From positions 1 through 64,000 of the IMG/VR virus record IMGVR_UViG_3300015360_000024: 64,000 bases of DNA. One strand, written 5' to 3'. How positions within the stretch are numbered: position 1 is the stretch's first letter; every line of letters starts with the position of its first letter. This stretch comes from a virus. The translations under genes and the position numbers were made by a program. The notes under the pieces are model-generated. The model searched no databases, was not told the origin of the DNA, and saw only the letters and a program-made list of their open reading frames with translations. Shown piece by piece: positions 1 through 64,000 of this stretch.

Positions 1-31
1 GATCGTCTCCTGTATCTGGACAACCAGGTAC

Positions 32-460
32 ATGACCATCGCAACTGGGACATCATTCGCCGCCTACGCGACAGTATCTGGGATCTGGAGAAGCGGGCAG
101 CAGATCGTCACGGCCGTGAACTACACTTCGCAGATATCGAGAGTGAGCCAGATATCGAGAACGAGCCCGTCTGCTCGAAATGTGGTCATATCGGCTGCAG
201 AGGTTCCTATGACCATGCAAGACGATGACACGCCTGTTTATGTGCCGCTGCCGGAGTTCCAAATCGAGCAGCTGACGATCCAGCTCGTCGAGCTTCGCAA
301 AGAACACGAGCTGTGGCGGCCTATTATAGAGACCGCCAAGGTTGTATGCCAACGTTGGAAGGAAAGCGCTGGCGACTTTTCAGACGACGTCGGCAGGGCG
401 ATCGACATTTTGTTCAGCATGGTAAACGCTGCGGAATCCTCTAGGAGGGAAAATGGCTGA
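32..460 (+). CDS. hypothetical protein
   Basis: 142-aa ORF; its stop overlaps the next start, consistent with operon-like packing. Confidence 0.65.
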   Translation: MTIATGTSFAAYATVSGIWRSGQQIVTAVNYTSQISRVSQISRTSPSARNVVISAAEVPMTMQDDDTPVYVPLPEFQIEQLTIQLVELRKEHELWRPIIETAKVVCQRWKESAGDFSDDVGRAIDILFSMVNAAESSRRENG

Positions 461-656
461 AGACAAGAACGGAAACTACGTTCCCCTCGATCTGGAGGAG
501 CTACGCCTGCAGACTCACAAGCTTGCAGTCGAGCTGCCTCAGGTCTACCTCGATTACTTCACGAACGTCATCGAGGCGATCCAGATGCTGGAAGCTGAGC
601 GACGCACACGCCTCGCCTCGATCTGTGCGCGGATATCGCTCGCCTCCAAAAGATAG
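453..656 (+). CDS. hypothetical protein
   Basis: 67 aa, AGGAGG upstream, overlaps the previous stop. Confidence 0.7.
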   Translation: MAEDKNGNYVPLDLEELRLQTHKLAVELPQVYLDYFTNVIEAIQMLEAERRTRLASICARISLASKR

Positions 657-719
657 CCGAGTCCTGGAAGAACCGAGCCGAGAAGCATGGCTGTAACGTC
701 GATGATGGCGATCTAGACT

Positions 720-1151
720 GTGGCTGAGTCACTGACACCTGTCGAGCTTGCTTGCCAGCATCTCCGTGGCAACGAGGACGAAGACGATCCTGCCTGCAGG
801 CGCTGCCGCTCTCATGTTGGTCGCACGACCGATGGCGATCCAGCAACGTTTTGCGCAAAGTGCGCTTACGAGGTTCTCGATATCCTGGCCAAGGAGATCT
901 GCCGACTCGAAGACTCGCCTGAGTTGTTCGCAGCTCAGCGCCGTGCTGCGGCTCTTGAGAAGGAGTTGGCCACGTACCAGAAGAACAGGATGCTTCTGAC
1001 GTTCATCGACGAGATGGCGCTGACGGTTGGACAATCAGCCGTTGGACCGCTAAATCCAACCCAGGAACAAATGCTCTGGGAAATCAAGCAAGCCGCTCGC
1101 GGCACGGTTCCCGATTGGTTCCTCAAGGATTGGGAGGAACGGTCGAAATGA
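720..1151 (+). CDS. hypothetical protein with Cys motifs (CxxC)
   Basis: 143 aa, CRRC...CAKC. Confidence 0.65.
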   Translation: MAESLTPVELACQHLRGNEDEDDPACRRCRSHVGRTTDGDPATFCAKCAYEVLDILAKEICRLEDSPELFAAQRRAAALEKELATYQKNRMLLTFIDEMALTVGQSAVGPLNPTQEQMLWEIKQAARGTVPDWFLKDWEERSK

Positions 1152-1522
1152 CGCAGATCGAGAAGCTTCACAGACTCTGGAAGAAGACTTCCCCTGGAAC
1201 ATGGACGGCGCACCAGCACGGCTCTCGTCCGGACTGGAATCTTGAAGGGCCCGACATCGCCGTCCCGTTCATGCCGCAGGGTGATGCCGAATTCATCGCC
1301 GGAACGCACAAGGCTGTGCCATTGATCTTCGAGGAGATGAAGTGTCTCAGCGCCGATTCGGAGATGCTTTCGATGTACCAGAGGGTGCTTGGTGCTCAGC
1401 TTGGACATCTCGTCGAGCTTCTCGATAAGGCCAAGAAGTGGCGAGCTGGAGGTTCCGTCGAGGAATTCATCTCGGCTATCGATGAGGCCATAGAAAAAGA
1501 GTCAGGACCGCGTGTTGGTTGA
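1148..1522 (+). CDS. hypothetical phage protein (Ead/Ea22-like N-terminus)
   Basis: ATG at 1148 overlaps the previous TGA; KTSPGTW...DAEFIA pattern. Confidence 0.6.
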   Translation: MTQIEKLHRLWKKTSPGTWTAHQHGSRPDWNLEGPDIAVPFMPQGDAEFIAGTHKAVPLIFEEMKCLSADSEMLSMYQRVLGAQLGHLVELLDKAKKWRAGGSVEEFISAIDEAIEKESGPRVG

Positions 1523-1811
1523 TCCGAAGCGGCATATCGGCCCCAACCTGAAGAAGCTGATGATTCACTTCATGGCTGTCGATGCTGTCCCGCCGGGTGG
1601 CGGATTGCAGGCGGCCGTTGACCTGATCATGTCGCCGAATGGGATCAGGGATAGTGCGCAGCGATCTCTCGCGAAGGCACTTGCTGCGATCGATGCCATG
1701 CGTGCTGCGCCGGATAATCCGTACGGCAACGAAGAAGAAGTCATTGCAGGGGCGTTCGTGAAGCAGATCGAGGAGCGAAAAGCCGCGCAAGCGCTTGCGT
1801 CGAAGAAGTGA
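1512..1811 (+). CDS. hypothetical protein
   Basis: 99-aa ORF in a packed series. Confidence 0.65.
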   Translation: MLVDPKRHIGPNLKKLMIHFMAVDAVPPGGGLQAAVDLIMSPNGIRDSAQRSLAKALAAIDAMRAAPDNPYGNEEEVIAGAFVKQIEERKAAQALASKK

Positions 1812-2356
1812 CGGCCAGTAAAGCCTCAAGGAAGCGAAAGGGCTGCTGGGTGTGTGGTCAGCGGTTCGTTCGCGATCACTCGCTTTCGACTGCCGAGAGA
1901 AACACCTGCAGGCCGTGTTGGAGTGGCAGGGCCGTTCTCGACGGCAGATGGCAACCGGAAGAGCTGTTTCATCTGATCGTTGATGGGTCGTTCGTTACCC
2001 AGAGCGGTCAACGCGATGTCAACGAGCCAGGATATGGCGGGGCCGGCCTTGTGCTACTTGATGCTGGCGGCGTTGTGATCGCGCAGCAGTCCTGCGGCTT
2101 CGCAGCACAGCACAGTGCTGATGCTGAATTTCAGGCCATTGTGCGTGGGGCTCGATGGATGCCGCTTGTGACCGTCTATACCGACAGTCAGAGTCACATC
2201 GAACGGGTGCGCGGTGAATTCGGCCGAGATGTTCGGTTCCTTCCAATTAGGCGGTATCCCGGCTACGAACTAGCTCACGACCTCAGCGTCAATGGGCGGC
2301 TCCGCTTTATGGAGCAGATGATCGCCAGCGAGCAAGCCGATGAACCTAGACCGTGA
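1808..2356 (+). CDS. Zn-ribbon plus RNase H-like domain protein
   Basis: N-terminal CWVC/CRPC; IVDGS...GGAGLV...DAEFQAI...VYTDSQ...AHDLS match RNase HI acidic motifs. Confidence 0.7.
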   Translation: MTASKASRKRKGCWVCGQRFVRDHSLSTAERNTCRPCWSGRAVLDGRWQPEELFHLIVDGSFVTQSGQRDVNEPGYGGAGLVLLDAGGVVIAQQSCGFAAQHSADAEFQAIVRGARWMPLVTVYTDSQSHIERVRGEFGRDVRFLPIRRYPGYELAHDLSVNGRLRFMEQMIASEQADEPRP

Positions 2357-2597
2357 GCTACTCCAAGAAGAAATCCGCACGTTAGCGCACCAGTGCAAAT
2401 GCCGGGACTACAGCGGGCCGTGTCGGTCCTGTATGAAGTCCGAGAAGCTGGAGCGCAAGCTCGACAAACTTGAGGCCGAGGACGAGGTCATGAGCCGGAT
2501 TTCCGGCTGGTTGTTCGCCAACGGTCACGAGGCGGCTGCAACAGCGCTTGGTTGCGCCGATGCTCGTGGAGAGCTTCGAAAGCCTGAAAAAACCTGA
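2340..2597 (+). CDS. hypothetical protein
   Basis: 85 aa, overlapping start. Confidence 0.6.
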   Translation: MNLDRELLQEEIRTLAHQCKCRDYSGPCRSCMKSEKLERKLDKLEAEDEVMSRISGWLFANGHEAAATALGCADARGELRKPEKT

Positions 2598-2618
2598 CTG
2601 GTGGCCTGTAGGTAAGGC

Positions 2619-2858
2619 ATGGCCGCTCCACACCCGCCCCGCTGGCGCATTCGCTTCTCGTCTGCGAAGCAGATGGGCTTCGTTGCGTCTGGGTCGATTC
2701 CCAACCGTATCGAGTCTGAAGAGGCCTGGGCGCGTCGCTGGGAATCCAGGGAGGCTGCTGTGGCCCATGTGCTGCGGTATATCGATGCGTCGATCGTTAG
2801 CTCGCCGGACCAGCTGAGCATTAACGGGCCAACTTGCTACATCGAGGAACTGCCATGA
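2619..2858 (+). CDS. hypothetical protein
   Basis: 79 aa. Confidence 0.5.
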   Translation: MAAPHPPRWRIRFSSAKQMGFVASGSIPNRIESEEAWARRWESREAAVAHVLRYIDASIVSSPDQLSINGPTCYIEELP

Positions 2859-3088
2859 GGGCCTGCATTCGATGCGGTAACACCAGCGGTTACACCCTCA
2901 TCGGTGGTTCGTGCATTACATGCGAGTACGATGACTCGGACTGCGACGAGCTGGTGGCAAAGGGAAGGGCCGAAGCCGTCGAGGAGACCGTGACGTCGAT
3001 CGTCGCGTGGATGCGCAAGTCATTCGGTCACACCATCCGCAAGGAAGTCCTGGATGCCATTGAGCGTGGCGATTGGAAGAGCCCATGA
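2855..3088 (+). CDS. hypothetical Zn-ribbon protein
   Basis: ATGA overlap; CIRC...CITC. Confidence 0.6.
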   Translation: MRACIRCGNTSGYTLIGGSCITCEYDDSDCDELVAKGRAEAVEETVTSIVAWMRKSFGHTIRKEVLDAIERGDWKSP

Positions 3089-3313
3089 GCATGCGAAGCA
3101 ATCACCCACAGCGTGGCGAGATCGACCGTATCGCCAAGATGCTGATGGATGTCTGGGCAAAGGCCGAACCGGATCACGGCGTCACCAAATACCCCACTCC
3201 ATCTCGCAGTTGCTGTCGCCCGAGAGGTGGGACTACGGCCCCGCGCCAGCCAAGCCTCTCAAGGCGAAGGCCACCTAGACAATCGTCGATACAGGTGCGA
3301 TGGTCCTACGCGA

Positions 3314-3544
3314 ATGTCTGCGCTCATCGAGGGGTTACTGGTCCAGGTCGCCGAGAAGGCTGGCGACGATACGGTTCAGGTCCGTGTTGCCGATCTGAAG
3401 CTGGTGTGCGCTCAGGCGACGGCGCGGGCTCAGATGATCGCCATCTACGAAGAAATGCTGAAGTTGGCTGCTGAGTCCATGACCACCGGACAGCCGAACC
3501 CCGACCTTGTTCAGGTCATCATCAAGGCAATCTCAGCGAGGTAG
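3314..3544 (+). CDS. hypothetical protein
   Basis: MSALIEGLL..., helical; start chosen at the ATG at 3314. Confidence 0.55.
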   Translation: MSALIEGLLVQVAEKAGDDTVQVRVADLKLVCAQATARAQMIAIYEEMLKLAAESMTTGQPNPDLVQVIIKAISAR

Positions 3545-3546
3545 CA

Positions 3547-3996
3547 GTGATCTACGAAATCATTAACCCATCCGATGCCGTCACTATCGAAGCCCAGGAC
3601 TCAGTTCTGGCCTCGATAGCCATCATCGTTCTCGGCAACGGCCAGTACGGTCTCTACGACGAAGACGGCCGCACGGTCCTCGGCATCTTCGCGCTGTCGA
3701 AGCCGGAGAAGTTGATCGAGTGGCTTAGGGATAACGGCGTCGAAGACGCAAAGATGGACGAGTTCTACGCAAAGAACGGGGAAGAGATCGCAGCCATTCT
3801 TGAGTCGGTTGTCTATGGCAAGATTGAAGATCGCAAGGCAATCACGGCGCTGACCGAATCAATGACCAAGTCGGACCGGCTCAAGGCTTTGGCCAAGTAC
3901 AACGACTCCAAGCGGTCGTCGATGAACAACATCGGGTCCGCTGCCTCGGAACTAGCCAAGGGGTTTCGCAAGAAGGCACAGGAAGCTCAGCGATGA
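3547..3996 (+). CDS. hypothetical protein
   Basis: 149 aa, GAGG upstream. Confidence 0.7.
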   Translation: MIYEIINPSDAVTIEAQDSVLASIAIIVLGNGQYGLYDEDGRTVLGIFALSKPEKLIEWLRDNGVEDAKMDEFYAKNGEEIAAILESVVYGKIEDRKAITALTESMTKSDRLKALAKYNDSKRSSMNNIGSAASELAKGFRKKAQEAQR

Positions 3997-4265
3997 AGTT
4001 TCAAGATCTGCTTCATCTGGCGTCGATTGCTCAGTCCAAGGATGCTGTCGACGCCATCCTTAAGACTGACCGCGAGGTCTGCGATATGCTGGGCAAGGCC
4101 ATCATCGACCTATTCGGTGAATCTCTTGCGTGCGGCTTCGAATCTCCTCGCGTCTCCGGCAACGCCGTTACGATCCCAGAGCAGTGGGTCGGCCCCATCG
4201 AGCCGCCCGATCTTCGCACCCTCGTCAACGCTCTCATGATGGTGGCCGATGAAGTCCCATCCTGA
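3993..4265 (+). CDS. hypothetical protein
   Basis: 90 aa, ATGA overlap. Confidence 0.65.
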   Translation: MKFQDLLHLASIAQSKDAVDAILKTDREVCDMLGKAIIDLFGESLACGFESPRVSGNAVTIPEQWVGPIEPPDLRTLVNALMMVADEVPS

Positions 4266-4320
4266 TCCAGAAGTTACACACGCCTACCTCGGCTTCTTCC
4301 GCTGTGGGCACATGAATTGA

Positions 4321-4503
4321 ATGGGCGTCGACGAGCGAGACCCAGAAGAGGCTGACAGCCTCGCCAGTGACGTTTCAGAAGTCATTCGTGGTGGCGGTTG
4401 GGTTACCAGGGTGACGCTGGAGGAGGCTCGCGCAACCCAGTTCGGCTGCCCGGACGAGTGCCCTCTGTCCTGGAAGAACAACATCGAGAGCGCCAAGAAG
4501 TGA
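4321..4503 (+). CDS. hypothetical protein
   Basis: 60 aa. Confidence 0.45.
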   Translation: MGVDERDPEEADSLASDVSEVIRGGGWVTRVTLEEARATQFGCPDECPLSWKNNIESAKK

Positions 4504-4679
4504 GTCGCAAGCTGAATTTGCTTCCTGGGCTCAGGTGGAAGGGTCACTTGAAGATCCTTGAAGAGCGCAAGGATGGCTACGTCGTGCAGTTCACGGCGCA
4601 GAGCAAGACGGAATGGATTTACGACCACACAGTACTAACCGCCAAGCAGTTAAAAGACTGGACCGGATGGAGCAGATGA
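4500..4679 (+). CDS. hypothetical protein
   Basis: GTGA overlap start, 59 aa. Confidence 0.55.
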   Translation: MSRKLNLLPGLRWKGHLKILEERKDGYVVQFTAQSKTEWIYDHTVLTAKQLKDWTGWSR

Positions 4680-4807
4680 GCATCACGTACGATCAGAAAC
4701 GACACGTTTTCTATATCGATGTCGGAGACATGGACCCCAAGGAAGCGCTCGCGTACATCGAGAAGGTCCGCGAGGAATACAAGCGCAAGCGGGATGCCCA
4801 GAAGTGA
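4676..4807 (+). CDS. 43-aa protein resembling a T4-type portal segment
   Basis: MSITYDQKRHVFYIDVGDMDPKEALAYIEKVREEYKRK; ATGA and GTGA overlaps at the two ends. Confidence 0.6.
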   Translation: MSITYDQKRHVFYIDVGDMDPKEALAYIEKVREEYKRKRDAQK

Positions 4808-5199
4808 TCACGGCCGACCAACTGCTTGCGCACGCCATCGGCGACTACATTCTTCAAACGGACTGGATGGCCACCGAGAAGACTAAGAAGTCGATAGCTG
4901 CGGCCATTCACGTCGTCACGTATGCGTTGCCGTTCATGTTGATTACGATGTCGTGGCCTGCGCTCGCCGTCATCGTGAGCACCCACTTTATCATTGATCG
5001 CTGGCGGCTGGCTCGTCAGTTCATCTGGTTCAAGAATCGTCTGCTGACGCCTTTTATTGAGCTGGAGGGATGGGCCGAATGCTCTGCCACGGGGTTCAGT
5101 CCGTCTCGACCGCCTTGGCTCGCGGTTTGGTTGCTGATCTTTACGGATAACATCATCCACGTGACAATCAACGGCGCAGCGATTATGTGGCTGTCATGA
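4804..5199 (+). CDS. DUF3307-like membrane protein
   Basis: AHAIGDYILQTDWMATEK...THFIIDRW...DNIIH motifs with hydrophobic segments. Confidence 0.75.
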   Translation: MITADQLLAHAIGDYILQTDWMATEKTKKSIAAAIHVVTYALPFMLITMSWPALAVIVSTHFIIDRWRLARQFIWFKNRLLTPFIELEGWAECSATGFSPSRPPWLAVWLLIFTDNIIHVTINGAAIMWLS

Positions 5200-5585
5200 C
5201 CGTCGACGCCGAGAGATTACTCCGCCTACTCCATAGAGCCACGAAACGGCCGTGGAAACAGGAGTTCGCATACAACAACACGGGATGCCCGACAGCTGAC
5301 TTCTATATTCCTGGCCATAACGGCAACGCCACTGTGGAGATTCTCGCCGACGATGCGGCCCTCATCGTGGACGGCATTGAAATGTTGCCGGCGCTTCTGA
5401 AGGTGTTCGACGCGGCAGTGGAGTTCAAGAACTGCCACGTATCCGACTCGGAATCGATGAGCGATTTCGATCGCCAACTTCAGGTTGGCAAATTGTTCGG
5501 AACGCGAGACAAGCTCCTGTTGGCCATCGAGGAGGCGCTTCGTGAAGAAGAAGTCGACGAAGACGAAGACAGCAGCGAAGCCTAA
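5196..5585 (+). CDS. hypothetical phage protein
   Basis: ATGA overlap; ATKRPW...DAALIV. Confidence 0.65.
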   Translation: MTVDAERLLRLLHRATKRPWKQEFAYNNTGCPTADFYIPGHNGNATVEILADDAALIVDGIEMLPALLKVFDAAVEFKNCHVSDSESMSDFDRQLQVGKLFGTRDKLLLAIEEALREEEVDEDEDSSEA

Positions 5586-5877
5586 GTCTCCCAAGGGCGC
5601 TAAGCACTTCGTCGAGTACGTCGCCCTGGGTGGTCGTAGCGATGCGTACAAGTGCATCTGCGGCTGGCAGAGCGAAGGCTACTGGGATTTCGCGGAGGCG
5701 GCCTGGGATGAGTGGTTGCTTCATGCGTTCGACACCAAGACCGAGGTCCGCCCAAAGGACTACGATCGTCAGGCGAAGATTGTGCTCGCTCGCAAGAATC
5801 AGCTGGAGCGCCTTGAGAAGGACCGCGACCGCCTGAACCAGAGGATCGACAAGCTCAAACCCAAGAAGAGAAAATGA
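5542..5877 (+). CDS. hypothetical protein (CxC...H, basic tails)
   Basis: GTG start after GGAGG; YKCICGW...WLLH. Confidence 0.6.
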   Translation: MKKKSTKTKTAAKPKSPKGAKHFVEYVALGGRSDAYKCICGWQSEGYWDFAEAAWDEWLLHAFDTKTEVRPKDYDRQAKIVLARKNQLERLEKDRDRLNQRIDKLKPKKRK

Positions 5878-6275
5878 GCAAGACGCTGTTCGAGATCCTC
5901 AGCGAGACGAAGCTCGATGAGAAGCCCAAGGACGAGCCAGACGACCAGCGGCCCTACGATATGAATTGCATCGCGCTCGTCGCTGCAAACAAGCGCGGCG
6001 GCGTCATGGTTCATGTAAAGCCGCACTGCGCTCTATGGTGGGAAATGCAGGAGATGGGAAGCATCGACCTTGGCGACTACGGGCTCGATCTCGCCCCCGA
6101 AGGAGTTAGCATCTGGGAGGGCACGGCAGTCTGGCAGCGCGGCGGCTGGGAATGCCCAGAGGACGGCCAGATGGATTACAGCGGAGCCTTCCGTCGTCTG
6201 ACGTCAGAGGAAGCCGCCAAGATGCAGGCCGGCGAATCGCTTTGGCCCGAGGAGCAAGATGTCGACGAAGACTAA
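5874..6275 (+). CDS. hypothetical protein
   Basis: 133 aa, ATGA overlap. Confidence 0.7.
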   Translation: MSKTLFEILSETKLDEKPKDEPDDQRPYDMNCIALVAANKRGGVMVHVKPHCALWWEMQEMGSIDLGDYGLDLAPEGVSIWEGTAVWQRGGWECPEDGQMDYSGAFRRLTSEEAAKMQAGESLWPEEQDVDED

Positions 6276-6558
6276 AGAGCGGAAGTCCAAGGAGACCTAT
6301 CGTCAATGCGTAATGGCTTCGGTTAAAGGTTGCCAGCAGTACGTCGCCTGGCTTCCGACGAAGGACGTTAAGATCGGAAGGATCATTCGCATCGACGGCA
6401 TCGAAGGTAACTGGAAGATTGTCGATGCTGGCACCCCGCGTCCCGATTTCATCGTCGAGGCGTACGCCGAGAACGGCAGGAAGGGCCTGCCGGATGGCCA
6501 GGGTCCGAGCACGCCGATGCGAGATGCCGAGGCACAGTATCGGAAAGGTCAGGCCTGA
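6259..6558 (+). CDS. hypothetical protein
   Basis: 99 aa, GGAG upstream. Confidence 0.65.
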   Translation: MSTKTKERKSKETYRQCVMASVKGCQQYVAWLPTKDVKIGRIIRIDGIEGNWKIVDAGTPRPDFIVEAYAENGRKGLPDGQGPSTPMRDAEAQYRKGQA

Positions 6559-6857
6559 TGGCCAAGTACAGGTATTGGATGCTCGATGACGACGAGGATC
6601 CTGAGAACGATCCGACCGTCGAAGCCAGCGACCCCCAGGACGCAGCCGAGACGGCCTGTGAAGATCTCATCAACGATGGTGATTCGGACTTCGCTCGCAA
6701 CAACAAGATCGAACTTGCTGTACGTTTGGTGAGTGGTGGCCCCGCTCATATGTTCGAGACCTACGTCGACTGGTCACCGAACTGTACAGCGTATCCTCGT
6801 GGGGTAATGCCAGAGGAGACCGACGATGGAAAAGACGCAGAAACTCTGGCGGATTGA
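6558..6857 (+). CDS. hypothetical acidic protein
   Basis: 99 aa, TGATG overlap. Confidence 0.7.
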   Translation: MAKYRYWMLDDDEDPENDPTVEASDPQDAAETACEDLINDGDSDFARNNKIELAVRLVSGGPAHMFETYVDWSPNCTAYPRGVMPEETDDGKDAETLAD

Positions 6858-7071
6858 AGCCTTCAGACCACACAAAGGCCGCGTATGGCACGGCATCGTC
6901 GAGCGTACGAAGGCTGGTGGTGGAGTCGTGATGTACTGCAAGCCGAGCTACGTCACCATCGACAGCTGGGCCGAGTACTCGGACGATTTCGCGCATTGCA
7001 AGGAGCACGGTTGGAAGATGTGCGTCGGTTGCGATCGGGTCATCACGGACATCGAGTTCAACGGCAACTGA
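6826..7071 (+). CDS. hypothetical protein
   Basis: 81 aa. Confidence 0.6.
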   Translation: MEKTQKLWRIEAFRPHKGRVWHGIVERTKAGGGVVMYCKPSYVTIDSWAEYSDDFAHCKEHGWKMCVGCDRVITDIEFNGN

Positions 7072-7409
7072 TGAAGATCTTCGTCTTTGGATCGAACGTC
7101 GCCGGCAGACACGGCAAGGGCGCCGCCCTCGACGCCAAGGAGCTATGGGAGGCCGAGTACGGCGTTGGCGAAGGCCGCACCGGCCGCGCCTATGCGATCC
7201 CCACCAAGGACGCTTCGCTCAAGGTCCGGTCGCTGCAGGACATTAAAGTTTCCGTGGAAAAATTCAAGAAGTACGCGAAGGCACATCCTGACCTGACGTT
7301 CTTTGTGACGAGAATCGGCTGTGGTCTTGCTGGTTACAAGGACAAGGACATCGGCCCGATGTTCGTTGGGTCTCCGAGTAATTGCGAGCTTCCGGAAGGC
7401 TGGGGATGA
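7071..7409 (+). CDS. A1S_2505-like phage protein (macrodomain-like)
   Basis: IFVFGSNVAGRHGKGAA...GEGRTGRAYAIPTK...FFVTRIGCGLAG signature. Confidence 0.8.
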   Translation: MKIFVFGSNVAGRHGKGAALDAKELWEAEYGVGEGRTGRAYAIPTKDASLKVRSLQDIKVSVEKFKKYAKAHPDLTFFVTRIGCGLAGYKDKDIGPMFVGSPSNCELPEGWG

Positions 7410-7666
7410 AGGAGAAGGTCAACTACTCGAAGATCCGTGGCGTCACCGTTTGGGAGGATTGCGACTTCTGCAAAGGGAAGCGGCGACTTCCTGGCGGCAA
7501 GTACAAGGACCAGGGTGAGGTCGTTGATTGTCCGATCTGCAACGGCCTCGGTGTCACGAAGCTCATCGTCAGCATGGCTCAGTTTCATACCCTGCTGACA
7601 ATGACGAAGAAGCGCGTTACGACGCGCACATGGAAGCAAAAGCAAAAGCCAAAGCCCAAGAGGTAG
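7406..7666 (+). CDS. DnaJ-type CxxCxGxG zinc-finger protein
   Basis: CDFCKGKR...CPICNGLG. Confidence 0.65.
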   Translation: MKEKVNYSKIRGVTVWEDCDFCKGKRRLPGGKYKDQGEVVDCPICNGLGVTKLIVSMAQFHTLLTMTKKRVTTRTWKQKQKPKPKR

Positions 7667-8100
7667 ATCGCACCGAGGTCATAGAATTCTGTCCAGGATG
7701 CTTTTCATCAAGTGATGGTGGATCTTGTGGTGAAGGAATCGTCGGCGGAAACTGCTACAACTGCGGAGCTGGAAGCGATGTTCGAATCCCAAGGTGGGCG
7801 GTCGAGTCGATTCGCACGCAAGCCTCATGGGTTGGCCGACGGTACTATCCGGGCCCCGAGGATAAAGAGAACGCGCAGGAGTTGAAGTACCTACGCGCCC
7901 TACCAAAGGCTTTCCCTGGCCGAAGCGCGGAACCAGACAAGGAAGAAAAATATCGGTGGTGGGTGAAACAGGAACTGCCATCCACTACCGGCAGTAAGAG
8001 CGTCTCTACGATGGTCAAGGCTTCTTCAACTGAGGATGCCATCGAAGCTTCTCGCTTCGTGCTGCCATACGTTCCCGCTGAGGCGCTCAATGGGAAGTAG
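7630..8100 (+). CDS. hypothetical Cys-rich protein
   Basis: CPGC...CYNC; start chosen at the ATG at 7630. Confidence 0.6.
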   Translation: MEAKAKAKAQEVDRTEVIEFCPGCFSSSDGGSCGEGIVGGNCYNCGAGSDVRIPRWAVESIRTQASWVGRRYYPGPEDKENAQELKYLRALPKAFPGRSAEPDKEEKYRWWVKQELPSTTGSKSVSTMVKASSTEDAIEASRFVLPYVPAEALNGK

Positions 8101-8452
8101 AGATCACAGCATCGAGTGCGAAAAATGCGGCCTGATGCGCGGAGGTCTAAACGACCTGAAGTGCGATTGCGACCTAGGCACGCCTCCTGCCGCGCCAACG
8201 TGGCATGGAACATTCGCCCAGGCTGACTCAGCTCGGGCGTTGATGGATGCGCTGATCTACCCCCGGCGCGATTTCGACCACGCCTGGGAGCAGGCAACCC
8301 TACATTGGGGCAGATTCGGCGAAGTTCCCGCCAGAATAGCCTTGCTTGAGGTTGCCCTGCTGGAGGCGTGCGAAATCGCTACCAAGGGTAAGTTGTCGGA
8401 TCCAGCTGATATGGATCGAATCCAGGCCCTGAAAGTCATGGCTCTCAGGTAG
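8090..8452 (+). CDS. hypothetical protein
   Basis: CEKC...CDC N-terminus. Confidence 0.6.
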   Translation: MGSRDHSIECEKCGLMRGGLNDLKCDCDLGTPPAAPTWHGTFAQADSARALMDALIYPRRDFDHAWEQATLHWGRFGEVPARIALLEVALLEACEIATKGKLSDPADMDRIQALKVMALR

Positions 8453-8460
8453 AAAAACAC

Positions 8461-8676
8461 ATGGACGATTCCAAGTGGGAGGATTCCGCCACGCAGTGGC
8501 AGACCAACTATCTCAGGGTGAAGGCAGATCGCGATGCACTTGAAGCAAAGCTGCGAAAGATCTGCGAAGCTGGTATGAAGGTGCAGCGTGGATGCGACTG
8601 TGAGTACGATTACCGCTGTGGTAACTGCGAACAGATCCTGCAATTGCTTGGCACCATTGAGGAGATGATCCGATGA
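8461..8676 (+). CDS. hypothetical protein
   Basis: 71 aa, coiled coil plus CDC...CGNC. Confidence 0.6.
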   Translation: MDDSKWEDSATQWQTNYLRVKADRDALEAKLRKICEAGMKVQRGCDCEYDYRCGNCEQILQLLGTIEEMIR

Positions 8677-9665
8677 TTCTAAAGCGTGGTGATAGTGGAG
8701 ATGCGGTAGAGCAACTTCAGCTCAAGCTCAAGGCGACTGGCTACGATCCAGGCGACGTAGACGGCGATTACGGCAGGAAGACAGAAGCTGCAGTGCTGGC
8801 GTTTCAGCTAGATCGCCCAGATGTCGATGATGACGGCAAGGCTGGGCCTCAGACAATCGGCGCGCTGAATGCTGCCATCTCAAAGATGAAACCTGCATCA
8901 GCTCTGCCACCTGCGCCGAGCGACATCGTTCACTGCGACGATGCGACCTGGAAGTTGTTCGAGTCGCTAGTCGATTTAATCGCCAAGCGTCCGGTTCGGT
9001 ACGGTCCAGGACGAGGGCTATGGGTCAAGGATAAGTGGGTGGTCACGTATGGTGCCGGCCAGCTCAACGGGACGATCAAGCAGTGGCCAAACGTCCTCGG
9101 GAAGACGTACCCAGCATTTCACTGCACGTCGTGGTGCAACTTCTTCATGAGCTGGCTGTGCCGCCGCAACCAGGACTACACGCACGCCGGCAACTGCCCT
9201 GAGATTTGGGAGCTACTACTGAGCAGCCCAGACGTTCATCAGAATCCCGGAGCAGGTCCATACCGTGGCTTCGGCGACGTGTGCTACACGGTTCCTCCGG
9301 ATGGGTCAGCCGTCAAGCGAAGCGGCGTGGCAAAGGTCATGGACGCTCGTGAGCTGTACGATCGCCGCGCTGATCTGCCGACATTTATGGTGTTCGGGCA
9401 GTCCACGAAAAAAGACGGCGGCGGTTGGAAGTGGTGGCATCACACGGGCGTGTACGTCACTAGAAACGGCAGCCTATATCGGATCGCCGCCGACGGATTC
9501 AAGGGCGACAACGGTTATTCCGCGAGTCCGATGAAGTACGTCGAGATCACTCCTAAGAACATCGGCAACTTTGGCAATGCGATCTATCGCGTCTACGGTG
9601 TGAAGACGACCGATGGCACGTACGGCGACAAGTCCCGTGCGTACGCTCCGGTGACGTTCGAGTAG
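8673..9665 (+). CDS. peptidoglycan-binding-domain protein, probable endolysin/amidase
   Basis: PG_binding_1 pattern LKRGDSGDAVEQLQLKL...DGDYGRKTEAAVLAFQ...DDDGKAGPQT; C-terminal domain with HCTSWC and HHTG. Confidence 0.75.
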   Translation: MILKRGDSGDAVEQLQLKLKATGYDPGDVDGDYGRKTEAAVLAFQLDRPDVDDDGKAGPQTIGALNAAISKMKPASALPPAPSDIVHCDDATWKLFESLVDLIAKRPVRYGPGRGLWVKDKWVVTYGAGQLNGTIKQWPNVLGKTYPAFHCTSWCNFFMSWLCRRNQDYTHAGNCPEIWELLLSSPDVHQNPGAGPYRGFGDVCYTVPPDGSAVKRSGVAKVMDARELYDRRADLPTFMVFGQSTKKDGGGWKWWHHTGVYVTRNGSLYRIAADGFKGDNGYSASPMKYVEITPKNIGNFGNAIYRVYGVKTTDGTYGDKSRAYAPVTFE

Positions 9666-9671
9666 TAAGCC

Positions 9672-9932
9672 GTGACCGTCGGCGAGCTAAAAGAAGAGTG
9701 CGAGCGCGTTCGCAAGCAAGGCCTGAAGTTCATGGTCTTGCGCATCGATCGGCACGGCGGTGCCTGGATGCAGATCATGAAGGGCCTGCTTGGGAACGTT
9801 GTCGGATCTGACAAGGATGGGTCATACGTCTCTGTGGATATCGCTAAGGTAGAGGCGAAGATCGCAGAGATTGACCCCGCAGTAGAAATCCCAAAGGTCC
9901 GTCCTCATCGCGCCAAGGTTATCCGTCCATGA
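9672..9932 (+). CDS. hypothetical protein
   Basis: 86 aa. Confidence 0.6.
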   Translation: MTVGELKEECERVRKQGLKFMVLRIDRHGGAWMQIMKGLLGNVVGSDKDGSYVSVDIAKVEAKIAEIDPAVEIPKVRPHRAKVIRP

Positions 9933-10126
9933 AGTCGATTAGCTTTTCTGACTTCGCCAACGTCCCCATCTACAAGGACCCGCATATCTCAAAAGTTGAC
10001 GAGAACGGGAACAAGGTGGTGGCGAAGTATTACCAGGCTACTGGTGCAGTGCATGTTCACCCGGACCACTGGGATGAGTTCGTCGCGAAGATGACCGAGG
10101 TCGCAAACGCTGGTGAGGGCGAGTGA
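9929..10126 (+). CDS. hypothetical protein
   Basis: 65 aa, ATGA overlap. Confidence 0.6.
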   Translation: MKSISFSDFANVPIYKDPHISKVDENGNKVVAKYYQATGAVHVHPDHWDEFVAKMTEVANAGEGE

Positions 10127-10725
10127 TGTTTGCCTGTACGACCCGCGCAAGCGTTTGCGATGGTGCCTGTCCTGACTGCCCGAAGCGGAAGAAGCGACTT
10201 CTCCGGTACGTGTTCTTGGACATCGACGGAGTGCTGAACTCCAAGCACCACCTCCAGCAGCTCGTCCCGGTTTACGCCGACAGGACCAAGCCGACCGACT
10301 ACGAGATCGGATGGAACCAACTCGTCCCTGAGCTGGTTCAACGGTTAAACGGCCTAGTGGAGCCCGACGTGGTCTTCGTGCTCAGCAGCATGTGGCGCAA
10401 GTGGTTCGCGCTCGATGTGATGCAGGAGATGCTGGCCAGCCACGGCTTCAAGGGTAGGTTGGCCGATGCAACCCCATCCAGGCTGGCCGAATGCTCCAGA
10501 GGGCACGAGATTGCCTCCTGGATCGAATCAGAGACCGGCATCGAGCTGTCGCGTGGGCAGCGCGCCTGGCCGGCGTTCGTTATCCTGGACGACAACGCCG
10601 ATATGGACCGGCTGATGGGTCGACTAGTTCAGACGGACTACGACACCGGACTTCAGGACGAGCACATCGCGCGAGCCCGTCAGATGCTCGGACTCAGCGA
10701 CGCTCAGCTTCGATTCGCACCCTGA
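10123..10725 (+). CDS. HAD-superfamily protein (RNA-repair Swiss-army-knife HAD-like)
   Basis: FLDIDGVLNS, VLSSMWR, RGHEIASW, FVILDD, VQTDYDTGL motifs. Confidence 0.8.
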   Translation: MMFACTTRASVCDGACPDCPKRKKRLLRYVFLDIDGVLNSKHHLQQLVPVYADRTKPTDYEIGWNQLVPELVQRLNGLVEPDVVFVLSSMWRKWFALDVMQEMLASHGFKGRLADATPSRLAECSRGHEIASWIESETGIELSRGQRAWPAFVILDDNADMDRLMGRLVQTDYDTGLQDEHIARARQMLGLSDAQLRFAP

Positions 10726-10963
10726 GGCGCTCGAAGTCCTTCGTGGCCTGTTCTTGCTCCTCTGGCGTCATCTGACGTGGGAGGCTGGAATCCCAGTGGC
10801 CGATGTCTACCGGAGTTCCGTCGGATGTATCAAGCATGACGACATCGGCCGGTATCTCGTCGAACCGAGGACCACGCACGGGATCTCCGAGCGCGCGACC
10901 GAGGAGAAAAACCAGCGCAGCAACTGCGGCAATGCTGAGAAAAATGAGAAGAACAACGCCCAT
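10694..10963 (-). CDS. small membrane protein
   Basis: N-terminal hydrophobic helix. Confidence 0.55.
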   Translation of the reverse strand: MGVVLLIFLSIAAVAALVFLLGRALGDPVRGPRFDEIPADVVMLDTSDGTPVDIGHWDSSLPRQMTPEEQEQATKDFERLRVRIEAERR

Positions 10964-10965
10964 GA

Positions 10966-11184
10966 TCAACCTACGTACTTCTTGATAACGGTATGCATGC
11001 CGGTCGTCAAGAAAGGGAAGGTCTGGACCTTGACGACCTTGTAGGACGATGCCCCTCCTGCCTTTCTCATCCTGGAGATGCAGGCCTTCGCGCCGCTCTC
11101 CGATCTGTGTTTGTGACCACAGCAGATGGTTGGCAGTGGTTTGCCGTCCCAGGTGCAGCCCTCAACGATGAAGTGCGACGTCAT
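10966..11184 (-). CDS. hypothetical protein
   Basis: MTSHFIVEG...CCGHKH...AKACI. Confidence 0.5.
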   Translation of the reverse strand: MTSHFIVEGCTWDGKPLPTICCGHKHRSESGAKACISRMRKAGGASSYKVVKVQTFPFLTTGMHTVIKKYVG

Positions 11185-11350
11185 GGCTGAGCTTCTGAGC
11201 AAGTAGTGGCTGCACGTGCATTTGTGGCTGTCGGCAGAGTGGGGTCTCTGGAGATCTTCCACAGTAGTCGCAAAGCAAAGACTTCTCTTTATTTTCGCGC
11301 TGAACCGACATGGGCCGGCTGATTTACGCCAGCTACAGCCAAATCGCAAT

Positions 11351-11845
11351 CTACTTCTTGTTGAGATCGCGCTTTATGGCTTCTTGCATGATCTGAATCG
11401 CGCGTGCTTGTTTGGCCTCACGCTCCTGGGCGATCTTCCTGAGGTTTTCAGGGCTCTGCCAGTGCCCCAGCTGATCGATCATTGCTTCGCGTGACATCGC
11501 GCTGAACCCGAATGGGTCGAAGTTCACTGCCCCCATCTGAGTGTTGCTGCACCGTGGACCTCGGTACTTCGATTCCAGGAACGAGTCGTGAACTGAGCGC
11601 AGACGCTTGAATCGCTCCTCCTTGGCCTTGATCTCTTCGGCGGGGAGGTGCTGGTTGTGATCTGGATGGTAGGTCGTCGCGACCGAACGAAAGCCTTTGC
11701 GGCAGATCTCTTTGGCTTCGTCCAGGAACTTAGCGCCGTCCGTGTGATTGGACGCAGACCTGACCTTGGCGAAGACCTCTTCGGTTACACCCATCTCAGC
11801 AAGGCACTCGCGTACCTCGGCCGTCATTCCTGTCGTCTTACGCAT
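11351..11845 (-). CDS. J-domain (DnaJ-like) protein
   Basis: CRKGFRSVATTYHPDHN...EERFKRLRSVHDSFL: HPD motif in J-domain helix context. Confidence 0.7.
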   Translation of the reverse strand: MRKTTGMTAEVRECLAEMGVTEEVFAKVRSASNHTDGAKFLDEAKEICRKGFRSVATTYHPDHNQHLPAEEIKAKEERFKRLRSVHDSFLESKYRGPRCSNTQMGAVNFDPFGFSAMSREAMIDQLGHWQSPENLRKIAQEREAKQARAIQIMQEAIKRDLNKK

Positions 11846-11849
11846 TCGG

Positions 11850-12083
11850 TTAGGTCTTTACGAGATGGTGGATTGATACACCACCCGCACGACCTTCGAT
11901 GAGCACAACCGGATGTCCGTCGCCAAGTTCCCAGCATTCAGAGCGGGTCTTGGTTTCGATGAATTCCTTTGAGCCTGCGACCGAGTAGTACCGGAACGGC
12001 GTACCAATCGGATGTAACTCATTGAACTTAGATGCGTTTATAGAGTCAGGGCGACGGGCCACTAGAAGAACCCCTTCGGCCAC
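11850..12083 (-). CDS. hypothetical phage protein
   Basis: FNELHPIGTPFRYY...TKTRSECW pattern; start uncertain. Confidence 0.55.
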   Translation of the reverse strand: MAEGVLLVARRPDSINASKFNELHPIGTPFRYYSVAGSKEFIETKTRSECWELGDGHPVVLIEGRAGGVSIHHLVKT

Positions 12084-12210
12084 GGAGACCGATCGACCTC
12101 GATATCGACCGCCTTGCGGAACTGCACCTCCTGTTCCGGGGTTAGCGGGCAGGCACCCTTGGCGCTACGCATCGCAAGCGCCATGCAGTCCGGCGACGGA
12201 TGCGCGCGGA

Positions 12211-12540
12211 TCAGCGCCCTGGCAAAGGCGATGAGGAACTCGACCGGAGCCGCAGCTTGACCAGCATCTCCTGTCGATCGCTGTTCATCGAGCTGCAACA
12301 CCCCGCGCCGATCGACAAGTCCTCGATCATCGCTTCTTTTTGCGAGCCCTGTGCTTTTTGAACTTCGCCGCACCAATGTCTTTCTCCGTCGAAAACCAGA
12401 CTCGGGCATGGCCCATGGATCGAGCCGTGTACCCGTAGACCGATCCAACACAACGATTTCTTGCAGCAGTAGCCACTGCCAATACAGGGCTTTGCCTGCA
12501 CGCCGTGGATGACCGCCAATTCCATGACCCATATCATCAT
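12211..12540 (-). CDS. Cys-rich hypothetical protein
   Basis: PCIGSGYCCKKSLC...PCPSL...HWCG...GAGCCS. Confidence 0.65.
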   Translation of the reverse strand: MMIWVMELAVIHGVQAKPCIGSGYCCKKSLCWIGLRVHGSIHGPCPSLVFDGERHWCGEVQKAQGSQKEAMIEDLSIGAGCCSSMNSDRQEMLVKLRLRSSSSSPLPGR

Positions 12541-12555
12541 CCATAACGGAAATTG

Positions 12556-12996
12556 TCAAGGACGACTTCCCGCCTTGAGAGAGAATGGCAAGACGAAGCC
12601 TTCTGGCATTACCCAGAGGTGGGCGATATTGGCCTGATCGACGAGTTCATTGACTGGCGGGAATACCTCAACGGCAACACGCTGAGGACCCACCAGCTCG
12701 TTCTTGATCCTCTGCATGTCGGCCCAGGAGCGAACCATGTCGCCGTCGTGGCGCTGAATCCAGAGATGGACGACAAGGCCCCAGTCGGTCGCTTCGTCTG
12801 AGATCTGAACCGAGTAGCGGTTGTTGAGGTAGCCCTCGTATCGAAAGTTACCCTCGTGGCGCTTGTAGCGGACCATCGCCTCCTCGGGTGTTACCCGCAT
12901 CTCCCATTCGTTGAAGCCCTGGCGGGACAACTTCTGCAGCTGCTTCTTCTTCCGCTTCACCATCCAAGCTGAACATCGGCTTTGGCAATTGTCCAT
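12556..12996 (-). CDS. conserved hypothetical phage protein
   Basis: HLWIQRHD...WADMQRIKNELVG...AVEVFPP...LVDQANIAHLW. Confidence 0.75.
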   Translation of the reverse strand: MDNCQSRCSAWMVKRKKKQLQKLSRQGFNEWEMRVTPEEAMVRYKRHEGNFRYEGYLNNRYSVQISDEATDWGLVVHLWIQRHDGDMVRSWADMQRIKNELVGPQRVAVEVFPPVNELVDQANIAHLWVMPEGFVLPFSLKAGSRP

Positions 12997-13008
12997 TGAT
13001 GGCGGATA

Positions 13009-13254
13009 GTGCCGGCCATGGCGCTAGAGCTGAAGTCCACGAGGAGCGAGTTCGAGCTGAAAGACGAATCCGGCTACAAGTTCAGGATCGTCGCAGAGCA
13101 GGAGTTGTATGGGCTCAGGGCCGGATCTTGGGGAGCCGAAGTTACGTTTTCGACCGAAGGGTTCAAAAACATGGAATCTGCGGTGCTACATCTGCAGTCC
13201 GCTGCCGAAGCGTTCGTTCGAATGCTCAAGGAAGCGCGTGCTGAGTCACTCTAG
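13009..13254 (+). CDS. hypothetical protein
   Basis: 81 aa. Confidence 0.55.
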   Translation: MPAMALELKSTRSEFELKDESGYKFRIVAEQELYGLRAGSWGAEVTFSTEGFKNMESAVLHLQSAAEAFVRMLKEARAESL

Positions 13255-13847
13255 GTTGATAGCTGATCAATCCAGACTTCGAGATCTGTCGTGACCGGCA
13301 GGAACCCAACCGACGTGGTTATCTTCACCCCGATGAGATCACCGGGAAAGTAACTGTCGATTCCGGCTGCCTGCGTTGCGCTTCCACCGGAACCAGAGCT
13401 ATGAACGAGTGACATCGCACAGGCGATGCCGTTTTTGGTAACGGTCACCGTCAGCGTTCCAGCTGTAATCGGTTCGGTAAGCCGCGTCGATATGCCGACG
13501 ATCGACCCGGCTCTAATCATTTTTATGGTGTCGAAGTTCGCCGACACCGTTGCGTCCAGTGGAACATCGGTTTGGCCAGCGGCTACATTTTGCTGGGCCC
13601 ACATCTCAGGCATAAAATATACCTCTGGACTTGCCGGTATTATAGTTTCGAGCGTCTTGATGACGTTCTGAACGACGATGTCCTGCAGCGGTCCAGGTCC
13701 GGTGTAAGTCGCGCCAGACGGGTCGACCTCCGACGCCGTCCAATAGACCATCAACGCAAGAGTCGTGTCGAATGCACGCATGCGATAACTGATGGCGTCC
13801 CCGCTTGATACGAGGCCCTTCGTTGATAGTCCTGCTCCGCTGCTCAT
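13251..13847 (-). CDS. probable virion-associated protein
   Basis: 198 aa, Thr/Ser/Gly-rich beta-type sequence; last gene of the paralog cassette. Confidence 0.65.
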   Translation of the reverse strand: MSSGAGLSTKGLVSSGDAISYRMRAFDTTLALMVYWTASEVDPSGATYTGPGPLQDIVVQNVIKTLETIIPASPEVYFMPEMWAQQNVAAGQTDVPLDATVSANFDTIKMIRAGSIVGISTRLTEPITAGTLTVTVTKNGIACAMSLVHSSGSGGSATQAAGIDSYFPGDLIGVKITTSVGFLPVTTDLEVWIDQLST

Positions 13848-14737
13848 TGCTGGACCACTCTATGCGTTGTGATCTTATTGGGTCCAGAATAAGCAGTGGT
13901 TACGATGAACGTGGCGAACTCGCCCTGCCCAGATCCACCGGATGTTGCAGCTGAGGTAGCGGCACCCGTGTGAAAGCAACGAATGCGTGCGGCGGTCTGG
14001 CCGTTCGACGAATTCGTGACCTGATCCATATAGAAGTTGCCCTGCATGAGCGACGACGCGATGGCGATACCCTCGCCAACCGTGCCTGTCCCAACGAATC
14101 CAGAGCGCACAGCATTGAGGATGGCATCGCGCGCCTTGGTGGCGGTTGCGATATCCCGGATCGGAACACGACGCACGACCGTGCGGAATCCGGCAATCTT
14201 AGCCCGTAGCCAAACGCTGCCTTCACCGCCGCCAGACGAGACCTCCGCGTTGGAGAACGTGTACCTGTACTCGCCGTCGCCGAAGTGAGCGAAGGTTCCA
14301 GTGCTGTTCACATACCCGGCCAGATCTCGGTTGGTTTGAACCTCCCCAACTCCTGGTGATGCCACCGCCCCGCCTCCCACAAGCCCACTGGCAGGATATC
14401 CATTGACGTCGTAGACCGTGAAGCTGATTGTCTTCTTGTCGTCGTCGGTTTCTCCTAACTGAATTGGTTCCATGTCGTCCTCTTGCTGGCTAGAGAAACC
14501 GAATATCTCGCCATCGTAAAATCCTTCAGTGTATTGCATGCGCCCGCAGGAGCTTGGGACGATCTCTGTGAACGAGGTGGAGGTCACAGGTGGAAGCGTG
14601 TTCTGAGCGGTCGGCCACACAACGGCAATGGGTGTTGAAGCGACAACAACTGGATTTATCTGCGTCTGCCACACGACGTGGAGTGGCGTGCTTGCGACGA
14701 AGATAGGAACGACTGCCATTGTGTTGAACGTCGCCAT
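13844..14737 (-). CDS. paralog B2, probable virion/tail-associated protein
   Basis: C-terminal two-thirds closely match 16963-17844 (QTNRDL.GY.N.TGTF.H..DGEYRY...GGEGS.WLR.K..GFRT...THRVVQQ). Confidence 0.8.
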   Translation of the reverse strand: MATFNTMAVVPIFVASTPLHVVWQTQINPVVVASTPIAVVWPTAQNTLPPVTSTSFTEIVPSSCGRMQYTEGFYDGEIFGFSSQQEDDMEPIQLGETDDDKKTISFTVYDVNGYPASGLVGGGAVASPGVGEVQTNRDLAGYVNSTGTFAHFGDGEYRYTFSNAEVSSGGGEGSVWLRAKIAGFRTVVRRVPIRDIATATKARDAILNAVRSGFVGTGTVGEGIAIASSLMQGNFYMDQVTNSSNGQTAARIRCFHTGAATSAATSGGSGQGEFATFIVTTAYSGPNKITTHRVVQQ

Positions 14738-14740
14738 AGT

Positions 14741-15847
14741 TCAGATCAGCAACATTGCTGCCGCCACATCCCTCCATGGACGAACCATCTCCGCTCCAAT
14801 GGTCACCATCCAGTTTGAGCGAACTGGATCTGTGTTTGGGTTGTCTCCGATATCAAAGCCTGGGTGCATGTTGGTCGCTGTCGGCACGCCAGTCTGAGCG
14901 GTATGACAAAGCCACCAATCGATCGGGCTTCCCAGGATTCCATCGAGATTGGTCGCTTTCTCGCCGCTCCAGACGATCGGATAAAGCGGAGCCGTGGTTC
15001 CTCCCTGGAGTGCAGGATAGTTGGCGTTGAAGAAAGGGTCGTTAAATGTTCGAGTACCCCCATCAGCGACATTGGCAATATTATTGAACCCTGCGCCCAC
15101 CCGAACCATTCTTGAGGCCGAATTCGTGAAAACGCGGGCGTGCGTTCCCAGATATCCAGCAGCACCGATCGCGCCGAGAGTGGTGTTAATTGAACCAGCC
15201 GGAGACGGGGTAATAATCGGCGGATTGACAACCTTGGCAAAGTTTTGATGCCGATATCCGACGTATGGAACATCGAACACGTTGACGCCGCAGTAACTAA
15301 TCACCATCTCGATGCCAATTGCTGCTTGAATGTTTCCAGAACGCGCGAGGAGGCACGACCACTGTTTCGTGTCAGTAGTTACCCAGATAGTCATAACGCG
15401 ATCAGCCGACGTCGCCGCATTAACCAGTGAATTAGCGACAGAGGTCAACACCTGGTCGGTCGCGGTAGGCTGGTGTGTTGTCGTTACTGCCAGAGTAAAA
15501 AGTCCGCCAGGAGAGTAGGTTATGCTGCCAATATCGTCCGTGGCGCCCTGAAATGCGAACATCACCTGAAGACCGTCAGCGTTCTGAAGAACTGCAAACG
15601 ATTGTGGGGTTGCGGCTGAGGCTCCACGCGTGGAGGCGTTAGCTACGTTCAGCCATCGATCGGTCGTGTCGCCAGAGCCAGATGGCCCAGTAGTTCCATT
15701 GCTCGTGAATTTGATCGTCCATCCAGCCGCCAACATCTTGGTCTTGTTCTCATAGAGGAACCACCCTGTCGAATCCGCGAGCGATGTGTACGGACGACGA
15801 AGGTTTGGAGAAACGTTCCAGGACTTGGTAAGAATTGGGGCGGGCAT
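14741..15847 (-). CDS. paralog A3, probable virion/tail-associated protein
   Basis: Shares KFTSNGTTGP...DTTDR, FAFQG..DD, YSPG.LF, QPTATD, DP.R.NW with 15857-16966 and 17847-18965. Confidence 0.8.
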   Translation of the reverse strand: MPAPILTKSWNVSPNLRRPYTSLADSTGWFLYENKTKMLAAGWTIKFTSNGTTGPSGSGDTTDRWLNVANASTRGASAATPQSFAVLQNADGLQVMFAFQGATDDIGSITYSPGGLFTLAVTTTHQPTATDQVLTSVANSLVNAATSADRVMTIWVTTDTKQWSCLLARSGNIQAAIGIEMVISYCGVNVFDVPYVGYRHQNFAKVVNPPIITPSPAGSINTTLGAIGAAGYLGTHARVFTNSASRMVRVGAGFNNIANVADGGTRTFNDPFFNANYPALQGGTTAPLYPIVWSGEKATNLDGILGSPIDWWLCHTAQTGVPTATNMHPGFDIGDNPNTDPVRSNWMVTIGAEMVRPWRDVAAAMLLI

Positions 15848-15856
15848 ACAGTTTCC

Positions 15857-16966
15857 TTAGGCCGACAGGATGGACGCGGCGACGTTCTTCCACGGCCTGA
15901 TCATGGTTGGTCCCCAGGCAATGAACCAGTTGGTGCGAGGATCGCCAATGCCTGTTTGCCCGCCGCTCACGCCAGGGACGTCGCCGGGCTCGAAGCCAGG
16001 AAAGACGTCGTTGAATGCTGGAGTAGCCGTGTTCCCGCCATAGCCAATCCACCAGTCCACTGGAGTGCCCAAAAAACCGTCTAACTGAGCTGCCTTTTCG
16101 CCGCTGGGAATCCATGGGATTAGCGCCATCGTTCCGTTCTGAAGTGCTGGAAGATTCGACAAGAACGAATCTTCTATGGCTAGGGCAACGCCTGCGTTGG
16201 CGGCGAGTTGAACCGTGCCACCTCCAACTCGTGTGATGCGGTTAACTCCGGCGGTAAACACGCGTGCAAGACCGCCGATCCACGCGGCGGCACCTGCTGC
16301 TGTTGAGGATGGGTCGTAGACTGGCCCATTGCCGCCTGTGGCATTGTTTCGATCGAACGCATTGTAACGATATGCAAGGTACGGTTTTGCAAACACGCTA
16401 ACAGGGCAGGCGCTGTTGATCTTCTCGAAACCGAGCATGGTCTGGAAGGTGCCAGCCCTAAACAGCCCGTTCGACCATGCAGTTCCGTCGTCGGCTGCCC
16501 AGATCGTCATCACACGATCCGCCGATGCTGTCGCATTGACGACCGAGTTGCCCTGACACCACACGACCTCATCGGTTGCGGTCGGCTGAAATCGTGAGTC
16601 GGTAACGTTAATTACGAACAGGCCGCCAGGGGAATAGCTCAAGCGAATCACGTCGTCAGTGGTGCCCTGGAAAGCGAATAGGAGCTGCACACCGTCCGAA
16701 CTCTGCAGCACGCTCCATGATTGGACAGCAGTAGACGTGGCCCCTCGCACGGAAGCTGCTGTCTTGTTAGTTATGCGGTCAGTTGTGTCTGCATTGCTCG
16801 CAGGCCCAGTGGTTCCGTTACTTGTAAACTTAACCGTCCAACCATGTGTCTTTAGCCAGGCATGGTTTTCGTAGATCCACCAGCCAGACATATCGACAAG
16901 GGACACGAACACGTTGCGTACGTTCGGATTGATCGACCAATCCTTTTGAAGCTGTATTTCCGTCAT
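15857..16966 (-). CDS. paralog A2, probable virion/tail-associated protein
   Basis: 369 aa, paralog of the 368-aa and 372-aa neighbours. Confidence 0.8.
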   Translation of the reverse strand: MTEIQLQKDWSINPNVRNVFVSLVDMSGWWIYENHAWLKTHGWTVKFTSNGTTGPASNADTTDRITNKTAASVRGATSTAVQSWSVLQSSDGVQLLFAFQGTTDDVIRLSYSPGGLFVINVTDSRFQPTATDEVVWCQGNSVVNATASADRVMTIWAADDGTAWSNGLFRAGTFQTMLGFEKINSACPVSVFAKPYLAYRYNAFDRNNATGGNGPVYDPSSTAAGAAAWIGGLARVFTAGVNRITRVGGGTVQLAANAGVALAIEDSFLSNLPALQNGTMALIPWIPSGEKAAQLDGFLGTPVDWWIGYGGNTATPAFNDVFPGFEPGDVPGVSGGQTGIGDPRTNWFIAWGPTMIRPWKNVAASILSA

Positions 16967-17844
16967 TGCTGAACCACCCGATGTGTAGCGATCTTACTGG
17001 GTCCCGTGTACGACGTTGTCACTATAAACGTGGCAAATTCACCTTCACTAAAACCTCCGGCTGTTGCTGATCCAGCGGCGGCTCCGGTATTAAAACACCT
17101 GATGCGCGATAGGGTTTGACCATTCGAGGTGTTGGTGACCGTGTCCATGTAGAAATTGCCTTGAAGTAGAGCGACGCCGATAGCGACGCCCTCGCCGATC
17201 GTGCCAGTTCCAGTAAATCCAGATCTCGCCGCGTTAAGAACGGCATCCCTGATTTCGTTCGCTGATGGTTCAGCGATACGCAGTGGAACGCGGAAGATAG
17301 CGGTGCGAAACCCTGGAACCTTGATTCGTAGCCAGATGCTACCTTCGCCTCCGGGCGCGGCAATCTCTCCAGCGGCCAGCGTGTAGCGGTACTCGCCGTC
17401 CGCGATGTGTGTGAACGTTCCGGTAGCGTTTATGTATCCAACGAGATCTCGGTTAGTCTGAATCTGACTAGCCGATGGTGCGCAAACGTCTCCCTCTCTG
17501 AGGATCCCGCTCGCTGGCTGTCCGGTGATCGTATAAAGGCGGAAGCTGAATGTTCGCCTGTCGACGTCTGCCTCTCCTGGCGCGACAGGAGGCATGGTCT
17601 TCTCGCGAGGCGAGGCGAACCCGAACCGCTCACCGTTCTCGAACCCATCGTCATAATCTACCGTGCGAGATTCTTGGCCAGTTAGAACGTCAACGAGGTC
17701 GCTGATCGACGGAGGTGTTGATGCTGGGAGCGCGTTTGCGATCAGCACCTCCACTCCTGATAGTACGTCGACCAGGTCAGACGTCGTTGCTATGGGCGAC
17801 GGAAGATCTTGGAACCGTACAGCCTGTCCGTCAAGAAAGGCCAT
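16963..17844 (-). CDS. paralog B1, probable virion/tail-associated protein
   Basis: 293 aa, paralog of 13844-14737. Confidence 0.8.
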   Translation of the reverse strand: MAFLDGQAVRFQDLPSPIATTSDLVDVLSGVEVLIANALPASTPPSISDLVDVLTGQESRTVDYDDGFENGERFGFASPREKTMPPVAPGEADVDRRTFSFRLYTITGQPASGILREGDVCAPSASQIQTNRDLVGYINATGTFTHIADGEYRYTLAAGEIAAPGGEGSIWLRIKVPGFRTAIFRVPLRIAEPSANEIRDAVLNAARSGFTGTGTIGEGVAIGVALLQGNFYMDTVTNTSNGQTLSRIRCFNTGAAAGSATAGGFSEGEFATFIVTTSYTGPSKIATHRVVQQ

Positions 17845-17846
17845 TA

Positions 17847-18965
17847 CTACACCTGCTCAAGGGTGGCGGCGGCATTCTTCCATGGCCAGACCGCACCTGC
17901 CCCGAGTGCAACGAACCAGTTCGTTCTGGCTGGATCTGAAATCGGGTTATCTCCGACATCTAGGCCCGGAACGAATACGCCCACCGACGGGCTAGTATTG
18001 ACCGTCGTTACCATCTGCGACCAGTCGATCACCGAGGCCCATGGTCCATCCAGCTGAACAGTCTTCTCTCCCCAGAGAATGATAGGCCAGCAAAGAGCAC
18101 CAGTCCCACCCATGGAAGCGCAAAATGTACTGGCGAACGACGCGACAATACCGCCGTTGGCGAGCGTACTACTGTTCATTGCACCATCACCGGAGGCGTA
18201 AACGCTTGCGCCGTACATGCGACAAACGCGAGAGACAGCAGCGGTAAATACGCGTCCACCCCACCCGCGAAATGAGGCGGCGCCGATCGCCAGCGCGCCC
18301 ATTTCTGGATAGACAGGTGTGGCCACGTTGGTGGCATCGTTCAGTAGCTCCCTGGACATCCTGATGAAGTTTCCGAACACATAGGGAACGGGAAGCGTTA
18401 GCGACGGAGCTACTCTGGTCACCTTGTCGTACGAGAGCCCAGAGATTAGAACGCTGTTCCTGAAAACGGCGCACCGCCACGCAGTCGTATCGTTCGCGCA
18501 GAAAATCGACATAACTCGATCGAGAGATGCCGTTGGATCGATAACCGTAGTAGCTGCACTGATGATTATTTCGTCGGTGGCGGTTGGCTGAAACCTCGTC
18601 GTTCCATCCAGCGTAAAAAGTGCGCCAGGCGAGTACGAGATGCGCATAATGTCATCGCTCGCGCCCTGATATGCGAACAGCATCTGCGTTCCGTCTGCGT
18701 TTTGAAGGACGTACCAGGACTGCGCGGCGCCAGCGATCGTCGCGCGGGTCGCAAACGTTGCTGCGCTTGTGATGCGGTCGGTCGTGTCACCTGCGCCTGA
18801 CGGCCCCGTTGTCCCATTGGACGTGAACTTGACCGTCCATCCAACGGCGAGCATGCGCGTCTTGTTTTCATACGCGTACCAACCAGAGACCCCGACAAGC
18901 GTCGTGAAGGCCTGACGCACATTGGGGGAGACGGTCCAGTTCTTCTGCAGCTGAGGGAATGTCAT
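17847..18965 (-). CDS. paralog A1, probable virion/tail-associated protein
   Basis: 372 aa, paralog of A2 and A3. Confidence 0.8.
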   Translation of the reverse strand: MTFPQLQKNWTVSPNVRQAFTTLVGVSGWYAYENKTRMLAVGWTVKFTSNGTTGPSGAGDTTDRITSAATFATRATIAGAAQSWYVLQNADGTQMLFAYQGASDDIMRISYSPGALFTLDGTTRFQPTATDEIIISAATTVIDPTASLDRVMSIFCANDTTAWRCAVFRNSVLISGLSYDKVTRVAPSLTLPVPYVFGNFIRMSRELLNDATNVATPVYPEMGALAIGAASFRGWGGRVFTAAVSRVCRMYGASVYASGDGAMNSSTLANGGIVASFASTFCASMGGTGALCWPIILWGEKTVQLDGPWASVIDWSQMVTTVNTSPSVGVFVPGLDVGDNPISDPARTNWFVALGAGAVWPWKNAAATLEQV

Positions 18966-19229
18966 GGTTAGATCTGGTCCGTTTTTTGTGGGTTAGATCA
19001 GGATCTGCGTCGTTTTGGTTATTGCACGGAACGAGCGATCCGATCAACCAACCATAACCCCAGCTGGAGGTGGCAATCCGGAGTCCTTGGACTCCCTGTG
19101 GAATCGATGTGGACAACCTGTGAGTGTTTGGAATTCTTGACAATGGAGACGCTCGACGCTACTCCAGCATCCTTCGAAAACGAACGGACGTGCAGGGGAA
19201 CGCCGTCCAACAACACAAGGGTGAAGACG

Positions 19230-19586
19230 ATGATCGAGATGAGAAACGAGTTGAAGTCCTTTGCTGTACTCCAGGAGCAAGTCCTTCGTGGGCATGACGA
19301 AACCAAGGGGCAGGCCTGGCGGACCGACAGCCTCCAGGCGCTGATGTCCAGGCTGGCCGAGGAGTTCGGCGAGGTGATCACCCATGCCTTCGGCCAGGAC
19401 CCGGTCTGCGACTTCCTGATCGCTTCACTCAGGGACCACATCGAGGAATGTGGGGTCAACCTCGACTACAATCCGGAGACGTTCCGCAAGGAACTCGCGG
19501 ATGTTGCGAACTTCTGCATGATGCTCGCAGACGTCGCACCGAAGGTCGATCCGCGCCACTCCGACACCTCGACGGTCCAGGCCTGA
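19230..19586 (+). CDS. MazG-like nucleotide pyrophosphohydrolase-fold protein
   Basis: RLAEEFGEV...KELADVANFCMML (EExxE...ExxD). Confidence 0.65.
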   Translation: MIEMRNELKSFAVLQEQVLRGHDETKGQAWRTDSLQALMSRLAEEFGEVITHAFGQDPVCDFLIASLRDHIEECGVNLDYNPETFRKELADVANFCMMLADVAPKVDPRHSDTSTVQA

Positions 19587-19834
19587 TGTCGTTTCGTTGC
19601 GACTTCTGTTTGAAGCCACAAGCGGCCGGTATCAGGCCGCAGGCAGTCGTAACCAAGGTCAGGAACCGCGAGTACAACGCGATGGGTGGAATTATCCTCG
19701 GAAGCGAAATCGCCGAGGAGAAGCGTGCCTGTCCGACCTGCTATCGCGAAGCGGCGCCTGAGACAATCTCACCGTTGAATCCAGTGCTCGATGCTGCATT
19801 CAACGCCGTTCTCAGCGAACCGCCCGGCAACTGA
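19586..19834 (+). CDS. hypothetical Zn-ribbon protein
   Basis: CDFC...CPTC. Confidence 0.55.
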   Translation: MSFRCDFCLKPQAAGIRPQAVVTKVRNREYNAMGGIILGSEIAEEKRACPTCYREAAPETISPLNPVLDAAFNAVLSEPPGN

Positions 19835-20263
19835 CTCCAGCCGGAAGCGTTCCTCGTAACTAGGGAAGGTGACGTCGCAGTCGAACGACGCGCCGACTCT
19901 GGTTATCCACAGCTCGGTGCAGTCCGAGTTGGTGATCGCTTGCGCGTAGATTTCTCCGCCGCCAATTACGAACACCTTGGCGGCTGGGATTTGCAGCGCG
20001 TCTTCTAGGCTCGCTGCGGTAACGGCACCAGCGAAGCTAGAACCGCTACGCGTGAGCACCACGTTCATGCGACCAGGCAGTGGCCGGAACTTCTCCGGGA
20101 TCGACTCCCACGTCTTCCGGCCCATGATGACGGAGTTCTCCGTGCCATCCATGGTCAGCTCTCGGAAGTGTTTCATGTCCGCCTTGAGTCTCCAGGGGAG
20201 CGCTCCGGTCTTTCCAATCCCAAGCTTGGCGTCGATCGCCACGACGATGGAGAAGGGCTGCAT
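19769..20263 (-). CDS. folA: dihydrofolate reductase
   Basis: IVVAID...GIG..GALPWRLKADMKHFRELT...VIMGRKTWESIP...PLPGRMNVVLTR...VIGGGEIY...CDVTFP. Confidence 0.95.
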   Translation of the reverse strand: MQPFSIVVAIDAKLGIGKTGALPWRLKADMKHFRELTMDGTENSVIMGRKTWESIPEKFRPLPGRMNVVLTRSGSSFAGAVTAASLEDALQIPAAKVFVIGGGEIYAQAITNSDCTELWITRVGASFDCDVTFPSYEERFRLESVAGRFAENGVECSIEHWIQR

Positions 20264-20306
20264 CGTCGCAGTCTAGATGTGAGCTGGCCAATTTCCAAGT
20301 AGTCTC

Positions 20307-20915
20307 ATGGCGATGTATCAGATCGGACAAGATGGCCGGTACTTCATCAAGTACGGCGTCGAGTCATGGCTTGGCGACGATGACTCGACGTATCTGCTCC
20401 AGATTGAAGGAGTTGTCCTGTATTCGCCTGCAGACCAGGAGGGCGTCGTCTGCGGACGCCTCCGAGCCTACGTACTTCAGGCCGAGGAGATGATCCAGCG
20501 TGGAAGGTTCGACGTCGAAGCATGGGAAGACGAGGACGAGCTGGACGACATCGCGAAGACGATCTACACGGTCGCCGGATCGTGGTCAGCCGGAATAAAG
20601 GCTGTCTGGCCGGACGTAGAAAAGATGGATGTACTCGTAATAGAAGAGATTTTCCTGGAAAAGGAGCATCGAAGAGTTGGCCTTGGACTGCTAATCGCCG
20701 ACCGTACGATCTCGGTGTTCGGCAGGGGGTGTGGACTAGTAGTCGTGAGCCCGTGGCCGACTGATGTCGAGAACCGTGGAGACGAGGAGTCCCACAAGGC
20801 TGCCCATCGGAAGATCGGAAGTTATTCTCAACGTTTAGGATTCAAGAGCGTGCCTGGCAGCGATCTATGGGCAAGGTCCCTGGAGCACGCACCGGAGCGC
20901 AATGGCAGCAACTGA
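20307..20915 (+). CDS. GNAT-like fold hypothetical protein
   Basis: VLVIEEIFLEKEHRRVGLG resembles the acetyl-CoA-binding motif A; ends with RLGFK. Confidence 0.55.
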   Translation: MAMYQIGQDGRYFIKYGVESWLGDDDSTYLLQIEGVVLYSPADQEGVVCGRLRAYVLQAEEMIQRGRFDVEAWEDEDELDDIAKTIYTVAGSWSAGIKAVWPDVEKMDVLVIEEIFLEKEHRRVGLGLLIADRTISVFGRGCGLVVVSPWPTDVENRGDEESHKAAHRKIGSYSQRLGFKSVPGSDLWARSLEHAPERNGSN

Positions 20916-20998
20916 GCCCTGTGATTCGTAACGTTTTAGTGGAGATATCCTTGTAATCCAACGTTCTTCTACCGAAGCTAAAACAACTGGGGGCAGCG

Positions 20999-21247
20999 AT
21001 GAAAGAAGAGATTCTCTCCGCAGTCAGGCCGCATGTGTTTCGCGACACCGTCATGAAGGTATCGAGCATGCTTGATCAATATCGCGCTGAGCTGGAGCAA
21101 TCGAAGTCCGAAAACGAGGCTCTACTAGGAGATCAGGTTCATCATTTACTCAGGGCCCTGACGATAATCTCAGAGGTGCCTGAAACTAGCGACGGGGCTA
21201 CAATGGCCAGGGGTATAGCCAAAGAGGCTCTCTCAACTCTGCGCTAA
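20999..21247 (+). CDS. hypothetical coiled-coil protein
   Basis: 82 aa. Confidence 0.6.
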   Translation: MKEEILSAVRPHVFRDTVMKVSSMLDQYRAELEQSKSENEALLGDQVHHLLRALTIISEVPETSDGATMARGIAKEALSTLR

Positions 21248-21253
21248 GTCGAA

Positions 21254-21445
21254 ATGGCGGATCAAGATTACAAAGACGTCCTGAACCGCATCGCCGACGG
21301 GCTTGAGCGGCTTACGGAGGCTCTTGAGAAGCGAAACGCGGCGGACGAGAAACTGTCTCGCTGTCCGACATGCAGCGGCGACGGCAAGGGCTATGGTCAG
21401 ACGCGCTGTATTCGCTGTGGCGGCACGGGCGTAAAGCAGTCTTGA
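21254..21445 (+). CDS. small DnaJ-type zinc-finger protein
   Basis: CPTCSGDG...CIRCGGTG. Confidence 0.65.
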   Translation: MADQDYKDVLNRIADGLERLTEALEKRNAADEKLSRCPTCSGDGKGYGQTRCIRCGGTGVKQS

Positions 21446-21490
21446 CCAGCGAGCATCATCGCGATGCGATATTCTGGATCGTGAGGATCT

Positions 21491-21889
21491 ATGAACATCA
21501 GCAAGTTGCAGAAGACGATGAGGGTGCTGTACCTGTACCTCACCATCCCTCTGTTTATCGTCACGATGGTGCTTACCGCTCTCGCTCTGATGTCTGCTAC
21601 CGGACCAAGGAAGAACGCCAAGCCAGAGGTTCCATCCGGCTATGGATCTGCGGCATCTGCCGGCTCCGGGTCAGCGGATGACATTCCATCAAGCGGACTG
21701 CGTCGCCCAGCTGTTGAGATCAAACAGCCTGAGGTAAAGAAGGAAGAGGCCTCCGACACGACGGCTGGGCAGGCTGCCCTGATCGCAGCGATCACTACCG
21801 GGATTACTGGTTTGCTCGGAGCGATCATGCAAGCCGTCGTCGCGTTCCTCAAGGCGAAGGAAAAACGTCGCTCTCCAGAAGACGTGTAA
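21491..21889 (+). CDS. membrane protein with two TM segments
   Basis: Hydrophobic N- and C-terminal helices. Confidence 0.65.
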   Translation: MNISKLQKTMRVLYLYLTIPLFIVTMVLTALALMSATGPRKNAKPEVPSGYGSAASAGSGSADDIPSSGLRRPAVEIKQPEVKKEEASDTTAGQAALIAAITTGITGLLGAIMQAVVAFLKAKEKRRSPEDV

Positions 21890-21971
21890 AATCATACAGG
21901 TTCCCAAGTCTCGTCGTTGTTGGTCTTTTTCAAAAAGACCTGTCTTGACAATCAGGTGTCTCCGCTGTCTT

Positions 21972-22409
21972 ATGGCAGCTGGTATGGCATCTGAGAAGAC
22001 GAAGACGTGTAAGGGGCCTTGTCACAAGACGAAGCCCTTCGGCGAATTTCCCAACTCAGCCAAGGCTAAGGACGGGAAGCTGGGATTCTGCGACGTCTGC
22101 TGGTCGAAAAAGATGTCCCGCTCCGCCAGGAAGCGCTTCGCTCCGGATAAGAAGTCCAAGGCTAGGATTGGTCGGCCGCCAGGGTCCAAGACCAAGTCGA
22201 AAATTTCTATTGCGGACGCGAACGCCGCCTTAAAGGCTGCGTCTGCGACGAGGGACACGTTCCTTGTGAGAGCGAACGACGGCGATATGGCCGAGTTCAC
22301 CGAAGAAGCCAAGGCGCTGCGCCTCGCTATGGAATGGCAGATGGCCGGATATTCCGTGACCGTCTGGCGTCAATGCAAGTTCGAGATGATTCTGCGGATC
22401 ATTGGATAG
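21972..22409 (+). CDS. Zn-finger protein with AT-hook-like GRP motif
   Basis: KTCKGPCHKTK...CDVC; RIGRPPGSK. Confidence 0.6.
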   Translation: MAAGMASEKTKTCKGPCHKTKPFGEFPNSAKAKDGKLGFCDVCWSKKMSRSARKRFAPDKKSKARIGRPPGSKTKSKISIADANAALKAASATRDTFLVRANDGDMAEFTEEAKALRLAMEWQMAGYSVTVWRQCKFEMILRIIG

Positions 22410-22420
22410 GGAAAGGGATC

Positions 22421-22798
22421 ATGAGAGAGCTAACGCTAAAGACATTCGCTCACGTCAGCTTCCACAAGTCGGAAGAGACGAACTTCAACGAGTTCATCAG
22501 GACGAAGTACGGCTCCACCATCAAGAAGGGTGAGGGCGTCATGTTCATCAGCAAGGGTGGAGACCAGTACGTCTTCGTCGAACCGCCCGAGAACATCGAG
22601 CACGTCATGCTGAGCGGTAAGAAGGTGAAGGTGAAGGTCATCGCCTCTCAGCGCTTCCGTATTCGCGGCGCTAAGTGGTCCCCCGAGATGCTGTCCGTCT
22701 ACGGCGAGAGGGCCGGGTATCGCATCGTTTGGATCAAGCGCTTCGAGTGGTTCCTCAAGGAGGGTGTCCTTGAGGCAGCAGGCAAGAAGGCCGCATAA
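22421..22798 (+). CDS. hypothetical protein
   Basis: 125 aa. Confidence 0.65.
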   Translation: MRELTLKTFAHVSFHKSEETNFNEFIRTKYGSTIKKGEGVMFISKGGDQYVFVEPPENIEHVMLSGKKVKVKVIASQRFRIRGAKWSPEMLSVYGERAGYRIVWIKRFEWFLKEGVLEAAGKKAA

Positions 22799-22953
22799 AT
22801 ATTCTGTGCTATGTTCGATGAATAAATCGAGCGGATGAGCCCTCCTTGAGAGGGTGATGAACCGAACAGTACTGCGACGCCCAGATGACTTGACGTAAGG
22901 GGTGCGCCACGTGGCCTTGGAGGCCATGGCCTCTCAGGAAGGGCGATGCGCTG

Positions 22954-23787
22954 GTGGTCGACATGAGCTTGGCGCGCGTCCGTGCGGGGGCTACAGATCC
23001 GCGAGAAGTAAAGAAGCTCCTTGCCCGAGGCGTTTCGGTGTTCTCTCGTGGGTCTCTCCACGCGAAGTTCTTCATCATCGACAAGGTGGTGATTGCCGGC
23101 TCATCGAACATCTCCAGCCACGCAAAGAACTCCCTCGATGAGGCCGCCGTTCTAACCGACGACTCTGCTGCCGTCCTTCGCGCTCGTACGACCTTTGAGA
23201 AGTTATGCACCGAGCCCGTTCGCAAGGACTACTTGGCCAAGTGCATCAAGGAGTATCGGCCGCCCAAGTTCACTGGCCATTCAACAGCGGGGACTAAGAA
23301 GGGCAAGAAGATCGTCCGGTCAAAGCTCTGGATCATCGGAGGGCTCCGTTACATCTCGATTCCCAAGGATGAAGAATCGAGCGTGCAAGCAGTCGTTAAC
23401 AAGGCCACCAAGAAGCTGCTCGACTTCGAGAAGAGCGAGGTCGACTACTGTCACTACCCAGCGAAGGAGGCGTTCTTTTCGTCTCTACGAGAAGGTGACT
23501 GGGTTCTTCGATGTCTCCTTGATGGCAAGGGCTACGATGTCTGGGCGCCCGGAAGATTCCTCGGCGTTGAGAACTATCCACGCGACCGAGGGAAGCACCG
23601 TTACTTGTTGTTATTCGAGGATCCTCTGGAGGCTGAAGCAATTAGATGGACGGCGTTCCGAGCGCTTGCGCCAATGAAACTACCGGCGGTCCCACGAAGG
23701 CTCGCCGTGCAGGACGATGCCGATGCCGATGCCATCCTGCGCCTCTGGGATAGTCGTGGTCGGTTCAAGAAGTCGAAGCGTCTTTGA
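22954..23787 (+). CDS. phospholipase D-superfamily (HKD) nuclease-like protein
   Basis: LHAKFFIIDKVVIAGSSNIS (HxK...GSxN); N-terminus may be truncated. Confidence 0.8.
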   Translation: MVDMSLARVRAGATDPREVKKLLARGVSVFSRGSLHAKFFIIDKVVIAGSSNISSHAKNSLDEAAVLTDDSAAVLRARTTFEKLCTEPVRKDYLAKCIKEYRPPKFTGHSTAGTKKGKKIVRSKLWIIGGLRYISIPKDEESSVQAVVNKATKKLLDFEKSEVDYCHYPAKEAFFSSLREGDWVLRCLLDGKGYDVWAPGRFLGVENYPRDRGKHRYLLLFEDPLEAEAIRWTAFRALAPMKLPAVPRRLAVQDDADADAILRLWDSRGRFKKSKRL

Positions 23788-24195
23788 GGTCAGGACTGTG
23801 TTCCTTCGAGATAACTGAAGGCGCCTTGCGGCGCTCGCCGTTTCGGGTGGGTGCGTCGTGCCGACCGCCGTTCCTGAATTGACCGTGACGATTTTTGAAC
23901 GATGCGGAACGCCGTCTAGCACCGTGCTCGCGCCGGCCAGCGGGCAAGGCAGCGTTCGGCCAACTCGCCGAGTTCTTCGTTGATGAACGCGGGATGACGG
24001 TTCGCAGCGGCGGTGAGCGCACCGACGAAGAGCGCTAGCTCGAATGGATCGGCGACGAGCCACGTGACGACAGGGAGGGGTTCGAGATCGTGCATGAGCC
24101 CGCTATCGGGCGGTGCGGCTGCGGGTTGCGGATCAAGTAACGACGAGAAATCGATGGGCTTTTTTGACGTGCGTCCCTTCCCTCAACCGATCCAA

Positions 24196-24919
24196 TCATT
24201 GTGCGGTCGGTTGCTTCGCACAATTCGCGCAGTTCTCCGCAACGAGCAACTCGAACCCCGTCTGCACGTTCTTCAGGAAGTCGTCGGGCACTTTGGTCGT
24301 GCCCTGAAGGATCGTTGTGAGATCCGATGCGTCGATCCCAACGAGGTCGACAAACGTCGTGCGGCAGTCGTCACAGAAGCGATTGATGCGTGCGCGCGCA
24401 GAGAGGATCTCGGGGCTGACGTACGCCGGTGGCGCGCTGGGAGCTGAGGCCCTGGGTGGAGCCGGCTGCTTTCCTGCAGCGCGCGCCTTCAGAGCCCTGT
24501 CTATCTGTGCGAGGTGCCGCGTCGGGATGTCTTGTGATTTCTTAGCGCACGCAAGGAGAGAGCGCACACGTTCGTCGCCCAATGCTTGAAGGAAGGTGGC
24601 TCGCCCTTCCTTCGTGAGGCGCTCAAGCGATGCGCGGCTGATTGGATAGGCGTTGTCGAACTGCACCCACGTATCCGCAGGGAAACAGGTCTCCTGTTTT
24701 CCGGCGATGCGAAAGGCTCTTCCCGACGGCAGGCGAAGGCGAAGGCGATCCTGCATCGCTGTAGCGCGAGTCCCCTTTCGAGGTTGTAACCGCAACGAGT
24801 ACCTGCTCACCAGCCGGATCGCAGTCACCAAGGACCACGAGGTACTTCGTTCGCTCTCCTTCACCGTCCCCGAAGTCGATCAAGCCCCGCCACACCGCGC
24901 CCGCCCGGTACTCGATCAT
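24196..24919 (-). pseudogene. frameshifted putative PemK/MazF-like toxin downstream of a Panacea antitoxin
   Basis: Frame 1 YRAGAVW...KYLVVL...VLVAVTTSK; frame 2 continues ...ETCFPADTWVQFDNAY; shift at the (TCGCCT)x3 repeat near 24730-24750. Confidence 0.55.
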
Positions 24920-25494
24920 TTGAACAGCGCTGCCAGTTCTCGCTCCTCCTCGGCGATCTGTTCGGCCTGCTCCTTCGTGACGGAGTTGGGCTTTCCATCC
25001 AAGGCGCGCTCAAACGGGATGAGCGCTTGGGGGCGCTTCTCAATCTCGTAGATCTGGTGCCACAACGTTCCCCGAGCGTGAGTCACGTCAGTCATCTGTT
25101 TGCCGGTGGCCGTGAAGTAGACCTCGGCAAGATGTGTCATCGCTGCAAGCTCTCGCGGCGTGAAACATCCATCGTCAAACGCGCGACGCGGCTTGAACAC
25201 GAGCGCTGTGCCCCCGAAGTCTGGGTCGAGTTCAGCCATCGGCGCGATGAGAAGCGCCGACGTCATGTCGGCGTGCGGAGCCTTAAGCTCCTCGAACAGA
25301 TCCTTGGGAACAGGACCCATCGGCCACGCGAAGTAGCTGAGCCCGGTCGTCGTCTTTCCCGTCCTCTGAAAAATCTCGAAATCGAGGAGGCAGAGCAGTT
25401 TGAAGAGCTTGAGCTTGTGACACGAACGCGTGTTCTTCGTGAAGAAGATCATCGCGTTCAGAAGCTTCTCGCGTTGGATTTCCGCTCGGCTCAT
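24916..25494 (-). CDS. Panacea/DUF4065 (SocA-like) antitoxin
   Basis: KLKLFKLLCLLDFE...TGLSYFAWPMGPVPKDL...THARGTLW. Confidence 0.85.
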   Translation of the reverse strand: MSRAEIQREKLLNAMIFFTKNTRSCHKLKLFKLLCLLDFEIFQRTGKTTTGLSYFAWPMGPVPKDLFEELKAPHADMTSALLIAPMAELDPDFGGTALVFKPRRAFDDGCFTPRELAAMTHLAEVYFTATGKQMTDVTHARGTLWHQIYEIEKRPQALIPFERALDGKPNSVTKEQAEQIAEEERELAALFK

Positions 25495-25623
25495 TACAGG
25501 AAGGGGGATCTGCTAGCCTATCAAAGGGATACCAGGCAAGGTGCGCGAACGCCGGCCGTTACTAACCTGAGAAATTACGCAATACTAGCGCGGTGCGCCA
25601 AGGACGCGTAAAGGGTGGCTCGT

Positions 25624-25857
25624 TCAGACACGGCGGCGCGTAGGAGTCGCACGAGCCGCTCTCCACCGTGCGATGGCGCGTTTCGCTCGTCTGATATCCG
25701 TCGCTGTGAGCACACGAACGCTACGCCCGCTCCATGCCTCCGTGCGCCGCATCTTGGGGATAACCGACGCAGCTTCCAGCCGACGGAACGTGGTTTCGCT
25801 GATGCCGAGTTGCTTGCAGGCCGCCCCTAGCTCTGGCGGTGCGACGCTGCTGCCCAT
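25624..25857 (-). CDS. MerR-like HTH DNA-binding protein
   Basis: GAACKQLGISETTFRRLE...RVLTATDI. Confidence 0.65.
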   Translation of the reverse strand: MGSSVAPPELGAACKQLGISETTFRRLEAASVIPKMRRTEAWSGRSVRVLTATDIRRAKRAIARWRAARATPTRRRV

Positions 25858-26083
25858 GCCTTCTCAATTCAAAGACTACAAGGACTCGTTTTCCTGTCTT
25901 GCGTGTCGATCAACGTCCAAAATGGACGAGTTCAAGTGCAATGGATGTGGCACATTCGTGTGTGAGCACTTGGTTCTCGTCGATGGCGGGATGATGATTT
26001 GCTTCTGCTGTCACAAGGACAATGGCGAGGAAATCAAGTGGCCTGACTGGTCATACTCAATGGTCGAGGACAGGGATCCGTAG
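25856..26083 (+). CDS. Cys-rich small protein
   Basis: CLAC...CNGCGTFVCEH...CFCCH. Confidence 0.55.
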   Translation: MPSQFKDYKDSFSCLACRSTSKMDEFKCNGCGTFVCEHLVLVDGGMMICFCCHKDNGEEIKWPDWSYSMVEDRDP

Positions 26084-26167
26084 CAGCGCAAGCGTTTGCG
26101 CACCGATCTTGACAATTAGCGCTTGTGGTTGCACCGTTTTCGAAGTTTATGGAAGCGATGGTGCCGC

Positions 26168-26680
26168 ATGCCGCAAGCTGATTTTGATCCGCTGGATGGA
26201 CTAGACGATGACGACAAGGCCTACCTCACAGGCCACAAGACTGCGTTTGAAAGGCAGAAGAAGGCCCACGACACAGACGCCAAGCACAAGAAGGCGGCGG
26301 AAGATCACATTCGCACTACGCGCGAGGCTGCTGGCCTTCCGCCTGATGCGCCTATGCCAACCCCGCAAGTGGTCGCGGCAGTCTTGGCGACTCCTGTGGC
26401 GACTGGACGGGTCTCCCTGATGGTTGCCCGTCCAGAGACCAAGCCGAACGATCTACCGTCCACAACGGAGAAGTTCGCTCCTGACTGGAACAGCATGAAA
26501 GAGATGATCTCCAAGTACGACGGTACCTGGGTTATCTCGCGGCACGAGTTCTCAGTTCAGGTTGCGGACATCTTGGGGTTCTTCGGTAAAGATGGGTGGG
26601 AGAAGCCGGTGGAATCCGAGAAGGAAACATTCGAGGCGATCGTCAAGAGCGGTCGGGTATTCAGAACTGACCCAGCATAG
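26168..26680 (+). CDS. hypothetical protein
   Basis: 170 aa. Confidence 0.65.
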   Translation: MPQADFDPLDGLDDDDKAYLTGHKTAFERQKKAHDTDAKHKKAAEDHIRTTREAAGLPPDAPMPTPQVVAAVLATPVATGRVSLMVARPETKPNDLPSTTEKFAPDWNSMKEMISKYDGTWVISRHEFSVQVADILGFFGKDGWEKPVESEKETFEAIVKSGRVFRTDPA

Positions 26681-26682
26681 CC

Positions 26683-27096
26683 GTGGCGCTTCCTGAGGAA
26701 CGGCTGGTTGCCCTTGTGGGCAAGAGGACGGCTGACCTCCTGGCGAAGGCTAAGGTCGCAGCCGTCAGTGAGCAGGAATGTCTCGCGTGGGAGCGTGTTC
26801 GCGAGAAGTACGAGTTCGCCATGTCTGCGCTCTACATGATCGCCAGAAAGCCGCTGCGCGAGCCGGAGAATGACGCCAACGAGCTTCGGCATCTCGTTGA
26901 GGAAACCATGAAAATGATGGGAGTAGTGAACGGGGTTACGCCGTTCGACGATCTTCGATTCCAGCTCGCCAAAGAAGAGGCGTGGCGCGTGGAGGCTTCG
27001 GAAATCCTGAGGTCAGTCCTTGACCTTAGTCTCAGAGACAAGGCCATCGAAATGGCTATCAGATCTTTGCTTGGTATAAGATCTACGGAGCCATGA
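26683..27096 (+). CDS. hypothetical protein
   Basis: 137 aa. Confidence 0.65.
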   Translation: MALPEERLVALVGKRTADLLAKAKVAAVSEQECLAWERVREKYEFAMSALYMIARKPLREPENDANELRHLVEETMKMMGVVNGVTPFDDLRFQLAKEEAWRVEASEILRSVLDLSLRDKAIEMAIRSLLGIRSTEP

Positions 27097-27464
27097 TACG
27101 CGCACGAGATGGGTTGAAGATGATCGCCGACGCCATTTCAAGGAAGCGAGACACAGCAGCAGTGCTCGTCCCGAGACGTCTTGCAGTTGCTCTCGTCGAT
27201 GAGATGTACCCACAACCAGCTCGTCACGGGCTAGAGGTCGTCGACGACGCTCTCGACATTGCCGTTGACCGAGCACGGGACAAGTACCTCAAGCTTGTTT
27301 CGCAGGGTGGATACATCGGAACTCTCATGTCAGTTCCAATGGTAGTGGCCGATGACGTCGTCGTCTGCTCCCTAACGGAGCAAGAGCTGGTGGATTCCGC
27401 AGGTCGACTTGGCGTTGACATGGGCGAGGTTGTCCGTGATCGGCGCCGCACTGGAGCAGCCTGA
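27093..27464 (+). CDS. hypothetical protein
   Basis: 123 aa, ATGA overlap. Confidence 0.65.
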   Translation: MIRARDGLKMIADAISRKRDTAAVLVPRRLAVALVDEMYPQPARHGLEVVDDALDIAVDRARDKYLKLVSQGGYIGTLMSVPMVVADDVVVCSLTEQELVDSAGRLGVDMGEVVRDRRRTGAA

Positions 27465-27931
27465 TGTTCTCAAGAGAAATCATCATCGCGCCTGAGGTTC
27501 AAGTCTGCGCTGGAATCTTGCCGGCTAGGGGCAGCTACCATCAGGCGTTCGTCGAAATGCTGTTCCTGTGGGGAGAGGTACTTGAGGAGGACGCGAGGTT
27601 CCGTCGTGTTGTACTTCCATCAGGGTTCTCGCTGGTGACGGTCGACGTCTATCGCTCTGAGGTTCGAGACCTCGAAGGTAACGTTCGTGCAGCGATTGCG
27701 ACCCCCCAGGACGGACGAAAGGTTCCGTCAATCTCGCCCGTCAAGAGGTACTCACTGGGCGCAGAAATGGTTGGAGTTCAGCATAGGGGAGTTGCTTACG
27801 ATCGCGGAAGCGCAGTCTACCGCACTAAGCCGTTTACGGCTCAGCAGGACGCGGTTTCTACAGTCAAGAAATGGCTTGATGAGAACAAGCCCAGATGGGA
27901 TAGCTACGTCTCAGCGGTTAATTTCGAGTAG
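27464..27931 (+). CDS. hypothetical protein
   Basis: 155 aa, TGATG overlap. Confidence 0.65.
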   Translation: MFSREIIIAPEVQVCAGILPARGSYHQAFVEMLFLWGEVLEEDARFRRVVLPSGFSLVTVDVYRSEVRDLEGNVRAAIATPQDGRKVPSISPVKRYSLGAEMVGVQHRGVAYDRGSAVYRTKPFTAQQDAVSTVKKWLDENKPRWDSYVSAVNFE

Positions 27932-27942
27932 AATTTTTCTCA

Positions 27943-28308
27943 ATGAGGGTTGCTATTGTTGGTTCGAGGGGGTACTTAGATCTCGATTCCGTGGCGAGCT
28001 ACGTAGCCGACCTTCCAATTGACTCTGTTGTGATTACCGGCGGAGCCAAAGGCGTCGACGAGGCGGCTGAAAAGGCCGCTCGACTTCGAGGGCTCGAAGT
28101 CGTTGTTCATTACGCCAACTGGAATCTCTACGGAAAGGCCGCCGGTCAAATCAGAAACCAGGTAGTGGTTGATGATTGCGATCGTCTTGTAGCTTTCTGG
28201 GATGGCACAAGCCCAGGTACAAGAGGAGCAATATCGGCCGCTTCTAAGGCCGGTAAGCTGGAAAAGGTATTCCGAGATAGAAACCCCAGCCAGGGTTCTC
28301 TCTTTTAA
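27943..28308 (+). CDS. SLOG-family protein (YspA/DUF2493-like)
   Basis: MRVAIVGSR...ITGGAKGVD...GKAAGQIRN...LVAFWDG.S.GT. Confidence 0.85.
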   Translation: MRVAIVGSRGYLDLDSVASYVADLPIDSVVITGGAKGVDEAAEKAARLRGLEVVVHYANWNLYGKAAGQIRNQVVVDDCDRLVAFWDGTSPGTRGAISAASKAGKLEKVFRDRNPSQGSLF

Positions 28309-28311
28309 GGA

Positions 28312-28340
28312 TTGACAATCCTTTGAGTAAGAAAAATAAT
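28312..28340 (+). promoter_or_regulatory. sigma70-like promoter
   Basis: TTGACA (28312), 17-nt spacer, AATAAT (28335); overlaps the predicted TTG start of the next ORF, whose real start may be downstream. Confidence 0.4.
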
Positions 28341-28562
28341 CAGCCTGTGAAGTTAAGCGAAAGAGATTGGAAGCTGATGGCTCTAGGAGAGATCGGCGCC
28401 TATCTCATGGCGATCGTTTCAGCGGTCGGAGCATGGATGTACTTCGAGGAAATCCAGTTCCCGTTGAGGGTTGTTGCAACGATGGCTGCGATGTACCTGG
28501 TCGCCAAATACGCTTTGCGATTTGTTCATCTCGGCTACAAGCCCGAAGGCACCAGCTCGTAG
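28323..28562 (+). CDS. small protein with two TM segments
   Basis: Two hydrophobic segments. Confidence 0.6.
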   Translation: MSKKNNQPVKLSERDWKLMALGEIGAYLMAIVSAVGAWMYFEEIQFPLRVVATMAAMYLVAKYALRFVHLGYKPEGTSS

Positions 28563-28630
28563 CAATTCGTTCCCCGTTGGTTACATTGACCAACGGTTCA
28601 TTACCTGGTAGAGGCAAGAAGGAGACAGCA

Positions 28631-29071
28631 ATGGGTTCGAACGTCGACAAGATCGTGGATGACATCCTTGGCAGGGTTCGCCCTCTGGTTCGTGAAGCGG
28701 TCCAGAAGGCAGACGCCGATGCTCGTGGGGAGCTGATGACTCAGCTCAACAAGGCCATCGCAAGCAGTGGCAACGGGAACGGTAAGGCTGCCGCTGTGGC
28801 ATCCCCCGTGAAGCGCAAGGTCGGTCGCCCGCGCAAGAACCCGCTGCCGGAAACGGCCTCTGCCTCGCCGGCTACCTCAACGGAGAAGCCGAAGAAGACC
28901 AAGGCGAAGCAGAAGCGCGTTCTCTCTGCCGAGGTTAAGGCGAAGCTCGCCGAGAACCTCAAGAAGGCTCGCGAGGCGAAGGCCGACAAGGCGAAGCCCG
29001 TGAAGCGCAAGGTCGGCCGGCCGAAGAAGATCCAGGCCGCTGCGCCTGCGCCTGCTGAGCAGGCCTCGTAA
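28631..29071 (+). CDS. Lys/Ala-rich AT-hook/histone-like DNA-binding protein
   Basis: PVKRKVGRPRK and PVKRKVGRPKK; very basic C-terminal half; AAGGAG RBS. Confidence 0.75.
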   Translation: MGSNVDKIVDDILGRVRPLVREAVQKADADARGELMTQLNKAIASSGNGNGKAAAVASPVKRKVGRPRKNPLPETASASPATSTEKPKKTKAKQKRVLSAEVKAKLAENLKKAREAKADKAKPVKRKVGRPKKIQAAAPAPAEQAS

Positions 29072-29074
29072 CGT

Positions 29075-29266
29075 ATGGGTCGACGACCTGCAGCACCTCA
29101 GCAGCAGGACGAGAACCTGACGTATCGCCAGGTGGAGGAATTCGTCTCGAACGCGAGCCGAAGGATCCAAGGACTGAAGACCCTGAAGATCGAGGTGGCC
29201 GAAGACGGAACGGTCTCCTTCGAATATAAAGTCTTCCGCATCATCGGTGGCAAGGGAAAAGTCTAA
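29075..29266 (+). CDS. hypothetical protein
   Basis: 63 aa. Confidence 0.6.
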   Translation: MGRRPAAPQQQDENLTYRQVEEFVSNASRRIQGLKTLKIEVAEDGTVSFEYKVFRIIGGKGKV

Positions 29267-29283
29267 ACCTGGCACCACGAAGA

Positions 29284-29312
29284 AAGGGCCCGAGCTGACT
29301 GCTCGGGCCCTT
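29284..29312. terminator. probable bidirectional terminator
   Basis: AAGGGCCCGAGC-TGACT-GCTCGGGCCCTT between convergent genes. Confidence 0.75.
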
Positions 29313-29317
29313 GTCGT

Positions 29318-30091
29318 TTAGTCGTTCCCGCCTCGGTTTGCTCCCCAGGGGTAGTACTCCCTCTTGGCCTGGACCTGCGCGAACTCCGGCTGTCCTCCAT
29401 CTGGGAGAACGATGGCCGTGAGCCGGCCGCCGAACACGCACCCCGTGTCGATACCGTAGCAGGCGTACCCGCTGTGAGCGTCTACGCGGGGCTCAGAGCG
29501 ACTGTGGACGGCGTGGCCGTAGATGACGTTCTCTGGGCCCTGCCACCGCACAGCCCACGGCACAGAGCCTGGGACGTCAACCAAGGGGTTCTTGTGGTCG
29601 GAGGCCATTTTTCCGACGTCATCAACATTCCGAACGCGGCAGACAGTGTCGCGGCTCTGCTCGTCGTACCTGACGCCGTTGCACTCGAACCCTGCATGAA
29701 CAACAAGCCACGGCTGATGCCCGAGGCCCACCGTCTTTGGCATCGCCATCAGGTAGTCCATGTCTTCCTTGGACAGGTTGTTGTGCTCGACCATCCTGGC
29801 TTCGTCGAACCGGCGCATTGGGTTCTTTTTGGCCTCACCTGCGGCGATCCTGGTTTCCCAGTTCCGCCAGCGGATGTGCTTCTCCTCGTGATTGCCCATG
29901 GCGCAAGACGCACCAAGCTCGCGTGCAAGTCGAACGACGCCAACTGGGTCTGGGCCGCGATCAACAAGGTCACCCACGAACACCAGGCAGTCCTTGTCCC
30001 CGTGGCGATACTCGACCACCTTGAGCAGTTCCTTCAGTTCGTCCAAACAGCCATGGACGTCACCGACAACGATAAATCTCTCGAACTTCAT
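29318..30091 (-). CDS. metallophosphoesterase (PrpE/ApaH/Ser-Thr phosphatase-like)
   Basis: GDVHG, VGDLVDRGPD, GNHE, VHAG, YGH, IDTGC motifs. Confidence 0.9.
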   Translation of the reverse strand: MKFERFIVVGDVHGCLDELKELLKVVEYRHGDKDCLVFVGDLVDRGPDPVGVVRLARELGASCAMGNHEEKHIRWRNWETRIAAGEAKKNPMRRFDEARMVEHNNLSKEDMDYLMAMPKTVGLGHQPWLVVHAGFECNGVRYDEQSRDTVCRVRNVDDVGKMASDHKNPLVDVPGSVPWAVRWQGPENVIYGHAVHSRSEPRVDAHSGYACYGIDTGCVFGGRLTAIVLPDGGQPEFAQVQAKREYYPWGANRGGND

Positions 30092-30215
30092 ACCACCTAC
30101 CTACAGTCGTCATTGTTGGATATTTCATACCCCGAAAAATGCTGAAGCCGCCAACCTTTCGGCTGACGGCTTCGGAACTACTTCTACCATTGGTAGATTA
30201 GCTGACTGCAGCCTA

Positions 30216-30425
30216 TCAGCTGACCTTCTTGAAGCCAAGCCTTTGAAGCTCGGATCCCTTGAGGCCATGAAGCGCGATGTAGTGGCGCGGAACGCTATAG
30301 GTCGAACCGTTGACGGTGACTTCCATGTACTCGCCAAGTTCTTCGACGAGCTGCTCGACTTGCGCCTGTACTACTTCGCTGTTGTAGTGCAGTGGCTTCC
30401 CACAATGGCAGAGCTTATCGGTCAT
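30216..30425 (-). CDS. hypothetical protein
   Basis: 69 aa. Confidence 0.6.
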   Translation of the reverse strand: MTDKLCHCGKPLHYNSEVVQAQVEQLVEELGEYMEVTVNGSTYSVPRHYIALHGLKGSELQRLGFKKVS

Positions 30426-31384
30426 GCAGCTCGCAGCTGGGTCATGTTGGCGATACGCAGGAACTCGGGCTCGTTCGTCTCCAGGAGGAGTTTCTGCGCC
30501 AGCATCTGATCCTCGTGCGGAAGGCGATAGTCAGCGTGGATGCAGTAGCGCTTCACCGGCTGACCGTCGACACCGAGGAGCTTCACATTGCCGGCGTAGC
30601 CGGTCTCGATACGGTAGACCCGCATCGAGCCGTCTCGACTGTGGACGGTCAGATGGAAATGGTTTTTCTCATCCAGCTCTTTCTGCTGATCTGCGTTGAG
30701 CATGGAGAAGAGAAGCTTCCGCGCGCGAGCCTTGGCCGTGTCAGTGAAAACCTTGACCTTGGCAGCCTCGATGACGGCAGCCTGGCGAGCAAGCTCTGCC
30801 TTTGCAGCGCGATCGGCAGCCTGCTCAGGAGTCTCCCTGACGCGACCATACTTCTTCATGGTGGCGTGGTCGCAGTTCTGCCAGCCAGTCGAGTACCACG
30901 CGGCATTCGCCGCTGATGTGCAGTTGTCGGCGATGTCGTACCAGCCTGTCGTTGAGCTAGTTCCTGTGGTCCTGATGTGCCAGCTGTTCCCTAGGTTGAT
31001 CGTCGTTGCTGACGACGTTCCAGAGGACATCCATGCGCGAGCGACACGGTCTTGCCAGATCTTCATCGCTTGCACCTGGGCCCAGGTCTGAATCTCGTCA
31101 CGTGTCGATGCGGTGACGACTGGAATGGTGTTGCCGGTCATCGTGATCGTCTCGCTAACTCCATCACTGGCTACCGAGACGTTGTACTCGGTTGCGACGC
31201 CATCGATCACGAGTGGGTCTGGCTGTGTAGCTGGCGAGATCTGCGACCGCTCTAGGGCTGCGCGTTCTTCATCGAGTCGCGCCAAACCTTCGGCGATTCG
31301 CCTCTCAGCCGCATCTTCAACTACCCTCGCGTCGAACCCAGTTTCTACTGGGTGAGTGATTCTCACTGCGGCGGTGGTTGGCAT
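30422..31384 (-). CDS. hypothetical protein
   Basis: 320 aa; C-terminal RYCIH...DQMLAQKLLLETNE..FL..AN. Confidence 0.7.
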   Translation of the reverse strand: MPTTAAVRITHPVETGFDARVVEDAAERRIAEGLARLDEERAALERSQISPATQPDPLVIDGVATEYNVSVASDGVSETITMTGNTIPVVTASTRDEIQTWAQVQAMKIWQDRVARAWMSSGTSSATTINLGNSWHIRTTGTSSTTGWYDIADNCTSAANAAWYSTGWQNCDHATMKKYGRVRETPEQAADRAAKAELARQAAVIEAAKVKVFTDTAKARARKLLFSMLNADQQKELDEKNHFHLTVHSRDGSMRVYRIETGYAGNVKLLGVDGQPVKRYCIHADYRLPHEDQMLAQKLLLETNEPEFLRIANMTQLRAA

Positions 31385-31385
31385 T

Positions 31386-31703
31386 TCAGCCCCCAGCGAC
31401 CGGGGGTACGAGAATCATCTTGCCGGCGGCAGGATCGAACTCGCGAATATGCTCGGTGCTCTTGTCGCCGTTCGCGCTGACGCGAAATGCGAGGTACTTC
31501 TTCTGCTTGACCAGGTGATCGAACGAACGACGAGCGTCCTCGACCTCGTCCTGGTTGGCGGCGTTCCAGACCTTCTTGATGTCGCCGTAGCCACTCAGGA
31601 CCGAAATCATGATTTGGCCGGGCTCAGGCTCGTCAGCCAGGTCGGGCGAAAAGCCCTGCTTTGTCAGGTCAGTACCGAGCGTTTCCATGTGCAGCTCCAT
31701 CAT
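31386..31703 (-). CDS. hypothetical protein
   Basis: 105 aa. Confidence 0.65.
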   Translation of the reverse strand: MMELHMETLGTDLTKQGFSPDLADEPEPGQIMISVLSGYGDIKKVWNAANQDEVEDARRSFDHLVKQKKYLAFRVSANGDKSTEHIREFDPAAGKMILVPPVAGG

Positions 31704-31774
31704 TGGGCCGCATATGGGCCCGCATCAAGGTTGAGCCGTCGACTTCGCCAGAAGGTGGCGTGATTGTCAAGAAC

Positions 31775-32725
31775 CTACGGACCGCTGACCCAGGTCTGAT
31801 TGATGTTTCCTGGCGTCTGGCCGCCAAACATGACCATCACGCCATTCGTGTAATCGAAGGCCATCGCAATGTATCCAGTAAACGACGGGCCCTGGTTGGA
31901 CAGACTCAGCTGCGAGAGCGTACTAGTCGCTGGGTTCCATTCCCATGTTTCATTCAATGTCTTGATGATCGCGGTCTGGCGTACCGGGTGCCAGACGGCT
32001 TCGCCATATGTAAAATTGTCGAGACCTGGATTACTTCCGGGCCATCCTGCGCTGGACCACGCGGATCCGTTGAAATACTGAGCGCGGTACGATAAACCTT
32101 GCGCGTTGAGCACCTTGCCCGAGTACTCATCAAAGCATGTGCTGAACCCGTAACCGCTGGTCCCTCCAGCAATGGAGCTGTTCGTCCAGAGATTGGTGGT
32201 GCTGTTGTAATCCCAGGTTCCTCCGCCACTCCACGCACCATAGAGAAAGGTCTTCTGTCTAATCTTGTCGTACGCGATTTTGCACCAGTTCTGGGCGTTC
32301 TGAGGCGCACCAGTGAAGTTCGTCCACGTTGTGCCGTCGAATTCCGACCACTCCGCTAGTCCGCCGCCATCCCACGGGACGCTACGAACCAGGATGTTCG
32401 CATCGGAATCGTAAGACATGCCGCCTGTGTAACCACCACGCGAATCCGTTGCGACGGCCAGCTTGTACCAGTCATTCCCTGTCCATACCCAAGTCCCCGC
32501 ACCTGTCGTCTGACTAACATTGTATGGGTCGTGGATGGCAGCACCGCCGCCCGGAGATGTTGTTCCTCCGGTCATGATCACGCCGAGTCCTGGATAAAAT
32601 GCCATGTCCGCAGCGCATCGTGCAGACGGACTCGTGCCCGGCGACTGAAGGATCCACTGGTTGAACGCAACGTTTGGTATTGACGACCCCTTCTTCTTTA
32701 GAAGGCCCGCTGGAACGGTAAACAT
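31775..32725 (-). CDS. Kelch-like/TW-W-repeat beta-propeller protein, probably virion-associated
   Basis: Repeats TWVWTG..W, WSEFDGTTW, TWDYNS, YFNGSAW, TWEWNP, MFGG. Confidence 0.7.
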   Translation of the reverse strand: MFTVPAGLLKKKGSSIPNVAFNQWILQSPGTSPSARCAADMAFYPGLGVIMTGGTTSPGGGAAIHDPYNVSQTTGAGTWVWTGNDWYKLAVATDSRGGYTGGMSYDSDANILVRSVPWDGGGLAEWSEFDGTTWTNFTGAPQNAQNWCKIAYDKIRQKTFLYGAWSGGGTWDYNSTTNLWTNSSIAGGTSGYGFSTCFDEYSGKVLNAQGLSYRAQYFNGSAWSSAGWPGSNPGLDNFTYGEAVWHPVRQTAIIKTLNETWEWNPATSTLSQLSLSNQGPSFTGYIAMAFDYTNGVMVMFGGQTPGNINQTWVSGP

Positions 32726-33400
32726 TACGGCGTGAATCCTCTCAAGGTCGTGCAGAAGACCTTGGTTCCATCGGAGATTCCAGTGATGATGTCCAGCTTG
32801 TTTGCGAGAGATGTACCGATTGAAGGAGAGCCCTCGGTTCCAAAGTTGTAGTTAGACCCGAAGGTCAGCGCCCCTGGTGCCGGTGCCGTCTTGTAAGATC
32901 CTAAACACGAGCGTCTGTCCGCTCACGAGACTCGATGGATTATCGAGCTGAGCGGTAGCTCCGGTGAGCGTGACCGTGAACGTGTTGCTCAGCGAGGCGT
33001 TGACCGCAATGTTGGCGCCGTAGGTCAACACAGACGGGACAACGTCTTGTGCCTTGGTGAAGGCGTTCCTGATCGACAATCGAGCGACATCGATGCCAGA
33101 CAGCTGAGACACGGTGCCGTCACTGGCTCGCGCGAATACCTGAACGACGCCTGAGGCATCTTTGCCGTACAGCAACGCGTAGCCGGCTTCCTGTGCTGGA
33201 TCTGCTCCCAGTACAGGAAGTCTAGATTTGTCGAGCCCTGATAACTGATGGACGTCGCCGTTGCTCGCACGAACGAACAGCTGCACGATGCCGGATACTG
33301 TTTTGCTGTAGAGCAGCGCTCTACTTGCTTCCGCTGCCGGATCTGATGCCGACGCGATCAGTCTGGCGATCTCTGCTCCGGCCCGTCTTAGGAAGCTCAT
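32725..33400 (-). CDS. tail-fibre-like protein interrupted by an extra G
   Basis: Reading QDGTGTR-ALTFGSNYNFG...RGFTP* needs one G removed from GGGG (32871-32874); the restored stop overlaps the next ATG (TAATG). Confidence 0.65.
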
Positions 33401-33653
33401 TTCCGCGTGAATTTATCACTCGAAACAGCTAACCGTAAAGTAGGCCAGGATCTATGGTCTGGGCCAGATGATTTCAGACGCCATCAGCTACCGGCTCGTG
33501 GAAGGTCTTCATGAACTGGTTCGTGTGCGGCTCGCACAGAATCGTCTTGCCGGTTCCGAGCGCCTGGTCGGCGACGAAAATGAAACCAGCCTTGCACCAG
33601 TGGCAAGGCTGATCTTCGGTCGACTTGTGGAGCTGCACATCTTTTTTCATCAG

Positions 33654-33726
33654 TGGTTCCGGAGGGAATCGAACCCCCATTCGTCTCTTTAGGAAAGAGC
33701 TGCCTTGTCCGTTGGGCCACGGAACC
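33654..33726 (-). tRNA. tRNA-Arg(CCU)
   Basis: Cloverleaf, loop UU-CCU-AA. Confidence 0.9.
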
Positions 33727-33732
33727 ATTTCG

Positions 33733-33805
33733 CGCATCCGGCAGGGGTCGAACCTGCAGCCTTTCGGGTAGAAGCCGATTGCTCAATCCATTGAGCTACG
33801 GATGC
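33733..33805 (-). tRNA. tRNA-Arg(UCU)
   Basis: Cloverleaf, loop CU-UCU-AC. Confidence 0.9.
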
Positions 33806-33881
33806 CTAAGCTACCTTCGAACCGGCTGCGGTCTTCGAGCGTTCATCAGGGTTGTTATCTTCCTCGGAAGAGTCACCGTTG

Positions 33882-34322
33882 TCAATTCCGATTACACCCT
33901 TGGTCGCCTTGCGCGTTGATGGGACGTACTCGCCGTCCTCTGGCCCCTTGACGTAGGAGAGCTGGAACCTTCATGATGGCTTCATGCCGCTGCTTGCCGA
34001 GGTCATCGGTCAGCTTCATGTCTGGATGCGTTCTGGATTTCTCCTCGGCCTCCCTCCACGCCTGATCAATCACTCGACGCATCTGAGCAGCATTAGCGTC
34101 GGTGGACGCATCGTTGATGATACTGACGATGCTGCCCGGGAAGTAGGCGCCGTCATTGAACATCGTCCAGTACATGCTGGATCCATCGTCCTGGCGGCTC
34201 ACACGAAGAAACCACATCCCCCACTTCTTACGGAGGGATTCGAACATCAGACGGTCCTTGTCAGGAACGCGATATCCAACCCACTGCTCTCCGTCGCGAT
34301 TCATCAAGCCGATGTTGGCCAT
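33882..34322 (-). CDS. hypothetical protein
   Basis: 146 aa. Confidence 0.6.
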   Translation of the reverse strand: MANIGLMNRDGEQWVGYRVPDKDRLMFESLRKKWGMWFLRVSRQDDGSSMYWTMFNDGAYFPGSIVSIINDASTDANAAQMRRVIDQAWREAEEKSRTHPDMKLTDDLGKQRHEAIMKVPALLRQGARGRRVRPINAQGDQGCNRN

Positions 34323-34354
34323 GGGCCTATCTACAGGTCATGGGTCTACTTATT

Positions 34355-34837
34355 TCACGCGCTCATCAGCTCGTTGTATTTGAACTTTTCTCCGAGTGCT
34401 TCGTAGATGTCGATAGTCTCGGTGTCGAGCCTCTTTACGATGTCGCCGTTGTAGACGTGGATGTACATCGGGACTCGTACTGTCCGAGCGACGAATTGCT
34501 TGCCCAACTCTGTGATTTTGTAGAATCCGGCGTGCGGGCTTCCGTCGCTTCGACCTTCGGGCATCTCTTCGATGAGGCCCCAGTAGCGGAGCTTGGCGCA
34601 CTCGCGATCGGTCGCGTTCTGCTCGATGAGGTAGCTCGGTACATGGAGCCACTCATTCGCGTCTGGCCGTCGAAAGTACCGATCGATCAACAGTAGTGCG
34701 TAGGCCATGAAGCTGTTCAGCTTGCGCTTGTAGAGCTTAACGTACTGGTTGCAGCACGGACACGGGGCGCCAGCTTCGAAGCGTTCGCGAAGCCACTGCT
34801 TGGCCTCTTCCAGGGTGCGTTGGTCGGGCTGTGACAT
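34355..34837 (-). CDS. Zn-ribbon plus winged-helix-like phage protein
   Basis: CPCCNQ...AKLRYWGLIE...YKITELGKQF. Confidence 0.75.
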   Translation of the reverse strand: MSQPDQRTLEEAKQWLRERFEAGAPCPCCNQYVKLYKRKLNSFMAYALLLIDRYFRRPDANEWLHVPSYLIEQNATDRECAKLRYWGLIEEMPEGRSDGSPHAGFYKITELGKQFVARTVRVPMYIHVYNGDIVKRLDTETIDIYEALGEKFKYNELMSA

Positions 34838-34890
34838 GCCCAACCTTCTCAGGAGGGTATGACAATTGTCTAGACCTACGCAAGCACTTG

Positions 34891-34910
34891 CGCGGAAGAC
34901 AGAGGACTCG
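34891..34910 (-). repeat. 20-bp tRNA-Ser 3' fragment identical to 53752-53771
   Basis: CGCGGAAGACAGAGGACTCG at both sites. Confidence 0.8.
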
Positions 34911-34912
34911 GT

Positions 34913-35000
34913 TGGCGGAAGACCAGGGAGTCGAACCCTAACCCTTTTGAGATCGTACCGACTTCCAATCGGACTGCGCGCCACCGCGCATTGATCTTCC
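34913..35000 (-). tRNA. tRNA-Ser(GGA)
   Basis: Long variable arm, G73, encoded CCA. Confidence 0.85.
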
Positions 35001-35038
35001 GTGTGATTCCAACGGTGTTGCCATGATACGATACCAGT

Positions 35039-35521
35039 GTGGAAACACAAGTATGTAGTAAGTGCAGAAAGCGAAAATCGCTGGCCCATTACTATCATCA
35101 GAATGGCATGACAAACGGCCATCGCCGTGACTGCAAAAGCTGCGTGAAGGCTCGCGTAGCTACGACCAAAGAAAAGAACCGAGACAAATACTTAAAGTCG
35201 AAAAACAAATGTGAATGTGGGGCCACAAAGTCCAGGTATGCCATCGGGTGCCGACGCTGCACGAGAAAGGCGGAATGGCGTCTCAATAAGGGTTATGTCG
35301 TAAAGACGGTTGGCGGTACGCAGATCGCTCAGCACCGCGTTGTGATGGAAGAGTCGCTGGGTCGTAAGCTCAGGGATGACGAAAACGTCCACCATCGCAA
35401 CGGGATCAAGAATGACAACCGTATAGAAAATCTAGAACTATGGAGCACCAGTCAGCCGGCCGGGCAGCGCGTGGAGGATAAACTGGCCTGGTGCCGGTGG
35501 TTTCTTGAGCAGTACCAGTAG
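35039..35521 (+). CDS. HNH homing endonuclease
   Basis: [34 protein letters not shown]; N-terminal Zn finger. Confidence 0.9.
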
Positions 35522-35535
35522 GCTCCACAGCCTGT

Positions 35536-35739
35536 TTACCTTCCGTGACGTCGTTTCTTCTCGTGCGGTGCGATCTGTTCGGCCTTCTTCTTCAGCTGCT
35601 CCTGGCGGGTAGCCCATCGCTGCTTCTGAATGTCTGATCGATCTTCCGTGGTGTGACCACACTGCTGGCAGTAGGTGGTCCGTCCCTCACCGTTACGGTG
35701 AACATCCACGAAACCGTAGCCGCATTTTTCACAGGTCAA
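35536..35739 (-). CDS. small Zn-ribbon protein
   Basis: CEKCG...CQQCG. Confidence 0.6.
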   Translation of the reverse strand: MTCEKCGYGFVDVHRNGEGRTTYCQQCGHTTEDRSDIQKQRWATRQEQLKKKAEQIAPHEKKRRHGR

Positions 35740-36409
35740 TTAGTCCCAGTCTCCTCGAAGGTACTTTTTGAGCTGCCACTGTCGGTTCAGGACGTGATCG
35801 GTCACGACTCCATCCTGTGATCTGATCGTTCGACGCTTGTCCGCGCGCATCCCCGATCCGACTTGCTCTCTGCGTGATGACGACAGGGCTGACGACCTTT
35901 GTTCGTTTGCAGCATCCCATATTCTTGCTCGCAGGACTTCTAGAGCGGTTTCTTTGTTCTGATGCTGAGACCGCTCTGATTCACAGCGTACCTTGATACC
36001 AGTCGGTACGTGCGTGAGAATGACGGCGCTATCCGTCACGTTCCGGTGCTGACCTCCTGCACCAGATCCACGGCAATACGCCCACTTCAAGTCCGCTTCT
36101 CGGACAACGACCTGGGTCTCGGTAGGCTCAGGCAGAACAGCAACCGTAATGGTGCTCGTCTGCATGCGCCCACGCTTCTCTGTGGGAGGAATTCTTTGCC
36201 ACCTGTGTCCACCTGATTCGTTGGCAAACGCGGCGGCAGCGCCCTTCCCTGATGCCCTGAACACGATGAGTCCAGGGCGTTCCTCTACGAGTTCGAGGTC
36301 AAAGTGACCTCCGGCTCCCCATCTTCGCGTAGATCGAGAACTGGTCTTGGACCAATAATTTGGCGTCGTCACCGCCCTCACCGCTTCGTATTTCCACAAA
36401 GACTGACAT
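35740..36409 (-). CDS. class I peptide chain release factor homolog (minimal, about 222 aa) expressed via +1 frameshift
   Basis: Frame 0 MSVFVEIRSGEGGDDAK...RRSL* (36 codons); +1 frame DLELVEE...RWQRIPPTEKRGRMQTS...GSGAGGQH...ERSQHQNK; junction GGAGG-TCA-CTT-TGA-C. Confidence 0.9.
36298..36312 (-). promoter_or_regulatory. prfB-type programmed +1 ribosomal frameshift site
   Basis: Internal SD GGAGG (36312-36308), 3-nt spacer, CTT-TGA-C (36304-36298). Confidence 0.9.
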
Positions 36410-36430
36410 TGTGGGACGAGCCTAGCATAT

Positions 36431-36604
36431 TCAGAACTCTATAACTATAACCGTCGACTTGGGCTCGTCCTGGCGCATCGGCCGCTCCTCTTCGTAGTAC
36501 GGCGCCTCGATCTGTAGAGGCTGCTGGATCTTCTCTTGAGGACAGCTTGGACAGTGATGCCAAGCGGGACGCGCATGGGGGCACAGTGGAATGTCCATAC
36601 CCAT
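36431..36604 (-). CDS. hypothetical 57-aa protein
   Basis: MGMDIPLCPH...HCPSCP...VIVIEF, between the ligase and release factor genes. Confidence 0.5.
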   Translation of the reverse strand: MGMDIPLCPHARPAWHHCPSCPQEKIQQPLQIEAPYYEEERPMRQDEPKSTVIVIEF

Positions 36605-36615
36605 AGTGTAGCCCG

Positions 36616-44291: not shown

Positions 44292-44418
44292 TGGACCAAC
44301 CAGGAGTTGAACCTGGATCTCTCCCTTGCATGGGTAACCATTTCTCGGCCGGCTCGCTTGCGCGAACAATGGATTTAAAACGGGTTTTTTGAGCGTGCTG
44401 CCGTTGCACCATCGGTCC
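44292..44418 (-). ncRNA. tRNA-Y RNA chimera 3
   Basis: GGACCGA/UUGGUCC-A; insert with UUGUUCGC-GCAA-GCGAGC(C)GG and GGUUACC. Confidence 0.8.
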
Positions 44419-44428
44419 AAAACTATCG

Positions 44429-44501
44429 TGGCAGCGGAGGAACTCGAATCCTATCGCCGTTCGGCTTATGAAACCGACGTCCTGACCCGCAGGTCGCTGC
44501 C
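44429..44501 (-). tRNA. tRNA(CAU), Met or Ile2, atypical D arm
   Basis: UCGGU-UU-CAU-AA-GCCGA. Confidence 0.7.
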
Positions 44502-44505
44502 AAGT

Positions 44506-44527
44506 GCGTAGCGGTTGCCCGCTACGC
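44506..44527 (-). terminator. GCAA-capped hairpin after tuf (terminator or processing site)
   Basis: GCGUAGCGG-GCAA-CCGCUACGC; weak U tail. Confidence 0.45.
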
Positions 44528-44534
44528 GAAGTCA

Positions 44535-45716
44535 CTACTCTACGCCCGTCACCACTCCGGCCCCAACGGTCTTACCACCCTCACGGACGGCGAATCGAGT
44601 TCCCGGCTCCATTCCGACTGGCTTGTGCAGCTTGAACGTGATGGCTGCGTGCTCGCCGGGACGAATCATGTCGAGATCTCCAGTGCCCTCCACGGTCCCC
44701 GTGACGTCGGTCGTCCCGAAGAAGAACTGCGGCCGGTATCCCTTGAAGAACGGCGTGTGACGACCGCCCTCGTTCGTGGGAATGACGTACAGCTCTGCGT
44801 GGCCAATCGTGTGCGGCTTCACCGAGCCCGGAGCGATCAGAACCTGGCCACGAACGACCTCGTCCCTCTTCACTCCGCGCAGGAGGATTCCGCAGTTCTC
44901 ACCCGCCCGAGCCTCCTGCTGATCCTTGTGGAACATCTGGATGCCCGTAACAGCGACCTGGCGAGGCTTCTGGTCTTCGCCTTCAAGGCCGATGATCTCG
45001 ACCGTAGCGCCGAGGGCTAGAACGCCTCGGTCGATGCGTCCGGTGACCACGGTGCCACGACCTTCGATCGTGTGAACTCCCTCGATGGGCATCATGAACG
45101 GGGACGTGAAGTCACGGATCGGGTCCGGGAAGTGCTTGTCCATCGTCTCGACCAACTCCTTGATACACGCGACATCCGCGTGATCTTTGCCGTGCTCTCC
45201 GATGGCAGCCAGCGCCTTGAGGGCAGAGCCGCAGACCATCGGCGAGTCGAGGTACTTCTGAGCCTTGAGGAAGTCCGAGGTCTCCTCTTTGACCAGCTCC
45301 AGCAGCTCTGGATCCGCGACGTCCACCTTGTTGATGAACACCACGATGTGCGAGACGCCGACCTGACGAGCCAGAAGGATGTGCTCCTTGGTCTGCGGCT
45401 GAGGTCCCTGAGATCCGTCCACCAGGAGCACTGCGCCGTCCATCTGGGACGCGCCTGTGATCATGTTCTTGATGTAGTCGGCGTGCCCCGGGCAGTCGAT
45501 GTGCGCGTAGTGCCGAGTCTCTGACTCGTACTCGACGTGAGCGATGTTGATGGTGATACCTCTGGCCTTCTCCTCGGGGGCTGAGTCGATCTGATCGAAC
45601 TCGACTGCCTTCCCGCCTCGAATCTTTGCCATCACCTTGGTGATAGCGGCCGTCAGGGTGGTCTTGCCGTGATCGACATGACCGATGGTTCCTACGTTCA
45701 CATGCAACTTGCTCAT
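44535..45716 (-). CDS. tuf: elongation factor Tu (divergent)
   Basis: [51 protein letters not shown]. Confidence 0.97.
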
Positions 45717-45827
45717 CGTCGTACTCGCTCTCGTGGGCTCTTAACCCGTCTCCTCTGCAGAAACTCCCTTCCACGTCGCCGATAATTCGGCTCCAGACGC
45801 TTCCGTTCGTTGTTGGGTAGCAAAAAA

Positions 45828-46022
45828 TCAAATGAGTCCCTTTTCCTTCGCGATCCACTCGGTGATCACCAGGGTTCCTTCGGTGTCAGCCTTGTAGACC
45901 TCGGAGTCGTCGTCGATTTGGGACTTGGGTATCCAGAACTCTTCGCCCTCGATTACAACGAGCAGGGCCTTCTCGGTGTCACGCTTGACCGTGACGTTCT
46001 GGATCTGAACTTTTTCTGCCAT
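45828..46022 (-). CDS. small conserved phage protein
   Basis: TEKALLV...WIPKSQI...ITEWIAKEKGL. Confidence 0.7.
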   Translation of the reverse strand: MAEKVQIQNVTVKRDTEKALLVVIEGEEFWIPKSQIDDDSEVYKADTEGTLVITEWIAKEKGLI

Positions 46023-46024
46023 CT

Positions 46025-46100
46025 TGGTGGGCCCTCTCGGGTTCGAACCGAGGATCGATCGGTTATGAGCCGACTGCTTTGACCTCTAAGCTAAGGGCCC
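46025..46100 (-). tRNA. tRNA-Ile2(CAU)-like
   Basis: GGGCCCU acceptor, CU-CAU-AA, CCA. Confidence 0.85.
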
Positions 46101-46195
46101 GCAGTCATTGCGACATGTTGCAAGTACCCGTGCGCCCCCCAATTGTCAACGATGCCCGGTTGCTGGATCTGCCCAACCTGTAGTATTCATGGGGC

Positions 46196-46741
46196 ATGTT
46201 CAGGTCGCTGATCAACGAGTGCCGATCCGTCCTTGAAGACGGCGAAGAGTCTGCCGATAAGCCCGCCGTGAACACGGCTGAGGTGGCCCCGAAGGCCAAG
46301 CGGAGGAACAAGCACGATCGAGCGGCCCACAAGATCGGCGAACTACTGGGCACCCACCCGGGGAACTTGTCTCGCAAGAAGATGCTCAAGATGGTTCGCC
46401 ACATGAAGCATCACTTCGAGAAGGGTCACGGGGCAGGCGAAGGCGAAGGCGACTACAAGACCGTCGATGCAGATGATCTGGCAACGCTTGGTCGTCACGC
46501 GGTCGACGTCTCGTCGCACGCCAACGCGATGATGAGAATGCCTGGTCCGGCGCACCACATGGCATCGCACCTCTGCAACCATGTTGCGAACGCTCACGAC
46601 CGGATGAGCAAGTTCTTCAAGATGAACGCCGACGAGGAGTCATCTGAGCTGCATGGCAACGAGTGCGAGAAGCACCGTTCACTCGCCGCCGACCACCGTA
46701 AGAAGGCTCGCCGTCACGGTCACTACGACGGCGAGTACTAG
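46196..46741 (+). CDS. His-rich hypothetical protein
   Basis: 181 aa with many His in HxxxH-like spacing. Confidence 0.65.
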   Translation: MFRSLINECRSVLEDGEESADKPAVNTAEVAPKAKRRNKHDRAAHKIGELLGTHPGNLSRKKMLKMVRHMKHHFEKGHGAGEGEGDYKTVDADDLATLGRHAVDVSSHANAMMRMPGPAHHMASHLCNHVANAHDRMSKFFKMNADEESSELHGNECEKHRSLAADHRKKARRHGHYDGEY

Positions 46742-46813
46742 TTCGCGCTTGCGGTGATCTCGGAAGTCACCGCTGTGTCGGCACCTAGGACGTGTCGAAG
46801 CGCAACCCGTTCG

Positions 46814-46885
46814 TCCGCCCGCTGGGAGTCGAACCCAGATGAACCGCTTATAAAGCAGCCGCATTAGCCGTTATGCGACGGGCGG
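46814..46885 (-). tRNA. tRNA-Ile(UAU)
   Basis: GCUGC-UU-UAU-AA-GCGGU. Confidence 0.85.
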
Positions 46886-46889
46886 ACGG

Positions 46890-46957
46890 CAGGCTGTGCG
46901 GGAATTGAACCCACCAAGGATGCTTTTGGAGAGCGTCCCCCACCCAGTGGCCAGCCT
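46890..46957 (-). tRNA. tRNA-Trp(CCA), reduced D arm
   Basis: CU-CCA-AA loop, G73. Confidence 0.7.
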
Positions 46958-46967
46958 ATATCGTTTG

Positions 46968-47040
46968 TGCATCTAGCAGGAGTCGAACCTGCGTTTTAGC
47001 TTTCGGAGAGCTACGTCCTGTCCAGCTGGACGATAGATGC
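46968..47040 (-). tRNA. tRNA-Arg(CCG)
   Basis: Cloverleaf. Confidence 0.9.
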
Positions 47041-47041
47041 A

Positions 47042-47116
47042 TGGTGACTCTACAGGGACTCGAACCCCGATTTCAGCGTCCGTAGCGCTGCGCTCTGTCC
47101 ATTGAGCTATAGAGCC
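47042..47116 (-). tRNA. tRNA-Arg(ACG)
   Basis: Cloverleaf, CCA. Confidence 0.9.
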
Positions 47117-47122
47117 GAGAAG

Positions 47123-47195
47123 CGGTTCCACCGAGATTCGAACTCGGAACTTAGGTTTCGTAGACCTACGTGATATCCATTTCCACCACGGAACC
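47123..47195 (-). tRNA. tRNA-Arg(ACG)
   Basis: Cloverleaf. Confidence 0.9.
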
Positions 47196-47228
47196 AAGAA
47201 AAGAAGCTGCCCTCCACGTCAGAAGTGC

Positions 47229-47605
47229 TTATCGGCCGCTGACTTTCATCAACCAGACCCGTCCAACTACTAAGGCTGGCTCCGGGATCGACCCTCGTCT
47301 GGTAGAGAGCAAAAAATGCTGAATGTACGCAGTAAGTCGGGCGGCGACTTCATCAGCCTGGGGGTAGGCGATGTCGCGTAGGATCTGCTCGACGGTGGTC
47401 AGAATTTTGTCGTCCTTCCACCCGCATCCACGAGCGTCCCTATAGAACGAGATCCAGCAATGGATCATATCGTTCTGCCGGAGAGACTCGCAGACGATCT
47501 CAAGCGGTATCCCGCGAGAGTTGTAGGCGGCGAAGACGTTGCCGACTACGACATTTCCGTCCGATGTCTCTCCTGTCTTGAAAAGTTTCCTGCGTCCCGC
47601 GACAT
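47229..47605 (-). CDS. hypothetical protein, apparent indel near the start
   Basis: Frame RRKLFKTG...VFAAYNSRGIPLEIVCE...MIHCW runs open to 47229; the nearest RBS+ATG is out of frame. Confidence 0.45.
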
Positions 47606-47715
47606 TTCGTACCTCCAGGGTTGTTAGAAAAAACGCTCGCCTGACTTACACGGAAGAGTAGCCGCCGCGCACCATACCAGACTGCACCATTACGATTATC
47701 TTGGTGGAAGCGAAT

Positions 47716-47790
47716 TGGAGCCCGCGAAGGGAATCAAACCCTTAACCTCTCCCATACCAAGGGAGTGCTCTATCGTTGAGCTACGCGGGC
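47716..47790 (-). tRNA. tRNA-Thr(GGU)
   Basis: Cloverleaf, CCA. Confidence 0.9.
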
Positions 47791-47798
47791 ATAAACCG

Positions 47799-47870
47799 TA
47801 CACGAGGTGGGGATCGAACCCACGATCTCTGCGATGTCAACGCAGTATTCTTCCGCTGAACTACTCGTGC
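47799..47870 (-). tRNA. tRNA-Val(GAC)
   Basis: Cloverleaf. Confidence 0.9.
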
Positions 47871-47874
47871 AAAT

Positions 47875-47951
47875 TGACGAACAAGAAGTGCAGCTGAGCG
47901 TTTGGATCAGATTATTAGTCAGATTGATAACTCAACTACGACGGCTCGTCA
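47875..47951 (-). ncRNA. Y RNA-like a
   Basis: 5' UGACGAGC(C)G..GUAGUUGAGUUAUC ... CUCAGCUGC..UUGUUCGUCA 3'. Confidence 0.8.
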
Positions 47952-47959
47952 GAAAAAAC

Positions 47960-48019
47960 GGCGAACAAGGAGATGATCGTGGGGTCATTTTCAAGGTAAC
48001 CCATGATCTTCGGCTCGCC
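47960..48019 (-). ncRNA. Y RNA-like b
   Basis: 5' GGCGAGC(C)GAAGAUCAUGGGUUACC ... UUGUUCGCC followed by a U run. Confidence 0.85.
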
Positions 48020-48026
48020 AAAAACG

Positions 48027-48296
48027 TTAGGCCTGATGGATCGGAATCTGGAACGACAGGCCTTTGCCTTCCAACATCTGGTCGTGAAGACGGTCGATGA
48101 GCTTCTCGAACGGGTAGTCGTCGTCTGAGGCGCCGACGTGCGTATGGTCCTCTCCGAGGTATAGGGTCAGCGAGTTGCCACCCCAGTCCGGCGCAAACGA
48201 GACGACCGGCTTGCCGCTGCCTGGACCTTCTCCATCCTCATTGCATCGCTTGACGATATTCCTGAGGATCTCTTCGCATTTCTCTGCTGTCGTCAT
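48027..48296 (-). CDS. hypothetical protein
   Basis: 89 aa. Confidence 0.65.
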   Translation of the reverse strand: MTTAEKCEEILRNIVKRCNEDGEGPGSGKPVVSFAPDWGGNSLTLYLGEDHTHVGASDDDYPFEKLIDRLHDQMLEGKGLSFQIPIHQA

Positions 48297-48312
48297 TCAT
48301 GGCCTCGGTGAG

Positions 48313-48387
48313 TGGTAGCGCTTAGGGGTATCGATCCCCTTTCCTCTGTTGGAAAGACAGATGTTCTAGCCAGTGAACTAAAGCGCC
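48313..48387 (-). tRNA. tRNA-Glu(UUC)
   Basis: Cloverleaf, CCA, T loop AUCGAUA. Confidence 0.85.
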
Positions 48388-48468
48388 GTAGGGTGATTTT
48401 TGACTTATTGAAATTAATGGCTACTATTATCCAGATGATCTTGATGTCGATCTCAGCGCGAGGAATTT

Positions 48469-48672
48469 ATGGACATCAAGGAATTGGCGGGCCTGCTCAT
48501 CTTCTACGGTGACCACAAAGATCACTGCGGAATTTCACGTGTACTCTACCACCGAGCTATCACGAACTCGGACCGTCCGGTCACCTACCCGCCATGTGAT
48601 TGCGGCTGGAATGAAGCTCGAAAGAACGCTGCCGGGATCATCAGGACGAGCGGCGCCCATGGATGGCCGTAG
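48469..48672 (+). CDS. hypothetical protein
   Basis: 67 aa, GAGG RBS. Confidence 0.55.
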   Translation: MDIKELAGLLIFYGDHKDHCGISRVLYHRAITNSDRPVTYPPCDCGWNEARKNAAGIIRTSGAHGWP

Positions 48673-48744
48673 AGCACGCCGAGGGAGTTTAACCCGTCGA
48701 TCCTGGTTTTGCAGACCAGTGCCTTACCGCTTGGCTATGCGTGC
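48673..48744 (-). tRNA. tRNA-Cys(GCA)
   Basis: Cloverleaf, U73. Confidence 0.85.
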
Positions 48745-49190
48745 AGAACGAAGTCTGACCAATGTTTGGACGTTTGAATCCTATGACAGTTGGCACAGAG
48801 CAAGATGCATTTGTCGACCTCAGCTTTTAGTTGCTCAGTGTTGTATTTTTTGGGGTGCCTGATCATCAAGGTCACGTCGCCCGTCTTGCTTCCAGGGTCC
48901 TTGTGATGAAATTCCAGGCACGGCAAGCGACTCTCTCCGCACGTCGAGCATCGGCATTGCCCGAGGTACATCGCCCATTCGTGCTTCCTTCGCCAAAACA
49001 GGTTTGACAGGTATGTAGGATTCGCCTGTCTCTTCTTGGCGGCCTTATCTAGGTAGTCAGGCTTGGAGCGCTCTGTTTGGCGATACTTCTTAATGCGATC
49101 CTGGTTATTCAAGTACCAGTGCCGCTTCCTGCATGGCGTGGAGCAAAACTCGCCATCGCTTACTTTGCCATGACAGGTCGCGCACTTCAT
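48735..49190 (-). CDS. HNH endonuclease
   Basis: CSTCGE...CLEFHHKDP...VDKCILLCANCH. Confidence 0.85.
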   Translation of the reverse strand: MKCATCHGKVSDGEFCSTPCRKRHWYLNNQDRIKKYRQTERSKPDYLDKAAKKRQANPTYLSNLFWRRKHEWAMYLGQCRCSTCGESRLPCLEFHHKDPGSKTGDVTLMIRHPKKYNTEQLKAEVDKCILLCANCHRIQTSKHWSDFVLHA

Positions 49191-49267
49191 CTACGCGATC
49201 ATAAAACAACTGTCTACGTCAGATCCAGTGCAATCTGTAGCCAGGCCGCCTGGTGACGTGCAAAAAA

Positions 49268-49331
49268 CGCGAACAAGAAGATGAACCTGGGGGAAATCTT
49301 AAATGGATAACCCAAGCTCGAACGGCTCGCG
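49268..49331 (-). ncRNA. Y RNA-like c
   Basis: 5' CGCGAGC(C)G...UUGGGUUAUC ... UUGUUCGCG followed by a U run. Confidence 0.85.
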
Positions 49332-49340
49332 AAAAAGATA

Positions 49341-49466
49341 GACGAACATGGTGCGTGGTTGGACGTTGAGAGCGGATTCAAACCGCTACCTCCGGGGTTT
49401 TCAGCCCAGGCGCTCTCTCAGTTAAGCTACTCCGATGGTGCGGTAATCCAATCACTTCGGCTCGTC
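49341..49466 (-). ncRNA. Y RNA-like d enclosing a tRNA-Phe(GAA)-like domain
   Basis: Ends GACGAGC(C)GAAG / AUGUUCGUC; upper stem UUGGA/UCCAA; internal D arm, CU-GAA-AA loop, T arm AGCGG-UUUGAAU-CCGCU; acceptor only 3 bp. Confidence 0.75.
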
Positions 49467-49467
49467 T

Positions 49468-49543
49468 TGGCGACCCTACGGGGATTCGAACCCCGATTGA
49501 CCGACTGAGAATCGGCTCTCCTGGCCAGTTGGAGGATAGGGTC
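49468..49543 (-). tRNA. tRNA-Glu(CUC)
   Basis: Cloverleaf, CCA. Confidence 0.9.
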
Positions 49544-49547
49544 AAAA

Positions 49548-49612
49548 AGCGAACAATTTGGTGAAGCAGGGGTTTTTCAACCATTTGATAACCCTGCCTC
49601 GTCCGGCTCGCT
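49548..49612 (-). ncRNA. Y RNA-like e
   Basis: 5' AGCGAGC(C)GG..GCAGGGUUAUC ... CCCUGC..AUUGUUCGCU followed by a U run. Confidence 0.85.
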
Positions 49613-49617
49613 CAAAA

Positions 49618-50001
49618 CTAAAGCGCTACTGAGTAGAGCGCTGGGTAGCGTAGTCTGGCCTTGCGTTCCTTTTCGAGGAAGGCTGGCAGCTCGATGAATT
49701 CTGTGCCGTGGTCTTCTCCGCCAAAGATCCAGATCAGCGTCATTCTCGCCTGAGCGATGAGACGCTCCTGGTTGAATCGGCCTCCGTCTGTACCATCTTG
49801 CCGGATGATCAACGCCGAGCCCCACACGCTTCGGTCTGAGGCATCTGGCTTCCAGTCCGGGGCTCCGATGCCGATACTCAGCGGAAGAAGCCCTCCGATC
49901 CTGCCGATGACATCCATCATCTTCAGCAGCAAGCGGTGATCGGTAAGGAACGGCCCGCTTTCAAGTTCGGCCCAAAGCCCGATAACATCATGCATTCTCA
50001 T
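49618..50001 (-). CDS. hypothetical protein
   Basis: 127 aa, AGGAG RBS. Confidence 0.55.
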   Translation of the reverse strand: MRMHDVIGLWAELESGPFLTDHRLLLKMMDVIGRIGGLLPLSIGIGAPDWKPDASDRSVWGSALIIRQDGTDGGRFNQERLIAQARMTLIWIFGGEDHGTEFIELPAFLEKERKARLRYPALYSVAL

Positions 50002-50183
50002 CTCCTAACGGGTGGGCTTCGCTTATCTGCAATCCGTAGGCCTTTCGGTATCATGCGAGCAACTACCACGAGCCTGTCGGAGACGATCTTGGTGCTCAGC
50101 TTTGGCACAGTGTGATAAGAGTTCAAGGAGTGATCGACGGAATCGAACCGCCGTAGTCGACGTAACCGGCCCAGGTACACCCT

Positions 50184-50258
50184 TGGCGAACCACCCCAGA
50201 CTTGAACTGGGAACCCATCGCTTAACAAACGATCGCTCTACATTGGAGCTAGTGGTTC
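50184..50258 (-). tRNA. tRNA-Asn(GUU)
   Basis: Cloverleaf, CCA. Confidence 0.9.
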
Positions 50259-50267
50259 AAACAGAAG

Positions 50268-50339
50268 CTCCCTAACCAGGACTCGAACCTGGAACCTAAC
50301 GGTTAACAGCCGTTTGCTCGACCATTGAGCTATTAGGGA
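50268..50339 (-). tRNA. tRNA-Asn(GUU)
   Basis: Cloverleaf, G73. Confidence 0.9.
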
Positions 50340-50399
50340 ATAGGGCGAACCGGACCTCTTGCGAGGTCACTCCCTAGACTTCCGTCTTAGTAGTTCGCT

Positions 50400-50475
50400 T
50401 GGAGCTGATGACAGGAGTTGAACCTGCAACCGTCGCTTTACAAAAGCGCTGCGCTGCCAATTGCGCCACACCAGC
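50400..50475 (-). tRNA. tRNA-Thr(UGU)
   Basis: Cloverleaf, CCA. Confidence 0.9.
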
Positions 50476-50481
50476 ATTACG

Positions 50482-50552
50482 TTCGGGGGCAGAGACTCGA
50501 ACTCTGATAACCGGCTTCAAAGACCAGCGTCCTACCGTTGAACGACCCCCGA
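50482..50552 (-). tRNA. tRNA-Gln(UUG)
   Basis: Cloverleaf. Confidence 0.9.
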
Positions 50553-50585
50553 GTGACAAGATCAAGATCCGTGTATATTCCTGTT

Positions 50586-50765
50586 ATGAACGATAAGAGA
50601 AAGCAGAGCCTCTACTTCCCAGAAGACATGCTGGCCGAGGTTCAGGCCGAGGCTACTCGGCTTGACCGATCTCTCTCCTGGGTGGTTCAGCGAGCCTGGA
50701 TCATCTCAAGGGAGAAGATGAAGGAGATCCCTTCGATCAACGAACCGCCTCGCGAGACGGACTAG
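50586..50765 (+). CDS. TIGR04563 / MXAN_4361-like small ribbon-helix-helix protein
   Basis: KRKQSLYFPEDMLAEVQAEATRLDRSLSWVVQRAW. Confidence 0.8.
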   Translation: MNDKRKQSLYFPEDMLAEVQAEATRLDRSLSWVVQRAWIISREKMKEIPSINEPPRETD

Positions 50766-50837
50766 AGCCCACGGCCGGACTTGAACCGGCAGCCTGTGCT
50801 TTACGAAAGCACTGCACCGCCATTGTGCTACGTGGGC
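50766..50837 (-). tRNA. tRNA-Thr(CGU)
   Basis: Cloverleaf. Confidence 0.9.
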
Positions 50838-50907
50838 AGGAAGCTCCCTGGCTGATAAGGCCTACTTTCGCCCGGGACAGGCTAGCTCCGTATCAAGGAG
50901 CAAGTAG

Positions 50908-50978
50908 AGCAGGTAACGGGAATCGGACCCGTCTAGCCAGGGTGGAAGCCTGGAGCCTCGCCAGTCGGCCTTACCTGC
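50908..50978 (-). tRNA. tRNA-Gly(UCC)
   Basis: Cloverleaf, U73. Confidence 0.85.
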
Positions 50979-51305
50979 AAAACGTCACTTCGCGAACCAT
51001 GGCTTCTCGATACCCTCTTCAAGCGTCTTCAGAACCATCTCCAGAAGATCGCTTGCCACCTTTTCTCCGTGGAAGGCGAGGAGGTCTTGATGAACCTCGC
51101 TGCTGAACGGCATGTCCTGACCATTGGTCGGGTTGACGATGTACGGCCTGCTTCCGACCTTGTTCTATAGCCGCGCTTCGTGCATTCCTCGTTGAACTGG
51201 TCGATCGTCATAGAGCGATCTTAGCTCTTAGCCACCACCAGCCAAAGCGAATGCCGGTGACAACAGAGAGAGCGCCGAGAATTTCCAGAGGGCAAATGTG
51301 CATGG

Positions 51306-51382
51306 TGGGGTGCCTAGGGGGAATCGAACCCGCCTCTTCTTGAGCCACAATCAAGCGCGCGAACCGTTACGCTATAGGCACC
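51306..51382 (-). tRNA. tRNA-His(GUG)
   Basis: G-1:C73, CCA. Confidence 0.9.
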
Positions 51383-51408
51383 ATAATCGTTCAATTGACA
51401 AGACGTCG

Positions 51409-51479
51409 TGCGGGTGGAGGGACTCGAACCCTCGTCTCAGCGTTGGCAACGCAGCGTCCTACCATTGGACGACACCTGC
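51409..51479 (-). tRNA. tRNA-Gly(GCC)
   Basis: Cloverleaf. Confidence 0.85.
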
Positions 51480-51553
51480 AAATTGGCGCCAGTCGTAGGC
51501 TCAGGCCATGGCGCCTCAGCGCCTGAGTTGTTCCTCGTACCGGCAAAAATCAG

Positions 51554-51625
51554 TCGGGGTGAGAGGGATCGAACCTCCGGCTTCTTGGTCCCGAACCAAG
51601 CGTGATACCACTTCACTACACCCCG
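51554..51625 (-). tRNA. tRNA-Pro(CGG)
   Basis: Cloverleaf. Confidence 0.9.
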
Positions 51626-51966
51626 TTGTTACGTCTTCTGTGCGTGCGATCCGCGTGACAGTTCGCGCAGACCACCTCGCATTTCGCGATCTCTTTGTTG
51701 ATTGTCGCTTCCGATAGGTACTGACCTACCATGGAGGCGATGTCGGAAACTTTGATGCCGCTCACGTGATCGAACTGCAAAACCCATGGTCGAAACTCGT
51801 TCTTGCAGTCGATGCAGCCACCCTTCTTCGCATCATTCACGAGTGTCCTGAGACGCTCGCGAATGATCTTCCTTGCTACCTTTTTGCGCTCTGAGTATCG
51901 GACGCGGTGCTTCGCGTAATGATCTCGTTGATACAAACGCTTGTCGTCCAGTGTCTCAAACGGCAT
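51616..51966 (-). CDS. HNH endonuclease
   Basis: GCIDC...VLQFDHV...IAKCEVVCANCH. Confidence 0.8.
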   Translation of the reverse strand: MPFETLDDKRLYQRDHYAKHRVRYSERKKVARKIIRERLRTLVNDAKKGGCIDCKNEFRPWVLQFDHVSGIKVSDIASMVGQYLSEATINKEIAKCEVVCANCHADRTHRRRNNGV

Positions 51967-51998
51967 CGGGACAACACTATCAGTCCCGATCCGTCTCG

Positions 51999-52070
51999 TC
52001 GAGCTGACTGGAATCGAACCAGCGTTCTCGTGTTCCCCGAACACGCGCGATACCACTTCGCTACAGCTCG
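51999..52070 (-). tRNA. tRNA-Pro(GGG)
   Basis: Cloverleaf. Confidence 0.9.
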
Positions 52071-52077
52071 AAATTTG

Positions 52078-52167
52078 TGCCGCCCTGGGAGTCGAACCCG
52101 CATCCAGCGCCCCGATCAGAAGCATTTCCTCTTCCTATTGGCTCTGGTTCCTGCCAGGAGAAGCGAC
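52078..52167 (-). ncRNA. tRNA-like RNA with enlarged purine-rich anticodon arm
   Basis: T loop GGG-UUCGACU-CCC, wobble-rich acceptor GUCGCUU/GGGCGGC-A, arm CCAG...CUGG. Confidence 0.45.
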
Positions 52168-52180
52168 GAAAACGCTTGCG

Positions 52181-52265
52181 CGGAAGGTGAGGGGATCGAA
52201 CCCCCGCAGCCTTTCGGCTGGCTCCGGTTTAGCAAACCGGCCTGTTGCCACTCCAGCAACCTTCC
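52181..52265 (-). tRNA. tRNA-Ser(GCU)
   Basis: Long variable arm, G73. Confidence 0.9.
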
Positions 52266-52270
52266 ATTCG

Positions 52271-52341
52271 TGGATCGCTAGGGAGTCGAACCCTAATCTC
52301 TCGGGTGCAAGCCGAGTGTACGCCCGTTGTACTAGCAACCC
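52271..52341 (-). tRNA. tRNA-Ala(UGC)
   Basis: G3:U70. Confidence 0.9.
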
Positions 52342-52348
52342 GTTGTCG

Positions 52349-52419
52349 TGGATCCGTGGAGAATCGAACTCCAATTCCGGCAGTGCGATTGCCGTGTCTT
52401 CCCTTTGGACGACGAACCC
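52349..52419 (-). tRNA. tRNA-Ala(CGC)
   Basis: G3:U70, loop AU-CGC-AC. Confidence 0.85.
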
Positions 52420-52424
52420 ATTCG

Positions 52425-52495
52425 TGGAGCTACCGAGAATTGAACTCGGATCTCTTGTCTGCCAGACAAGCATCTTCCCTTTGGACGATAACCCC
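52425..52495 (-). tRNA. tRNA-Ala(GGC)
   Basis: G3:U70. Confidence 0.9.
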
Positions 52496-52501
52496 AAACA
52501 G

Positions 52502-52579
52502 TGGCGGGAACGACGAGATTTGAACTCGCGATCTTCGGCGTGACAGGCCAACGGGGACGGCCAACTCCCCTACGTTCCC
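52502..52579 (-). tRNA. tRNA-Asp(GUC)
   Basis: Cloverleaf, G73, CCA. Confidence 0.9.
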
Positions 52580-52587
52580 AGAATCAG

Positions 52588-52660
52588 CGGGCGCAACGGG
52601 AATCGAACCCGCCTGGTCTTGATCGACAATCAAGCGCCCTCACCAGAGAGCAATACACCC
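52588..52660 (-). tRNA. tRNA-Asp(GUC)
   Basis: Cloverleaf, G73. Confidence 0.85.
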
Positions 52661-52733
52661 AGAGAAGAAACGGGCAGGCGAGCTTGTATCGCCTTGTGGA
52701 GCTTATGAGCATCCAACCCGCTTCAGAGAGTCG

Positions 52734-53639
52734 TTACGAGCGAGGACGAGCGCCGTTGCCGTTGCCACCAATGTTGGTCATCAGGGCGAGGGCCTCGGAC
52801 TGAGCCTTCGAGTTGGCAGCACCGTCGACTGCTGCGCGAGCCAGCTTGACGTTCTCCTCGTAGGCCGTCTTGAGCTGAGTCTGCAGTTCCTTGATCTGCG
52901 CGTCTGCGGTGGCAGCCGTCTGCGCCAGCCGCGCGTTGTCGAACTGGAGCTTCTCCACATGGGTAGTGTTCTGGATCGTGGCGATCTGCGCCTGGTGGCT
53001 GAAGTCCTTCGTCAGCACGTTCTTCAGGATGGCCTCTGCCCTGGTGACCTCCTTCTTCACTTCCTCGTCGAAGGTGGCGGCCTTGGCGAGGGCAGCCTGG
53101 TACTCGGTCTCCTTCGTCTTCAGGACGAACTCGCGGTTGGCGACGTCCTTCTCGAAGGCCTCCTGGCGATCACGCTCCTGGTTGTTGCGCACCCGAACCT
53201 GCTCGTTCCAGCTGTCGTTGTCGTTCTTGCGGGCCTGGGTGAGCTTGTAGGTGTAGTCCTCTTGCTCGCGAGTCCGGGCTTGGGCCAGCTGGTTCACCAG
53301 GTTCTGGTGGTCCAGTTCGATCTGCTCCTTCTGCTTCGCCAGCTCGTCGAGGGTCGCCGCGTGCTGGGCCTTGACCTCGTCGATCGTCAGGAGCACCTGA
53401 TCGACCCCGTGCAGGTTCTGCATGTCCTGCTTCTTGAGGGCGATCGAATCGTCGACCGCTTGTAGTTCCGCGTGCTTCTGGATGATCTCCTCGGAGATCT
53501 TGCTCAGAGTCCCCTGGATGGTGACTCCAGCGGAAGTGATGCCGCTGAGCGTCTTCGAGAGGTCGATGCTCTGCGCCTTCGAGATGGATGCGGCATTGCG
53601 GGTCGCCTGTGCCTGCTGCTTCTTCGTCTTCGTTGCCAC
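52734..53639 (-). CDS. long coiled-coil protein
   Basis: 301 aa, Q/E/K/A-rich heptads; GTG start after GGAGAG. Confidence 0.8.
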   Translation of the reverse strand: MATKTKKQQAQATRNAASISKAQSIDLSKTLSGITSAGVTIQGTLSKISEEIIQKHAELQAVDDSIALKKQDMQNLHGVDQVLLTIDEVKAQHAATLDELAKQKEQIELDHQNLVNQLAQARTREQEDYTYKLTQARKNDNDSWNEQVRVRNNQERDRQEAFEKDVANREFVLKTKETEYQAALAKAATFDEEVKKEVTRAEAILKNVLTKDFSHQAQIATIQNTTHVEKLQFDNARLAQTAATADAQIKELQTQLKTAYEENVKLARAAVDGAANSKAQSEALALMTNIGGNGNGARPRS

Positions 53640-53753
53640 GGTAGCTCTCCTGGAAATGATTGAACCCCAAAACGGGGACACCTAGGCCTGTAATTGGGCC
53701 GCGTGTACTCTCGCAGGACCGTCTGACATCGAAGGGCAATTGTCTACGGGTCG

Positions 53754-53838
53754 CGGAAGACAGAGGACTCGAACCCCATGCCCCGTAAGCATCATCCCGC
53801 TTCGAACGGGCGCCCCTGCCATCAGGAGTATATCTTCC
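53754..53838 (-). tRNA. tRNA-Ser(CGA)
   Basis: Long variable arm, G73. Confidence 0.85.
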
Positions 53839-53912
53839 ATGCCGCCTCAACCCTTGCGGGAAGCTTTTAAAGGACTCGGTGCTGCCACCGAAGCTTTACG
53901 AAGCGCAGATCC

Positions 53913-53990
53913 TGGTGCCCCCAGAAGGACTCGAACCTTCAACAAACCGGGTAAGAACCGGGTGCTCTATCCAAATTGAGCTATGGAGGC
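53913..53990 (-). tRNA. tRNA-Lys(CUU)
   Basis: Cloverleaf, CCA. Confidence 0.9.
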
Positions 53991-53995
53991 TAGGC

Positions 53996-54057
53996 GGGAC
54001 GATAACCATCATCTTCGGTCCGTTGCCGGACAAGAAAGTTGAGGACGAATAGGTCCC
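53996..54057 (-). ncRNA. minimal circularly permuted Y RNA-like module (no tRNA body)
   Basis: GGGAC/GUCCC closing stem; UUGUCCG-GCAA-CGGAC(C)GAAG; UGGUUAUC. Confidence 0.75.
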
Positions 54058-54114
54058 ATAAAATCATCAGGTACAACCATGCTGATGAGCCATGCCGTCG
54101 CGGCAAACGTCGGG

Positions 54115-54187
54115 TGCCCCGAGGTCGAGTCGAACGACCTTCTCCTGATCTTCAGTCAGGCGCTTGGACCACCCAAGCTGTCGGGGC
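54115..54187 (-). tRNA. tRNA-Phe(GAA)
   Basis: Cloverleaf. Confidence 0.9.
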
Positions 54188-54213
54188 AAAAGGGGGCTCA
54201 TGAGGACACCCCC
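54188..54213 (-). terminator. rho-independent terminator-like hairpin
   Basis: GGGGG...CCCCC-UUUU directly before tRNA-Phe. Confidence 0.5.
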
Positions 54214-54330
54214 GCGTCATAAACAACTATTCGGTTGTCAGAGATTTGTCGTCGCAAAGGCCTCGGCTCAGGTTGTCCAGGATTCACACATGGTGAAGTT
54301 ACGCCTGGTCGTGCTTCGCTTTTGGCTTCG

Positions 54331-54403
54331 ATGGGGAGGTGAGACTCGAACTCACAACATTCGGCTTCAGAGACCGACGTTCCGCCAGTTGAACTACTCC
54401 CCA
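54331..54403 (-). tRNA. tRNA-Gln(CUG)
   Basis: Cloverleaf. Confidence 0.9.
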
Positions 54404-54418
54404 AAATCAGATCTGTCG

Positions 54419-54489
54419 TAGGGCTGCAGGGAATCGAACCCTGGTCGGCCGGTTAAAAGCCGGTTGCTCTGCCATTGAGCTACAACCCC
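54419..54489 (-). tRNA. tRNA-Lys(UUU)
   Basis: Cloverleaf. Confidence 0.9.
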
Positions 54490-54544
54490 AGAATGGGAGA
54501 AGTAGCTCGTGTTTTCGGTTGATTGAATTCATTGGATCTTTCAG

Positions 54545-54627
54545 TGGGAGTGGGAGGAGTTGAACCTCCAAGTGCTCATCACACGACTGGTTTACAGCCA
54601 GCTTGCGTCGCCAGTTGCCGCACTCCC
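54545..54627 (-). tRNA. tRNA-Tyr(GUA)
   Basis: Long variable arm, CU-GUA-AA. Confidence 0.9.
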
Positions 54628-54631
54628 AGAA

Positions 54632-54670
54632 ACGAAGAAAGCCTCCAAGGGGTTTTTCCTTGGAGGCTTC
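54632..54670 (-). terminator. terminator hairpin upstream of tRNA-Tyr
   Basis: AAGCCUCCAAGG-loop-CCUUGGAGGCUU followed by UCUUCGUUUC. Confidence 0.6.
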
Positions 54671-54903
54671 TGGTCTAGGTATTTACAGTCTACCTATGTC
54701 AGAAGCCCCCTGGGATCATTCGCCTTGGCCTGGAGGTGGAACGGGCGGGGATAGGTTTCCAGGCAGCCGACGGTCTCCACGCTCAACGCAATAAACCCAC
54801 GACGCCACGAGCGATTGCTCGTACCGAGGCAGGCTTGCGTTGTTTTGGTGGATGAAGAAGACATGACCGTTGGTGTTTGCTTGGAGGTTGCTGTCGCTCT
54901 AAT

Positions 54904-54981
54904 TGGTAGCGGGAGTGGGATTTGAACCACACGGCCTCAAGGTTATGAGCCTTGCGAGCTACCAGGCTGCTCTATCCCGCA
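54904..54981 (-). tRNA. initiator-like tRNA-fMet(CAU)
   Basis: 1:72 mismatch, A11:U24, CCA; only two G:C pairs next to the anticodon loop. Confidence 0.85.
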
Positions 54982-55205
54982 GACCGAAGACTAGCGCAAA
55001 AATCTGCAAATAGTCAAGGAGAAGGTTGGTCGGATGCGTAAGTGACCGAATTTCTGTAGATCGCGATGGTCACGGCTAAATGTCATACATGTGCCTAATA
55101 GGTGAAGGCGGCGTTACGTTATGGAAAGGACTTGATTTAGTACAAATTGTCCGCATACTCAAGGGGACCTACAATTGTAGGACTACCAGGTAAGCGAGGT
55201 CTGCC

Positions 55206-55535
55206 ATGCAGTACACCCGAGTTCTCATAGCGAAGGTCGCCCTTCGTGTTGCGACGGAAGACGAAGTCTTCTGGGTCGAGCAGTGCATTAAGCAGGGTTG
55301 CGGATGCGCCGAGGAGATCGCGAAGCTCCGGAAGCTCGCCGCCCTGCCCAAGGCGATGTTCTGTGGAGACGATGTCTCCCTGATCAAGATCGCGGACTCC
55401 AACAAGATGTCCGCCTTCGACGAAGATCACCTTCTATCGTGCGAGCGCTGCGCCAGGATCGGCCAGTACATCGCCAGCATGCCGAACCCCGGCACGCCGG
55501 CCGAAGTAAAGTCGATGGAGCTACGCGCAGGCTGA
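55206..55535 (+). CDS. hypothetical protein
   Basis: 109 aa, GAGG RBS. Confidence 0.65.
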   Translation: MQYTRVLIAKVALRVATEDEVFWVEQCIKQGCGCAEEIAKLRKLAALPKAMFCGDDVSLIKIADSNKMSAFDEDHLLSCERCARIGQYIASMPNPGTPAEVKSMELRAG

Positions 55536-55556
55536 GTACAACAACGACGAGACAAT

Positions 55557-55590
55557 GGCCGGCAGCCTACGGGCTAGCCGGCCTTTTTTG
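55557..55590 (+). terminator. rho-independent terminator
   Basis: GGCCGGC-AGCC-TACG-GGCT-A-GCCGGCC-TTTTTT. Confidence 0.8.
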
Positions 55591-55624
55591 TTTTCTACAA
55601 GGTATCTAGACAATTGAATGCACT

Positions 55625-55927
55625 ATGGATAGCGTGGCCGGGATGAAGGGCATCCTGGCGTTCTTGGCAGTAGCCACGCTGATGGTAATCGCGACGATCG
55701 GTCTCTCTGGTGAGGGTCCGATCTGGACGAAGTACTTCGGCGGAGGGACGGTCCTTCTGATCTTGTTGCTGATCCTGCAGCAGCTCTCAAATATCCCTTC
55801 GACGATCGAACTGAAGAAGATGTTACTCGGCGCAGAGGCGGCTGCTGCAGCAAGATCTGAGCAGATAGTCCCCGAAGATGACGACATCGCTGACAGCACC
55901 CGTGGCCGGCGCAGCGCCAGGAACTAA
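55625..55927 (+). CDS. membrane protein with two TM segments
   Basis: Two hydrophobic helices. Confidence 0.65.
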   Translation: MDSVAGMKGILAFLAVATLMVIATIGLSGEGPIWTKYFGGGTVLLILLLILQQLSNIPSTIELKKMLLGAEAAAAARSEQIVPEDDDIADSTRGRRSARN

Positions 55928-56547
55928 TGGCTGGCCGCATCCTCATACTCGACGTTGATGCTGATAAGTACGACGGCATCGTTGAGGCGCTTCGGAAGAA
56001 GCCGTCAGTCCGCGTTGTGTCGATGGATCGCGAGGCGCGCAAGCACTTGCGCGAATGCCCGGCGTGCAATCGGAAGCTGGCCAAGGAATCATCCTTCACG
56101 CTCGACGAGAAGATCGTGGATGCCTTAATCAAGGTCGCTCAGAAGATGAGGATCACGAAGACGGTCGTCTTGGTGAATGAGGATAACCCGATTGAGTCGT
56201 TCTCCTCGGTCGAGCACGAGCGATGTGTTGAGGTTGATACCGTTGTGATTCACCGCGCCATGACGCTGGGCCTATTGAAGTCGTTCATGGATGGCGCAAG
56301 GCTCACCCATTTCGTGACCACGATGGGGTTGGACTTCCTCTCAGGAGAGAAGCCAGCCGCGCCATGCACAATGTTCGTGCTCGATGGAGAGGTTGTCGAA
56401 ACCAGCGGCGAGCTGACGATCGAGAATGTAAAGTTCAAGGATGTGCATCGGGCAGGATCTGTCGCCCGAGATGGAGCAAGGGCGGTGAAAGCCATACCCG
56501 AGCACGTGATAAGCTTCGTAACCAACGGCCAGATGAGCCTTATCTGA
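55927..56547 (+). CDS. hypothetical protein
   Basis: 206 aa, CPAC. Confidence 0.7.
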   Translation: MAGRILILDVDADKYDGIVEALRKKPSVRVVSMDREARKHLRECPACNRKLAKESSFTLDEKIVDALIKVAQKMRITKTVVLVNEDNPIESFSSVEHERCVEVDTVVIHRAMTLGLLKSFMDGARLTHFVTTMGLDFLSGEKPAAPCTMFVLDGEVVETSGELTIENVKFKDVHRAGSVARDGARAVKAIPEHVISFVTNGQMSLI

Positions 56548-56560
56548 TGAGAGGATGCTG

Positions 56561-56836
56561 ATGACTAAGTCGGACTTGATACGGATCATTTCTGTAAAGA
56601 ACGAGATCTCCTACCCAGAGGCCGAGAACGCAGTGAACGCGTTCTTTGACACGATGAAGGACGCCCTCAAGAAGGGACGCCGTGTCGAGCTTCGCGGGTT
56701 CGGATCGTTCGCTGTTCGCGAGTACGATGGCTACATGGGGCGCAACCCGAGAACGGGTGAACCATGCAGCGTTGCTCCAAAGCGGTTGCCGTTCTTCAAG
56801 GTCGGAAAAGAGATGAGAGAGGCGGTGAACGGTTAA
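56561..56836 (+). CDS. ihfB: integration host factor beta-like
   Basis: MTKSDLI...RVELRGFGSF...GRNPRTGE...PKRLPFFKVGKEMRE. Confidence 0.85.
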   Translation: MTKSDLIRIISVKNEISYPEAENAVNAFFDTMKDALKKGRRVELRGFGSFAVREYDGYMGRNPRTGEPCSVAPKRLPFFKVGKEMREAVNG

Positions 56837-56859
56837 TCCGTTCGTCGTTGGAGGATGTC

Positions 56860-57183
56860 ATGGAAGATAATGAAAGCGTTACCAAGGCCGTGCTCGCTGA
56901 CAAGATCGGCGAAGCAATCCCTACGCTGTCGACGAAGAAGGCCAACGAAATCGTCGAGAGCATCATTCGGGGTGTGAAGGAAACCCTTGCTAAGAAGGAG
57001 AAGGTGAAAATCTCCGGCTTCGGCAACTTCACCACACACGAGAAGAAGGCCCGTAAAGGTCGAAACCCACAGACCGGCGCCGAAATCACCATCGAGGACC
57101 GCTGTGTCATCAAGTTCAAGGTCAGCGACTGCCTCAAGGCTGAACTCAACGGGGAGGTCTTCAGTGGCAGCGACGAAGAGTGA
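56860..57183 (+). CDS. ihfA: integration host factor alpha-like
   Basis: VTKA.LA...KVKISGFGNF...KKARKGRNPQTG..ITI. Confidence 0.85.
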   Translation: MEDNESVTKAVLADKIGEAIPTLSTKKANEIVESIIRGVKETLAKKEKVKISGFGNFTTHEKKARKGRNPQTGAEITIEDRCVIKFKVSDCLKAELNGEVFSGSDEE

Positions 57184-57348
57184 CCTGGAGAACCAGGTCG
57201 AAAATATCATCGGCCTTGCAATAGTCACGGTAGAAAGGCAGTTCGGAATCGCCGGACTTGATCACGTGCTTCAAGAAGTTGAATCTAGAAGAAAAACGCT
57301 ACTCTACGATGCAGACAAAGAGCGCGTTCAGGCCTCAAAGTAGGATAG

Positions 57349-58572
57349 ATGTCGGTGCCGTTGGATATGACCGGGCTGCGATTTGGCAAGCTTGTGGTCA
57401 CAGCTCCAGCAGAGCCAAAGAGATACGGCCGTGCTGGGAAGTTGATGTCGCGATGGCACTGCCAGTGCGACTGTGGTCGGACGACGGTTGTGATGCGTGG
57501 ATCCTTGATACGGAAGAATCATCCGCAGCGCGCCTGCGGATGCATGTATCGCCGAGAGATGGTTGGTCAGATGTTCGGCCGACTGAAGGTGTTAAGCAAG
57601 GATCTTGACTCGATCAGGAACGGAACACATTGGACATGCCGGTGCGTCTGCGGAAAAACCATTTCTGCCTTAGGCACCAATCTTAGACGCGGACACACGA
57701 CATCTTGCGGATGCTTTCAGACGGAAAATCTATCGGCCATTAAAACTATCAACATAACCAACCAGCGCTTTGGGAGACTGATTGCGCTCGCAAGAGTTCC
57801 TGCTCCAGTCGGACTGAGGAGCAAGCTGGCGTTTTGGTTATGCAGATGCCAGTGTGGCAATGATGTTATTGTGCGCGGGACATATCTGAGGACAGGGTGG
57901 ACGAAGTCGTGCGGCTGCATCTCCGAGATGACAGCCGGAAAGACATTTGCTAGTCCTGATGGTCTAAAATTCGGAAGACTCACCGTTCTTGATGAATGGA
58001 TAAAGGACAAGTTCTTCGAAGTTAAATGGAAGTGCCGCTGCGATTGCGGTAGTCACCTCTGGGTCACTCTAAACAATCTTCGAACAAGACGAATAGAGTC
58101 CTGTCGCTGTCTCGGCGTGGACAAGACCAGGTTCGCAACGACGACGCACGGGAAAACGAAATCGGCCGAGTATCGTGTCTGGTGGGGGATGAAGTCTCGC
58201 TGCTACAACGATAAAACGGACTCATATGAGAACTATGGCGGTCGCGGCATAGAGGTCTGCGATCGTTGGATGGAGGCGTTTGAGCACTTCTATGAAGACA
58301 TGGGGCCACGCCCAAGCTCCTTGCACTCAATCGACAGGATCAACAACAACGGCAACTACGAGCCCGACAACTGCAGGTGGGCTACAGCCAAGGAGCAAGC
58401 GAACAACAGACGCAAGCCTCGTCGCCTTGTAGCTGAAGCGTTGGCCGAGTTGGCGCCATTACTAGAAGGAGTCGACGGCTCGGACGAGTCGCTTGAAAAG
58501 CTTTCCCTCGCCTGGTCAGACCTGAAGAAACGCTTACCAAGGCTAAAAAAGGACATCGCTGCGATTTCTTGA
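57349..58572 (+). CDS. HNH homing endonuclease with four FG(R/K)L...WxCxCxCG repeats
   Basis: Four N-terminal repeats; YGGRGI.VC.RW...F..DMG.RP...SIDRINNNGNYEP.NCRWAT. Confidence 0.9.
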   Translation: MSVPLDMTGLRFGKLVVTAPAEPKRYGRAGKLMSRWHCQCDCGRTTVVMRGSLIRKNHPQRACGCMYRREMVGQMFGRLKVLSKDLDSIRNGTHWTCRCVCGKTISALGTNLRRGHTTSCGCFQTENLSAIKTINITNQRFGRLIALARVPAPVGLRSKLAFWLCRCQCGNDVIVRGTYLRTGWTKSCGCISEMTAGKTFASPDGLKFGRLTVLDEWIKDKFFEVKWKCRCDCGSHLWVTLNNLRTRRIESCRCLGVDKTRFATTTHGKTKSAEYRVWWGMKSRCYNDKTDSYENYGGRGIEVCDRWMEAFEHFYEDMGPRPSSLHSIDRINNNGNYEPDNCRWATAKEQANNRRKPRRLVAEALAELAPLLEGVDGSDESLEKLSLAWSDLKKRLPRLKKDIAAIS

Positions 58573-58597
58573 CAATTGAGCCATGACCTATTAATCT
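58569..58597 (+). promoter_or_regulatory. sigma70-like promoter
   Basis: TTGACA, 17-nt spacer, TAATCT, 8 nt upstream of the ATG at 58605. Confidence 0.5.
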
Positions 58598-58604
58598 CTG
58601 AACC

Positions 58605-59045
58605 ATGGCGAACGCAGCACGAGCAATGAAGGGCCCAACCAAAATCATCGAGCTAAGCGACGAGCCTTCCGGTTGGAAGCTCGACGCCAACGCTGTCCAT
58701 CTCTGGAAGAACAAGCTTTGGCGGAAGGAGAAGGTCGGCTGCGTTCTCTGCACCGAACATGAGGGTCCTGAGTACGCGACTCTCTCTCATTCCGAGGATG
58801 AGAAGCCTGACGTTTTCCATTGTGCCAGTCATGGACCCCTCGTCGAAGTCCCATTCACGATGAAGAAGGTCTACACCATTGTAATTGGTGACGTTTTTCG
58901 CGAGGGCACCGAAGAATTGTCAGATACCATGCTTTTCCCCGCCGATATGGACATCACCGAGCGCAATGAACTGATCGGACGCCTCCTGGACGAAGCCGAG
59001 AAGGAAGAGCATGCAGCTGGCCCATCTCCGGCCGATGACGAGTAA
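58605..59045 (+). CDS. hypothetical Zn-binding protein
   Basis: CVLC...HCASHG. Confidence 0.65.
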   Translation: MANAARAMKGPTKIIELSDEPSGWKLDANAVHLWKNKLWRKEKVGCVLCTEHEGPEYATLSHSEDEKPDVFHCASHGPLVEVPFTMKKVYTIVIGDVFREGTEELSDTMLFPADMDITERNELIGRLLDEAEKEEHAAGPSPADDE

Positions 59046-59051
59046 TCACCA

Positions 59052-59318
59052 ATGATTAGGCGTAGACAATCAGTGGATGCGCGGGCATGTAATGCCCCCA
59101 TGTTACACGATCGAATTGCCGCCCTGGGCGCTCTGAGCGAGCCCACAGAGCGTCAAATAGAGGCCGCTGCCAAGGCATTCATGGCCTGGCAGTTCCCGGG
59201 ACGGTCCTGGGACGACGCGGTTCCGACGATGAAGGATAAATTCCTCGTCGGCGCCAGGCTGGCGCTACGTGCAGCTGCCTTCGTTCCAGCCGAGAAGATA
59301 CATGGAGACAAACCGTAA
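59052..59318 (+). CDS. hypothetical protein
   Basis: 88 aa. Confidence 0.55.
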   Translation: MIRRRQSVDARACNAPMLHDRIAALGALSEPTERQIEAAAKAFMAWQFPGRSWDDAVPTMKDKFLVGARLALRAAAFVPAEKIHGDKP

Positions 59319-59345
59319 GATCCTAGTTCTGCACCGACAACCCTA

Positions 59346-59380
59346 AGGGCGGGCATAAGTATGCCCGCCCTTTCGTTTTT
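59346..59380 (+). terminator. rho-independent terminator
   Basis: AGGGCGGGCAT-AAGT-ATGCCCGCCCT-TTCGTTTTT. Confidence 0.8.
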
Positions 59381-59445
59381 GACTATCGATGGGTTGACCT
59401 ATATACCGGAGGCCACTTGAAGAAACGGATCTTCTGGACGAACTG

Positions 59446-60045
59446 ATGTACGATCTGGACATGGGAAACGGTAAAGGGTTTCAAACCCGGCTCTCCTCCT
59501 CGCAAAAGGAAGAGATTCGCTCGCTGTACCTCAGCGGAGTTCCGCCTGTTGAAATCGTTCAGAGTTTCGGCTGCAGCACGAGCAACTTCTGGAATGTTGT
59601 TCGTGGACTTCATCATCAAGTTAGAGCTGATCGTTTCTACCAAAACGCAAAACGTCTTGAGCTGGTACCGCATGTGAAGATGGGGTGGATAGCTGGAATC
59701 ATCGACGGAGAGGGGTGGATTGGGATAACTAGGTCTACTCCGCGAGTTGACGTCAGCAGCACGACTCGTTCAATGCAGGATGAGCTACACGGCCTGATTG
59801 GTGGTCACATTTACCATATGAAAAGGTCTGGCAGGGAGCGCGATCTGTTTTCCTGGCAGTTGTGGTCCGCTGAGACAATTCTTCCATTTATTCGTGCAAT
59901 CGAATCGTTGCTAGTTGTGAAAAAAGGAGCTGCCCAAATTGTAGGTAGGTTCTGTGAGCGTAGGCTTAACGGGGTTACCGATAAGCTACTCGACGAACGC
60001 GACGCGTCTGCCGCTCATGAATTTAACAAGAAGGGCAAACGATGA
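59446..60045 (+). CDS. LAGLIDADG homing endonuclease with N-terminal HTH
   Basis: WIAGIIDGEGWIGI; LVVKK. Confidence 0.85.
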   Translation: MYDLDMGNGKGFQTRLSSSQKEEIRSLYLSGVPPVEIVQSFGCSTSNFWNVVRGLHHQVRADRFYQNAKRLELVPHVKMGWIAGIIDGEGWIGITRSTPRVDVSSTTRSMQDELHGLIGGHIYHMKRSGRERDLFSWQLWSAETILPFIRAIESLLVVKKGAAQIVGRFCERRLNGVTDKLLDERDASAAHEFNKKGKR

Positions 60046-61385
60046 AAATTCCGCTGACTATCAAAGAAGACTACTGTGTTAACTGGGACCTCTTCTGCGG
60101 CGTTCGCGAGTTCATGCAGAACGGCCAGGACGCCACCAGAATCGGCTGTACGTTCGACGCCGTCTACCTGGCCGACGCCAACACGATTCGCGTCAAGACG
60201 ATTGGAGCGACCCTGGAGCACAGGACGTTGCTCCTTGGTGAATCGTCGAAGCGTGGCCGCAACGACATGCTGGGCCAGCAGGGCGAGGGCTACAAGATCG
60301 GCTCGCTTGTTCTCTGCCGTCTCGGCAAGGGCGTCAAGATTCGGACCGGCGAAGAGGTCTGGATTCCGGCCATCGAGCACTCGAAGCAGTTCGACGCCAA
60401 GATCTTGGTGTTCAACATCGAGAAGGGCCGCAAGCCCGTCAATGAAATCGTCGTCGACATCACGGGCGTGATGCAGGACGAGTGGGACTCCATCAAGCGG
60501 AAGTTCCTCTTCATCGACGCAGACGGCCAGACGGTCATCGAGTCCCCGGTCGGCTCGGTGATCATGGACGGCGTCGGGCATATCTTCGTTGATGGCATCG
60601 AGGTGTGTCGCATCGACAAGTTCCGCCACGGCTACAACTTTCGCCCCAGCGATACCAAGCTCGATCGCGACCGCCGTCTGATGGAGCAGTTCGAAGCCCA
60701 CAGCCTCTCGGCGAAGATCTGGGAAGCGCTCTATATGCGCTCAACGCGCGAGTACTGCGACAAGGTCGACACTATGCTGGCCGACAACGCGCCTGACGTT
60801 GAGCACTTCCGTTACGATTGGTGCGTGGGCCAGAATACCCGCAAGCAGGTCGCGGACCGCTTCAAGGATAAGTTCGGCGCGAAGGCCATCCCAGTTCGCA
60901 CCAGCAGCGAGGCGCGAGAGATCGAGTTCTACGGTCGCCACGCCGCAGTCGTCGATGCTGAGCCGCTGCGCGCCATTCTGGAGCGTGAGGTCGGAACGAT
61001 CGAGCAGGTCAAGCGCGAGCTTGGCGAGGAGATCAAGCAGGAGCACACGACCGTCAGCCTGGACCCCAAGGAGACGAAGAACTTCCTGATGGCTCTGGAG
61101 TTCGTCTCTAAGGCTGTTAAGCGCTCCAGCTTCGAGCTGGCCAAGGACATCACGATCGTCGAGTTCAACAGCCCGAGCGTGATGGGTATGCGCAAGGACG
61201 ACAAGATCTACATCAGCCGAAACACCCTTGGGTGCTTCGAGGAGGCCTTAAAGACGATGGTGGAAGAGGTTGCCCATGAGGTGGGCGCCGATGCCACGCA
61301 TGATCATGTCGAGCGCATGCACACGATCTACGCCAACGGTGTAGCGTTGCTGCTTGCGGAAGGATCTGGGAGTGCCAAAGACTGA
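60042..61385 (+). CDS. GHKL-type ATPase domain protein
   Basis: VREFMQNGQDA (N box), LLGESSK, GQQGEGYKIG (G box); C-terminal EEVAHE. Confidence 0.75.
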   Translation: MKIPLTIKEDYCVNWDLFCGVREFMQNGQDATRIGCTFDAVYLADANTIRVKTIGATLEHRTLLLGESSKRGRNDMLGQQGEGYKIGSLVLCRLGKGVKIRTGEEVWIPAIEHSKQFDAKILVFNIEKGRKPVNEIVVDITGVMQDEWDSIKRKFLFIDADGQTVIESPVGSVIMDGVGHIFVDGIEVCRIDKFRHGYNFRPSDTKLDRDRRLMEQFEAHSLSAKIWEALYMRSTREYCDKVDTMLADNAPDVEHFRYDWCVGQNTRKQVADRFKDKFGAKAIPVRTSSEAREIEFYGRHAAVVDAEPLRAILEREVGTIEQVKRELGEEIKQEHTTVSLDPKETKNFLMALEFVSKAVKRSSFELAKDITIVEFNSPSVMGMRKDDKIYISRNTLGCFEEALKTMVEEVAHEVGADATHDHVERMHTIYANGVALLLAEGSGSAKD

Positions 61386-61659
61386 AGACGATGTCGTTTG
61401 TGCTGGATGCGGCCGGCCGATCGGGAAATATCGGTCGGCTCGTTGTCCTGGTGACCGCGTGGTTGAAGTTCGAGTCGGCAAGCTTCTCCAGAGCCAGGTG
61501 ATCGACGGCAAACGGAAGCCGGGCAGACCGAGGCTCAAGTCGGAGAAGTTCAAAGCCGAGTCTGTTTGGGGCGTGATGCATCTACGGTGTTTTGTTCGCT
61601 CCGTTGAGGCTCCAGACGATGTATTCGCAGAGCTGAGCGTTCAAAATGGCATCAGATGA
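61354..61659 (+). CDS. hypothetical Zn-binding protein
   Basis: CAGCG...MHLRC. Confidence 0.55.
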   Translation: MRKDLGVPKTEDDVVCAGCGRPIGKYRSARCPGDRVVEVRVGKLLQSQVIDGKRKPGRPRLKSEKFKAESVWGVMHLRCFVRSVEAPDDVFAELSVQNGIR

Positions 61660-61870
61660 CGACAACACCATTCTCGGTGGTCTACGCAAGCTCGCTGCCC
61701 TTGAGGGTTACGAAGCAGGCACCGAAGAATTCGAGCGACGGGTAAGACAGCTCCAGATCACTAAGTGCCGTGAGATGAAGGGCGTCAACTCGTGTCACGA
61801 ATGCAAGTTCTTCGATTACTGTGATCTGGTCAAGAAGGTGATGCGAGAGCGGCGTGGATACGACGACTAG
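61646..61870 (+). CDS. small Cys-rich protein
   Basis: CREM...SCHECKFFDYC. Confidence 0.6.
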   Translation: MASDDDNTILGGLRKLAALEGYEAGTEEFERRVRQLQITKCREMKGVNSCHECKFFDYCDLVKKVMRERRGYDD

Positions 61871-61891
61871 ACTTGATGTGGAGGATGCCAG

Positions 61892-62707
61892 ATGTCGACA
61901 ACGCGAATTCCGTTCAATGCAATCAAGTTTCACGTTGAAATCACAAACCCGCGCGATGAACTAAAGGATATCCCAGACCTCATCGCGTCACTGAGGTCGG
62001 TCGGTCTTCAGGTCCCGCTCACAGTCAAGCAGGACCCCAAAGACGACAACGTCTTCTATTTGGTCGTTGGGTTCAGACGTCACGAGGCAATTCGTCAGAT
62101 TCGAGAGTCTGATCCGAACGCCTTCAAGACTGTCGAGGTCAAGAAATTCAAAGGCTCCTTTGCGGAGGCCCAGGTTCTCAACATCACAGAGAACATTCAA
62201 CGATCTGAGCTGACTCCTATGGAGATCTGCAAGAGCGTAGAGATTCTCATGAACCTTAGCTACAAGCAGAAGGATGTAGCCGAGAAGATTGGAAAGTCCC
62301 AAACGTGGGTTTCCAATGCGATGCAATTCCGTCGACAGGCCACACCGCAACTTCAAGAGGCCGTTCGGTCAGGTGATATCCCCTATGGATTTGCTAGGGA
62401 TTTAGCAACTCTCACAGATAGCGAGCAGAGGGATAAGGTCAAGGGCCTGAAGAAGCCCAGCACTAATTCCCAGGATGAGGTAGAAGGGCGACCCAGGCCA
62501 AACAAAGTGGTTGACCCCCAAGTGCGCAAAACAGTCAGAGAATCGTCTGGGAGGGTAATTAGGCCCTCAACGGCTGAAGTTCGCCACGAGGTGATGCGCA
62601 TTGGTCAGGACAACAAGGGCACGTCGGACGAGTTCGAACGCGGGATTCTAATCGCGCTGGAGTGGACTCTTGGGGAGCGAAAGACGCTCAGGCGGCCCGA
62701 TAGATGA
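61892..62707 (+). CDS. ParB/Spo0J-like protein
   Basis: NPR...LIASLRSVGLQVPL...LVVGFRRHEA...NITENIQRSELTPME...VAEKIGKSQTWVS. Confidence 0.85.
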   Translation: MSTTRIPFNAIKFHVEITNPRDELKDIPDLIASLRSVGLQVPLTVKQDPKDDNVFYLVVGFRRHEAIRQIRESDPNAFKTVEVKKFKGSFAEAQVLNITENIQRSELTPMEICKSVEILMNLSYKQKDVAEKIGKSQTWVSNAMQFRRQATPQLQEAVRSGDIPYGFARDLATLTDSEQRDKVKGLKKPSTNSQDEVEGRPRPNKVVDPQVRKTVRESSGRVIRPSTAEVRHEVMRIGQDNKGTSDEFERGILIALEWTLGERKTLRRPDR

Positions 62708-63358
62708 TTGGAGAATGCGATGATTGGATGGTTCTTTTTTCCGTTGGTGATCAGGGCTTGCTTGGCTTGGTTGCTTATTTGGTCTCCCAACGCAGACGCT
62801 AATCAACCAGCGATCATCCCGGAAGAGACGGTGGCCTACGCTAACATCGTCGCAACTGACCGCAGTATATCGTTGCCATCGGCGACGGACGAACACGGAA
62901 TAGCCACTCGCTACGGAAGCCCTGGCGATAAATTCGCTCAACAGGGAACGGCATGCAAGCCGCACAATAAGATCAACGACGTAGAGCACATCTGTGCGCA
63001 TCGTTGGTATCCGTGCGGCACTCTTCTGATCGTCGAGAACCAGAAGACTGGCGAACGAAACTGGTGCGAGGTCAAGGACCGAGGGCCGTACGGCGCAAGT
63101 GTTTTCGCGGCCAACGGATCCAAGGTGATGAATGGTTCTCGTCAGGGTTGGTACATCAAGATCCGAGCAGGAGATCTCCCTCCTGACGATCTCTGTCCAG
63201 ACGGTGGATGTGTAGGTAAGTGGCGAGGCGTCCTAGACATGAGCCCAGCCGTTAGCAAAGGTATGGGTCACACAGGCTGGGGAACGGTGAAAGTATGGCG
63301 ACTCAAGCGAGTCGTGGATCACCAGAAGTATCTTGCCAAGAAGAAGCCCCTCAGCTGA
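62708..63358 (+). CDS. RlpA-like double-psi beta-barrel protein with N-terminal signal/TM segment
   Basis: CAHRWYPCGTLLIVEN...VKDRGPY...LDMSPAV...G. Confidence 0.75.
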   Translation: MENAMIGWFFFPLVIRACLAWLLIWSPNADANQPAIIPEETVAYANIVATDRSISLPSATDEHGIATRYGSPGDKFAQQGTACKPHNKINDVEHICAHRWYPCGTLLIVENQKTGERNWCEVKDRGPYGASVFAANGSKVMNGSRQGWYIKIRAGDLPPDDLCPDGGCVGKWRGVLDMSPAVSKGMGHTGWGTVKVWRLKRVVDHQKYLAKKKPLS

Positions 63359-63361
63359 CGC

Positions 63362-63778
63362 TTGAATCAGCCTCTCGACCTTGGTACCTTCCCAAGCTCC
63401 ATGCTGACGTCGCCACCTCCCAACGAAAGCCTGGCTATCGTGGTTGGGATGATGAACGACTGTAGCGGCTTATGGGAGGTCACCGAGAGTCGGGTCTCGG
63501 TTATTCGTGAGAGGTTATCCGTACTCTCACAGAGAACCCTGCCGGCTGCTCAGGAAATGCTCTCCATCGCTGATGGTGGCGCCAGGTTTTGGCCTACCAA
63601 AGCCGAATACTACGCTGCTATCTCTGAAATGCGGAAGGACGCCGTGCTGGTTAGTAAAGCACAGGTCGACGCCGTAATCGAAGCGGTCTTCAAAGGGGCA
63701 AGGCTGGACAACGTCTCCGACAAGATGTGGGTCAAGCAGGCCTTGGATATCCTCACCAGGGTTTCCAAGGAAAAGTAA
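63362..63778 (+). CDS. hypothetical protein
   Basis: 138 aa. Confidence 0.6.
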   Translation: MNQPLDLGTFPSSMLTSPPPNESLAIVVGMMNDCSGLWEVTESRVSVIRERLSVLSQRTLPAAQEMLSIADGGARFWPTKAEYYAAISEMRKDAVLVSKAQVDAVIEAVFKGARLDNVSDKMWVKQALDILTRVSKEK

Positions 63779-64000
63779 CAAATTGACAATGCGCTCGGAT
63801 AGCTCGATGGTCTCAAAGAGACAAATAAAACAGGAGTTCGTACGGCATCCGTACACAAAACAGAAACTCCGCGTTATTGATACATTCGACCCGAGCGAGG
63901 TTACGCCGTGTCCTGGTTGCATGGGTGGAGTCGTTAAACAGATAAAGGTAGTTGAGTCCGAATATCGTGGGGGTGTTCGGTACAATATTATTGCCTGCGA

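Follow-up and report, generated by a model that had tools for sequence, protein, structure and literature searches.

Ro60-type Y RNAs among the tRNAs of an uncultured phage that encodes its own Ro60

Bacterial and phage Y RNAs of the YrlA/YrlB kind are encoded with the gene for Ro60 (Rsr), several to a genome, and carry GNCGA(A)G in the Ro60-binding stem together with a tRNA-like domain that has T and D arms (PMC4201824; Wang et al. 2018, bioRxiv 10.1101/312249). These features recur in the phage described here but, in contrast to YrlA/YrlB, eight of nine short or tRNA-linked copies are found within a tRNA array, a long way from the Ro60 gene. Thermus phage phiLo likewise encodes Ro60 with phage Y-like RNAs upstream of the gene, and its Ro60 binds phage Yrl RNAs and host PNPase in vitro (NAR 2025, PMC12135203), which sets a precedent for a RYPER-like complex that includes host PNPase; the two phiLo Yrls (Yrl1 and Yrl2) adjoin Ro60, and neither tRNA-array placement nor tRNA-shaped forms have been reported for them. 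The phage RNAs also resemble metazoan Y RNAs and the stem-bulge RNAs of nematodes (Kowalski and Krude 2015, PMC4726728): the lower stem has a bulged C and GA/UU, the upper stem is about 9 bp long and closes with GGG, the loop opens with UUAUC, and a U run lies at the 3' end. The similarity in sequence is short and may be homology or convergence; in metazoans the upper stem and UUAUC are associated with DNA replication, a role not implied for the phage RNAs. Large tRNA sets with elongation factors, release factors, RNA ligases and cREC, as seen here, are also a feature of jumbo and huge phages, a subset of which carry TROVE (Iyer et al. 2021, PMC7824862).

The genome of this uncultured phage (IMG/VR record IMGVR_UViG_3300015360_000024; 193,958 bp, or 194 kb) is a contig from a metagenome assembly. 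A preliminary description of the window (positions 1 to 64,000 of the record, 64,000 nucleotides) listed a full tRNA set, EF-Tu, a frameshift-gated release factor, a Pth2-like protein, an RNA ligase, a cREC, SRP RNA, tRNA mimics and at least nine Y-like RNAs in four topologies. All of these items sit on the minus strand at 33,653-54,982, and the placement of the Y RNAs among tRNAs and genes for translation and RNA-end processing is borne out. Only "full" is slightly overstated, because the 44 tRNAs called by ARAGORN, which are every tRNA of the genome and all lie inside the array, cover 19 amino acids, and ARAGORN found neither tRNA-Trp nor tmRNA in the whole genome. In the following list, R1 is a covariance model built from four island copies only, R2 a general model and R3 a third model.

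33653..54982, minus strand: tRNA array, 44 tRNAs (ARAGORN) plus extra tRNA-like matches (Rfam)
39029..39224, minus strand: two tRNA mimics without a Y module (Rfam tRNA 40.1 and 42.2 bits; folds)
43225..43363, minus strand: tRNA-order Y RNA 3 (R3 49.7 bits)
44145..44275, minus strand: tRNA-order Y RNA 1 (Rfam tRNA 41.7 bits over 128 nt; R3 55.2 bits)
44292..44418, minus strand: tRNA-order Y RNA 2 (Rfam tRNA 40.8 bits; R3 52.4 bits)
47870-47798, minus strand: tRNA-Val, following Yb
47872..47953, minus strand: Yb, short canonical Y RNA (R1 64.2 bits)
47956..48022, minus strand: Ya, short canonical Y RNA (R1 79.6 bits, R2 69.3 bits; RF01656 E 0.005)
49264..49334, minus strand: Yc, short canonical Y RNA, immediately following Yd (R1 84.2 bits)
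49337..49469, minus strand: Yd, Y RNA with a tRNA-like loop domain (R2 33 bits, E 6e-5)
49543-49468, minus strand: tRNA-Glu with CCA, between Ye and Yd
49544..49615, minus strand: Ye, short canonical Y RNA, adjoining the tRNA-Glu 5' end (R1 82.2 bits)
53913-53990: second tRNA-Lys(CUU) of the array, besides tRNA-order Y RNA 1
53997..54057, minus strand: capped Y module in a plain hairpin (pattern match; fold; R3 53 bits)
genome 173450-175123: Ro60 (TROVE plus vWA), 557 aa (TROVE 134.7 bits, Ro60-vWA 210.4 bits)

The nine modules comprise short canonical hairpins (Ya, Yb, Yc and Ye; n=4), one form with a tRNA-like domain in its loop (Yd), tRNA-shaped RNAs with a GCAA-capped module (n=3) and one capped module within a plain hairpin (54057-53997). 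The short copies, GC-rich hairpins followed by U runs, score 64-84 bits, above chance; Ya is built of a 7-bp lower stem, a bulged C, GAAG, a 9-bp upper stem, GGGUUACC, CUUGUUCGCC and a U run. Where canonical Y RNAs of the island adjoin a tRNA (Ye-tRNAGlu-Yd-Yc; Ya-Yb-tRNAVal), the spacers are 0-2 nt: Yb ends 1-2 nt before the start of tRNA-Val, and Yd starts 2 nt past the CCA of tRNA-Glu. The loop of Yd holds a D arm, a CUGAAAA loop and a T arm arranged in tRNA order, with a partial Rfam tRNA match at 49368-49432. Both Ya and Yd read GCCGAAG, the Rsr motif GNCGAAN0-1G (Chen 2014, PMC4201824); other copies in the window differ at motif positions (GCCGUC, GCCGAC, GCCGGC). Apart from tRNA matches, the only Rfam hints were to RF01656 (nematode stem-bulge RNAs, which are Y RNA homologues; E 0.005 and 0.22, below the gathering score), and none of the copies reached the Y_RNA or YrlA gathering scores.

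The inserts of the three tRNA-shaped forms have an identical 19-mer in common and occupy different positions in different tRNA bodies. RNA 1 is a complete tRNA-Lys(CUU) cloverleaf, its CCA encoded, with a GCAA-capped Y arm between the D stem and the anticodon stem. The same arm sits within the 5' strand of the anticodon stem in RNA 2, whose residual loop carries a non-canonical A33; RNA 3, which has a type II D arm, carries a capped Y arm where the anticodon loop would be. The plain-hairpin module, found in the tRNA-Phe/tRNA-Lys gap, has a GUCCG/CGGAC lower stem and a GCAA loop, while the two mimics without a Y module are a 113-nt tRNA-like RNA and a 78-nt RNA whose anticodon arm is a 9-bp stem with a GCAA cap. 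R3 found 27 further tight matches in 15 Ro60-flank loci and five tRNA-island loci, a tally that includes three outside loci used in building the model, and the tRNA-shaped, tetraloop-capped form was found again in about 20 other contigs. Compensatory changes occur in 17/19 acceptor, D and T stem pairs of 20 full-length examples, and many relatives in other phages have a canonical YU-NNN-AA anticodon loop beside the insert, with varied anticodons. Whereas YrlA ends in the Ro60 stem, has a closed acceptor stem and follows the order T-AS-D, the forms here end in the acceptor stem, carry a tetraloop-capped Ro60 stem and run D-Y arm-anticodon-T, a circular permutation of YrlA; many, unlike YrlA, also retain the anticodon arm. 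Circular permutation of the tRNA fold is likewise seen in the permuted tRNA genes of algae and archaea (cited in Wang 2018).

As had been stated, the window holds no Ro60/TROVE gene; one lies outside it, about 120 kb downstream of the island in the contig as recorded, and encodes a full-length Ro60. A tenth Y RNA of 183 nt ends 60 nt upstream of this gene on the same strand, and its helix (GCGAGCCGAAG / GGUUACC / CUUGUUCGC) is the same as in the island copies.

Models, covariation and Ro60 association support the earlier identification of the repeats as Ro60-type Y RNAs. Of 80 unrelated viral loci with a Ro60 homologue, 51 gave R1 matches, and 89/89 matches were on the Ro60 strand and outside the ORF, mostly less than 1 kb away and often in tandem. 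Among 53 matches, pairing reaches 96.6% of cells, compared with 32-47% when partners are slid, and 15/17 pairs show compensatory changes; the pairing counts are inflated by an alignment (A4) that had been fitted to the structure in the model. The bulged C, GA/UU and UUAYC are kept, and 16/53 aligned matches have the full Rsr motif (GNCGAAN0-1G); since R1-R3 contain UUAYC and GNCGA, this conservation of motifs is partly circular. R2 matched in all five cultured Ro60 phages and in 22/25 large Ro60 contigs, overlapping sub-threshold Rfam YrlA matches in the actinophages Cashline and Catera, and had no match in five TROVE-less large phages (1.59 Mb in total). In eight other phages, 15/15 Ro60-distant Y matches lie inside tRNA arrays on the tRNA strand, 12 of them 0-4 nt from a tRNA and 14 no more than about 20 nt away, the exception (G002) being about 1.8 kb from the nearest called tRNA. 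The associations that recur across phages are those of Ro60 with Y RNAs and of Y RNAs with tRNA arrays.

The remaining genes of the island are these.

35740..36409, minus strand: release factor without domain 1, with PPT (PxT) and GGQ motifs
36619..37266, minus strand: Rnl2-like RNA ligase frame with KLDG, EGVV and KAK motifs (PHROG 548, E 1e-9)
39234..39593, minus strand: PTH2-like ORF (PF01981, 25.1 bits against a cut-off of 23; weak)
43126..43208, minus strand: SRP (4.5S-like) RNA (RF00169, 42.1 bits against a gathering score of 40; marginal)
43780..44145, minus strand: cREC, cyclic-phosphate-processing receiver (PF20274, 47.5 bits)
44535..45716, minus strand: EF-Tu (569 bits to NF000766; about 57% identity to bacterial EF-Tu)

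The release factor begins with ATG at 36409 and has an RF2-type +1 frameshift site (CUU UGA C, 36304-36298) with GGAGG 3 nt upstream (36312-36308); the +1 frame continues to 35740. The ligase frame, which has no Pfam match, is broken by an in-frame TAG at 36958-36960, the PTH2-like match is confined to the C-terminal half of the ORF, and the SRP RNA has a conserved apical domain IV and a poor basal stem. The cREC gene lies directly downstream of tRNA-order Y RNA 1, and the island also holds four HNH endonuclease genes.

Could the repeats be something other than Ro60 ligands, such as tRNA-operon terminators or processing signals, forming a phage-specific family that resembles Y RNAs by chance? 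The GC-rich hairpins and U runs of the short copies, none of which passes Rfam Y RNA thresholds, would suit such a family, but we find it most improbable: a terminator needs none of the conserved bulged C, GA/UU and UUAYC, a simple terminator scan left the copies unflagged, and the association with Ro60 argues strongly against it, as a model made from island copies finds Ro60-flanking RNAs in unrelated loci and nothing in five Ro60-less large phages. It also seems unlikely that the three tRNA-shaped RNAs carry their capped modules as intron-like or mobile insertions, which are excised to leave working tRNAs, the ends being healed and sealed by cREC and the ligase and the Y-like shape being secondary. 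Removing the insert from 44275-44145 does give a clean 71-nt tRNA-Lys(CUU), next to the cREC gene, and the shared 19-mer in unlike tRNA bodies and the canonical anticodon loops of many relatives favor excision. However, removal from the other two leaves anticodon loops with a non-canonical A33, another tRNA-Lys(CUU) is already encoded, and neither a splicing endonuclease nor an intact ligase was found in the genome. Moreover, the Ro60-type helix of the insert is complete and varies among phages by compensatory changes (GUUCGC/GCGAGC, GUCCG/CGGAC, GCCCG/CGGGC, ACCCG/CGGGU), the insert also stands beside Ro60 genes, where a selfish insert need not be, and one copy (53997..54057) is in no tRNA.

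The preliminary description had read the whole as an integrated counter-defence island, in which spare tRNAs, EF-Tu, release factor, Pth2, ligase and cREC replace or repair damaged parts of translation while the Y-like RNAs capture or reprogram the host Ro60. The named parts do lie within 21 kb on one strand, jumbo-phage cREC domains are associated with RNA ligases (PMC7824862), and in Agrobacterium phage Atu_ph07 a Y-like RNA is encoded just upstream of an archaeal-type peptidyl-tRNA hydrolase gene. Nevertheless we regard this reading as quite unlikely. Capture of a host Ro60 is not supported, given the phage's own Ro60 and the cognate Y RNA directly upstream, though the RNAs may also bind a host Ro60. 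A whole-genome search found TROVE but no RtcB, nor any match to PF09414 or a 2H phosphoesterase, so that, with the ligase interrupted and no other ligase found, the proposed RNA-repair capacity is not supported. The release factor retains its codon-reading domain and is thus a termination factor, not a rescue factor, and the four HNH endonuclease genes suggest piecemeal gain. Of 25 other large viral contigs that encode Ro60, seven have cREC, five an RF-1 domain and one EF-Tu, far from the Y RNAs and Ro60 where positions could be compared; these genes do not travel with Ro60 or Y RNAs, and there is therefore no conserved integrated module.

We consider it likely that the nine RNAs are genuine Y RNAs, partners of the phage's own Ro60, that are excised from the tRNA array by host tRNA-processing enzymes. 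Their placement suggests co-transcription with the tRNAs: the RNase P cut at a tRNA 5' end would create the 3' end of the preceding Y RNA, tRNA 3' processing would create the 5' end of the following one, and maturation of the three tRNA-shaped forms would follow the tRNA route. Given the U runs that close the short copies, termination, and not RNase P, may set the end of some of them. In tRNA-punctuated processing, of which herpesvirus tRNA-miRNA units are an example, RNase P and RNase Z free neighbouring small RNAs, and we infer a comparable route here; the products of those units and of permuted tRNA genes are, however, miRNAs or tRNAs, not Ro60 ligands.

Binding by the phage Ro60 would rely on the conserved bulged helix, with GNCGA in its 5' strand, UUG in its 3' strand and the bulged C. 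The variable parts, which may be plain loops, a loop domain resembling tRNA or an entire tRNA body, may tether Ro60 to different partners or substrates. As in RYPER and phiLo, the most likely partners would be host PNPase or other exonucleases that act on tRNAs and other structured RNAs. EF-Tu, the release factor, the PTH2-like protein, cREC, the broken ligase, SRP RNA and the HNH endonucleases would be accessory cargo of the kind that accumulates in tRNA regions of large phages, not one machine. Three of the nine apparently represent a class of tRNA-shaped Y RNAs, undescribed so far, that recurs in many other Ro60-encoding phages. Counter-defence against tRNA-targeting immunity is a possible role.

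The nine Y-like RNAs of the window are very probably Ro60-type Y RNAs, partnered with a Ro60 protein that the phage itself encodes. The preliminary description had recorded no TROVE gene, which holds for the window, but a search of the whole genome finds one elsewhere. That genome is a single 193,958-bp IMG/VR viral contig (56.6% G+C, CheckV completeness 91%), the window being its first 64 kb. The sequences of the portal, sheath and baseplate proteins place it among distant T4-like myoviruses; the portal protein is most similar, at 33-36% identity, to those of Flavobacterium and Microcystis phages that are themselves distant T4-like myoviruses, and an actinophage affiliation was therefore rejected. 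The Y RNAs and the Ro60 gene are as follows.

47956-48022, minus strand: Ya, short canonical Y RNA
47872-47953, minus strand: Yb, short canonical Y RNA
49264-49334, minus strand: Yc, short canonical Y RNA
49337-49469, minus strand: Yd, Y RNA with a tRNA-like domain held in its loop
49544-49615, minus strand: Ye, short canonical Y RNA
43225-43363, minus strand: tRNA-shaped Y RNA
44145-44275, minus strand: tRNA-shaped Y RNA (Lys CUU)
44292-44418, minus strand: tRNA-shaped Y RNA
53997-54057, minus strand: capped plain hairpin between tRNA-Phe and tRNA-Lys
173208-173390, same strand as Ro60: 183-nt RNA matched by the model R1
173450-175123: Ro60, 557 aa, TROVE and Ro60-type vWA domains (profile match)

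The window copies share a minus-strand helix whose 5' strand reads (G/A)CGAGC-C-GA and whose 3' strand reads UU-GUUCG(C/U), and both their number and the four topologies initially described were confirmed. Four are compact hairpins of 67-82 nt: above a lower stem of 7 bp and a bulged C stands a 9-bp upper stem rich in compensatory changes, the loop opens with GGGUUAYC, and the RNA usually has a U run. Yd is a fifth copy. The remaining four have the helix in reverse, with a GCAA tetraloop as its cap; three lie within tRNA-shaped RNAs and the fourth forms the plain hairpin. GAGCCG or GACCG on the 5' strand, the bulged C, and UUG on the 3' strand are present in all nine copies, as in the bulged helix of the Ro60 type. 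The Ro60-contact motif is GGUCCGA in animals, and GNCGAAN0-1G has been proposed for Rsr binding in bacteria (PMC4201824). Ya and Yd read GCCGAAG, the full bacterial motif, and the other copies GCCGUC, GCCGAC or GCCGGC; among 53 aligned matches, GNCGA is found in 30 and the full motif in 16.

A covariance model built from the four short island copies alone (R1) recovers Yd in its own genome, as well as the RNA at 173208-173390. This RNA shares the helix, carries GGUUACC, and is separated by 60 nt from the Ro60 gene downstream of it; none of the nine window copies adjoins Ro60. A single-protein Ro60 query retrieved no related loci, and an alignment query supplied 80 viral loci with Ro60 homologues. 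In these, R1 gives 89 matches in 51 loci; every match shares the strand of Ro60 and none overlaps the ORF, most being less than 1 kb from it and often in tandem sets of two to five. The scans of whole genomes covered 25 contigs and 13 GenBank phages; in them a general Y model (R2) matched 22 of the 25 large Ro60 contigs and 5/5 cultured Ro60 phages. The matches in Mycobacterium phage Catera and in Gordonia phage Cashline lie just upstream of Ro60 and coincide with sub-threshold Rfam YrlA matches, and the cultured 192-kb Microbacterium phage Big4 has eight Y-like RNAs upstream of its Ro60 gene (ON637770.1 98795-102962, plus strand). None of these eight is annotated in the record. R2 had no match in five large TROVE-less phages (1.59 Mb in total). 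The Y module is therefore found with TROVE (51/80 loci and 5/5 cultured phages, versus 0/5 TROVE-less phages).

That the window repeats are instead a chance repeat family is very unlikely. The whole genome has no match to Rfam Y_RNA (RF00019) or YrlA (RF02553) at the gathering score, the sole YrlA match (E 0.53) falling on a tRNA-Arg pair. An exact 20-mer of the capped core has no match in IMG/VR. There are weak Rfam matches to the nematode stem-bulge RNA family, the members of which are Y RNA homologues. Among the 53 best R1 matches, 96.6% of cells are paired versus 32-47% with slid partners, and double changes occur in 15 of 17 pairs, in an alignment (A4) that is itself fitted to the model. 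The models likewise carry the motifs whose conservation they report, and their E-values, from a short calibration, are rough. Taken together, the Ro60 association, the covariation and the match to the contact motif lead us to regard the repeats as Y RNAs of a phage Ro60 system rather than as chance repeats.

Agrobacterium phage Atu_ph07 carries a Y-like RNA (NC_042013.1 467017-467089, minus strand, 40 bits) in the gap just upstream of gp680, an archaeal-type peptidyl-tRNA hydrolase gene, ~117 kb from its Ro60 gene around the circular map; a second lies at 446651-446722.

The Y RNAs are closely packed among tRNAs. Those canonical window copies that neighbor a tRNA are separated from it by spacers of 0-2 nt: the end of Ye is the start of tRNA-Glu, Yd begins 2 nt past the CCA of tRNA-Glu and is immediately followed by Yc, and the pair Ya-Yb leads into tRNA-Val. 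Across eight further Ro60 contigs, all 15 Y matches far from Ro60 lie inside a tRNA array on the tRNA strand. Twelve of them are 0-4 nt from a tRNA, and several fit precisely into the gap between two; one, in the contig G002, is ~1.8 kb from the nearest called tRNA. All five Y matches of a 465-kb phage (G001) are in its tRNA island with the Ro60 gene ~120 kb off, a remoteness shared by the window phage, and in Streptomyces phage TomSawyer the Y RNA begins where tRNA-Asp ends. Such tight spacing points to co-transcription with the tRNAs and release by tRNA-processing enzymes, in which RNase P and tRNA 3' processing would free the Y RNAs. We consider maturation by this route reasonably likely. 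It is also possible, with the balance tipped slightly against it, that host PNPase-type exonucleases are the targets or the effectors of the Y RNPs, by analogy with phage phiLo, for which this has been shown in vitro (PMC12135203). A promoter and terminator scan of 43-50.1 kb gave no more sites than shuffled sequence. In Gordonia phage Sixama (NC_070762.1 88036-91137) a tRNA array directly follows the Ro60 gene and contains an unannotated 700-nt gap between tRNA-Asn and tRNA-Arg.

The island of the window phage comprises 44 tRNAs (ARAGORN), all on the minus strand at 33,653-54,982, which are all the tRNAs of the genome. The set, initially taken as full, covers 19 amino acids but is without tRNA-Trp; ARAGORN also called no tmRNA. 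Rfam adds further tRNA-like matches, four HNH-type endonuclease genes are dispersed over the island, and megablast found no DNA-level match to it among GenBank phages. Several members are unusual. The tRNA at 38823-38900 (minus strand) has an 8-nt anticodon loop (ARAGORN anticodon 'taag'), and the tRNA mimic at 39147-39224 (minus strand), which does not have the Y motif, has a 9-bp stem with a GCAA cap as its anticodon arm. An 84-nt tRNA-like RNA at 34917-35000 (minus strand), with an 8-bp acceptor stem, a 6-bp D stem, a long variable arm and the loop UUGGAAG, gives a weak Rfam tRNA-Sec match; it falls within the annotated start of ORF 34355-35122, the true start of which is probably downstream.

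The tRNA-shaped Y RNAs appear to form a class of their own. A strict pattern followed by a capped-module model (R3), to which three of the matched loci also contributed sequences, gave 27 further tight matches, each of them on the strand of Ro60 or of the tRNAs, at 15 loci that flank Ro60 and five in tRNA islands. By these matches, the capped form is not peculiar to the window phage. The lower stems of the relatives vary yet retain complementarity, and GCAA, CUUG or similar loops serve as caps. R3 had no credible match in eight cultured Ro60 phages, one in BONAISHI being set aside because it lies inside an SbcC-like CDS, and none in the TROVE-less phages. Matches longer than ~63 nt were discarded as junctions of two tandem canonical Y RNAs, and a pattern match in the contig G012, which had no complementary stem, was taken as chance. 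In its typical form a member consists of an entire tRNA that bears the Y arm between the D and anticodon stems and, in many cases, keeps a canonical YU-NNN-AA anticodon loop. The Lys CUU RNA of the window is of this form (7-nt anticodon loop CUCUUAA with U33 and a purine at 37, extra arm ~57 nt); its two window relatives have non-canonical anticodon loops with A33.

That these forms are instead tRNAs carrying an intron or mobile insert is a rival reading, which we consider unlikely. Of the 31 tight R3 matches, 21 fall within 'tRNA with intron' calls made by ARAGORN (120-138 nt), and 26 have a TTCRA T-loop downstream, mostly 19-24 nt past the module. RNAalifold on 20 full-length examples recovers the capped helix along with the acceptor, D and T stems, with compensatory changes in 17 of 19 pairs. 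Yd and the three tRNA-shaped window RNAs have D and T arms, as does the tRNA domain of YrlA. YrlA has been described as a circularly permuted tRNA with a closed acceptor stem and the order T-AS-D, the RNA ending in the Ro60 stem (10.1101/312249). This topology was not found in the tRNA-shaped forms or Yd: in the tRNA-shaped forms the acceptor stem is open, with CCA encoded in some, and a tetraloop closes the Ro60 stem, and the order in Yd is D-AC-T. The tRNA-shaped class is the unpermuted counterpart of YrlA, and our literature search found no description of it.

An R2 match at 44215-44361 (minus strand, 27.2 bits) takes the 5' strand of its helix from one tRNA-order RNA and the 3' strand from the next; it spans two neighbors and is not a separate gene. 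The tandem pair concerned (44418-44145) is the dimeric-tRNA arrangement from which Wang et al. (2018) proposed that YrlA originated (10.1101/312249). It may be, although we put this forward only tentatively and think it rather unlikely as a whole, that tRNA arrays hide widespread undescribed tRNA-order Y RNAs which bring phage Ro60 and an exonuclease to enzymes that read the anticodon arm, which could also be Ro60-tagged decoys for host anticodon nucleases, and which would be ancestral to the permuted YrlA by tandem duplication.

The preliminary description placed these RNAs in an integrated translation-rescue and RNA-repair island. Its protein genes and SRP RNA were located as follows.

44535-45716, minus strand: EF-Tu (clear match)
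43780-44145, minus strand: cREC protein (clear match)
35740-36409, minus strand: release factor; ATG at 36409, 36 codons to CUU UGA C at 36304-36298, then the +1 frame to 35740
39234-39593, minus strand: PTH2-like ORF (PF01981, 25.1 bits against a Pfam cut-off of 23)
36619-37266, minus strand: Rnl2-like RNA ligase frame, 216 codons; KLDG, EGVV and KAK motifs; PHROG RNA-ligase (PHROG 548), E 1e-9
43126-43208, minus strand: SRP (4.5S-like) RNA (RF00169, 42.1 bits against a gathering score of 40)

The EF-Tu and cREC genes were borne out, both being clear on the island minus strand. So was the SRP RNA, which just exceeds the gathering score and conserves domain IV (CAGGCCCGGAAGGGAGCA), its basal stem being poor and largely missing. 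Its neighbors are a tRNA-order Y RNA and an ORF with no assigned function; ORF 42215-43228 probably starts at 43045 and therefore would not overlap the SRP RNA. The match of the PTH2-like ORF spans only profile positions 50-115 of 115.

The release factor has its frameshift site, with GGAGG 3 bases upstream of CUU UGA C, but the product is of the PxT/prfA-like and not the RF2 (SPF) type: PPT (the PxT motif) and GGQ are present, and prfA scores 202 bits versus 130 bits for prfB. Domain 1 is missing. In view of PPT and the better prfA score, RF2-style autoregulation would not operate in its usual form, and the shift would sense UGA termination, that is, host RF2, rather than the factor's own activity. 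The codon-reading part is kept, so the protein is not a rescue factor. ORF 36378-36833 was dismissed as spurious, and the release factor begins at 36409.

The Rnl2-like frame, 37-42% identical to ORFs of huge phages and XacN1 and without a match in Pfam, is interrupted by a single in-frame TAG (amber) at 36958-36960. Either a pseudogene or readthrough of the codon is possible, and the search for a CUA suppressor tRNA found none. The frame lies directly upstream of the gene for the UAG/UAA-type release factor. In the contig G024, from another Ro60 phage, an RF-1-domain frame at 90503-90832 also has one in-frame TAG, recalling the interrupted genes of the window. ORF 52734-53681 is not a ligase but a Q/A/K-rich coiled-coil protein, and sequence searches of the PDB with four unknown ORFs and the ligase frame gave nothing usable.

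A single counter-defense island that hijacks host Ro60 is an attractive picture, and the genes just described are indeed found among the tRNAs. The present results correct it. Among 25 large Ro60 contigs, 7 carry cREC, 5 an RF-1 domain and 1 EF-Tu, these genes being distant from the Y RNAs and Ro60 wherever positions could be compared, so that a conserved integrated island is unsupported. Its repair capacity is also doubtful, the ligase frame being interrupted and RtcB, PF09414 and a 2H enzyme (PF13563) having no match in the whole genome. Nor is there support for capture of host Ro60, which is unnecessary because the phage encodes its own, although it may still occur. Given the low co-occurrence, the interrupted ligase and a release factor that is not a rescue factor, the island's protein genes look like variable accessory cargo of the tRNA region rather than components of a single conserved machine.

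Conservation of Ro60 and Y RNAs extends from bacteria to humans, and human Ro60 is a major autoantigen in lupus and Sjogren syndrome. Y RNAs of bacteria and phages mimic tRNA. In the 53 aligned phage Y RNAs and the window copies, the UUA of UUAYC is invariant and directly follows an upper stem ending in GG(G), a frequency that is partly circular because the models select for UUAYC. Human Y1, Y4 and Y5 and the nematode stem-bulge RNAs have the same upper-stem and UUAUC design, UUAUC being needed there for DNA replication activity. Neither this shared design, nor the tRNA-array placement, nor the tRNA-order form was found described in our literature search. The frequent building of phage Y RNAs into tRNA arrays would provide a simple maturation route through tRNA-processing enzymes and points to a functional link with tRNA metabolism during infection. 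Finally, the tRNA-order form, set beside the permuted YrlA, offers concrete sequences with which the proposed tRNA origin of Y RNAs may be tested.

What the first reader, a model, noticed from the sequence alone, without database searches (positions are those of the whole stretch)
35740..36409. Phage release factor with an RF1-type PxT motif but an RF2-type CUU-UGA-C programmed +1 frameshift
Seen: the true start is the ATG at 36409, missed by the ORF track. It encodes MSVFVEIRSGEGGDDAK..., matching the RF LEIRAGxGGxEA motif, and stops after 36 codons at CGG AGG TCA CTT TGA C. The +1 frame continues DLELVEE... with RWQRIPPTE and GAGGQ. The internal SD (GGAGG) lies 3 nt before CUU, as in prfB. 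Knowledge: prfB uses this signal for autoregulation by UGA termination. RF1 uses PxT (UAA/UAG) and RF2 uses SPF (UAA/UGA). The roughly 222-aa product lacks domain 1, like PrfH. Inference: a UGA-termination sensor controls a factor predicted not to read UGA. That would make it a cross-regulatory switch, turned on when host RF2 or termination is compromised, or else a factor with novel codon specificity or a rescue role.
Basis: partly seen in the sequence, partly recalled or inferred. Interest (0 to 1): 0.85.

Follow-up and report, generated by a model that had tools for sequence, protein, structure and literature searches.

The report
Frameshift-gated short phage release factor
A 194-kb phage carries a shortened RF1-type translation-termination factor that can be made whole only if the ribosome slips one base forward at an internal CUU-UGA-C, the switch bacteria use for RF2. 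Over a hundred diverged relatives keep this switch at the same codon but swap UGA for UAG freely, which prfB never does.

Summary
An ATG at 36409 (minus strand) opens a 36-codon frame that ends at GGAGG-TCA-CTT-TGA-C. The +1 frame then runs on to TAA at 35740. The joined 222-aa product aligns as one block with domains 2-4 of RF1 and has PPT and GGQ motifs. No domain 1 is encoded anywhere in the 194-kb genome.

This is a programmed frameshift, not an error. Of 142 distinct relatives from huge phages, metagenomes and some Myxococcota chromosomes, 119 need the same +1 shift, nearly all at the same codon. The consensus there is CGGAGG-NNN-CTT-T(GA/AG/AA)-C, and the frame of codon-position variation moves by +1 exactly at the site.

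The gate stop is UGA in 80, UAG in 36 and UAA in 3 relatives. It flips between near-identical genes. It does not co-vary with the PPT/PPN loop or with any other protein column. Fifteen relatives have an in-frame stop at that codon instead.

The best reading is a gate that senses termination efficiency, placed on an RF1-derived factor in a phage translation and RNA-repair island. Which stop codons the factor reads is unknown.

I found no published description. Earlier notes of this scan report the same device on other genomes.

The parts
36299..36409 (-). ORF0: ATG 36409, 36 sense codons carrying the EIRSGEGGDDAK codon-recognition helix motif, then the gate stop TGA 36301-36299
   Evidence: PCRF profile 100-133 matches 36308-36409 in this frame
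36298..36312 (-). Frameshift cassette GGAGG-TCA-CTT-TGA-C: SD-like 36312-36308, 3-nt spacer, slippery CTT_T 36304-36301, stop TGA, then +4 C
   Evidence: 1 match, 0.01 expected; family consensus C91 G87 G90 A82 G81 G84 NNN C99 T100 T100 T100 in 116 distinct genes
35740..36300 (-). +1 frame: GAC (Asp37) through residue 222 and stop TAA 35742-35740; rest of domain 2, then domains 3 and 4
36181..36189 (-). PPT tripeptide (residues 74-76), aligned with PAT/PVT of RF1
36049..36057 (-). GGQ catalytic motif (residues 118-120)
36431..36604 (-). 57-aa Cys-rich ORF directly upstream; syntenic with the RF gene in the close clade; function unknown
35536..35739 (-). 67-aa zinc-ribbon-like ORF starting one base after the RF stop; syntenic in the close clade; function unknown
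   Evidence: (Zn_ribbon_8, weak)
36616..37233 (-). RNA ligase-like gene (context), interrupted here by an in-frame TAG at 36960-36958
   Evidence: phrog_548 RNA ligase, 2e-10, on the intact L002 orthologue
39234..39554 (-). Pth2-like peptidyl-tRNA hydrolase gene (context)
   Evidence: PF01981, 25.7 bits, cut-off 23

Best explanation
The gene encodes a 222-aa class-I release factor derived from RF1. It keeps domains 2-4, that is the stop-codon reading head with a PPT loop and the GGQ peptide-release domain, and it has no domain 1. It is made only by a programmed +1 ribosomal frameshift. After 36 codons the ribosome holds peptidyl-tRNA-Leu on CUU in the P site and UGA-C in the A site. UGA followed by C is a poor termination signal. 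The SD-like GGAGG 3 nt upstream pairs with the 16S rRNA tail, the tRNA slips from CUU to UUU, GAC is read next, and translation continues. If a release factor reaches the UGA first, only a 36-aa peptide is released. The yield of the factor is therefore inversely coupled to how fast that stop is recognised in the infected cell, so the cassette acts as a gate that senses termination efficiency. By the tripeptide rule the UGA of this phage would be read by host RF2 and not by the product. Across the family, however, the gate stop is not matched to the factor. I therefore read the gate as a sensor of general termination capacity, which becomes true autoregulation only in relatives with UAG or UAA. 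Shown here: the cassette, its conservation, the frame switch, the RF1 ancestry and the lack of domain 1. Inferred: the slippage mechanism (by identity of the signal with prfB), the inverse coupling, which stops the factor reads, and its role as an extra terminator or rescue factor in the phage's translation island.
For: The joined product is one continuous RF1 match across the junction. The AF2 model has block-mean pLDDT of 90 or more up to residue 70, across the junction at residues 36/37, and its best fold matches are RF1. Of 142 distinct relatives, 119 need a +1 shift, nearly all at the same codon, with consensus CGGAGG-NNN-CTT-T-[GA/AG/AA]-C. Variation by codon position peaks at position 3 of frame 0 upstream (0.71/0.61/1.43) and at position 3 of the +1 frame downstream (1.26/0.91/1.65) in 113 genes. 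The signal equals the prfB signal as described in PMC12421855. Fifteen relatives carry an in-frame stop instead, 12 of them at the very same codon, and those 12 have no SD and no CTT; standard-code coding density of these loci is already high. A stop at this position is therefore the conserved feature, whatever the bypass. UAA, which both host factors read, is rare at 3 of 119. The phage uses the standard code with TGA 107, TAG 75 and TAA 58. The gene lies in an island with 44 tRNAs, an EF-Tu-like gene, a Pth2-like gene and an RNA ligase-like gene.
Against: Nothing was measured: neither frameshift efficiency nor release activity. If the gate senses only host factors, UGA gates and UAG gates would respond to different host proteins, yet they replace each other between near-identical genes. 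That fits better with a factor that reads both, or with a gate that needs only a weak stop. The decoding head departs from canonical RF1: PPT/PPN in place of P(A/V)T, Gln in place of the His of GRxHTS in this phage, GGxDAK in place of GGxEA, and a shorter domain 2. The tripeptide rule may therefore not hold. 14 of 116 sites lack any SD-like run.
Confidence: 0.6

Rival explanations
1. True autoregulation as in prfB. The short factor has a broadened, possibly omnipotent, specificity and itself reads UGA as well as UAG and UAA, so every gate variant feeds back on its own product.
For: UGA and UAG gates swap between near-identical genes with no compensating change in the protein. The decoding head is non-canonical: PPT/PPN, with SPT and SPL variants in some relatives, and His to Gln. 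UAA is rare at the gate, as it is in prfB (PMC12421855).
Against: Gln of RxQR, Thr of PxT and Thr of xTS, the RF1-type contacts for bases 2 and 3 (established structural knowledge), are kept. HMM scores favour RF1 over RF2 by 90 bits. No natural omnipotent bacterial-type RF is known to me.
Confidence: 0.2
2. Dedicated cross-regulation. The UGA gate is a purpose-built sensor of host RF2, and it turns the phage RF1-type factor on when RF2 or termination is compromised.
For: In this phage the gate is UGA-C and the tripeptide is RF1-type. UGA is the commonest gate stop, 80 of 119.
Against: 36 of 119 relatives use UAG, including the closest viral relatives L004 and L005. There is no link between the gate stop and the recognition loop or any other column. 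A design that depends on RF2 should not tolerate repeated replacement by the RF1 codon.
Confidence: 0.12
3. A ribosome-rescue factor like PrfH or ArfB. The domain-1-less protein releases peptides from stalled or damaged ribosomes, for example after tRNA or rRNA cleavage by host defence nucleases. The stop gate raises its synthesis when A sites stay unread.
For: It lacks domain 1, as PrfH does. It sits with RNA ligase-like, Pth2-like and tRNA genes. An RNA ligase-like gene also lies next to the RF gene in a second clade, L019 and L021.
Against: The PrfH model scores 87 bits against a cut-off of 166.65. No RtcB is present in the genome. The RF1-type stop-reading elements are conserved across the family, which argues for stop-codon reading. 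The RNA ligase linkage is seen in only two clades.
Confidence: 0.07
4. Sequencing or assembly error, or a decaying pseudogene.
For: A run of three T is a possible indel site.
Against: The same +1 site is found in 119 distinct genes from independent assemblies, including complete chromosomes of Myxococcota isolates. The selection frame switches at the site. The SD is kept by codon choice. L117 carries the identical site.
Confidence: 0.01

Closest known systems
Bacterial prfB (RF2) autoregulatory +1 programmed frameshift (SD-like, 3 nt, CUU UGA C; Craigen and Caskey 1986; surveyed in PMC12421855)
   Same: The cis signal is the same element by element: a purine-rich SD-like run, a 3-nt spacer, CUU_U slippery, a stop, and +4 C. 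The direction is +1. The gene encodes a class-I release factor. UAA is rare at the site.
   Different: The gene is RF1-derived, not RF2. The site lies in domain 2, at codon 37 of a domain-1-less protein, about residue 144 of E. coli RF1, and not at codon 26 in domain 1, so it is not homologous by position. In prfB the stop is TGA in 98.6% of 8,164 genomes and never TAG; here it is 67% TGA, 30% TAG and 3% TAA with frequent switching. The same survey found no programmed frameshift in prfA.
Canonical RF1 (prfA; TIGR00019; PDB 1RQ0, 2B3T, 5J30)
   Same: 41-45% identity over domains 2-4 in the structure alignments to E. coli and T. maritima RF1 (38-39% to T. thermophilus RF1), a PxT-type loop, GGQ, and the best sequence and fold matches.
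   Different: No domain 1. The score of 230.8 is below the 423.25 cut-off. PPT/PPN replaces P(A/V)T, Gln replaces the His of GRxHTS, and domain 2 is about 6 residues shorter. Expression is gated by recoding.
PrfH / RFH (TIGR03072; PDB 7SA4, 9MOR; PMC1586002)
   Same: A class-I RF homologue without domain 1, found sporadically.
   Different: 87 bits against a cut-off of 166.65. No RtcB partner. RF1-type recognition elements are retained. PrfH is not known to be frameshift-gated.
Mimivirus/Megavirus class-I RF gene expressed through a frameshift and a readthrough (PMC3521657)
   Same: A virus-encoded termination factor whose own synthesis must pass internal stop codons by recoding. Both bypass types, frameshift and in-frame stop, occur in the present family.
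   Different: That factor is of the eukaryotic/archaeal eRF1 type in a eukaryotic virus. Its signals, position and ancestry are different.
RF1/RF2 genes of stop-codon-recoded phages (Lak, Agate, Jade; bioRxiv 10.1101/2021.08.26.457843)
   Same: Phage-encoded release factor genes near tRNA genes.
   Different: Those are read as parts of a code-switch module in phages with TAG or TGA reassigned. This phage uses all three stops under the standard code, and no frameshift was reported there.

Membership tests
prfB-type +1 programmed frameshift cassette | SD-like purine run ending 3 nt before the slippery codon | tested here: met
   GGAGG 36312-36308, spacer TCA; family consensus CGGAGG at -12..-7
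prfB-type +1 programmed frameshift cassette | CUU_U slippery sequence directly before an in-frame stop followed by C | tested here: met
   CTT TGA C at 36304-36298; C99 T100 T100 T100 and +4 C in 85% of 116 genes
prfB-type +1 programmed frameshift cassette | The +1 frame restores a full-length homologue, and the site is conserved among diverged relatives | tested here: met
prfB-type +1 programmed frameshift cassette | The stop at the site is the one read specifically by the product (TGA or rarely TAA, never TAG), giving autoregulation | tested here: not met
   RF1-type product with a UGA gate here; the family has 80 TGA, 36 TAG, 3 TAA, against 0 TAG in 8,164 prfB genes
prfB-type +1 programmed frameshift cassette | Located at about codon 26 in domain 1 of an RF2 gene | tested here: not met
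   Codon 37 of a domain-1-less RF1-type gene, in domain 2
prfB-type +1 programmed frameshift cassette | Frameshifting actually occurs and responds to RF level | not testable with these tools
   Needs a reporter assay or mass spectrometry
RF1 (prfA, TIGR00019 equivalog) | Score above the curated cut-off with full four-domain architecture | tested here: not met
   230.8 against 423.25 bits; profile 1-113 unmatched; no domain 1 in the genome
RF1 (prfA, TIGR00019 equivalog) | PxT recognition loop and GGQ motif | tested here: met
   PPT 74-76 and GGQ 118-120, aligned to RF1
RF1 (prfA, TIGR00019 equivalog) | Peptide release at UAA and UAG only | not testable with these tools
   Needs an in vitro release assay
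PrfH (TIGR03072) | Score above the curated cut-off | tested here: not met
   87 against 166.65 bits
PrfH (TIGR03072) | Operon with RtcB RNA ligase | tested here: not met
   No RtcB in the 194-kb genome; none among the Myxococcota neighbours tested. An unrelated RNA ligase-like gene lies 200 nt upstream.
ArfB (NF006718) | GGQ domain plus basic C-terminal tail, about 140 aa, no codon-reading domain | tested here: not met
   41 against 100 bits, GGQ region only; domain 2 is present

The most novel reading that the evidence does not exclude
The short factor is a natural bacterial-type release factor that reads all three stop codons without domain 1. That would explain why UGA and UAG gates are interchangeable and would make every gate variant a true autoregulatory loop. 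Phages, and a few Myxococcota, would then carry a self-limiting, RF3-independent universal terminator that keeps translation ending properly when host RF1 or RF2 is limiting or disabled.
Probability: 0.18. Interest if true: 0.92.

Novelty: new variant of a known kind. Interest (0 to 1): 0.78.

Why it matters
Programmed +1 frameshifting at SD-CUU-UGA-C is the textbook example of translational autoregulation and has been tied to RF2 alone. Reviews and the 2025 survey of more than 12,000 genomes state that the RF1 family does not use it and that TAG never occurs at the site. Here the same cassette has arisen at a non-homologous position in an RF1-derived, domain-1-less factor. It is kept in over a hundred diverged genes of huge phages and some Myxococcota, and it uses UGA, UAG and occasionally UAA, with in-frame-stop variants at the same codon. 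That makes it a natural experiment on three questions: what the cassette really senses, whether a class-I factor can work without domain 1 in vivo, and why large phages bring their own terminator alongside tRNAs, EF-Tu, Pth2 and an RNA ligase. It also matters for annotation: gene callers truncate these genes, as the 84%-coverage products show.

Tried and rejected
1. Sequencing error or pseudogene: rejected on conservation, the frame-specific variation pattern, and the independent assembly L117.

2. Expression of the 219-aa +1 ORF from TTG 36399 without a shift: rejected. Its first 33 residues are not conserved among relatives, whereas the frame-0 peptide carries the conserved EIRxxEGG helix and shows third-position variation.

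3. Domain 1 encoded elsewhere (split gene): not found.

4. Alternative genetic code, for this phage and for the relatives with in-frame stops: this phage has 88% coding density and uses all three stops under table 11. The loci with in-frame stops already have high standard-code density. That test is crude and the loci are short.

5. Match between the gate stop and the recognition loop or any other residue: none found.

6. The odd neighbouring tRNA (38827-38899, 9-nt anticodon loop CUUAAGCAA) as a trans-acting shifter for CUU_U: conserved in three close relatives, but absent near the RF gene of L005, which has the same kind of gate, and from most loci. Dropped as an explanation.

7. PrfH-like RtcB partnership: no RtcB. 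Myxococcota neighbours are unrelated housekeeping-type genes without shared synteny.

8. Core gene of Myxococcota: rejected. Only 2 of 121 sampled genomes of that phylum hold the short form.

There is therefore no read-level or RNA evidence and no precomputed neighbourhoods.

Full report
THE OBSERVATION

On the minus strand, an ATG at 36409 opens a frame of 36 sense codons (MSVFVEIRSGEGGDDAK...GSRRSL). It ends at ...CGG AGG TCA CTT TGA C, with the TGA at 36301-36299. The +1 frame starts at GAC 36300-36298 and continues DLELVEERPG... to TAA 35742-35740.

Reading CTTT as a single step gives a 222-aa protein, P0001. It matches NCBIfam prfA (RF1) as one uninterrupted stretch, residues 3-222 on profile positions 114-340, at E 2e-68. 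RF2 scores 8e-41, PrfH 1e-24, and ArfB matches only around GGQ. Pfam sees the second half of PCRF plus the RF-1 domain.

Against solved structures, the best sequence matches are T. maritima and E. coli RF1 (E 1e-53 to 1e-50). The alignment crosses the junction without a gap: RRSL|DLELVE lies over RKGW-NLEVAE. RWQRIPPTE aligns with RVQRVPATE, and GAGGQ with GAGGQ.

An AlphaFold2 model has mean pLDDT 81.7. Its 10-residue block means stay at 90 or above up to residue 70, which spans the junction at residues 36/37. Its best fold matches are RF1 chains.

Domain 1 is absent. The 57-aa upstream ORF is unrelated. In the whole 194-kb record, the PCRF profile matches only the two pieces on either side of the shift, at profile positions 100-133 and 153-194.

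GGAGGNNNCTTTGAC occurs once in the window, against 0.01 expected by chance. GGAGG-N3-CTTTGA occurs once in the whole genome.

IS IT PROGRAMMED?

A protein search returned two classes of close relatives. One class covers about 100% of the query. The other covers 84%, which means it starts exactly at residue 37. In the second class, the non-homologous N-termini end in GG-x-F-D/S/N. That is GGAGG-NNC-TTT-GAC/AGC/AAC read in the +1 frame.

I fetched DNA for 35 viral, 80 genomic and 80 metagenomic loci and parsed them with one script. Of 150 parsed genes, 142 encode distinct proteins:
- 119 need a +1 shift. The gate reads CTT_TGA in 80, CTT_TAG in 36 (one of them TTT_TAG) and CTT_TAA in 3. Nearly all sit at the same codon, 31 codons after the E of the EIR motif.
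- 15 have an in-frame stop instead (14 TGA, 1 TAG). Twelve of them sit at that very codon.
- 6 are in frame with no stop.
- 2 are more complex.

The position matrix of 116 distinct +1 sites reads C91 G87 G90 A82 G81 G84 - NNN - C99 T100 T100 T100 - G67/A33 - A70/G30 - C85. This is the prfB motif element by element, as described in PMC12421855.

The 12 relatives with an in-frame stop at that codon have neither the SD-like run nor CTT. They have CTC, CTA, TAT or CAT before the stop.

Across 113 aligned genes, variation peaks at codon position 3 of frame 0 upstream of the site (0.71/0.61/1.43 bits). Downstream it peaks at position 3 of the +1 frame (1.26/0.91/1.65). Purifying selection therefore changes frame exactly at the site.

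An independent groundwater assembly, L117, has a near-identical protein and an identical site. A sequencing error or pseudogene is excluded.

WHO CARRIES IT?

The viral loci come from contigs of 23-482 kb, about two-thirds of them over 100 kb. In about two-thirds of them the gene lies inside a tRNA array.

The genome scan also found the gene, with the same gate, in chromosomes of Myxococcota. These include the complete genomes of Minicystis rosea (CTT TGA C) and Archangium gephyra (CTT TAG C). Both also have ordinary RF1, RF2 and ArfB-like genes. The Myxococcota neighbours I tested had either housekeeping-type Pfam matches (glycosyltransferase, type II/IV secretion ATPase, methylmalonyl-CoA mutase) or none. 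They share no synteny and include no RtcB.

The gene is not a core gene of that phylum. Only 2 of 121 sampled genomes hold the short form, and the rest match only through full-length RF1. On a tree rooted with myxobacterial RF1 and RF2, the family falls on one side and phage, metagenome and myxobacterial rows are intermixed. The picture is of a mobile family, mainly phage-borne, with sporadic chromosomal copies.

For this phage the mismatch is real under the tripeptide rule (Ito et al. 2000; established knowledge). But four family-level results argue against a purpose-built RF2 sensor.

1. Both UGA and UAG gates go with the same tripeptides. UGA gates have PPT 46 and PPN 20; UAG gates have PPT 20 and PPN 7.

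2. The gate state changes at least 38 times on the tree, and 11-12 of those changes are forced by well-supported branches. Near-identical pairs differ in it: L050/L055, L144/L155 and L038/L167. The window's own clade has UGA (window, L117, L002) next to UAG (L004, L005).

3. I scanned every alignment column against gate type. The only association that survives phylogenetically independent pairs is the residue encoded by the stop's own last two bases plus the next base: Asp/Glu after UGA and Ser after UAG. Nothing in the decoding head co-varies.

4. UAA is the only path between UGA and UAG that keeps a stop, and it is rare (3 of 119). This is expected if a codon read by both host factors terminates too well.

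By contrast, in prfB the site is TGA in 98.6% and TAG in none of 8,164 genomes. That survey takes this as proof of autoregulation, and it found no programmed frameshift in prfA.

What is conserved here is a weak stop at this codon, bypassed by slippage or, in 15 relatives, apparently by readthrough. I therefore read the device as a gate that senses termination efficiency. Either the factor's own specificity is irrelevant to the gate, or the factor reads both UGA and UAG.

The decoding head is not canonical. It has PPT/PPN, with SPT, SPL, PST and PET variants and loop deletions in some relatives. Gln replaces the His of GRxHTS in this phage. GGxDAK replaces GGxEA, and domain 2 is about six residues shorter. 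Broadened specificity therefore cannot be dismissed.

CONTEXT AND LIKELY ROLE

The phage uses the standard code. Of 240 long ORFs covering 88% of the genome, 107 end in TGA, 75 in TAG and 58 in TAA. More than half of its genes therefore end in codons that an RF1-type factor reads.

The gene sits in a single-strand island that also holds:
- 44 tRNA genes;
- an EF-Tu-family gene at 45126-45707;
- a Pth2-like peptidyl-tRNA hydrolase gene at 39234-39554;
- an RNA ligase-like gene 200 nt upstream;
- three HNH endonuclease genes.

Small Cys-rich ORFs flank the RF gene, and both are syntenic in the close clade.

A factor without domain 1 should bind the A site and release peptide but not interact with RF3. 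This rests on established knowledge from truncated E. coli RFs (Mora et al. 2003, cited in PMC6514570) and was not tested here. My best account is an auxiliary terminator supplied by the phage. Its synthesis rises when stop codons are being read slowly, and it forms part of a toolkit that keeps translation running in a host whose own machinery is limiting or under attack. A PrfH-like rescue role is a weaker alternative: the PrfH model scores far below its cut-off, no RtcB is present, and the stop-reading elements are conserved.

NOVELTY

Full-text searches found:
- the prfB literature;
- phage RF1 and RF2 genes in stop-recoded phages, with no frameshift reported;
- the Mimivirus eRF1-type gene that needs a frameshift and a readthrough;
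- surveys of RF evolution and of jumbo phages that do not mention this family.

None of them describes an RF1-type, domain-1-less factor with a prfB-style gate. Earlier notes of this scan report the same device on several other genomes. I treated them as leads and repeated the key tests myself. In kind, this is a new variant of a known mechanism: the prfB cassette, evolved convergently at another position in another RF lineage, with stop identities that prfB never shows.

LIMITS

- No expression, frameshift-efficiency or release data exist.
- The locus sets are the best 80 hits per scan, so the proportions are not population estimates.
- The tree is a FastTree without bootstraps.
- The genetic-code check on relatives with in-frame stops is crude.

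Noticed in passing
window 36616-37233 (-), stop at 36960-36958: The RNA ligase-like gene 200 nt upstream of the RF gene has KLDGSN, EGVVGK and AKAK motifs, and its intact L002 orthologue hits phrog_548 'RNA ligase'. Here it carries an in-frame TAG where the relatives L117, L002, L019 and L021 have TGG (Trp) or TTT (Phe). It is either a nonsense mutation or an amber codon that is read through, sitting beside an RF1-type gene.
   Followed up: partly
window 38827-38899 (-); L206/L207 1501-1578 (-); L208 1505-1579: A tRNA gene (Rfam tRNA, 33.5 bits) has an enlarged 9-nt anticodon loop, CUUAAGCAA. ARAGORN calls a 4-base anticodon 'taag'. It is conserved at 80-83% in three related phages but absent near the RF gene of L005. 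I did not link it to the RF frameshift.
   Followed up: partly
L009, L010, L011, L132, L150, L173, L178, L180, L184, L186, L188, L191: Relatives with an in-frame TGA (once TAG) at exactly the codon where the others frameshift. They have no SD-like run, and CTC, CTA, TAT or CAT stands in place of CTT. Their standard-code coding density is already high, which suggests readthrough-gated versions of the same gene.
   Followed up: partly
L004, L005 (RF at 3001-3658), P0008: The closest UAG-gated viral relatives, and one in-frame relative, have lost the PPTEKRG recognition loop. They read RWQEKSGGRMQTS or RWQEVSGRTMQTS while keeping GGQ, so their stop-codon reading may be altered or lost.
   Followed up: no
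L027 4725-4801: A tRNA with a CUA anticodon (amber suppressor type; ARAGORN labels it 'Pyl') lies about 1 kb downstream of an RF gene whose gate is TTT TAG C.
   Followed up: no
L123 (metagenome): An in-frame relative that still has CGGAGG-TGT-CTT-GAC, that is the full cassette minus one T. It is either a very recent loss of the gate or an assembly error in the T run.
   Followed up: no
window 39234-39554 (-) and 45126-45707 (-): A Pth2-like peptidyl-tRNA hydrolase gene (PF01981, 25.7 bits) and an EF-Tu-family GTPase gene (PF00009, 208 bits, 401-aa frame) lie in the same single-strand tRNA island as the RF gene.
   Followed up: partly
119 frameshifting relatives: The RF genes' own terminators are TAA in about half of the cases (62 of 121 parsed), whatever the gate stop, despite G+C-rich contexts.
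   Followed up: no
window 35039-35521 (+), 37587-38132 (-), 38108-38683 (-): Three HNH endonuclease genes crowd the 3.6 kb around the RF gene, one of them on the opposite strand.
   Followed up: no

Follow-up and report, generated by a model that had tools for sequence, protein, structure and literature searches.

A stretch of viral DNA of 64,000 nt (hereafter the window), taken from the 193,958-bp record of a phage of ~194 kb, raises the question of whether Y RNAs, the RNA partners of the ring protein Ro60, can be encoded by a phage as compact hairpins set among its tRNA genes. Prokaryotic Y RNAs described so far (YrlA, Yrn1) are tRNA mimics. Ro60 and Y RNAs occur in animals and some phages as well as in ~5% of bacteria (PMC4201824). 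A first-pass annotation had proposed four short Y RNAs in this window, and all four proved to be real elements located on the minus strand, which they share with the 44 tRNA genes, with covariance-model limits within 1 nt of those first given. The list was incomplete at the scale of the genome, since a fifth copy in canonical order (element e) is found at 49340-49467 and a sixth beside the Ro60 gene. The four elements (mini Y RNAs a to d), element e and the adjoining tRNA genes are listed below, with scores from Rfam or from R1, the covariance model of the family described further on.

47798..47870, minus strand: tRNA-Val(gac) (ARAGORN and Rfam, 65 bits)
47875..47951, minus strand: mini Y RNA a, 77 nt (R1, 49.1 bits)
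47959..48020, minus strand: mini Y RNA b, 62 nt (R1, 62.3 bits)
49267..49332, minus strand: mini Y RNA c, 66 nt (R1, 64.6 bits)
49340..49467, minus strand: element e, fifth canonical-order copy, with a tRNA-like insert (regex scan; R1, 22 bits)
49468..49543, minus strand: tRNA-Glu(ctc) (ARAGORN and Rfam, 53.1 bits)
49547..49613, minus strand: mini Y RNA d, 67 nt (R1, 65.0 bits)

A plus-strand reading of the elements was rejected, since motifs, folds and adjoining tRNAs alike belong to the minus strand.

The four elements share the form 5'-NNN CGAGC C G ... G(G/A)GUUA(U/C)C ... (U/C/A)UUGUUCG NNN-3', and the pattern CGAGCCG-N6-22-GTTAYC-N15-45-TTGTTCG occurs four times in the 64-kb window vs 0 times in 100 dinucleotide-preserving shuffles. 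In each fold, a terminal stem of 8 bp leads to a bulged C and then CG, beyond which come a short asymmetric internal loop (5' strand AG, 3' strand CA..ACUU) and a variable upper stem of 8-9 bp; UUAYC then opens a small A-rich loop. These folds outperform those of shuffled sequences (MFE z-scores of -2.9 to -4.0). As noticed at first, the terminal base pairs co-vary and are complementary in all copies (UGAC/GUCA, GGC/GCC, CGC/GCG and (G)AGC/GCU(U)); the upper stems also differ in sequence by copy, with pairing kept in all. Conservation between copies is concentrated in 20 core positions that are 95-100% identical, the remainder reaching only 34-64%. Ends paired in a helix with a bulged C, CG and an asymmetric internal loop, which characterize Y RNAs, are thus found here in folds, alignments and covariation alike.

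Examination of the individual copies reveals how tightly they are fitted into the array, exactly between tRNAs and ORFs. In copy a, the terminal stem UGACGAGC/GUUCGUCA with its bulged C precedes the upper stem GUAGUUGAG/CUCAGCUGC and UUAUC, the 27-nt loop carries a small hairpin of its own (MFE -24 kcal/mol, z -3.7), and the 3' end lies 4-5 nt (AUUU) ahead of the 5' end of tRNA-Val(gac). Copy b, which starts a few nt past the stop codon of the ORF at 48027-48296, contains GGCGAGC/GUUCGCC, the bulged C, CGAAG, the upper stem GAUCAUGGG/CCCACGAUC and UUACC (z -2.9), with GUUUUUUC downstream and then copy a. Copy c (CGCGAGC/GUUCGCG, upper stem GAGCUUGGG/CCCAGGUUC, UUAUC, z -4.0) is directly 3' of element e, while the U-rich 3' end of copy d ((G)AGCGAGC/GUUCGCU(U), upper stem GAGGCAGGG/CCCUGCUUC, UUAUC, z -2.9) abuts the 5' end of tRNA-Glu(ctc), which has d on its 5' flank and e on its 3' flank. 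The U tails originally attributed to the elements are present in b (GUUUUUU), c (UUUUUU) and d (UUUUU); a has only its AUUU before tRNA-Val.

A Y RNA calls for a Ro60, and the suggestion to look for a TROVE protein was rewarded: the genome encodes a complete Ro60 (TROVE and Ro60-vWA) at positions 173450-175123 on the plus strand, so that both domains expected of a Y RNA partner occur in the same genome as the elements. The protein scores 134.7 bits with the TROVE profile and 210.4 bits with vWA_Ro60, matches Rsr of D. radiodurans (2NVO) at E 4.5e-128 and Xenopus Ro60 at E 6e-121, and is 50-58% identical to the nearest bacterial Ro60s, its relation to the Ro60 of Thermus phage phiLo being distant (E 8e-7). 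Genes for PNPase/RNase PH, RNase II/R, RtcB and a CCA-adding enzyme were searched for in the phage genome and none was found; any effector would thus be supplied by the host.

The R1 covariance model was built from these elements with 24 seed sequences, and copies a-d match its positions 1-66 with 49-65 bits, scores that are partly due to construction as a-d are among the seeds; independent members exist. Indeed, 80 phage and 80 bacterial loci were picked by Ro60 homology alone, using an alignment of 14 phage Ro60s as query (a single phage Ro60 protein recovered no related loci), and R1 yielded 78 matches in 54 of the 80 other phage loci and 61 matches in 44 of the 80 bacterial ones, all sharing the strand of the Ro60 gene and mostly located no more than a few hundred nt from it. 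Pairing holds in 93.8% of cells in the independent phage set vs 62% in shuffled alignments and 32-47% in slid controls, and double-sided changes amount to 358 vs 110, the observed value being reached in none of 500 shuffles; these counts derive from model-fitted alignments and lean towards the model structure. The unpaired C-G, UUAYC, CA and ACUU hardly vary in either set, with the UU of UUAYC present in 68/68 and 61/61 members, so that the vertebrate-like internal motif first seen in four copies is a feature of the whole family. Since the helix covaries (GGGC/GCCC, GGGU/AUCC and others), a strict motif-free descriptor (CGAGCCG/TTGTTCG, at most one mismatch) finds only six matches in 80 Ro60 loci, hence the need for a covariance model.

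Furthermore, the exact pattern retrieves 63 IMG/VR contigs, of which ~18 are structurally valid and the remainder chance matches. Viral contigs with a Ro60 gene number at least 473. Ro60 (TROVE) is encoded in 17 of the 18 other viral records with structurally valid copies and, as a negative control, in none of the 27 records with chance matches. The features that define the R1 family, namely a full-length match, Ro60 strand and linkage, and UUAYC after the upper stem, are all found for a-d. Judging from their sequences, a-d belong to a large phage and bacterial family whose conserved letters match those of animal Y RNAs. The initial view of a multi-copy Y RNA array therefore holds, given the Ro60-site architecture, the canonical Ro60 in the genome, its co-occurrence in the viral records (17/18 vs 0/27) and the linkage in 54/80 and 44/80 loci. 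In all probability, copies a-d are miniature Y RNAs that partner the phage-encoded Ro60, and, among the functions first envisaged (a sponge or allosteric gate for host Ro60, or partners for a phage Ro60), the last is the best supported. We found no published description of the family; one may be contained in Sim et al. 2020 (PMC10870794). R1 provides a searchable model for the annotation of Y RNAs in phages and metagenomes.

Mini Y RNAs are accompanied by other forms of the Ro60 site, as regex scans disclose at least nine such modules in the genome. Element e begins immediately past the CCA end of tRNA-Glu(ctc) and displays the Y stem of a-d (GACGAGCCGAAG ... CAUGUUCGUC), an upper stem and GAUUACC, and a tRNA-like domain, arranged from D to T, lies in its loop (49368-49432, 34 bits with Rfam tRNA). 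The sixth canonical-order copy, outside the window, is a Y-like RNA of 176 nt located 60 nt upstream of the Ro60 gene. In two tRNA-shaped RNAs, the strands of the Ro60 helix are swapped:

44148..44275, minus strand: tRNA-shaped RNA with a swapped Ro60 helix (Rfam tRNA, 41.7 bits with a 70-nt insert; regex scan)
44292..44418, minus strand: second tRNA-shaped RNA (Rfam tRNA, 40.8 bits with a 67-nt insert; regex scan)

In the first, ~70 nt stand in place of the anticodon arm and include the strand-swapped helix AUUGUUCGC-GCAA-GCGAGCCG as well as UGGUUACC; in the second, GCAA closes the strand-swapped helix and UGGUUACC is also there. Segments 44162-44216 and 44219-44358 were rejected as canonical copies, being halves of these two RNAs. 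A third core is found at 43264-43337.

How could such RNAs reach and serve a Ro60 encoded ~124 kb away? From what was computed here (sequence, fold, covariation, family membership, the Ro60 gene of this genome and the genomic Ro60 linkage in many others), we infer a path of transcription, processing, Ro60 binding and gate/tether action during infection, and consider it likely that the mini Y RNAs of the tRNA array, once freed by processing, bind the phage Ro60 as gate and tether. The elements would most likely be transcribed with the tRNAs in long precursors, from which RNase P, acting at tRNA 5' ends, tRNA 3' processing and cuts in the U-rich spacers could release them. Cleavage by RNase P at the 5' end of tRNA-Val(gac) would generate the 3' end of a, and maturation of tRNA-Glu(ctc) would liberate its neighbours d and e. 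Each RNA is a single long hairpin, and the pairing of its two ends creates the putative docking site for the Ro60 ring. By analogy with Deinococcus, Salmonella and phiLo, the bound RNA would both cover part of the Ro60 surface (gate) and link Ro60 to an exoribonuclease of the host, for instance PNPase (tether); as the loops are short, they leave little surface for the latter, so that a gate-only role is possible. Isoforms with different loops would yield Ro60 particles of several kinds in the infected cell, probably devoted to RNA surveillance or counter-defence around the translation and tRNA apparatus of the phage.

The relation of these RNAs to known prokaryotic Y RNAs can be specified. Bacteria and mycobacteriophages have YrlA (RF02553), a tRNA-like Y RNA (Chen et al. 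2014, PMC4201824). The recommended search with this model gave no match on a-d, and the T arm, acceptor stem and D arm that YrlA holds in its loop are missing from a-d, whose loops measure only ~9-27 nt; in the YrlA of mycobacteriophage Essence, RF02553 itself matches only the T-acceptor-D core (36.1 bits). Mini Y RNAs resemble YrlA as probable partner RNAs of a prokaryotic or phage Ro60, in lying on the Ro60 strand, in their tie to tRNA biology and in the 5' motif GNCGAAN0-1G (GCCGAAG in copy b), but differ from it by the lack of a tRNA-like domain in the loop. Both strands of their Ro60 helix are recognizable; in the RNAs of Salmonella and M. smegmatis, this is true of the 5' strand alone (Chen et al., PMC4201824).

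Closer in shape are YrlB of S. Typhimurium and M. smegmatis, Yrn2 of D. radiodurans and Yrl1/Yrl2 of phiLo, which, like mini Y RNAs, are short hairpins without a full tRNA mimic and coexist with a larger Y RNA. A single precursor contains Yrn2, tRNA-Asp and Yrn1 (PMC4201824), and the phiLo Ro60 binds the two phage Y-like RNAs together with host PNPase (PMC12135203). On the basis of published descriptions, mini Y RNAs are set apart from these: YrlB homologues occur only within S. enterica (Chen et al., PMC4201824) whereas the mini Y family spans many phyla and phages, and its loop is A-rich with UUAYC, as opposed to the 'small and pyrimidine-rich' loop of second Y RNAs.

The closest likeness is to animal RNAs. 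The consensus layout of the family is that of the nematode sbRNA model RF01656 (ceN72-3_ceN74-2), with which copies a and b align end to end. In mini Y RNAs as in sbRNAs and vertebrate Y RNAs, the ends pair, a single bulged C precedes CG-R-(A)G, G-G terminates the upper stem, UUAUC occupies the 5' edge of the loop, the 3' strand contains CA..(A)ACUUG and a U tail often follows; the animal RNAs were described by Boria 2010 and Kowalski 2015, as cited in PMC4450293 and PMC4726728, which also describe UUAUC at the 5' end of the loop as conserved across sbRNAs and Y RNAs of vertebrates. The resemblance of copy a to human Y1, noticed at first, is borne out: a contains GUAGUUGAGUUAUC, and the vertebrate sequence then cited agrees with the Y RNA1 primer printed as GGCTGGTCCGAAGGTAGTGAGTTATC (PMC3928194), the ends of vertebrate Y1 having the same skeleton as mini Y RNAs.

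Existing models capture this likeness partially. The suggested cmsearch with Y_RNA (RF00019) gave no match even at E <= 10, whether 3.2 kb or 165 nt was searched. With RF01656, b scores 31.8 bits (E 3.6e-5, 165-nt search), a 25.6 bits and e 18.2 bits, the first two falling short of the 38-bit threshold, and the 3.2-kb search leaves c and d without a match at E <= 10; two bacterial members of the family, L210:2872-2944 and L261:2126-2189, pass it with 41.4 and 40.4 bits. Current Rfam Y models thus miss a compact class of hairpins that has its conserved letters, UUAUC included, in common with animal Y RNAs and sbRNAs and that lies beside Ro60 in more than half of the sampled phage and bacterial loci. 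Mini Y RNAs also differ from their animal counterparts: they are phage or prokaryotic, probably arise by cleavage of a polycistronic tRNA transcript instead of Pol III transcription, and, at 60-77 nt, are much shorter than the 130-position RF01656 model. Human Y RNAs measure ~84-112 nt. The A/GUG-CAC motif of the upper stem is not conserved, as this stem varies freely.

These features leave room for a tentative proposal, which we lean against while taking it seriously, that phage and bacterial mini Y RNAs share true homology with animal Y RNAs and sbRNAs, the signature (bulged-C helix, CG-R-AG, UUAYC and CA..ACUUG) being an ancient hallmark of Ro60 particles that moved with the Ro60 gene. Searches for metazoan Y RNA homologues had returned nothing in bacteria, according to Chen et al. 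(PMC4201824). If the proposal is true, UUAUC, tied so far to animal DNA-replication activity, would be primarily an element of the Ro60 particle, and large phages would use their tRNA arrays to deploy sets of such RNAs, interchangeable adaptors that serve RNA surveillance or counter-defence.

Other functions have been weighed against partnership with the phage Ro60. An unlikely one is that these Ro60-site hairpins act as decoys that titrate or re-gate the host Ro60 (Rsr) and blunt its RNA surveillance, binding to the phage Ro60 being secondary. The many copies and the number of Ro60-site modules fit titration, and host Ro60 could recognize the RNAs given the presence of the family beside bacterial Ro60 genes and the identity between phage and bacterial proteins; yet the phage has an intact Ro60 of its own with a cognate RNA, nearly all RNA-bearing viral records encode a Ro60 that a pure decoy would not need, and few bacteria have a Ro60 to titrate. 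Slightly more improbable, in our estimation, is that the upper stem and UUAYC are the working part and recruit a partner other than Ro60, such as a replication or nucleic-acid factor, with Ro60 only storing or stabilizing the RNA. Nematode sbRNAs depend on UUAUC for their DNA-replication activity, which is independent of Ro60 (PMC4450293, PMC4726728), and UUAYC is conserved as a sequence and not through pairing, since AUC-GAU pairing is possible in a subset only. But UUAYC is kept in every Ro60-linked topology of the genome, strand-swapped ones included, and travels with Ro60 genes family-wide, for which a contact inside the Ro60 particle is the simplest reading, and no candidate partner gene is consistently adjacent. 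Pairing of UUAYC with a downstream GRU was rejected as a general feature, as GAU occurs in a subset only (37 vs 15 expected) and UUACC displays no covariation. A testable link between the animal UUAUC motif and Ro60 follows from these data.

It is very improbable that the hairpins merely punctuate the tRNA-array transcript as terminators or processing or stability signals devoid of a dedicated protein partner, for although runs of 5-6 U follow three of the four elements, U runs follow 21% of phage and 11% of bacterial family members vs ~2% of background and the elements lie exactly between tRNAs and ORFs, a terminator scan calls none of the four, most members have no U run, and neither the invariant unpaired nucleotides, the Ro60 linkage in >90 loci nor the core inside tRNA bodies would be accounted for. 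A reading as Rho-independent terminators in particular finds no support, as there is no minus-strand call at the elements and the 'stem' is a 60-nt interrupted hairpin.

Partnership with the phage Ro60 also has to accommodate the distance between RNAs and gene, as in most relatives the RNAs adjoin the Ro60 gene. The arrangement seen here recurs in Sinorhizobium phage Phosso, whose mini Y RNAs occupy gaps of the tRNA array ~130 kb from its own Ro60 gene. The two RNAs are at 420440-420496 and 420664-420735 of PV764938.1. Phosso is cultured, so that its mini Y RNAs could be deleted and a role in infection measured. Ro60 particles may thereby join the translation and RNA-repair toolkits encoded in the tRNA islands of large phages. 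The positions of the RNAs in the array are syntenic in a related phage, L050, which has the matching order Y, tRNA-Glu, Y, Y. There, L050:11921-11988 is the syntenic orthologue of c, with compensatory changes in the upper stem, and L050:11700-11768 that of d, in which a C-G pair of the lower stem is replaced by U-A.

On sequence grounds, the four small RNAs a to d, which the first-pass annotation had read as a multi-copy Y RNA array, are apparently new members of an apparently undescribed family of mini Y RNAs, and this reading as candidate Y RNAs is supported by the occurrence of a Ro60 gene in the genome, by the linkage of the family to Ro60 and by covariation. The parent virus record measures 193,958 bp (91% complete, IMG/VR); the window covers its first 64 kb, and the stretch from 33.6 to 55 kb holds 44 tRNA genes, every one of them on the minus strand. 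The four elements, and a further copy e, are as follows:

47875-47951, minus strand, element a
47959-48020, minus strand, element b
49267-49332, minus strand, element c
49547-49613, minus strand, element d
49340-49467, minus strand, element e, with the same stem as a to d, a GAUUACC motif and a tRNA-like domain in its loop

The original observation on a to d is borne out in its coordinates, motif and shared fold. As RNA, each starts with NNN-CGAGC-C-G, carries G(G/A)GUUA(U/C)C about 10 bases on and ends with (C/A)UUGUUCG-NNN, a composite pattern counted 4 times in the window and 0 times in 100 shuffles. All four share a fold in which 7-8 pairs form the terminal helix; an unpaired C and a step of 2 bp lead from there to a variable 8-9-pair upper stem, capped by a small loop that opens with UUAYC. 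The folding energies are 2.9-4.0 sd better than those of shuffles. Identity among the copies reaches 95-100% at 20 core positions and 34-64% elsewhere, the terminal pairs and upper stems varying in sequence while retaining complementarity.

The elements are tightly packed among tRNA genes. On the minus strand the order is ORF 49618-50001, d, tRNA-Glu(ctc), e, c, an ORF with a weak HNH match and tRNA-Cys, followed by tRNA-Glu(ttc), ORF 48027-48296, b, a, tRNA-Val(gac) and tRNA-Thr. The U run at the end of d meets the 5' end of tRNA-Glu(ctc), e starts directly after the CCA of this tRNA, and 4-5 nt separate the end of a from the 5' end of tRNA-Val. Runs of 5-6 U lie between b and a and after c, and a simple terminator scan called no terminator at the elements. 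From this arrangement, a to d would be matured together with the neighbouring tRNAs, for which the D. radiodurans Yrn2, which shares a single precursor with tRNA-Asp and Yrn1, offers a precedent of tRNA co-processing (PMC4201824). The ORF between c and tRNA-Cys (48735-49190, minus strand, 151 aa; HNH endonuclease match of 19.4 bits, below cut-off) looks like an insertion, because in the related phage fragment L050 only a few nt separate tRNA-Cys from the counterpart Y RNA.

Relatives of these RNAs are associated with Ro60 genes. The exact pattern matched 63 viral contigs, of which tens are expected by chance by our estimate, and inspection retained about 18 as structurally valid, having both an extended terminal stem and an upper stem. 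TROVE is encoded in 17 of these 18 records, the exception being a 38%-complete fragment, and in none of the 27 records with structurally invalid matches. A covariance model, R1, built from 24 sequences, found sets of 2-6 tandem copies in related records, in most cases separated from the Ro60 gene by 0.3-3 kb. Furthermore, loci were sampled independently of the RNA pattern, starting from an alignment of 14 phage Ro60s: R1 gave 78 matches in 54 of the 80 phage loci examined (of at least 473 Ro60 hits) and 61 in 44 of the 80 bacterial ones (of at least 592 Ro60 hits), all on the Ro60 strand and most of them immediately upstream or downstream of the gene. In the phage set, standard pairs fill 93.8% of pair cells vs 62% when shuffled (slid controls, 32-47%) and double-sided changes number 358 vs 110, a value reached by none of 500 shuffles; the alignment was fitted to the model and is thus biased towards structure, the margin being large nonetheless. 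The helix covaries as GAGC/GUUC, GGGC/GCCC, GGGU/AUCC and GAGU/AUUC. In the phage and the bacterial set alike, hardly any variation is seen in the unpaired C-G, the AG, the UU-A-Y-C, the CA that follows the upper stem or the ACUU that precedes the helix. In alignments A1, A3 and A4, a GAU lies 3-13 nt downstream of the motif in 37 of the 101 UUAUC members (15 expected), and a subset of UUAUC members may thus form an AUC/GAU mini-hairpin; no matching GGU was evident among the UUACC members.

The phage Ro60 envisaged in the first-pass annotation is indeed encoded in the genome, at 173450-175123 on the plus strand (TROVE, 134.7 bits; Ro60 vWA domain, 210.4 bits). It aligns over its whole length with D. 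radiodurans Rsr (E 4.5e-128) and Xenopus Ro60 (E 6e-121), and with the Thermus phage phiLo protein at only E 8e-7. A 176-nt RNA about 60 nt upstream of this gene shares the ends of a to d (AGCGAGCCGAAG ... CUUGUUCGCU) and has, besides an upper stem and GGUUACC, a loop with several hairpins (z -4.0). Three further RNAs are tRNA-shaped, their anticodon arm being swapped for the Ro60 helix in reversed strand order:

44148-44275, minus strand, tRNA-shaped RNA with strand-swapped helix
44292-44418, minus strand, tRNA-shaped RNA with strand-swapped helix
about 43264-43337, minus strand, tRNA-shaped RNA with strand-swapped helix

Their insert of about 70 nt reads UUGUUCGC-GCAA-GCGAGCCG + UGGUUACC, the docking helix being closed by a GNRA loop, here GCAA. 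The core CGAGCCG/UGUUCG is unchanged in every topology of the genome while all else has diverged, which points to one common binding partner.

As to known families, the Y_RNA and YrlA covariance models of Rfam, proposed as a check of the Y RNA assignment, do not match a to d. The only Rfam family matching among the four is RF01656, the nematode stem-bulge RNAs (b, 31.8 bits; a, 25.6 bits; threshold 38), with end-to-end alignment to the consensus UCGGUCCGGaG..UGGGUUAUC...CCCA..CACCAACUUGACCG, and two bacterial members of the family exceed the threshold (41.4 and 40.4 bits). Stem-bulge RNAs are regarded as Y RNA homologues, and Kowalski et al. described UUAUC at the 5' end of their loop as highly conserved, present also in vertebrate Y RNAs and needed for their DNA-replication activity (PMC4450293, PMC4726728). 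The vertebrate Y1 sequence given in the first-pass annotation agrees with published Y RNA1 primers (PMC3928194), which display the same skeleton as the mini Y RNAs; the additional upper-stem likeness of a to Y1 is probably due to chance, given the free variation of upper stems across the family. In the work of Chen et al. (2014), YrlA adjoined Ro60 in 254 bacteria and 22 phages. These authors also pointed to "second" Y RNAs of hairpin type (YrlB and Yrn2), with YrlB homologues in Salmonella only, and their metazoan Y RNA queries retrieved nothing in bacteria (PMC4201824). In the literature searched, we found no published description of the mini Y hairpin family or of Y RNAs in phage tRNA arrays. 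Upstream of the Ro-like gene of Mycobacterium phage Essence, genes 229 and 230, annotated as "hypothetical protein", are overlapped at L270 2569-2641 and 2705-2782 by the tRNA-like core of YrlA (36.1 bits) and a weak mini Y RNA match (20.6 bits); by sequence, these two CDS calls are probably RNA genes.

The location of mini Y RNAs in tRNA arrays is unusual yet recurrent. L050 has six copies at corresponding places of a syntenic array (Y, tRNA-Glu(ctc), Y, Y, tRNA-Cys, tRNA-Glu(ttc), Y, Y, Y, tRNA-Val), with compensatory changes relative to d, whose lower stem has a C-G pair where L050 has U-A, and to c (GAGCUUGGG/CCCAGGUUC to GAACCUUGG/CCAAGGUUC). The cultured Sinorhizobium phage Phosso (469 kb) could provide a laboratory system. 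Two unannotated copies there take up exactly the spaces left between annotated tRNA genes, and the annotated Ro-like protein gene is 130 kb away:

L273 3941-3997 (PV764938.1 420440-420496), Phosso mini Y RNA
L273 4165-4236 (PV764938.1 420664-420735), Phosso mini Y RNA

In the bacterial set, a same-strand tRNA lies within 25 nt of 16 of the 61 R1 matches. Four bacterial MAG contigs (L234, L213, L204 and L262), possibly prophages or misbinned phage DNA, have Ro60 genes bordered by tRNA arrays (up to about 19 tRNAs) and by 117-136-nt "tRNAs with an insert".

The best-supported reading is that the mini Y RNAs would act as partners of the phage's own Ro60. The analogies are the gate and tether roles of Y RNAs in Deinococcus and Salmonella (PMC4201824), and phage phiLo, in which Ro60 binds host PNPase as well as Y-like RNAs of the phage (PMC12135203). 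The genome was searched for PNPase/RNase PH, RNase II/R, RtcB and a CCA-adding enzyme, and none was found; any effector would thus be supplied by the host. Coliphage Bas63 gives a functional lead: its Ro60-like protein, encoded beside tRNA genes, acts against the ppl defence system (preprint 10.1101/2024.10.10.617714).

The tRNA island holds other features. A full-length, three-domain EF-Tu gene lies within it (44535-45716, minus strand; GTP_EFTU 206 bits, D2 69 bits, D3 97 bits), and directly downstream of two of the tRNA-shaped RNAs, the gene at 43780-44145 (minus strand) encodes a protein of 121 aa whose cyclic-phosphate-processing receiver domain scores 47.5 bits (cREC_REC); taken as genomic context, these neighbours suggest a translation and RNA-repair setting. 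A bacterial small SRP RNA match at 43126-43208 (minus strand; 42.1 bits, gathering score 40) may represent a phage-encoded 4.5S-like RNA. Finally, ARAGORN predicts a tRNA whose anticodon has four bases (taag) at 38823-38900 (minus strand), overlapping the end of tRNA-Leu(caa).

What the first reader, a model, noticed from the sequence alone, without database searches (positions are those of the whole stretch)
49341..49466. Y RNA whose loop holds a whole tRNA-Phe-like domain with an intact GAA anticodon loop
Seen: a Ro helix from the ends (GACGAGC(C)GAAG / AUGUUCGUC), an upper stem UUGGA/UCCAA, a GAUUACC variant motif, then D arm, CU-GAA-AA loop and T arm in normal tRNA order, joined through a 3-bp remnant acceptor. 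Knowledge: as I recall, in YrlA the Ro stem replaces the anticodon arm and the acceptor is a closed hairpin. Here it replaces the acceptor end and the anticodon loop is exposed. Inference: a further fusion topology that could present an anticodon loop as bait for anticodon nucleases while bound to Ro60.
Basis: partly seen in the sequence, partly recalled or inferred. Interest (0 to 1): 0.82.

Follow-up and report, generated by a model that had tools for sequence, protein, structure and literature searches.

The report
Phage Y-like RNA carrying tRNA body
A large uncultivated phage that carries its own Ro60 protein encodes, inside its 44-gene tRNA cluster, a conserved 126-base RNA whose paired ends look like a Ro60 docking helix and whose middle folds like a tRNA with an anticodon-type loop but no amino-acid-accepting end; this layout differs from the bacterial Y RNA YrlA, and its function is untested.

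Summary
On the minus strand, 49466->49341, the RNA ends pair into a 7-bp helix followed by a bulged C and a G-U pair, then an upper stem and a UUACC motif. Inside lie a D arm, a 7-nt CUGAAAA loop on a 6-bp stem, and a T arm, in normal tRNA order, joined by a 3-bp acceptor stub. Rfam's tRNA model scores it 34 bits.

The RNA is conserved. I found seven distinct versions in related phage contigs, always directly after tRNA-Glu(CUC). All helices co-vary, as do two tertiary tRNA pairs: 15-48, and 19-56 in all four Watson-Crick forms. It is therefore a selected, L-shaped tRNA mimic, not a decayed tRNA.

The end helix is shared with at least seven other Y-like RNAs in the same array. The phage encodes a full Ro60, 124 kb away.

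The "tRNA-Phe" identity is not conserved: the anticodon position reads GAA in 3 versions and AGA in 4. The D/anticodon/T order was already modelled for Deinococcus Yrn1, so the topology differs from YrlA but has a precedent.

Best reading: a Y RNA paralog with a tRNA-shaped effector end. Ro60 binding and the nuclease-bait idea are untested.

Earlier notes of this scan describe related "Ro60 handle plus tRNA piece" RNAs in other phages, but not this RNA.

The parts
49341..49466 (-). Whole 126-nt Y-like/tRNA-like RNA (RNA position p = 49467 - coordinate)
   Evidence: Sequence. Model R1 finds seven distinct homologs in all, counting this copy. Pair counts are and RNAalifold.
49458..49466 (-). 5' strand of the lower helix, GACGAGC, then bulged C8 and G9. 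GCCGAAG (positions 6-12, running 3 nt past this part to 49455) fits the GNCGAAN0-1G motif of YrlA RNAs.
   Evidence: The motif is defined in Chen 2014. RCGAGCCG recurs 8 times on this strand at 43-50 kb.
49341..49348 (-). 3' strand of the lower helix, U119 + GUUCGUC
   Evidence: Pairs 1-126 to 7-120 and 9-119 are paired in 100% of cells. Two pairs change on both sides: A-U<->G-C and C-G<->U-A.
49447..49455 (-). Upper stem, 5' strand GUGAUUGGA (positions 12-20)
   Evidence: (helix 2, 92.9% paired, 2 pairs with change on both sides).
49355..49363 (-). Upper stem, 3' strand UCCAACCAC (positions 104-112)
49433..49446 (-). 5' linker UUACCGCACCAUCG. It begins with the UUAYC motif shared by all Y-like RNAs of the array. 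Its length varies between homologs.
49430..49432 (-). Acceptor-stem remnant, 5' strand GAG (positions 35-37)
   Evidence: Pairs with 97-99. The middle pair co-varies, A-U versus G-C.
49368..49370 (-). Acceptor-stem remnant, 3' strand CUC (positions 97-99)
49412..49427 (-). D arm: 4-bp stem with the 8-nt loop AACUGAGA (A14, A15, G18, A19)
49392..49410 (-). Anticodon-type arm: 6-bp stem with a U.C mismatch and the 7-nt loop CUGAAAA at 49398-49404
   Evidence: The loop is 7 nt with C32 and U33 in all seven versions. Positions 34-36 read GAA in 3 and AGA in 4.
49371..49387 (-). T arm: 5-bp stem with loop UUUGAAU (U54, U55, U56, A58)
   Evidence: Position 56 co-varies with D-loop position 19.
49468..49543 (-). 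tRNA-Glu(CUC) with encoded CCA, ending 1 nt before the RNA's first base. It is the conserved upstream neighbour.
49331..49340 (-). U-rich spacer UAUCUUUUUC after the 3' end. A similar U run follows the RNA in every homolog whose downstream flank I read.
   Evidence: The simple terminator scan does not call it.

Best explanation
This is a phage noncoding RNA of the Y RNA kind. It is transcribed within the tRNA array directly after tRNA-Glu(CUC). Its 5' and 3' ends pair into the same C-bulged helix (CGAGC-C-G / UGUUCG) that the phage's other Y-like RNAs carry. I infer that this helix is the docking site for the phage's own Ro60 ring protein.

The apical half is a tRNA-shaped module with a D arm, a 5-6-bp arm bearing a 7-nt U33-containing loop, and a T arm. 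The elbow contacts 8-14, 15-48, 18-55, 19-56 and 54-58 are all possible. The module hangs on a 3-5-bp acceptor stub, so it has no aminoacylatable end and cannot decode.

Most likely it works as characterised Y RNAs do. The helix holds Ro60, and the second module engages another factor or gates Ro60. Here that module offers the elbow and anticodon arm of a tRNA to a tRNA-recognising partner.

What is shown: the sequence, its conservation, the co-varying fold, paralogy of the helix, and a Ro60 gene in the genome. What is inferred: Ro60 binding, the mature ends, and the partner's identity.
For: Anatomy and conservation:
- The anatomy is read directly from the sequence.
- Seven distinct homologs occupy the same slot after tRNA-Glu(CUC) in contigs whose neighbouring 301-aa protein is 58-92% identical.
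- 97.4% of pair cells are standard pairs, against 37-51% for slid partners, and 9 pairs change on both sides.
- RNAalifold independently recovers the lower stem, upper stem and D, anticodon and T arms.

Tertiary pairs:
- 19-56 is A-U (3), G-C (2), C-G (1) and U-A (1).
- 15-48 is A-U (6) or G-C (1).
- U8, A14, G18, U55, U54 and A58 are invariant.
- By contrast, 37 of the window's 43 ARAGORN tRNAs have the canonical UUC T loop.

Link to Y RNAs and Ro60:
- The end helix recurs in four short Y-like RNAs and three tRNA bodies of the same array.
- Rfam's nematode sbRNA family, which I recall being Y RNA homologs, gives sub-threshold full-length hits to three of these RNAs, including this one.
- The phage encodes a 557-aa Ro60 with TROVE and vWA_Ro60 domains, E 4.5e-128 to D. 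radiodurans Rsr (2NVO) and about 1e-121 to human and Xenopus Ro60.
- The contig of homolog L223 also carries a Ro60, 80% identical.
- In a sister subclade the Ro60 gene sits inside the tRNA array with YrlA-type RNAs beside it.
- Published phage and bacterial Ro60 proteins bind such RNAs (PMC4201824, PMC12135203).
Against: - No binding, transcript-end or processing data exist.
- Ro60 lies about 124 kb away, not within 4 kb as for published YrlA RNAs.
- The related 175-kb record, estimated 80% complete, shows no TROVE gene.
- Rfam's Y_RNA and YrlA models do not hit this RNA, and the sbRNA hit is weak (18 bits, E 0.36).
- The CGAA part of the YrlA motif is replaced by CGUC in 5 of 7 homologs.
- The alignment used for pair counts was fitted to my structure, and the seven sequences are related.
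- A relative (L219) has only a short Y-like RNA in the same slot, so the tRNA body is dispensable there.
Confidence: 0.55

Rival explanations
1. Decoy or competitive inhibitor. The exposed anticodon-type loop draws host tRNA-cleaving defence nucleases away from real tRNAs, possibly while the RNA is held on Ro60.
For: - The anticodon arm keeps tRNA dimensions: a 7-nt loop with C32 and U33 in all seven versions. This would not be needed if only the elbow mattered.
- The RNA sits in a phage tRNA array.
- Hughes et al. 2020 raise competitive inhibition of an anticodon nuclease as a possible YrlA role (PMC7790460).
Against: - Positions 34/35 swap between GA and AG, and positions 37 and 38 vary among close relatives, so no single tRNA species is mimicked.
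- The stem has 6 bp rather than 5 in five of seven versions.
- From my own knowledge, I know of no Phe-specific anticodon nuclease.
- Nothing in the data links the RNA to a nuclease.
Confidence: 0.12
2. Ro60-independent element of the polycistronic tRNA transcript. The end-to-end helix is a processing or stability clamp, for example an RNase III or RNase E site or a protective stem, and the tRNA-like body recruits tRNA-processing enzymes to punctuate the operon.
For: - It lies 1 nt after the CCA of tRNA-Glu and is followed by a U-rich spacer, like every other unit of the array.
- Ro60 is far away, and one related record shows none.
Against: - The helix has the specific C-G / bulged C / G-U core and the UUAYC motif, kept across 8 paralogs with otherwise different sequence. 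A mere clamp would not need that.
- The same kind of helix occurs in environmental Y-like RNAs with unrelated cargo.
- The phage keeps a full Ro60.
Confidence: 0.18
3. Precursor of an unusual working tRNA. The end strands are removed, CCA is added, and a tRNA with a short acceptor stem decodes Phe or Ser codons.
For: - ARAGORN calls the L044 homolog 'tRNA-Ser(AGA)', and Rfam's tRNA model passes its threshold on this copy.
- M. smegmatis YrlA is cut by RNase P and receives CCA (Chen 2014).
Against: - The acceptor stub is only 3-5 bp, with no discriminator or CCA in register.
- The anticodon flips between GAA and AGA.
- G19-C56 is replaced by other pairs.
- Co-variation of the end helix shows the ends are selected to pair.
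- The phage already has a normal tRNA-Phe.
Confidence: 0.05
4. Decaying tRNA pseudogene that happens to lie between two halves of Y-like repeats.
For: The array is full of Y-like half-sites and tRNAs. A relative has a short Y-like RNA in the same slot.
Against: Double-sided changes that keep the pairs occur in every helix but the D stem, and in two tertiary pairs, across seven versions.
Confidence: 0.03

Closest known systems
D. radiodurans Yrn1 (Y RNA bound by Rsr; Chen et al. 2014, PMC4201824)
   Same: - The Ro60-binding helix is formed by the RNA's own 5' and 3' ends, and both strands are recognisable.
- The inner module is modelled in tRNA order, with an anticodon-like arm between D-like features and a T arm.
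- The phage Ro60 is closest to Rsr among solved structures.
   Different: - Yrn1 has no full D arm, a 6-nt loop and no variable region.
- This RNA has a complete D arm, a 7-nt U33 loop, a variable region and all the elbow pairs, and it passes Rfam's tRNA threshold.
- Sequence homology to Yrn1 was not tested.
YrlA (Rfam RF02553; S. Typhimurium, M. smegmatis, mycobacteriophages; structure PDB 6CU1)
   Same: - It is a Y RNA with a tRNA-mimicking effector module stabilised by tRNA tertiary contacts, and it is also known from phages.
- This copy carries a GNCGAAN0-1G match.
   Different: - YrlA is circularly permuted (T arm, closed acceptor hairpin, D arm), and the Ro stem replaces the anticodon arm, so it lacks an anticodon loop. 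Here the Ro-type stem replaces the acceptor end and the anticodon-type loop is kept.
- RF02553 gives no hit here.
- This RNA is not next to Ro60.
Metazoan Y RNAs and nematode stem-bulge RNAs (RF00019, RF01656)
   Same: - A terminal helix with a bulged C next to a G-U pair, an upper stem, a UUAUC-like motif at the start of the loop, and a U run after the 3' end.
- RF01656 gives full-length sub-threshold hits to this RNA (18 bits) and two paralogs (32 and 26 bits).
   Different: - The scores are below gathering and RF00019 gives no hit.
- To my knowledge, no metazoan Y RNA has been shown to carry a tRNA cloverleaf in its loop.
Thermus phage phiLo Yrl1/Yrl2 with phiRo60 (PMC12135203)
   Same: Phage-encoded Ro60 with phage-encoded Y-like RNAs. 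They form complexes with host PNPase in vitro.
   Different: - Those RNAs lie just upstream of the Ro60 gene.
- The passages I read do not describe them as tRNA-like.
- phiLo Ro60 is only distantly related to this phage's Ro60 (E 8e-7).
Canonical tRNA (RF00005)
   Same: D, anticodon and T arms in order, a 7-nt loop with U33, and the tertiary pairs 8-14, 15-48, 18-55, 19-56 and 54-58.
   Different: - There is no 7-bp acceptor stem and no free NCCA end.
- The anticodon stem is 6 bp in most versions.
- Pair 19-56 is not fixed as G-C.
- It is embedded in a 50-nt helix formed by the flanks.

Membership tests
Y RNA (Ro60-associated ncRNA, general) | 5' and 3' ends pair into a long stem containing a conserved bulged helix | tested here: met
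   7 bp + bulged C + G-U, then an upper stem. The helix pairs are 100% and 93% paired, with double-sided changes.
Y RNA (Ro60-associated ncRNA, general) | Bound and stabilised by Ro60 | not testable with these tools
   No RNA-protein assay or RNA-protein complex predictor was available.
Y RNA (Ro60-associated ncRNA, general) | A Ro60 ortholog is encoded by the same genome | tested here: met
   TROVE + vWA_Ro60 ORF at G000:C1:173450-175123. The contig of homolog L223 also has one. The 80%-complete relative G001 shows none.
Y RNA (Ro60-associated ncRNA, general) | Encoded close to Ro60 (within about 4 kb, same strand, in Chen 2014) | tested here: not met
   It lies about 124 kb from the Ro60 gene. 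In the sister subclade Ro60 does sit in the array, but that subclade lacks this RNA.
YrlA (RF02553) | Match to the Rfam covariance model at or above 69 bits | tested here: not met
   No hit at the locus even at E <= 10.
YrlA (RF02553) | GNCGAAN0-1G motif in the 5' strand | tested here: inconclusive
   GCCGAAG is present in this copy and in L223. It is GCCGUCG in the other five versions.
YrlA (RF02553) | Permuted tRNA-like domain: T arm 5' of D arm, closed acceptor hairpin, no anticodon loop | tested here: not met
   The order here is D, anticodon arm, T, with an open acceptor stub. The YrlA layout is described.
Yrn1-type Y RNA (Deinococcus) | Ro helix from the ends enclosing D-like, anticodon-like and T elements in tRNA order | tested here: met
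   The architecture matches the description in Chen 2014.
Yrn1-type Y RNA (Deinococcus) | Sequence or profile homology to Yrn1 | not tested
   No Yrn1 sequence or model was at hand, and no Rfam family of that kind hit the locus.
tRNA (RF00005) | Covariance-model score at or above 29 bits | tested here: met
   34 bits, but only model positions 5-66.
tRNA (RF00005) | 7-bp acceptor stem with a free 3' end for CCA and aminoacylation | tested here: not met
   The stub is 3 bp here (3-5 bp in homologs) and continues into linkers and the Y-type helix. ARAGORN does not call this copy.

The most novel reading that the evidence does not exclude
The phage runs a Ro60-centred system of tRNA mimics that display the two ends of a tRNA separately. 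The three tRNA bodies at 43-44 kb carry free acceptor ends and the Ro-type helix on the anticodon side. This RNA shows the anticodon arm and carries the Ro-type helix on the acceptor side. In this reading, this RNA is a Ro60-held bait or sensor for host anticodon-loop nucleases, which would couple tRNA attack to Ro60-dependent RNA handling during infection.
Probability: 0.12. Interest if true: 0.85.

Novelty: new variant of a known kind. Interest (0 to 1): 0.6.

Why it matters
Y RNAs with tRNA-like modules are known, but what those modules do is still open. This RNA is a naturally occurring Y-type RNA that keeps almost a whole tRNA, including an anticodon-type loop, and lacks only the acceptor end. 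In the same phage it sits beside the opposite design, tRNA bodies whose anticodon loop is replaced by the Ro-type helix.

That pair of designs makes a direct test possible: which face of a tRNA does the Ro60 particle need to present? The free variation of the elbow pair 19-56 through all four Watson-Crick forms suggests that shape, not sequence, is selected there.

It also matters for annotation. ARAGORN calls one homolog tRNA-Ser(AGA), so such RNAs can inflate phage tRNA counts.

Tried and rejected
- **First pattern scan.** GAGCCGAAGNNNNNGGATTACC in viral contigs gave four hits, all of which look like chance matches in coding sequence.
- **14-15-mer scans.** These gave over 170 mostly chance hits. 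Only the two related records carried both motifs.
- **Cultured phages and E. coli.** A blastn search of the 501-nt region against cultured-phage records found nothing. The 65-nt tRNA core found nothing in E. coli genomes. My recollection that the body resembles tRNA-Ala therefore stays unverified and is not used.
- **EF-Tu as a probe.** It fetched 30 large viral contigs, but none had this RNA. Their best model hits are ordinary tRNAs.
- **Origin of the tRNA body.** It is not a recent copy of any of the phage's 43 tRNAs, and tRNA-Phe is not among the ten best matches.
- **RNA-repair partners.** RtcB, Rnl2-type RNA ligase and CCA-adding enzyme families were not found in the phage genome. An RNA-repair context could not be confirmed with these families.
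- **Promoter and terminator scan.** It found nothing around the locus.
- **TROVE search in other homolog contigs.** It could not be run because those records are not held.
- **Expression.** One metatranscriptome run holds a 230-nt contig covering 49340-49452 at about 95% identity and running on into the next Y-like RNA. The tool warns that DNA can be present in such libraries and that contigs show no ends, so this is at most a weak hint of expression.
- **Alternative pairing.** RNAalifold proposed UACC paired with GGUA. I reject it because the G-to-A change in two versions breaks that pair but is compensated in the acceptor stub.

Full report
**Where it lies.** The window is the first 64 kb of a 193,958-bp uncultivated virus record, estimated 91% complete. 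It holds 44 ARAGORN tRNA genes, all on the minus strand, together with a phage EF-Tu, a release-factor gene and an SRP RNA. The finding lies on the minus strand and reads 5'->3' from 49466 to 49341.

- Positions 1-7 (GACGAGC) pair with 120-126 (GUUCGUC). C8 is bulged and G9 pairs with U119.
- GUG(A)UUGGA (12-20) pairs with UCCAA(C)CAC (104-112).
- G19-C25 reads GAUUACC.
- After a 14-nt linker come a 3-bp acceptor stub (35-37 with 97-99) and then U8 and A9.
- The tRNA-like part has a 4-bp D stem with an 8-nt loop, G26, a 6-bp stem with one U.C mismatch and the 7-nt loop CUGAAAA, a 4-nt variable region, and a 5-bp T stem with loop UUUGAAU.
- Rfam's tRNA model matches 49368-49432 at 34 bits over model positions 5-66, above its gathering score of 29.
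- ARAGORN does not call it.
- The single-sequence folding energy is unremarkable (z -1.33).

**It is one of a family of helices in this array.** RCGAGCCG occurs eight times on the minus strand between 43 and 50 kb, each time matched by UGUUCG(C/U). Reading these copies gives three kinds:
- Four short RNAs in the same strand order: 47951-47875, 48019-47960, 49331-49268 and 49612-49548.
- Three tRNA bodies in which the helix is capped by GCAA and stands in place of the anticodon loop: 43364-43233, 44275-44145 and 44418-44292.
- The present RNA.

All share the C-G / bulged C / G-U core and a GG(G/A)UUAYC motif after the upper stem. Rfam's nematode stem-bulge RNA family, which I recall being Y RNA homologs, gives full-length sub-threshold hits to two short copies (31.8 and 25.6 bits) and to this RNA (18.2 bits). 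Rfam's YrlA model does not hit it. The RNA is flanked by two of the short copies, with tRNA-Glu(CUC)+CCA ending one base before its 5' end.

**Ro60.** The phage encodes a 557-aa protein with TROVE and Ro60-vWA domains at 173450-175123. Its matches to solved structures are E 4.5e-128 to D. radiodurans Rsr and about 1e-121 to human and Xenopus Ro60. It lies about 124 kb from the RNA.

**Homologs.**
- The 301-aa protein encoded 3.3 kb upstream has 59 relatives. I fetched DNA around eleven of them and found two related viral records.
- A covariance model made from this one sequence and my structure found full-length matches of 57-87 bits in L223, L245, L218 (=L225), L044 (=L220, L229, L242), L235 and L221.
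- The next hits, at 36 bits or less, are ordinary tRNAs.
- That makes seven distinct versions, counting this one, from several samples. In each, the flank I read ends in a tRNA 3' end directly before the RNA (tRNA-Glu(CUC) where tRNAs were scanned), and a U run and another short Y-like RNA follow wherever I read the downstream flank.
- A relative at 83% (L219) has a 64-nt Y-like RNA without a tRNA body in that slot.
- A sister subclade (L222, L224, L246, L247) lacks this RNA. It has the Ro60 gene inside the array, and in the two loci I scanned (L222, L246) YrlA-type matches of 45-56 bits lie beside it.
- The contig of L223 carries a Ro60 that is 80% identical to ours.
- The 175-kb record of L044, 80% complete, shows no TROVE gene. 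That could be the missing fifth.

**Co-variation.**
- On the model-fitted alignment A5, 97.4% of pair cells are standard pairs, against 37-51% when the 3' partners are slid by 1-3 columns.
- Nine pairs change on both sides, which 0 of 500 shuffles reach.
- Every helix except the D stem has at least one such pair.
- The lower helix switches between GACGAGC/GUUCGUC and GGUGAGC/GCUCACC.
- RNAalifold recovers the lower stem, upper stem and D, anticodon and T arms on its own.
- Its alternative for the acceptor stub is contradicted by the A-U/G-C switch at 36-98.
- Caveats: the alignment leans towards my structure, and seven related sequences are few.

**Tertiary pairs.**
- D-loop position 19 and T-loop position 56 form A-U in three versions, G-C in two, C-G in one and U-A in one.
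- The Levitt pair 15-48 is A-U in six versions and G-C in one.
- U8, A14, G18, U55, U54 and A58 never vary.
- Of 420 ways to deal the seven observed position-56 letters among the sequences, one gives seven Watson-Crick pairs. This is my own count and ignores relatedness.
- In contrast, 37 of the window's 43 tRNAs have the canonical UUC T loop and 41 have GG in the D region.
- The module is therefore selected to keep the tRNA elbow, but is free of whatever fixes G19-C56 in working tRNAs.

**The anticodon-type loop.** It is always 7 nt and always begins with CU. The seven versions read CUGAAAA, CUGAAAC (two), CUAGAAA, CUAGAAC (two) and CUAGAGA. The anticodon position is thus GAA in three and AGA in four. 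The stem has 6 bp in five versions and 5 bp in two. The body is not close to the phage's tRNA-Phe or to any other of its tRNAs. 'tRNA-Phe-like' is therefore a property of this copy's loop only.

**Comparison with the literature.**
- Chen et al. 2014 (PMC4201824) model D. radiodurans Yrn1 the other way round. It has an anticodon-like arm (5-bp stem, 6-nt loop), no full D arm and no variable region. They state that the arm order relative to the ends differs between Yrn1 and YrlA. The present topology therefore has a precedent, but here the tRNA is nearly complete.
- Phage Ro60 with Y-like RNAs is known from mycobacteriophages and other phages, and from Thermus phage phiLo, where the RNAs and Ro60 assemble with host PNPase (PMC12135203).
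- Hughes et al. (PMC7790460) float competitive inhibition of an anticodon nuclease as a possible YrlA role.
- In four full-text searches I found no paper describing a Y-type helix enclosing a D/anticodon/T cloverleaf in a phage tRNA array.

**Mechanism.** I commit to a Y RNA paralog. The end helix docks the phage Ro60, and the tRNA-shaped module is the effector end, presenting the elbow and anticodon arm to a tRNA-recognising partner or gating Ro60 (confidence 0.55).

The rivals are:
- a Ro60-independent processing or stability element (0.18);
- a nuclease decoy (0.12);
- a precursor of an odd working tRNA (0.05);
- a pseudogene (0.03).

No Ro60 binding, mature ends or partner have been shown. 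One metatranscriptome contig covers most of the RNA at about 95% identity, but it cannot prove transcription.

**Verdict.** This is a new variant of a known kind: a Y RNA with a tRNA mimic. Earlier notes of this scan describe related 'Ro60 handle plus tRNA piece' RNAs in other phages. They are unchecked by me, and none is this RNA.

Noticed in passing
window 47875-47951, 47960-48019, 49268-49331, 49548-49612 (minus strand): Four short (60-77 nt) Y-like RNAs with the same C-bulged end helix, a GGGUUAYC motif and U runs. Two give sub-threshold hits to Rfam's nematode sbRNA family (31.8 and 25.6 bits).
   Followed up: partly
window 43233-43364, 44145-44275, 44292-44418 (minus strand): Three tRNA bodies with full acceptor, D and T arms. 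Their anticodon loop is replaced by the same Y-type helix closed by a GCAA loop. Two are called tRNA with a long insert by Rfam (41.7 and 40.8 bits). This is the reverse design of the RNA studied here.
   Followed up: partly
L222:16289-18639; L246:7233-9767 and 3106-3240; L224:17604-19259; L247:20340-20900: In a sister subclade of these phages the Ro60 gene, followed in three of the four loci (not seen in L247, where the locus ends) by a KTSC-domain gene, sits inside the tRNA array. In the two loci scanned (L222, L246), YrlA-type RNAs of 45-56 bits, below Rfam's 69-bit gathering score, lie beside it. That subclade lacks the RNA studied here.
   Followed up: partly
L219:15175-15238: In a relative at 83% identity of the neighbouring protein, the slot after tRNA-Glu(CUC) holds a 64-nt Y-like RNA without any tRNA body. 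The tRNA module has therefore been gained or lost within a Y-like frame.
   Followed up: partly
L243:6246-6350, L239:149-362, L231 (around 2735 on the minus strand), L241:1113-1200: Metagenome contigs carry RNAs with the same 5' half (GAGCCGNNGURAUUKGRUUAYC) and a matching 3' strand but unrelated cargo, one with about 200 nt. This suggests a wider, undescribed class of Y-like RNAs.
   Followed up: no
L044:13788-13861: ARAGORN annotates the homolog of this RNA as tRNA-Ser(AGA). Such mimics can be miscounted as tRNA genes in phage annotations.
   Followed up: yes
window 49330/49468 (run X20): A low-depth contig from an RNA library joins the downstream short Y-like RNA to tRNA-Glu with only 75 letters between, ending in a type-B 3' strand (..GUCACAAAUUUUUGCUCACC). 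It is either a relative with a short version of the RNA or an assembly artefact.
   Followed up: no
window 49435-49442 and 49348-49355 (RNA positions 25-32 and 112-119): The 8-nt direct repeat CGCACCAU occurs in the 5' linker and again in the 3' internal loop. It is not conserved in the homologs, so it is probably chance.
   Followed up: yes
window 38823-38900 (minus strand): ARAGORN reports a tRNA with a four-base anticodon (taag). Rfam's tRNA model scores it 33.5 bits.
   Followed up: no
window 44535-45716 (minus strand) and 43126-43208 (minus strand): The phage encodes a full EF-Tu with three Pfam domains (E 4e-61). It also encodes a small SRP RNA at 42 bits, just above Rfam's gathering score, inside the tRNA array.
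   Followed up: no
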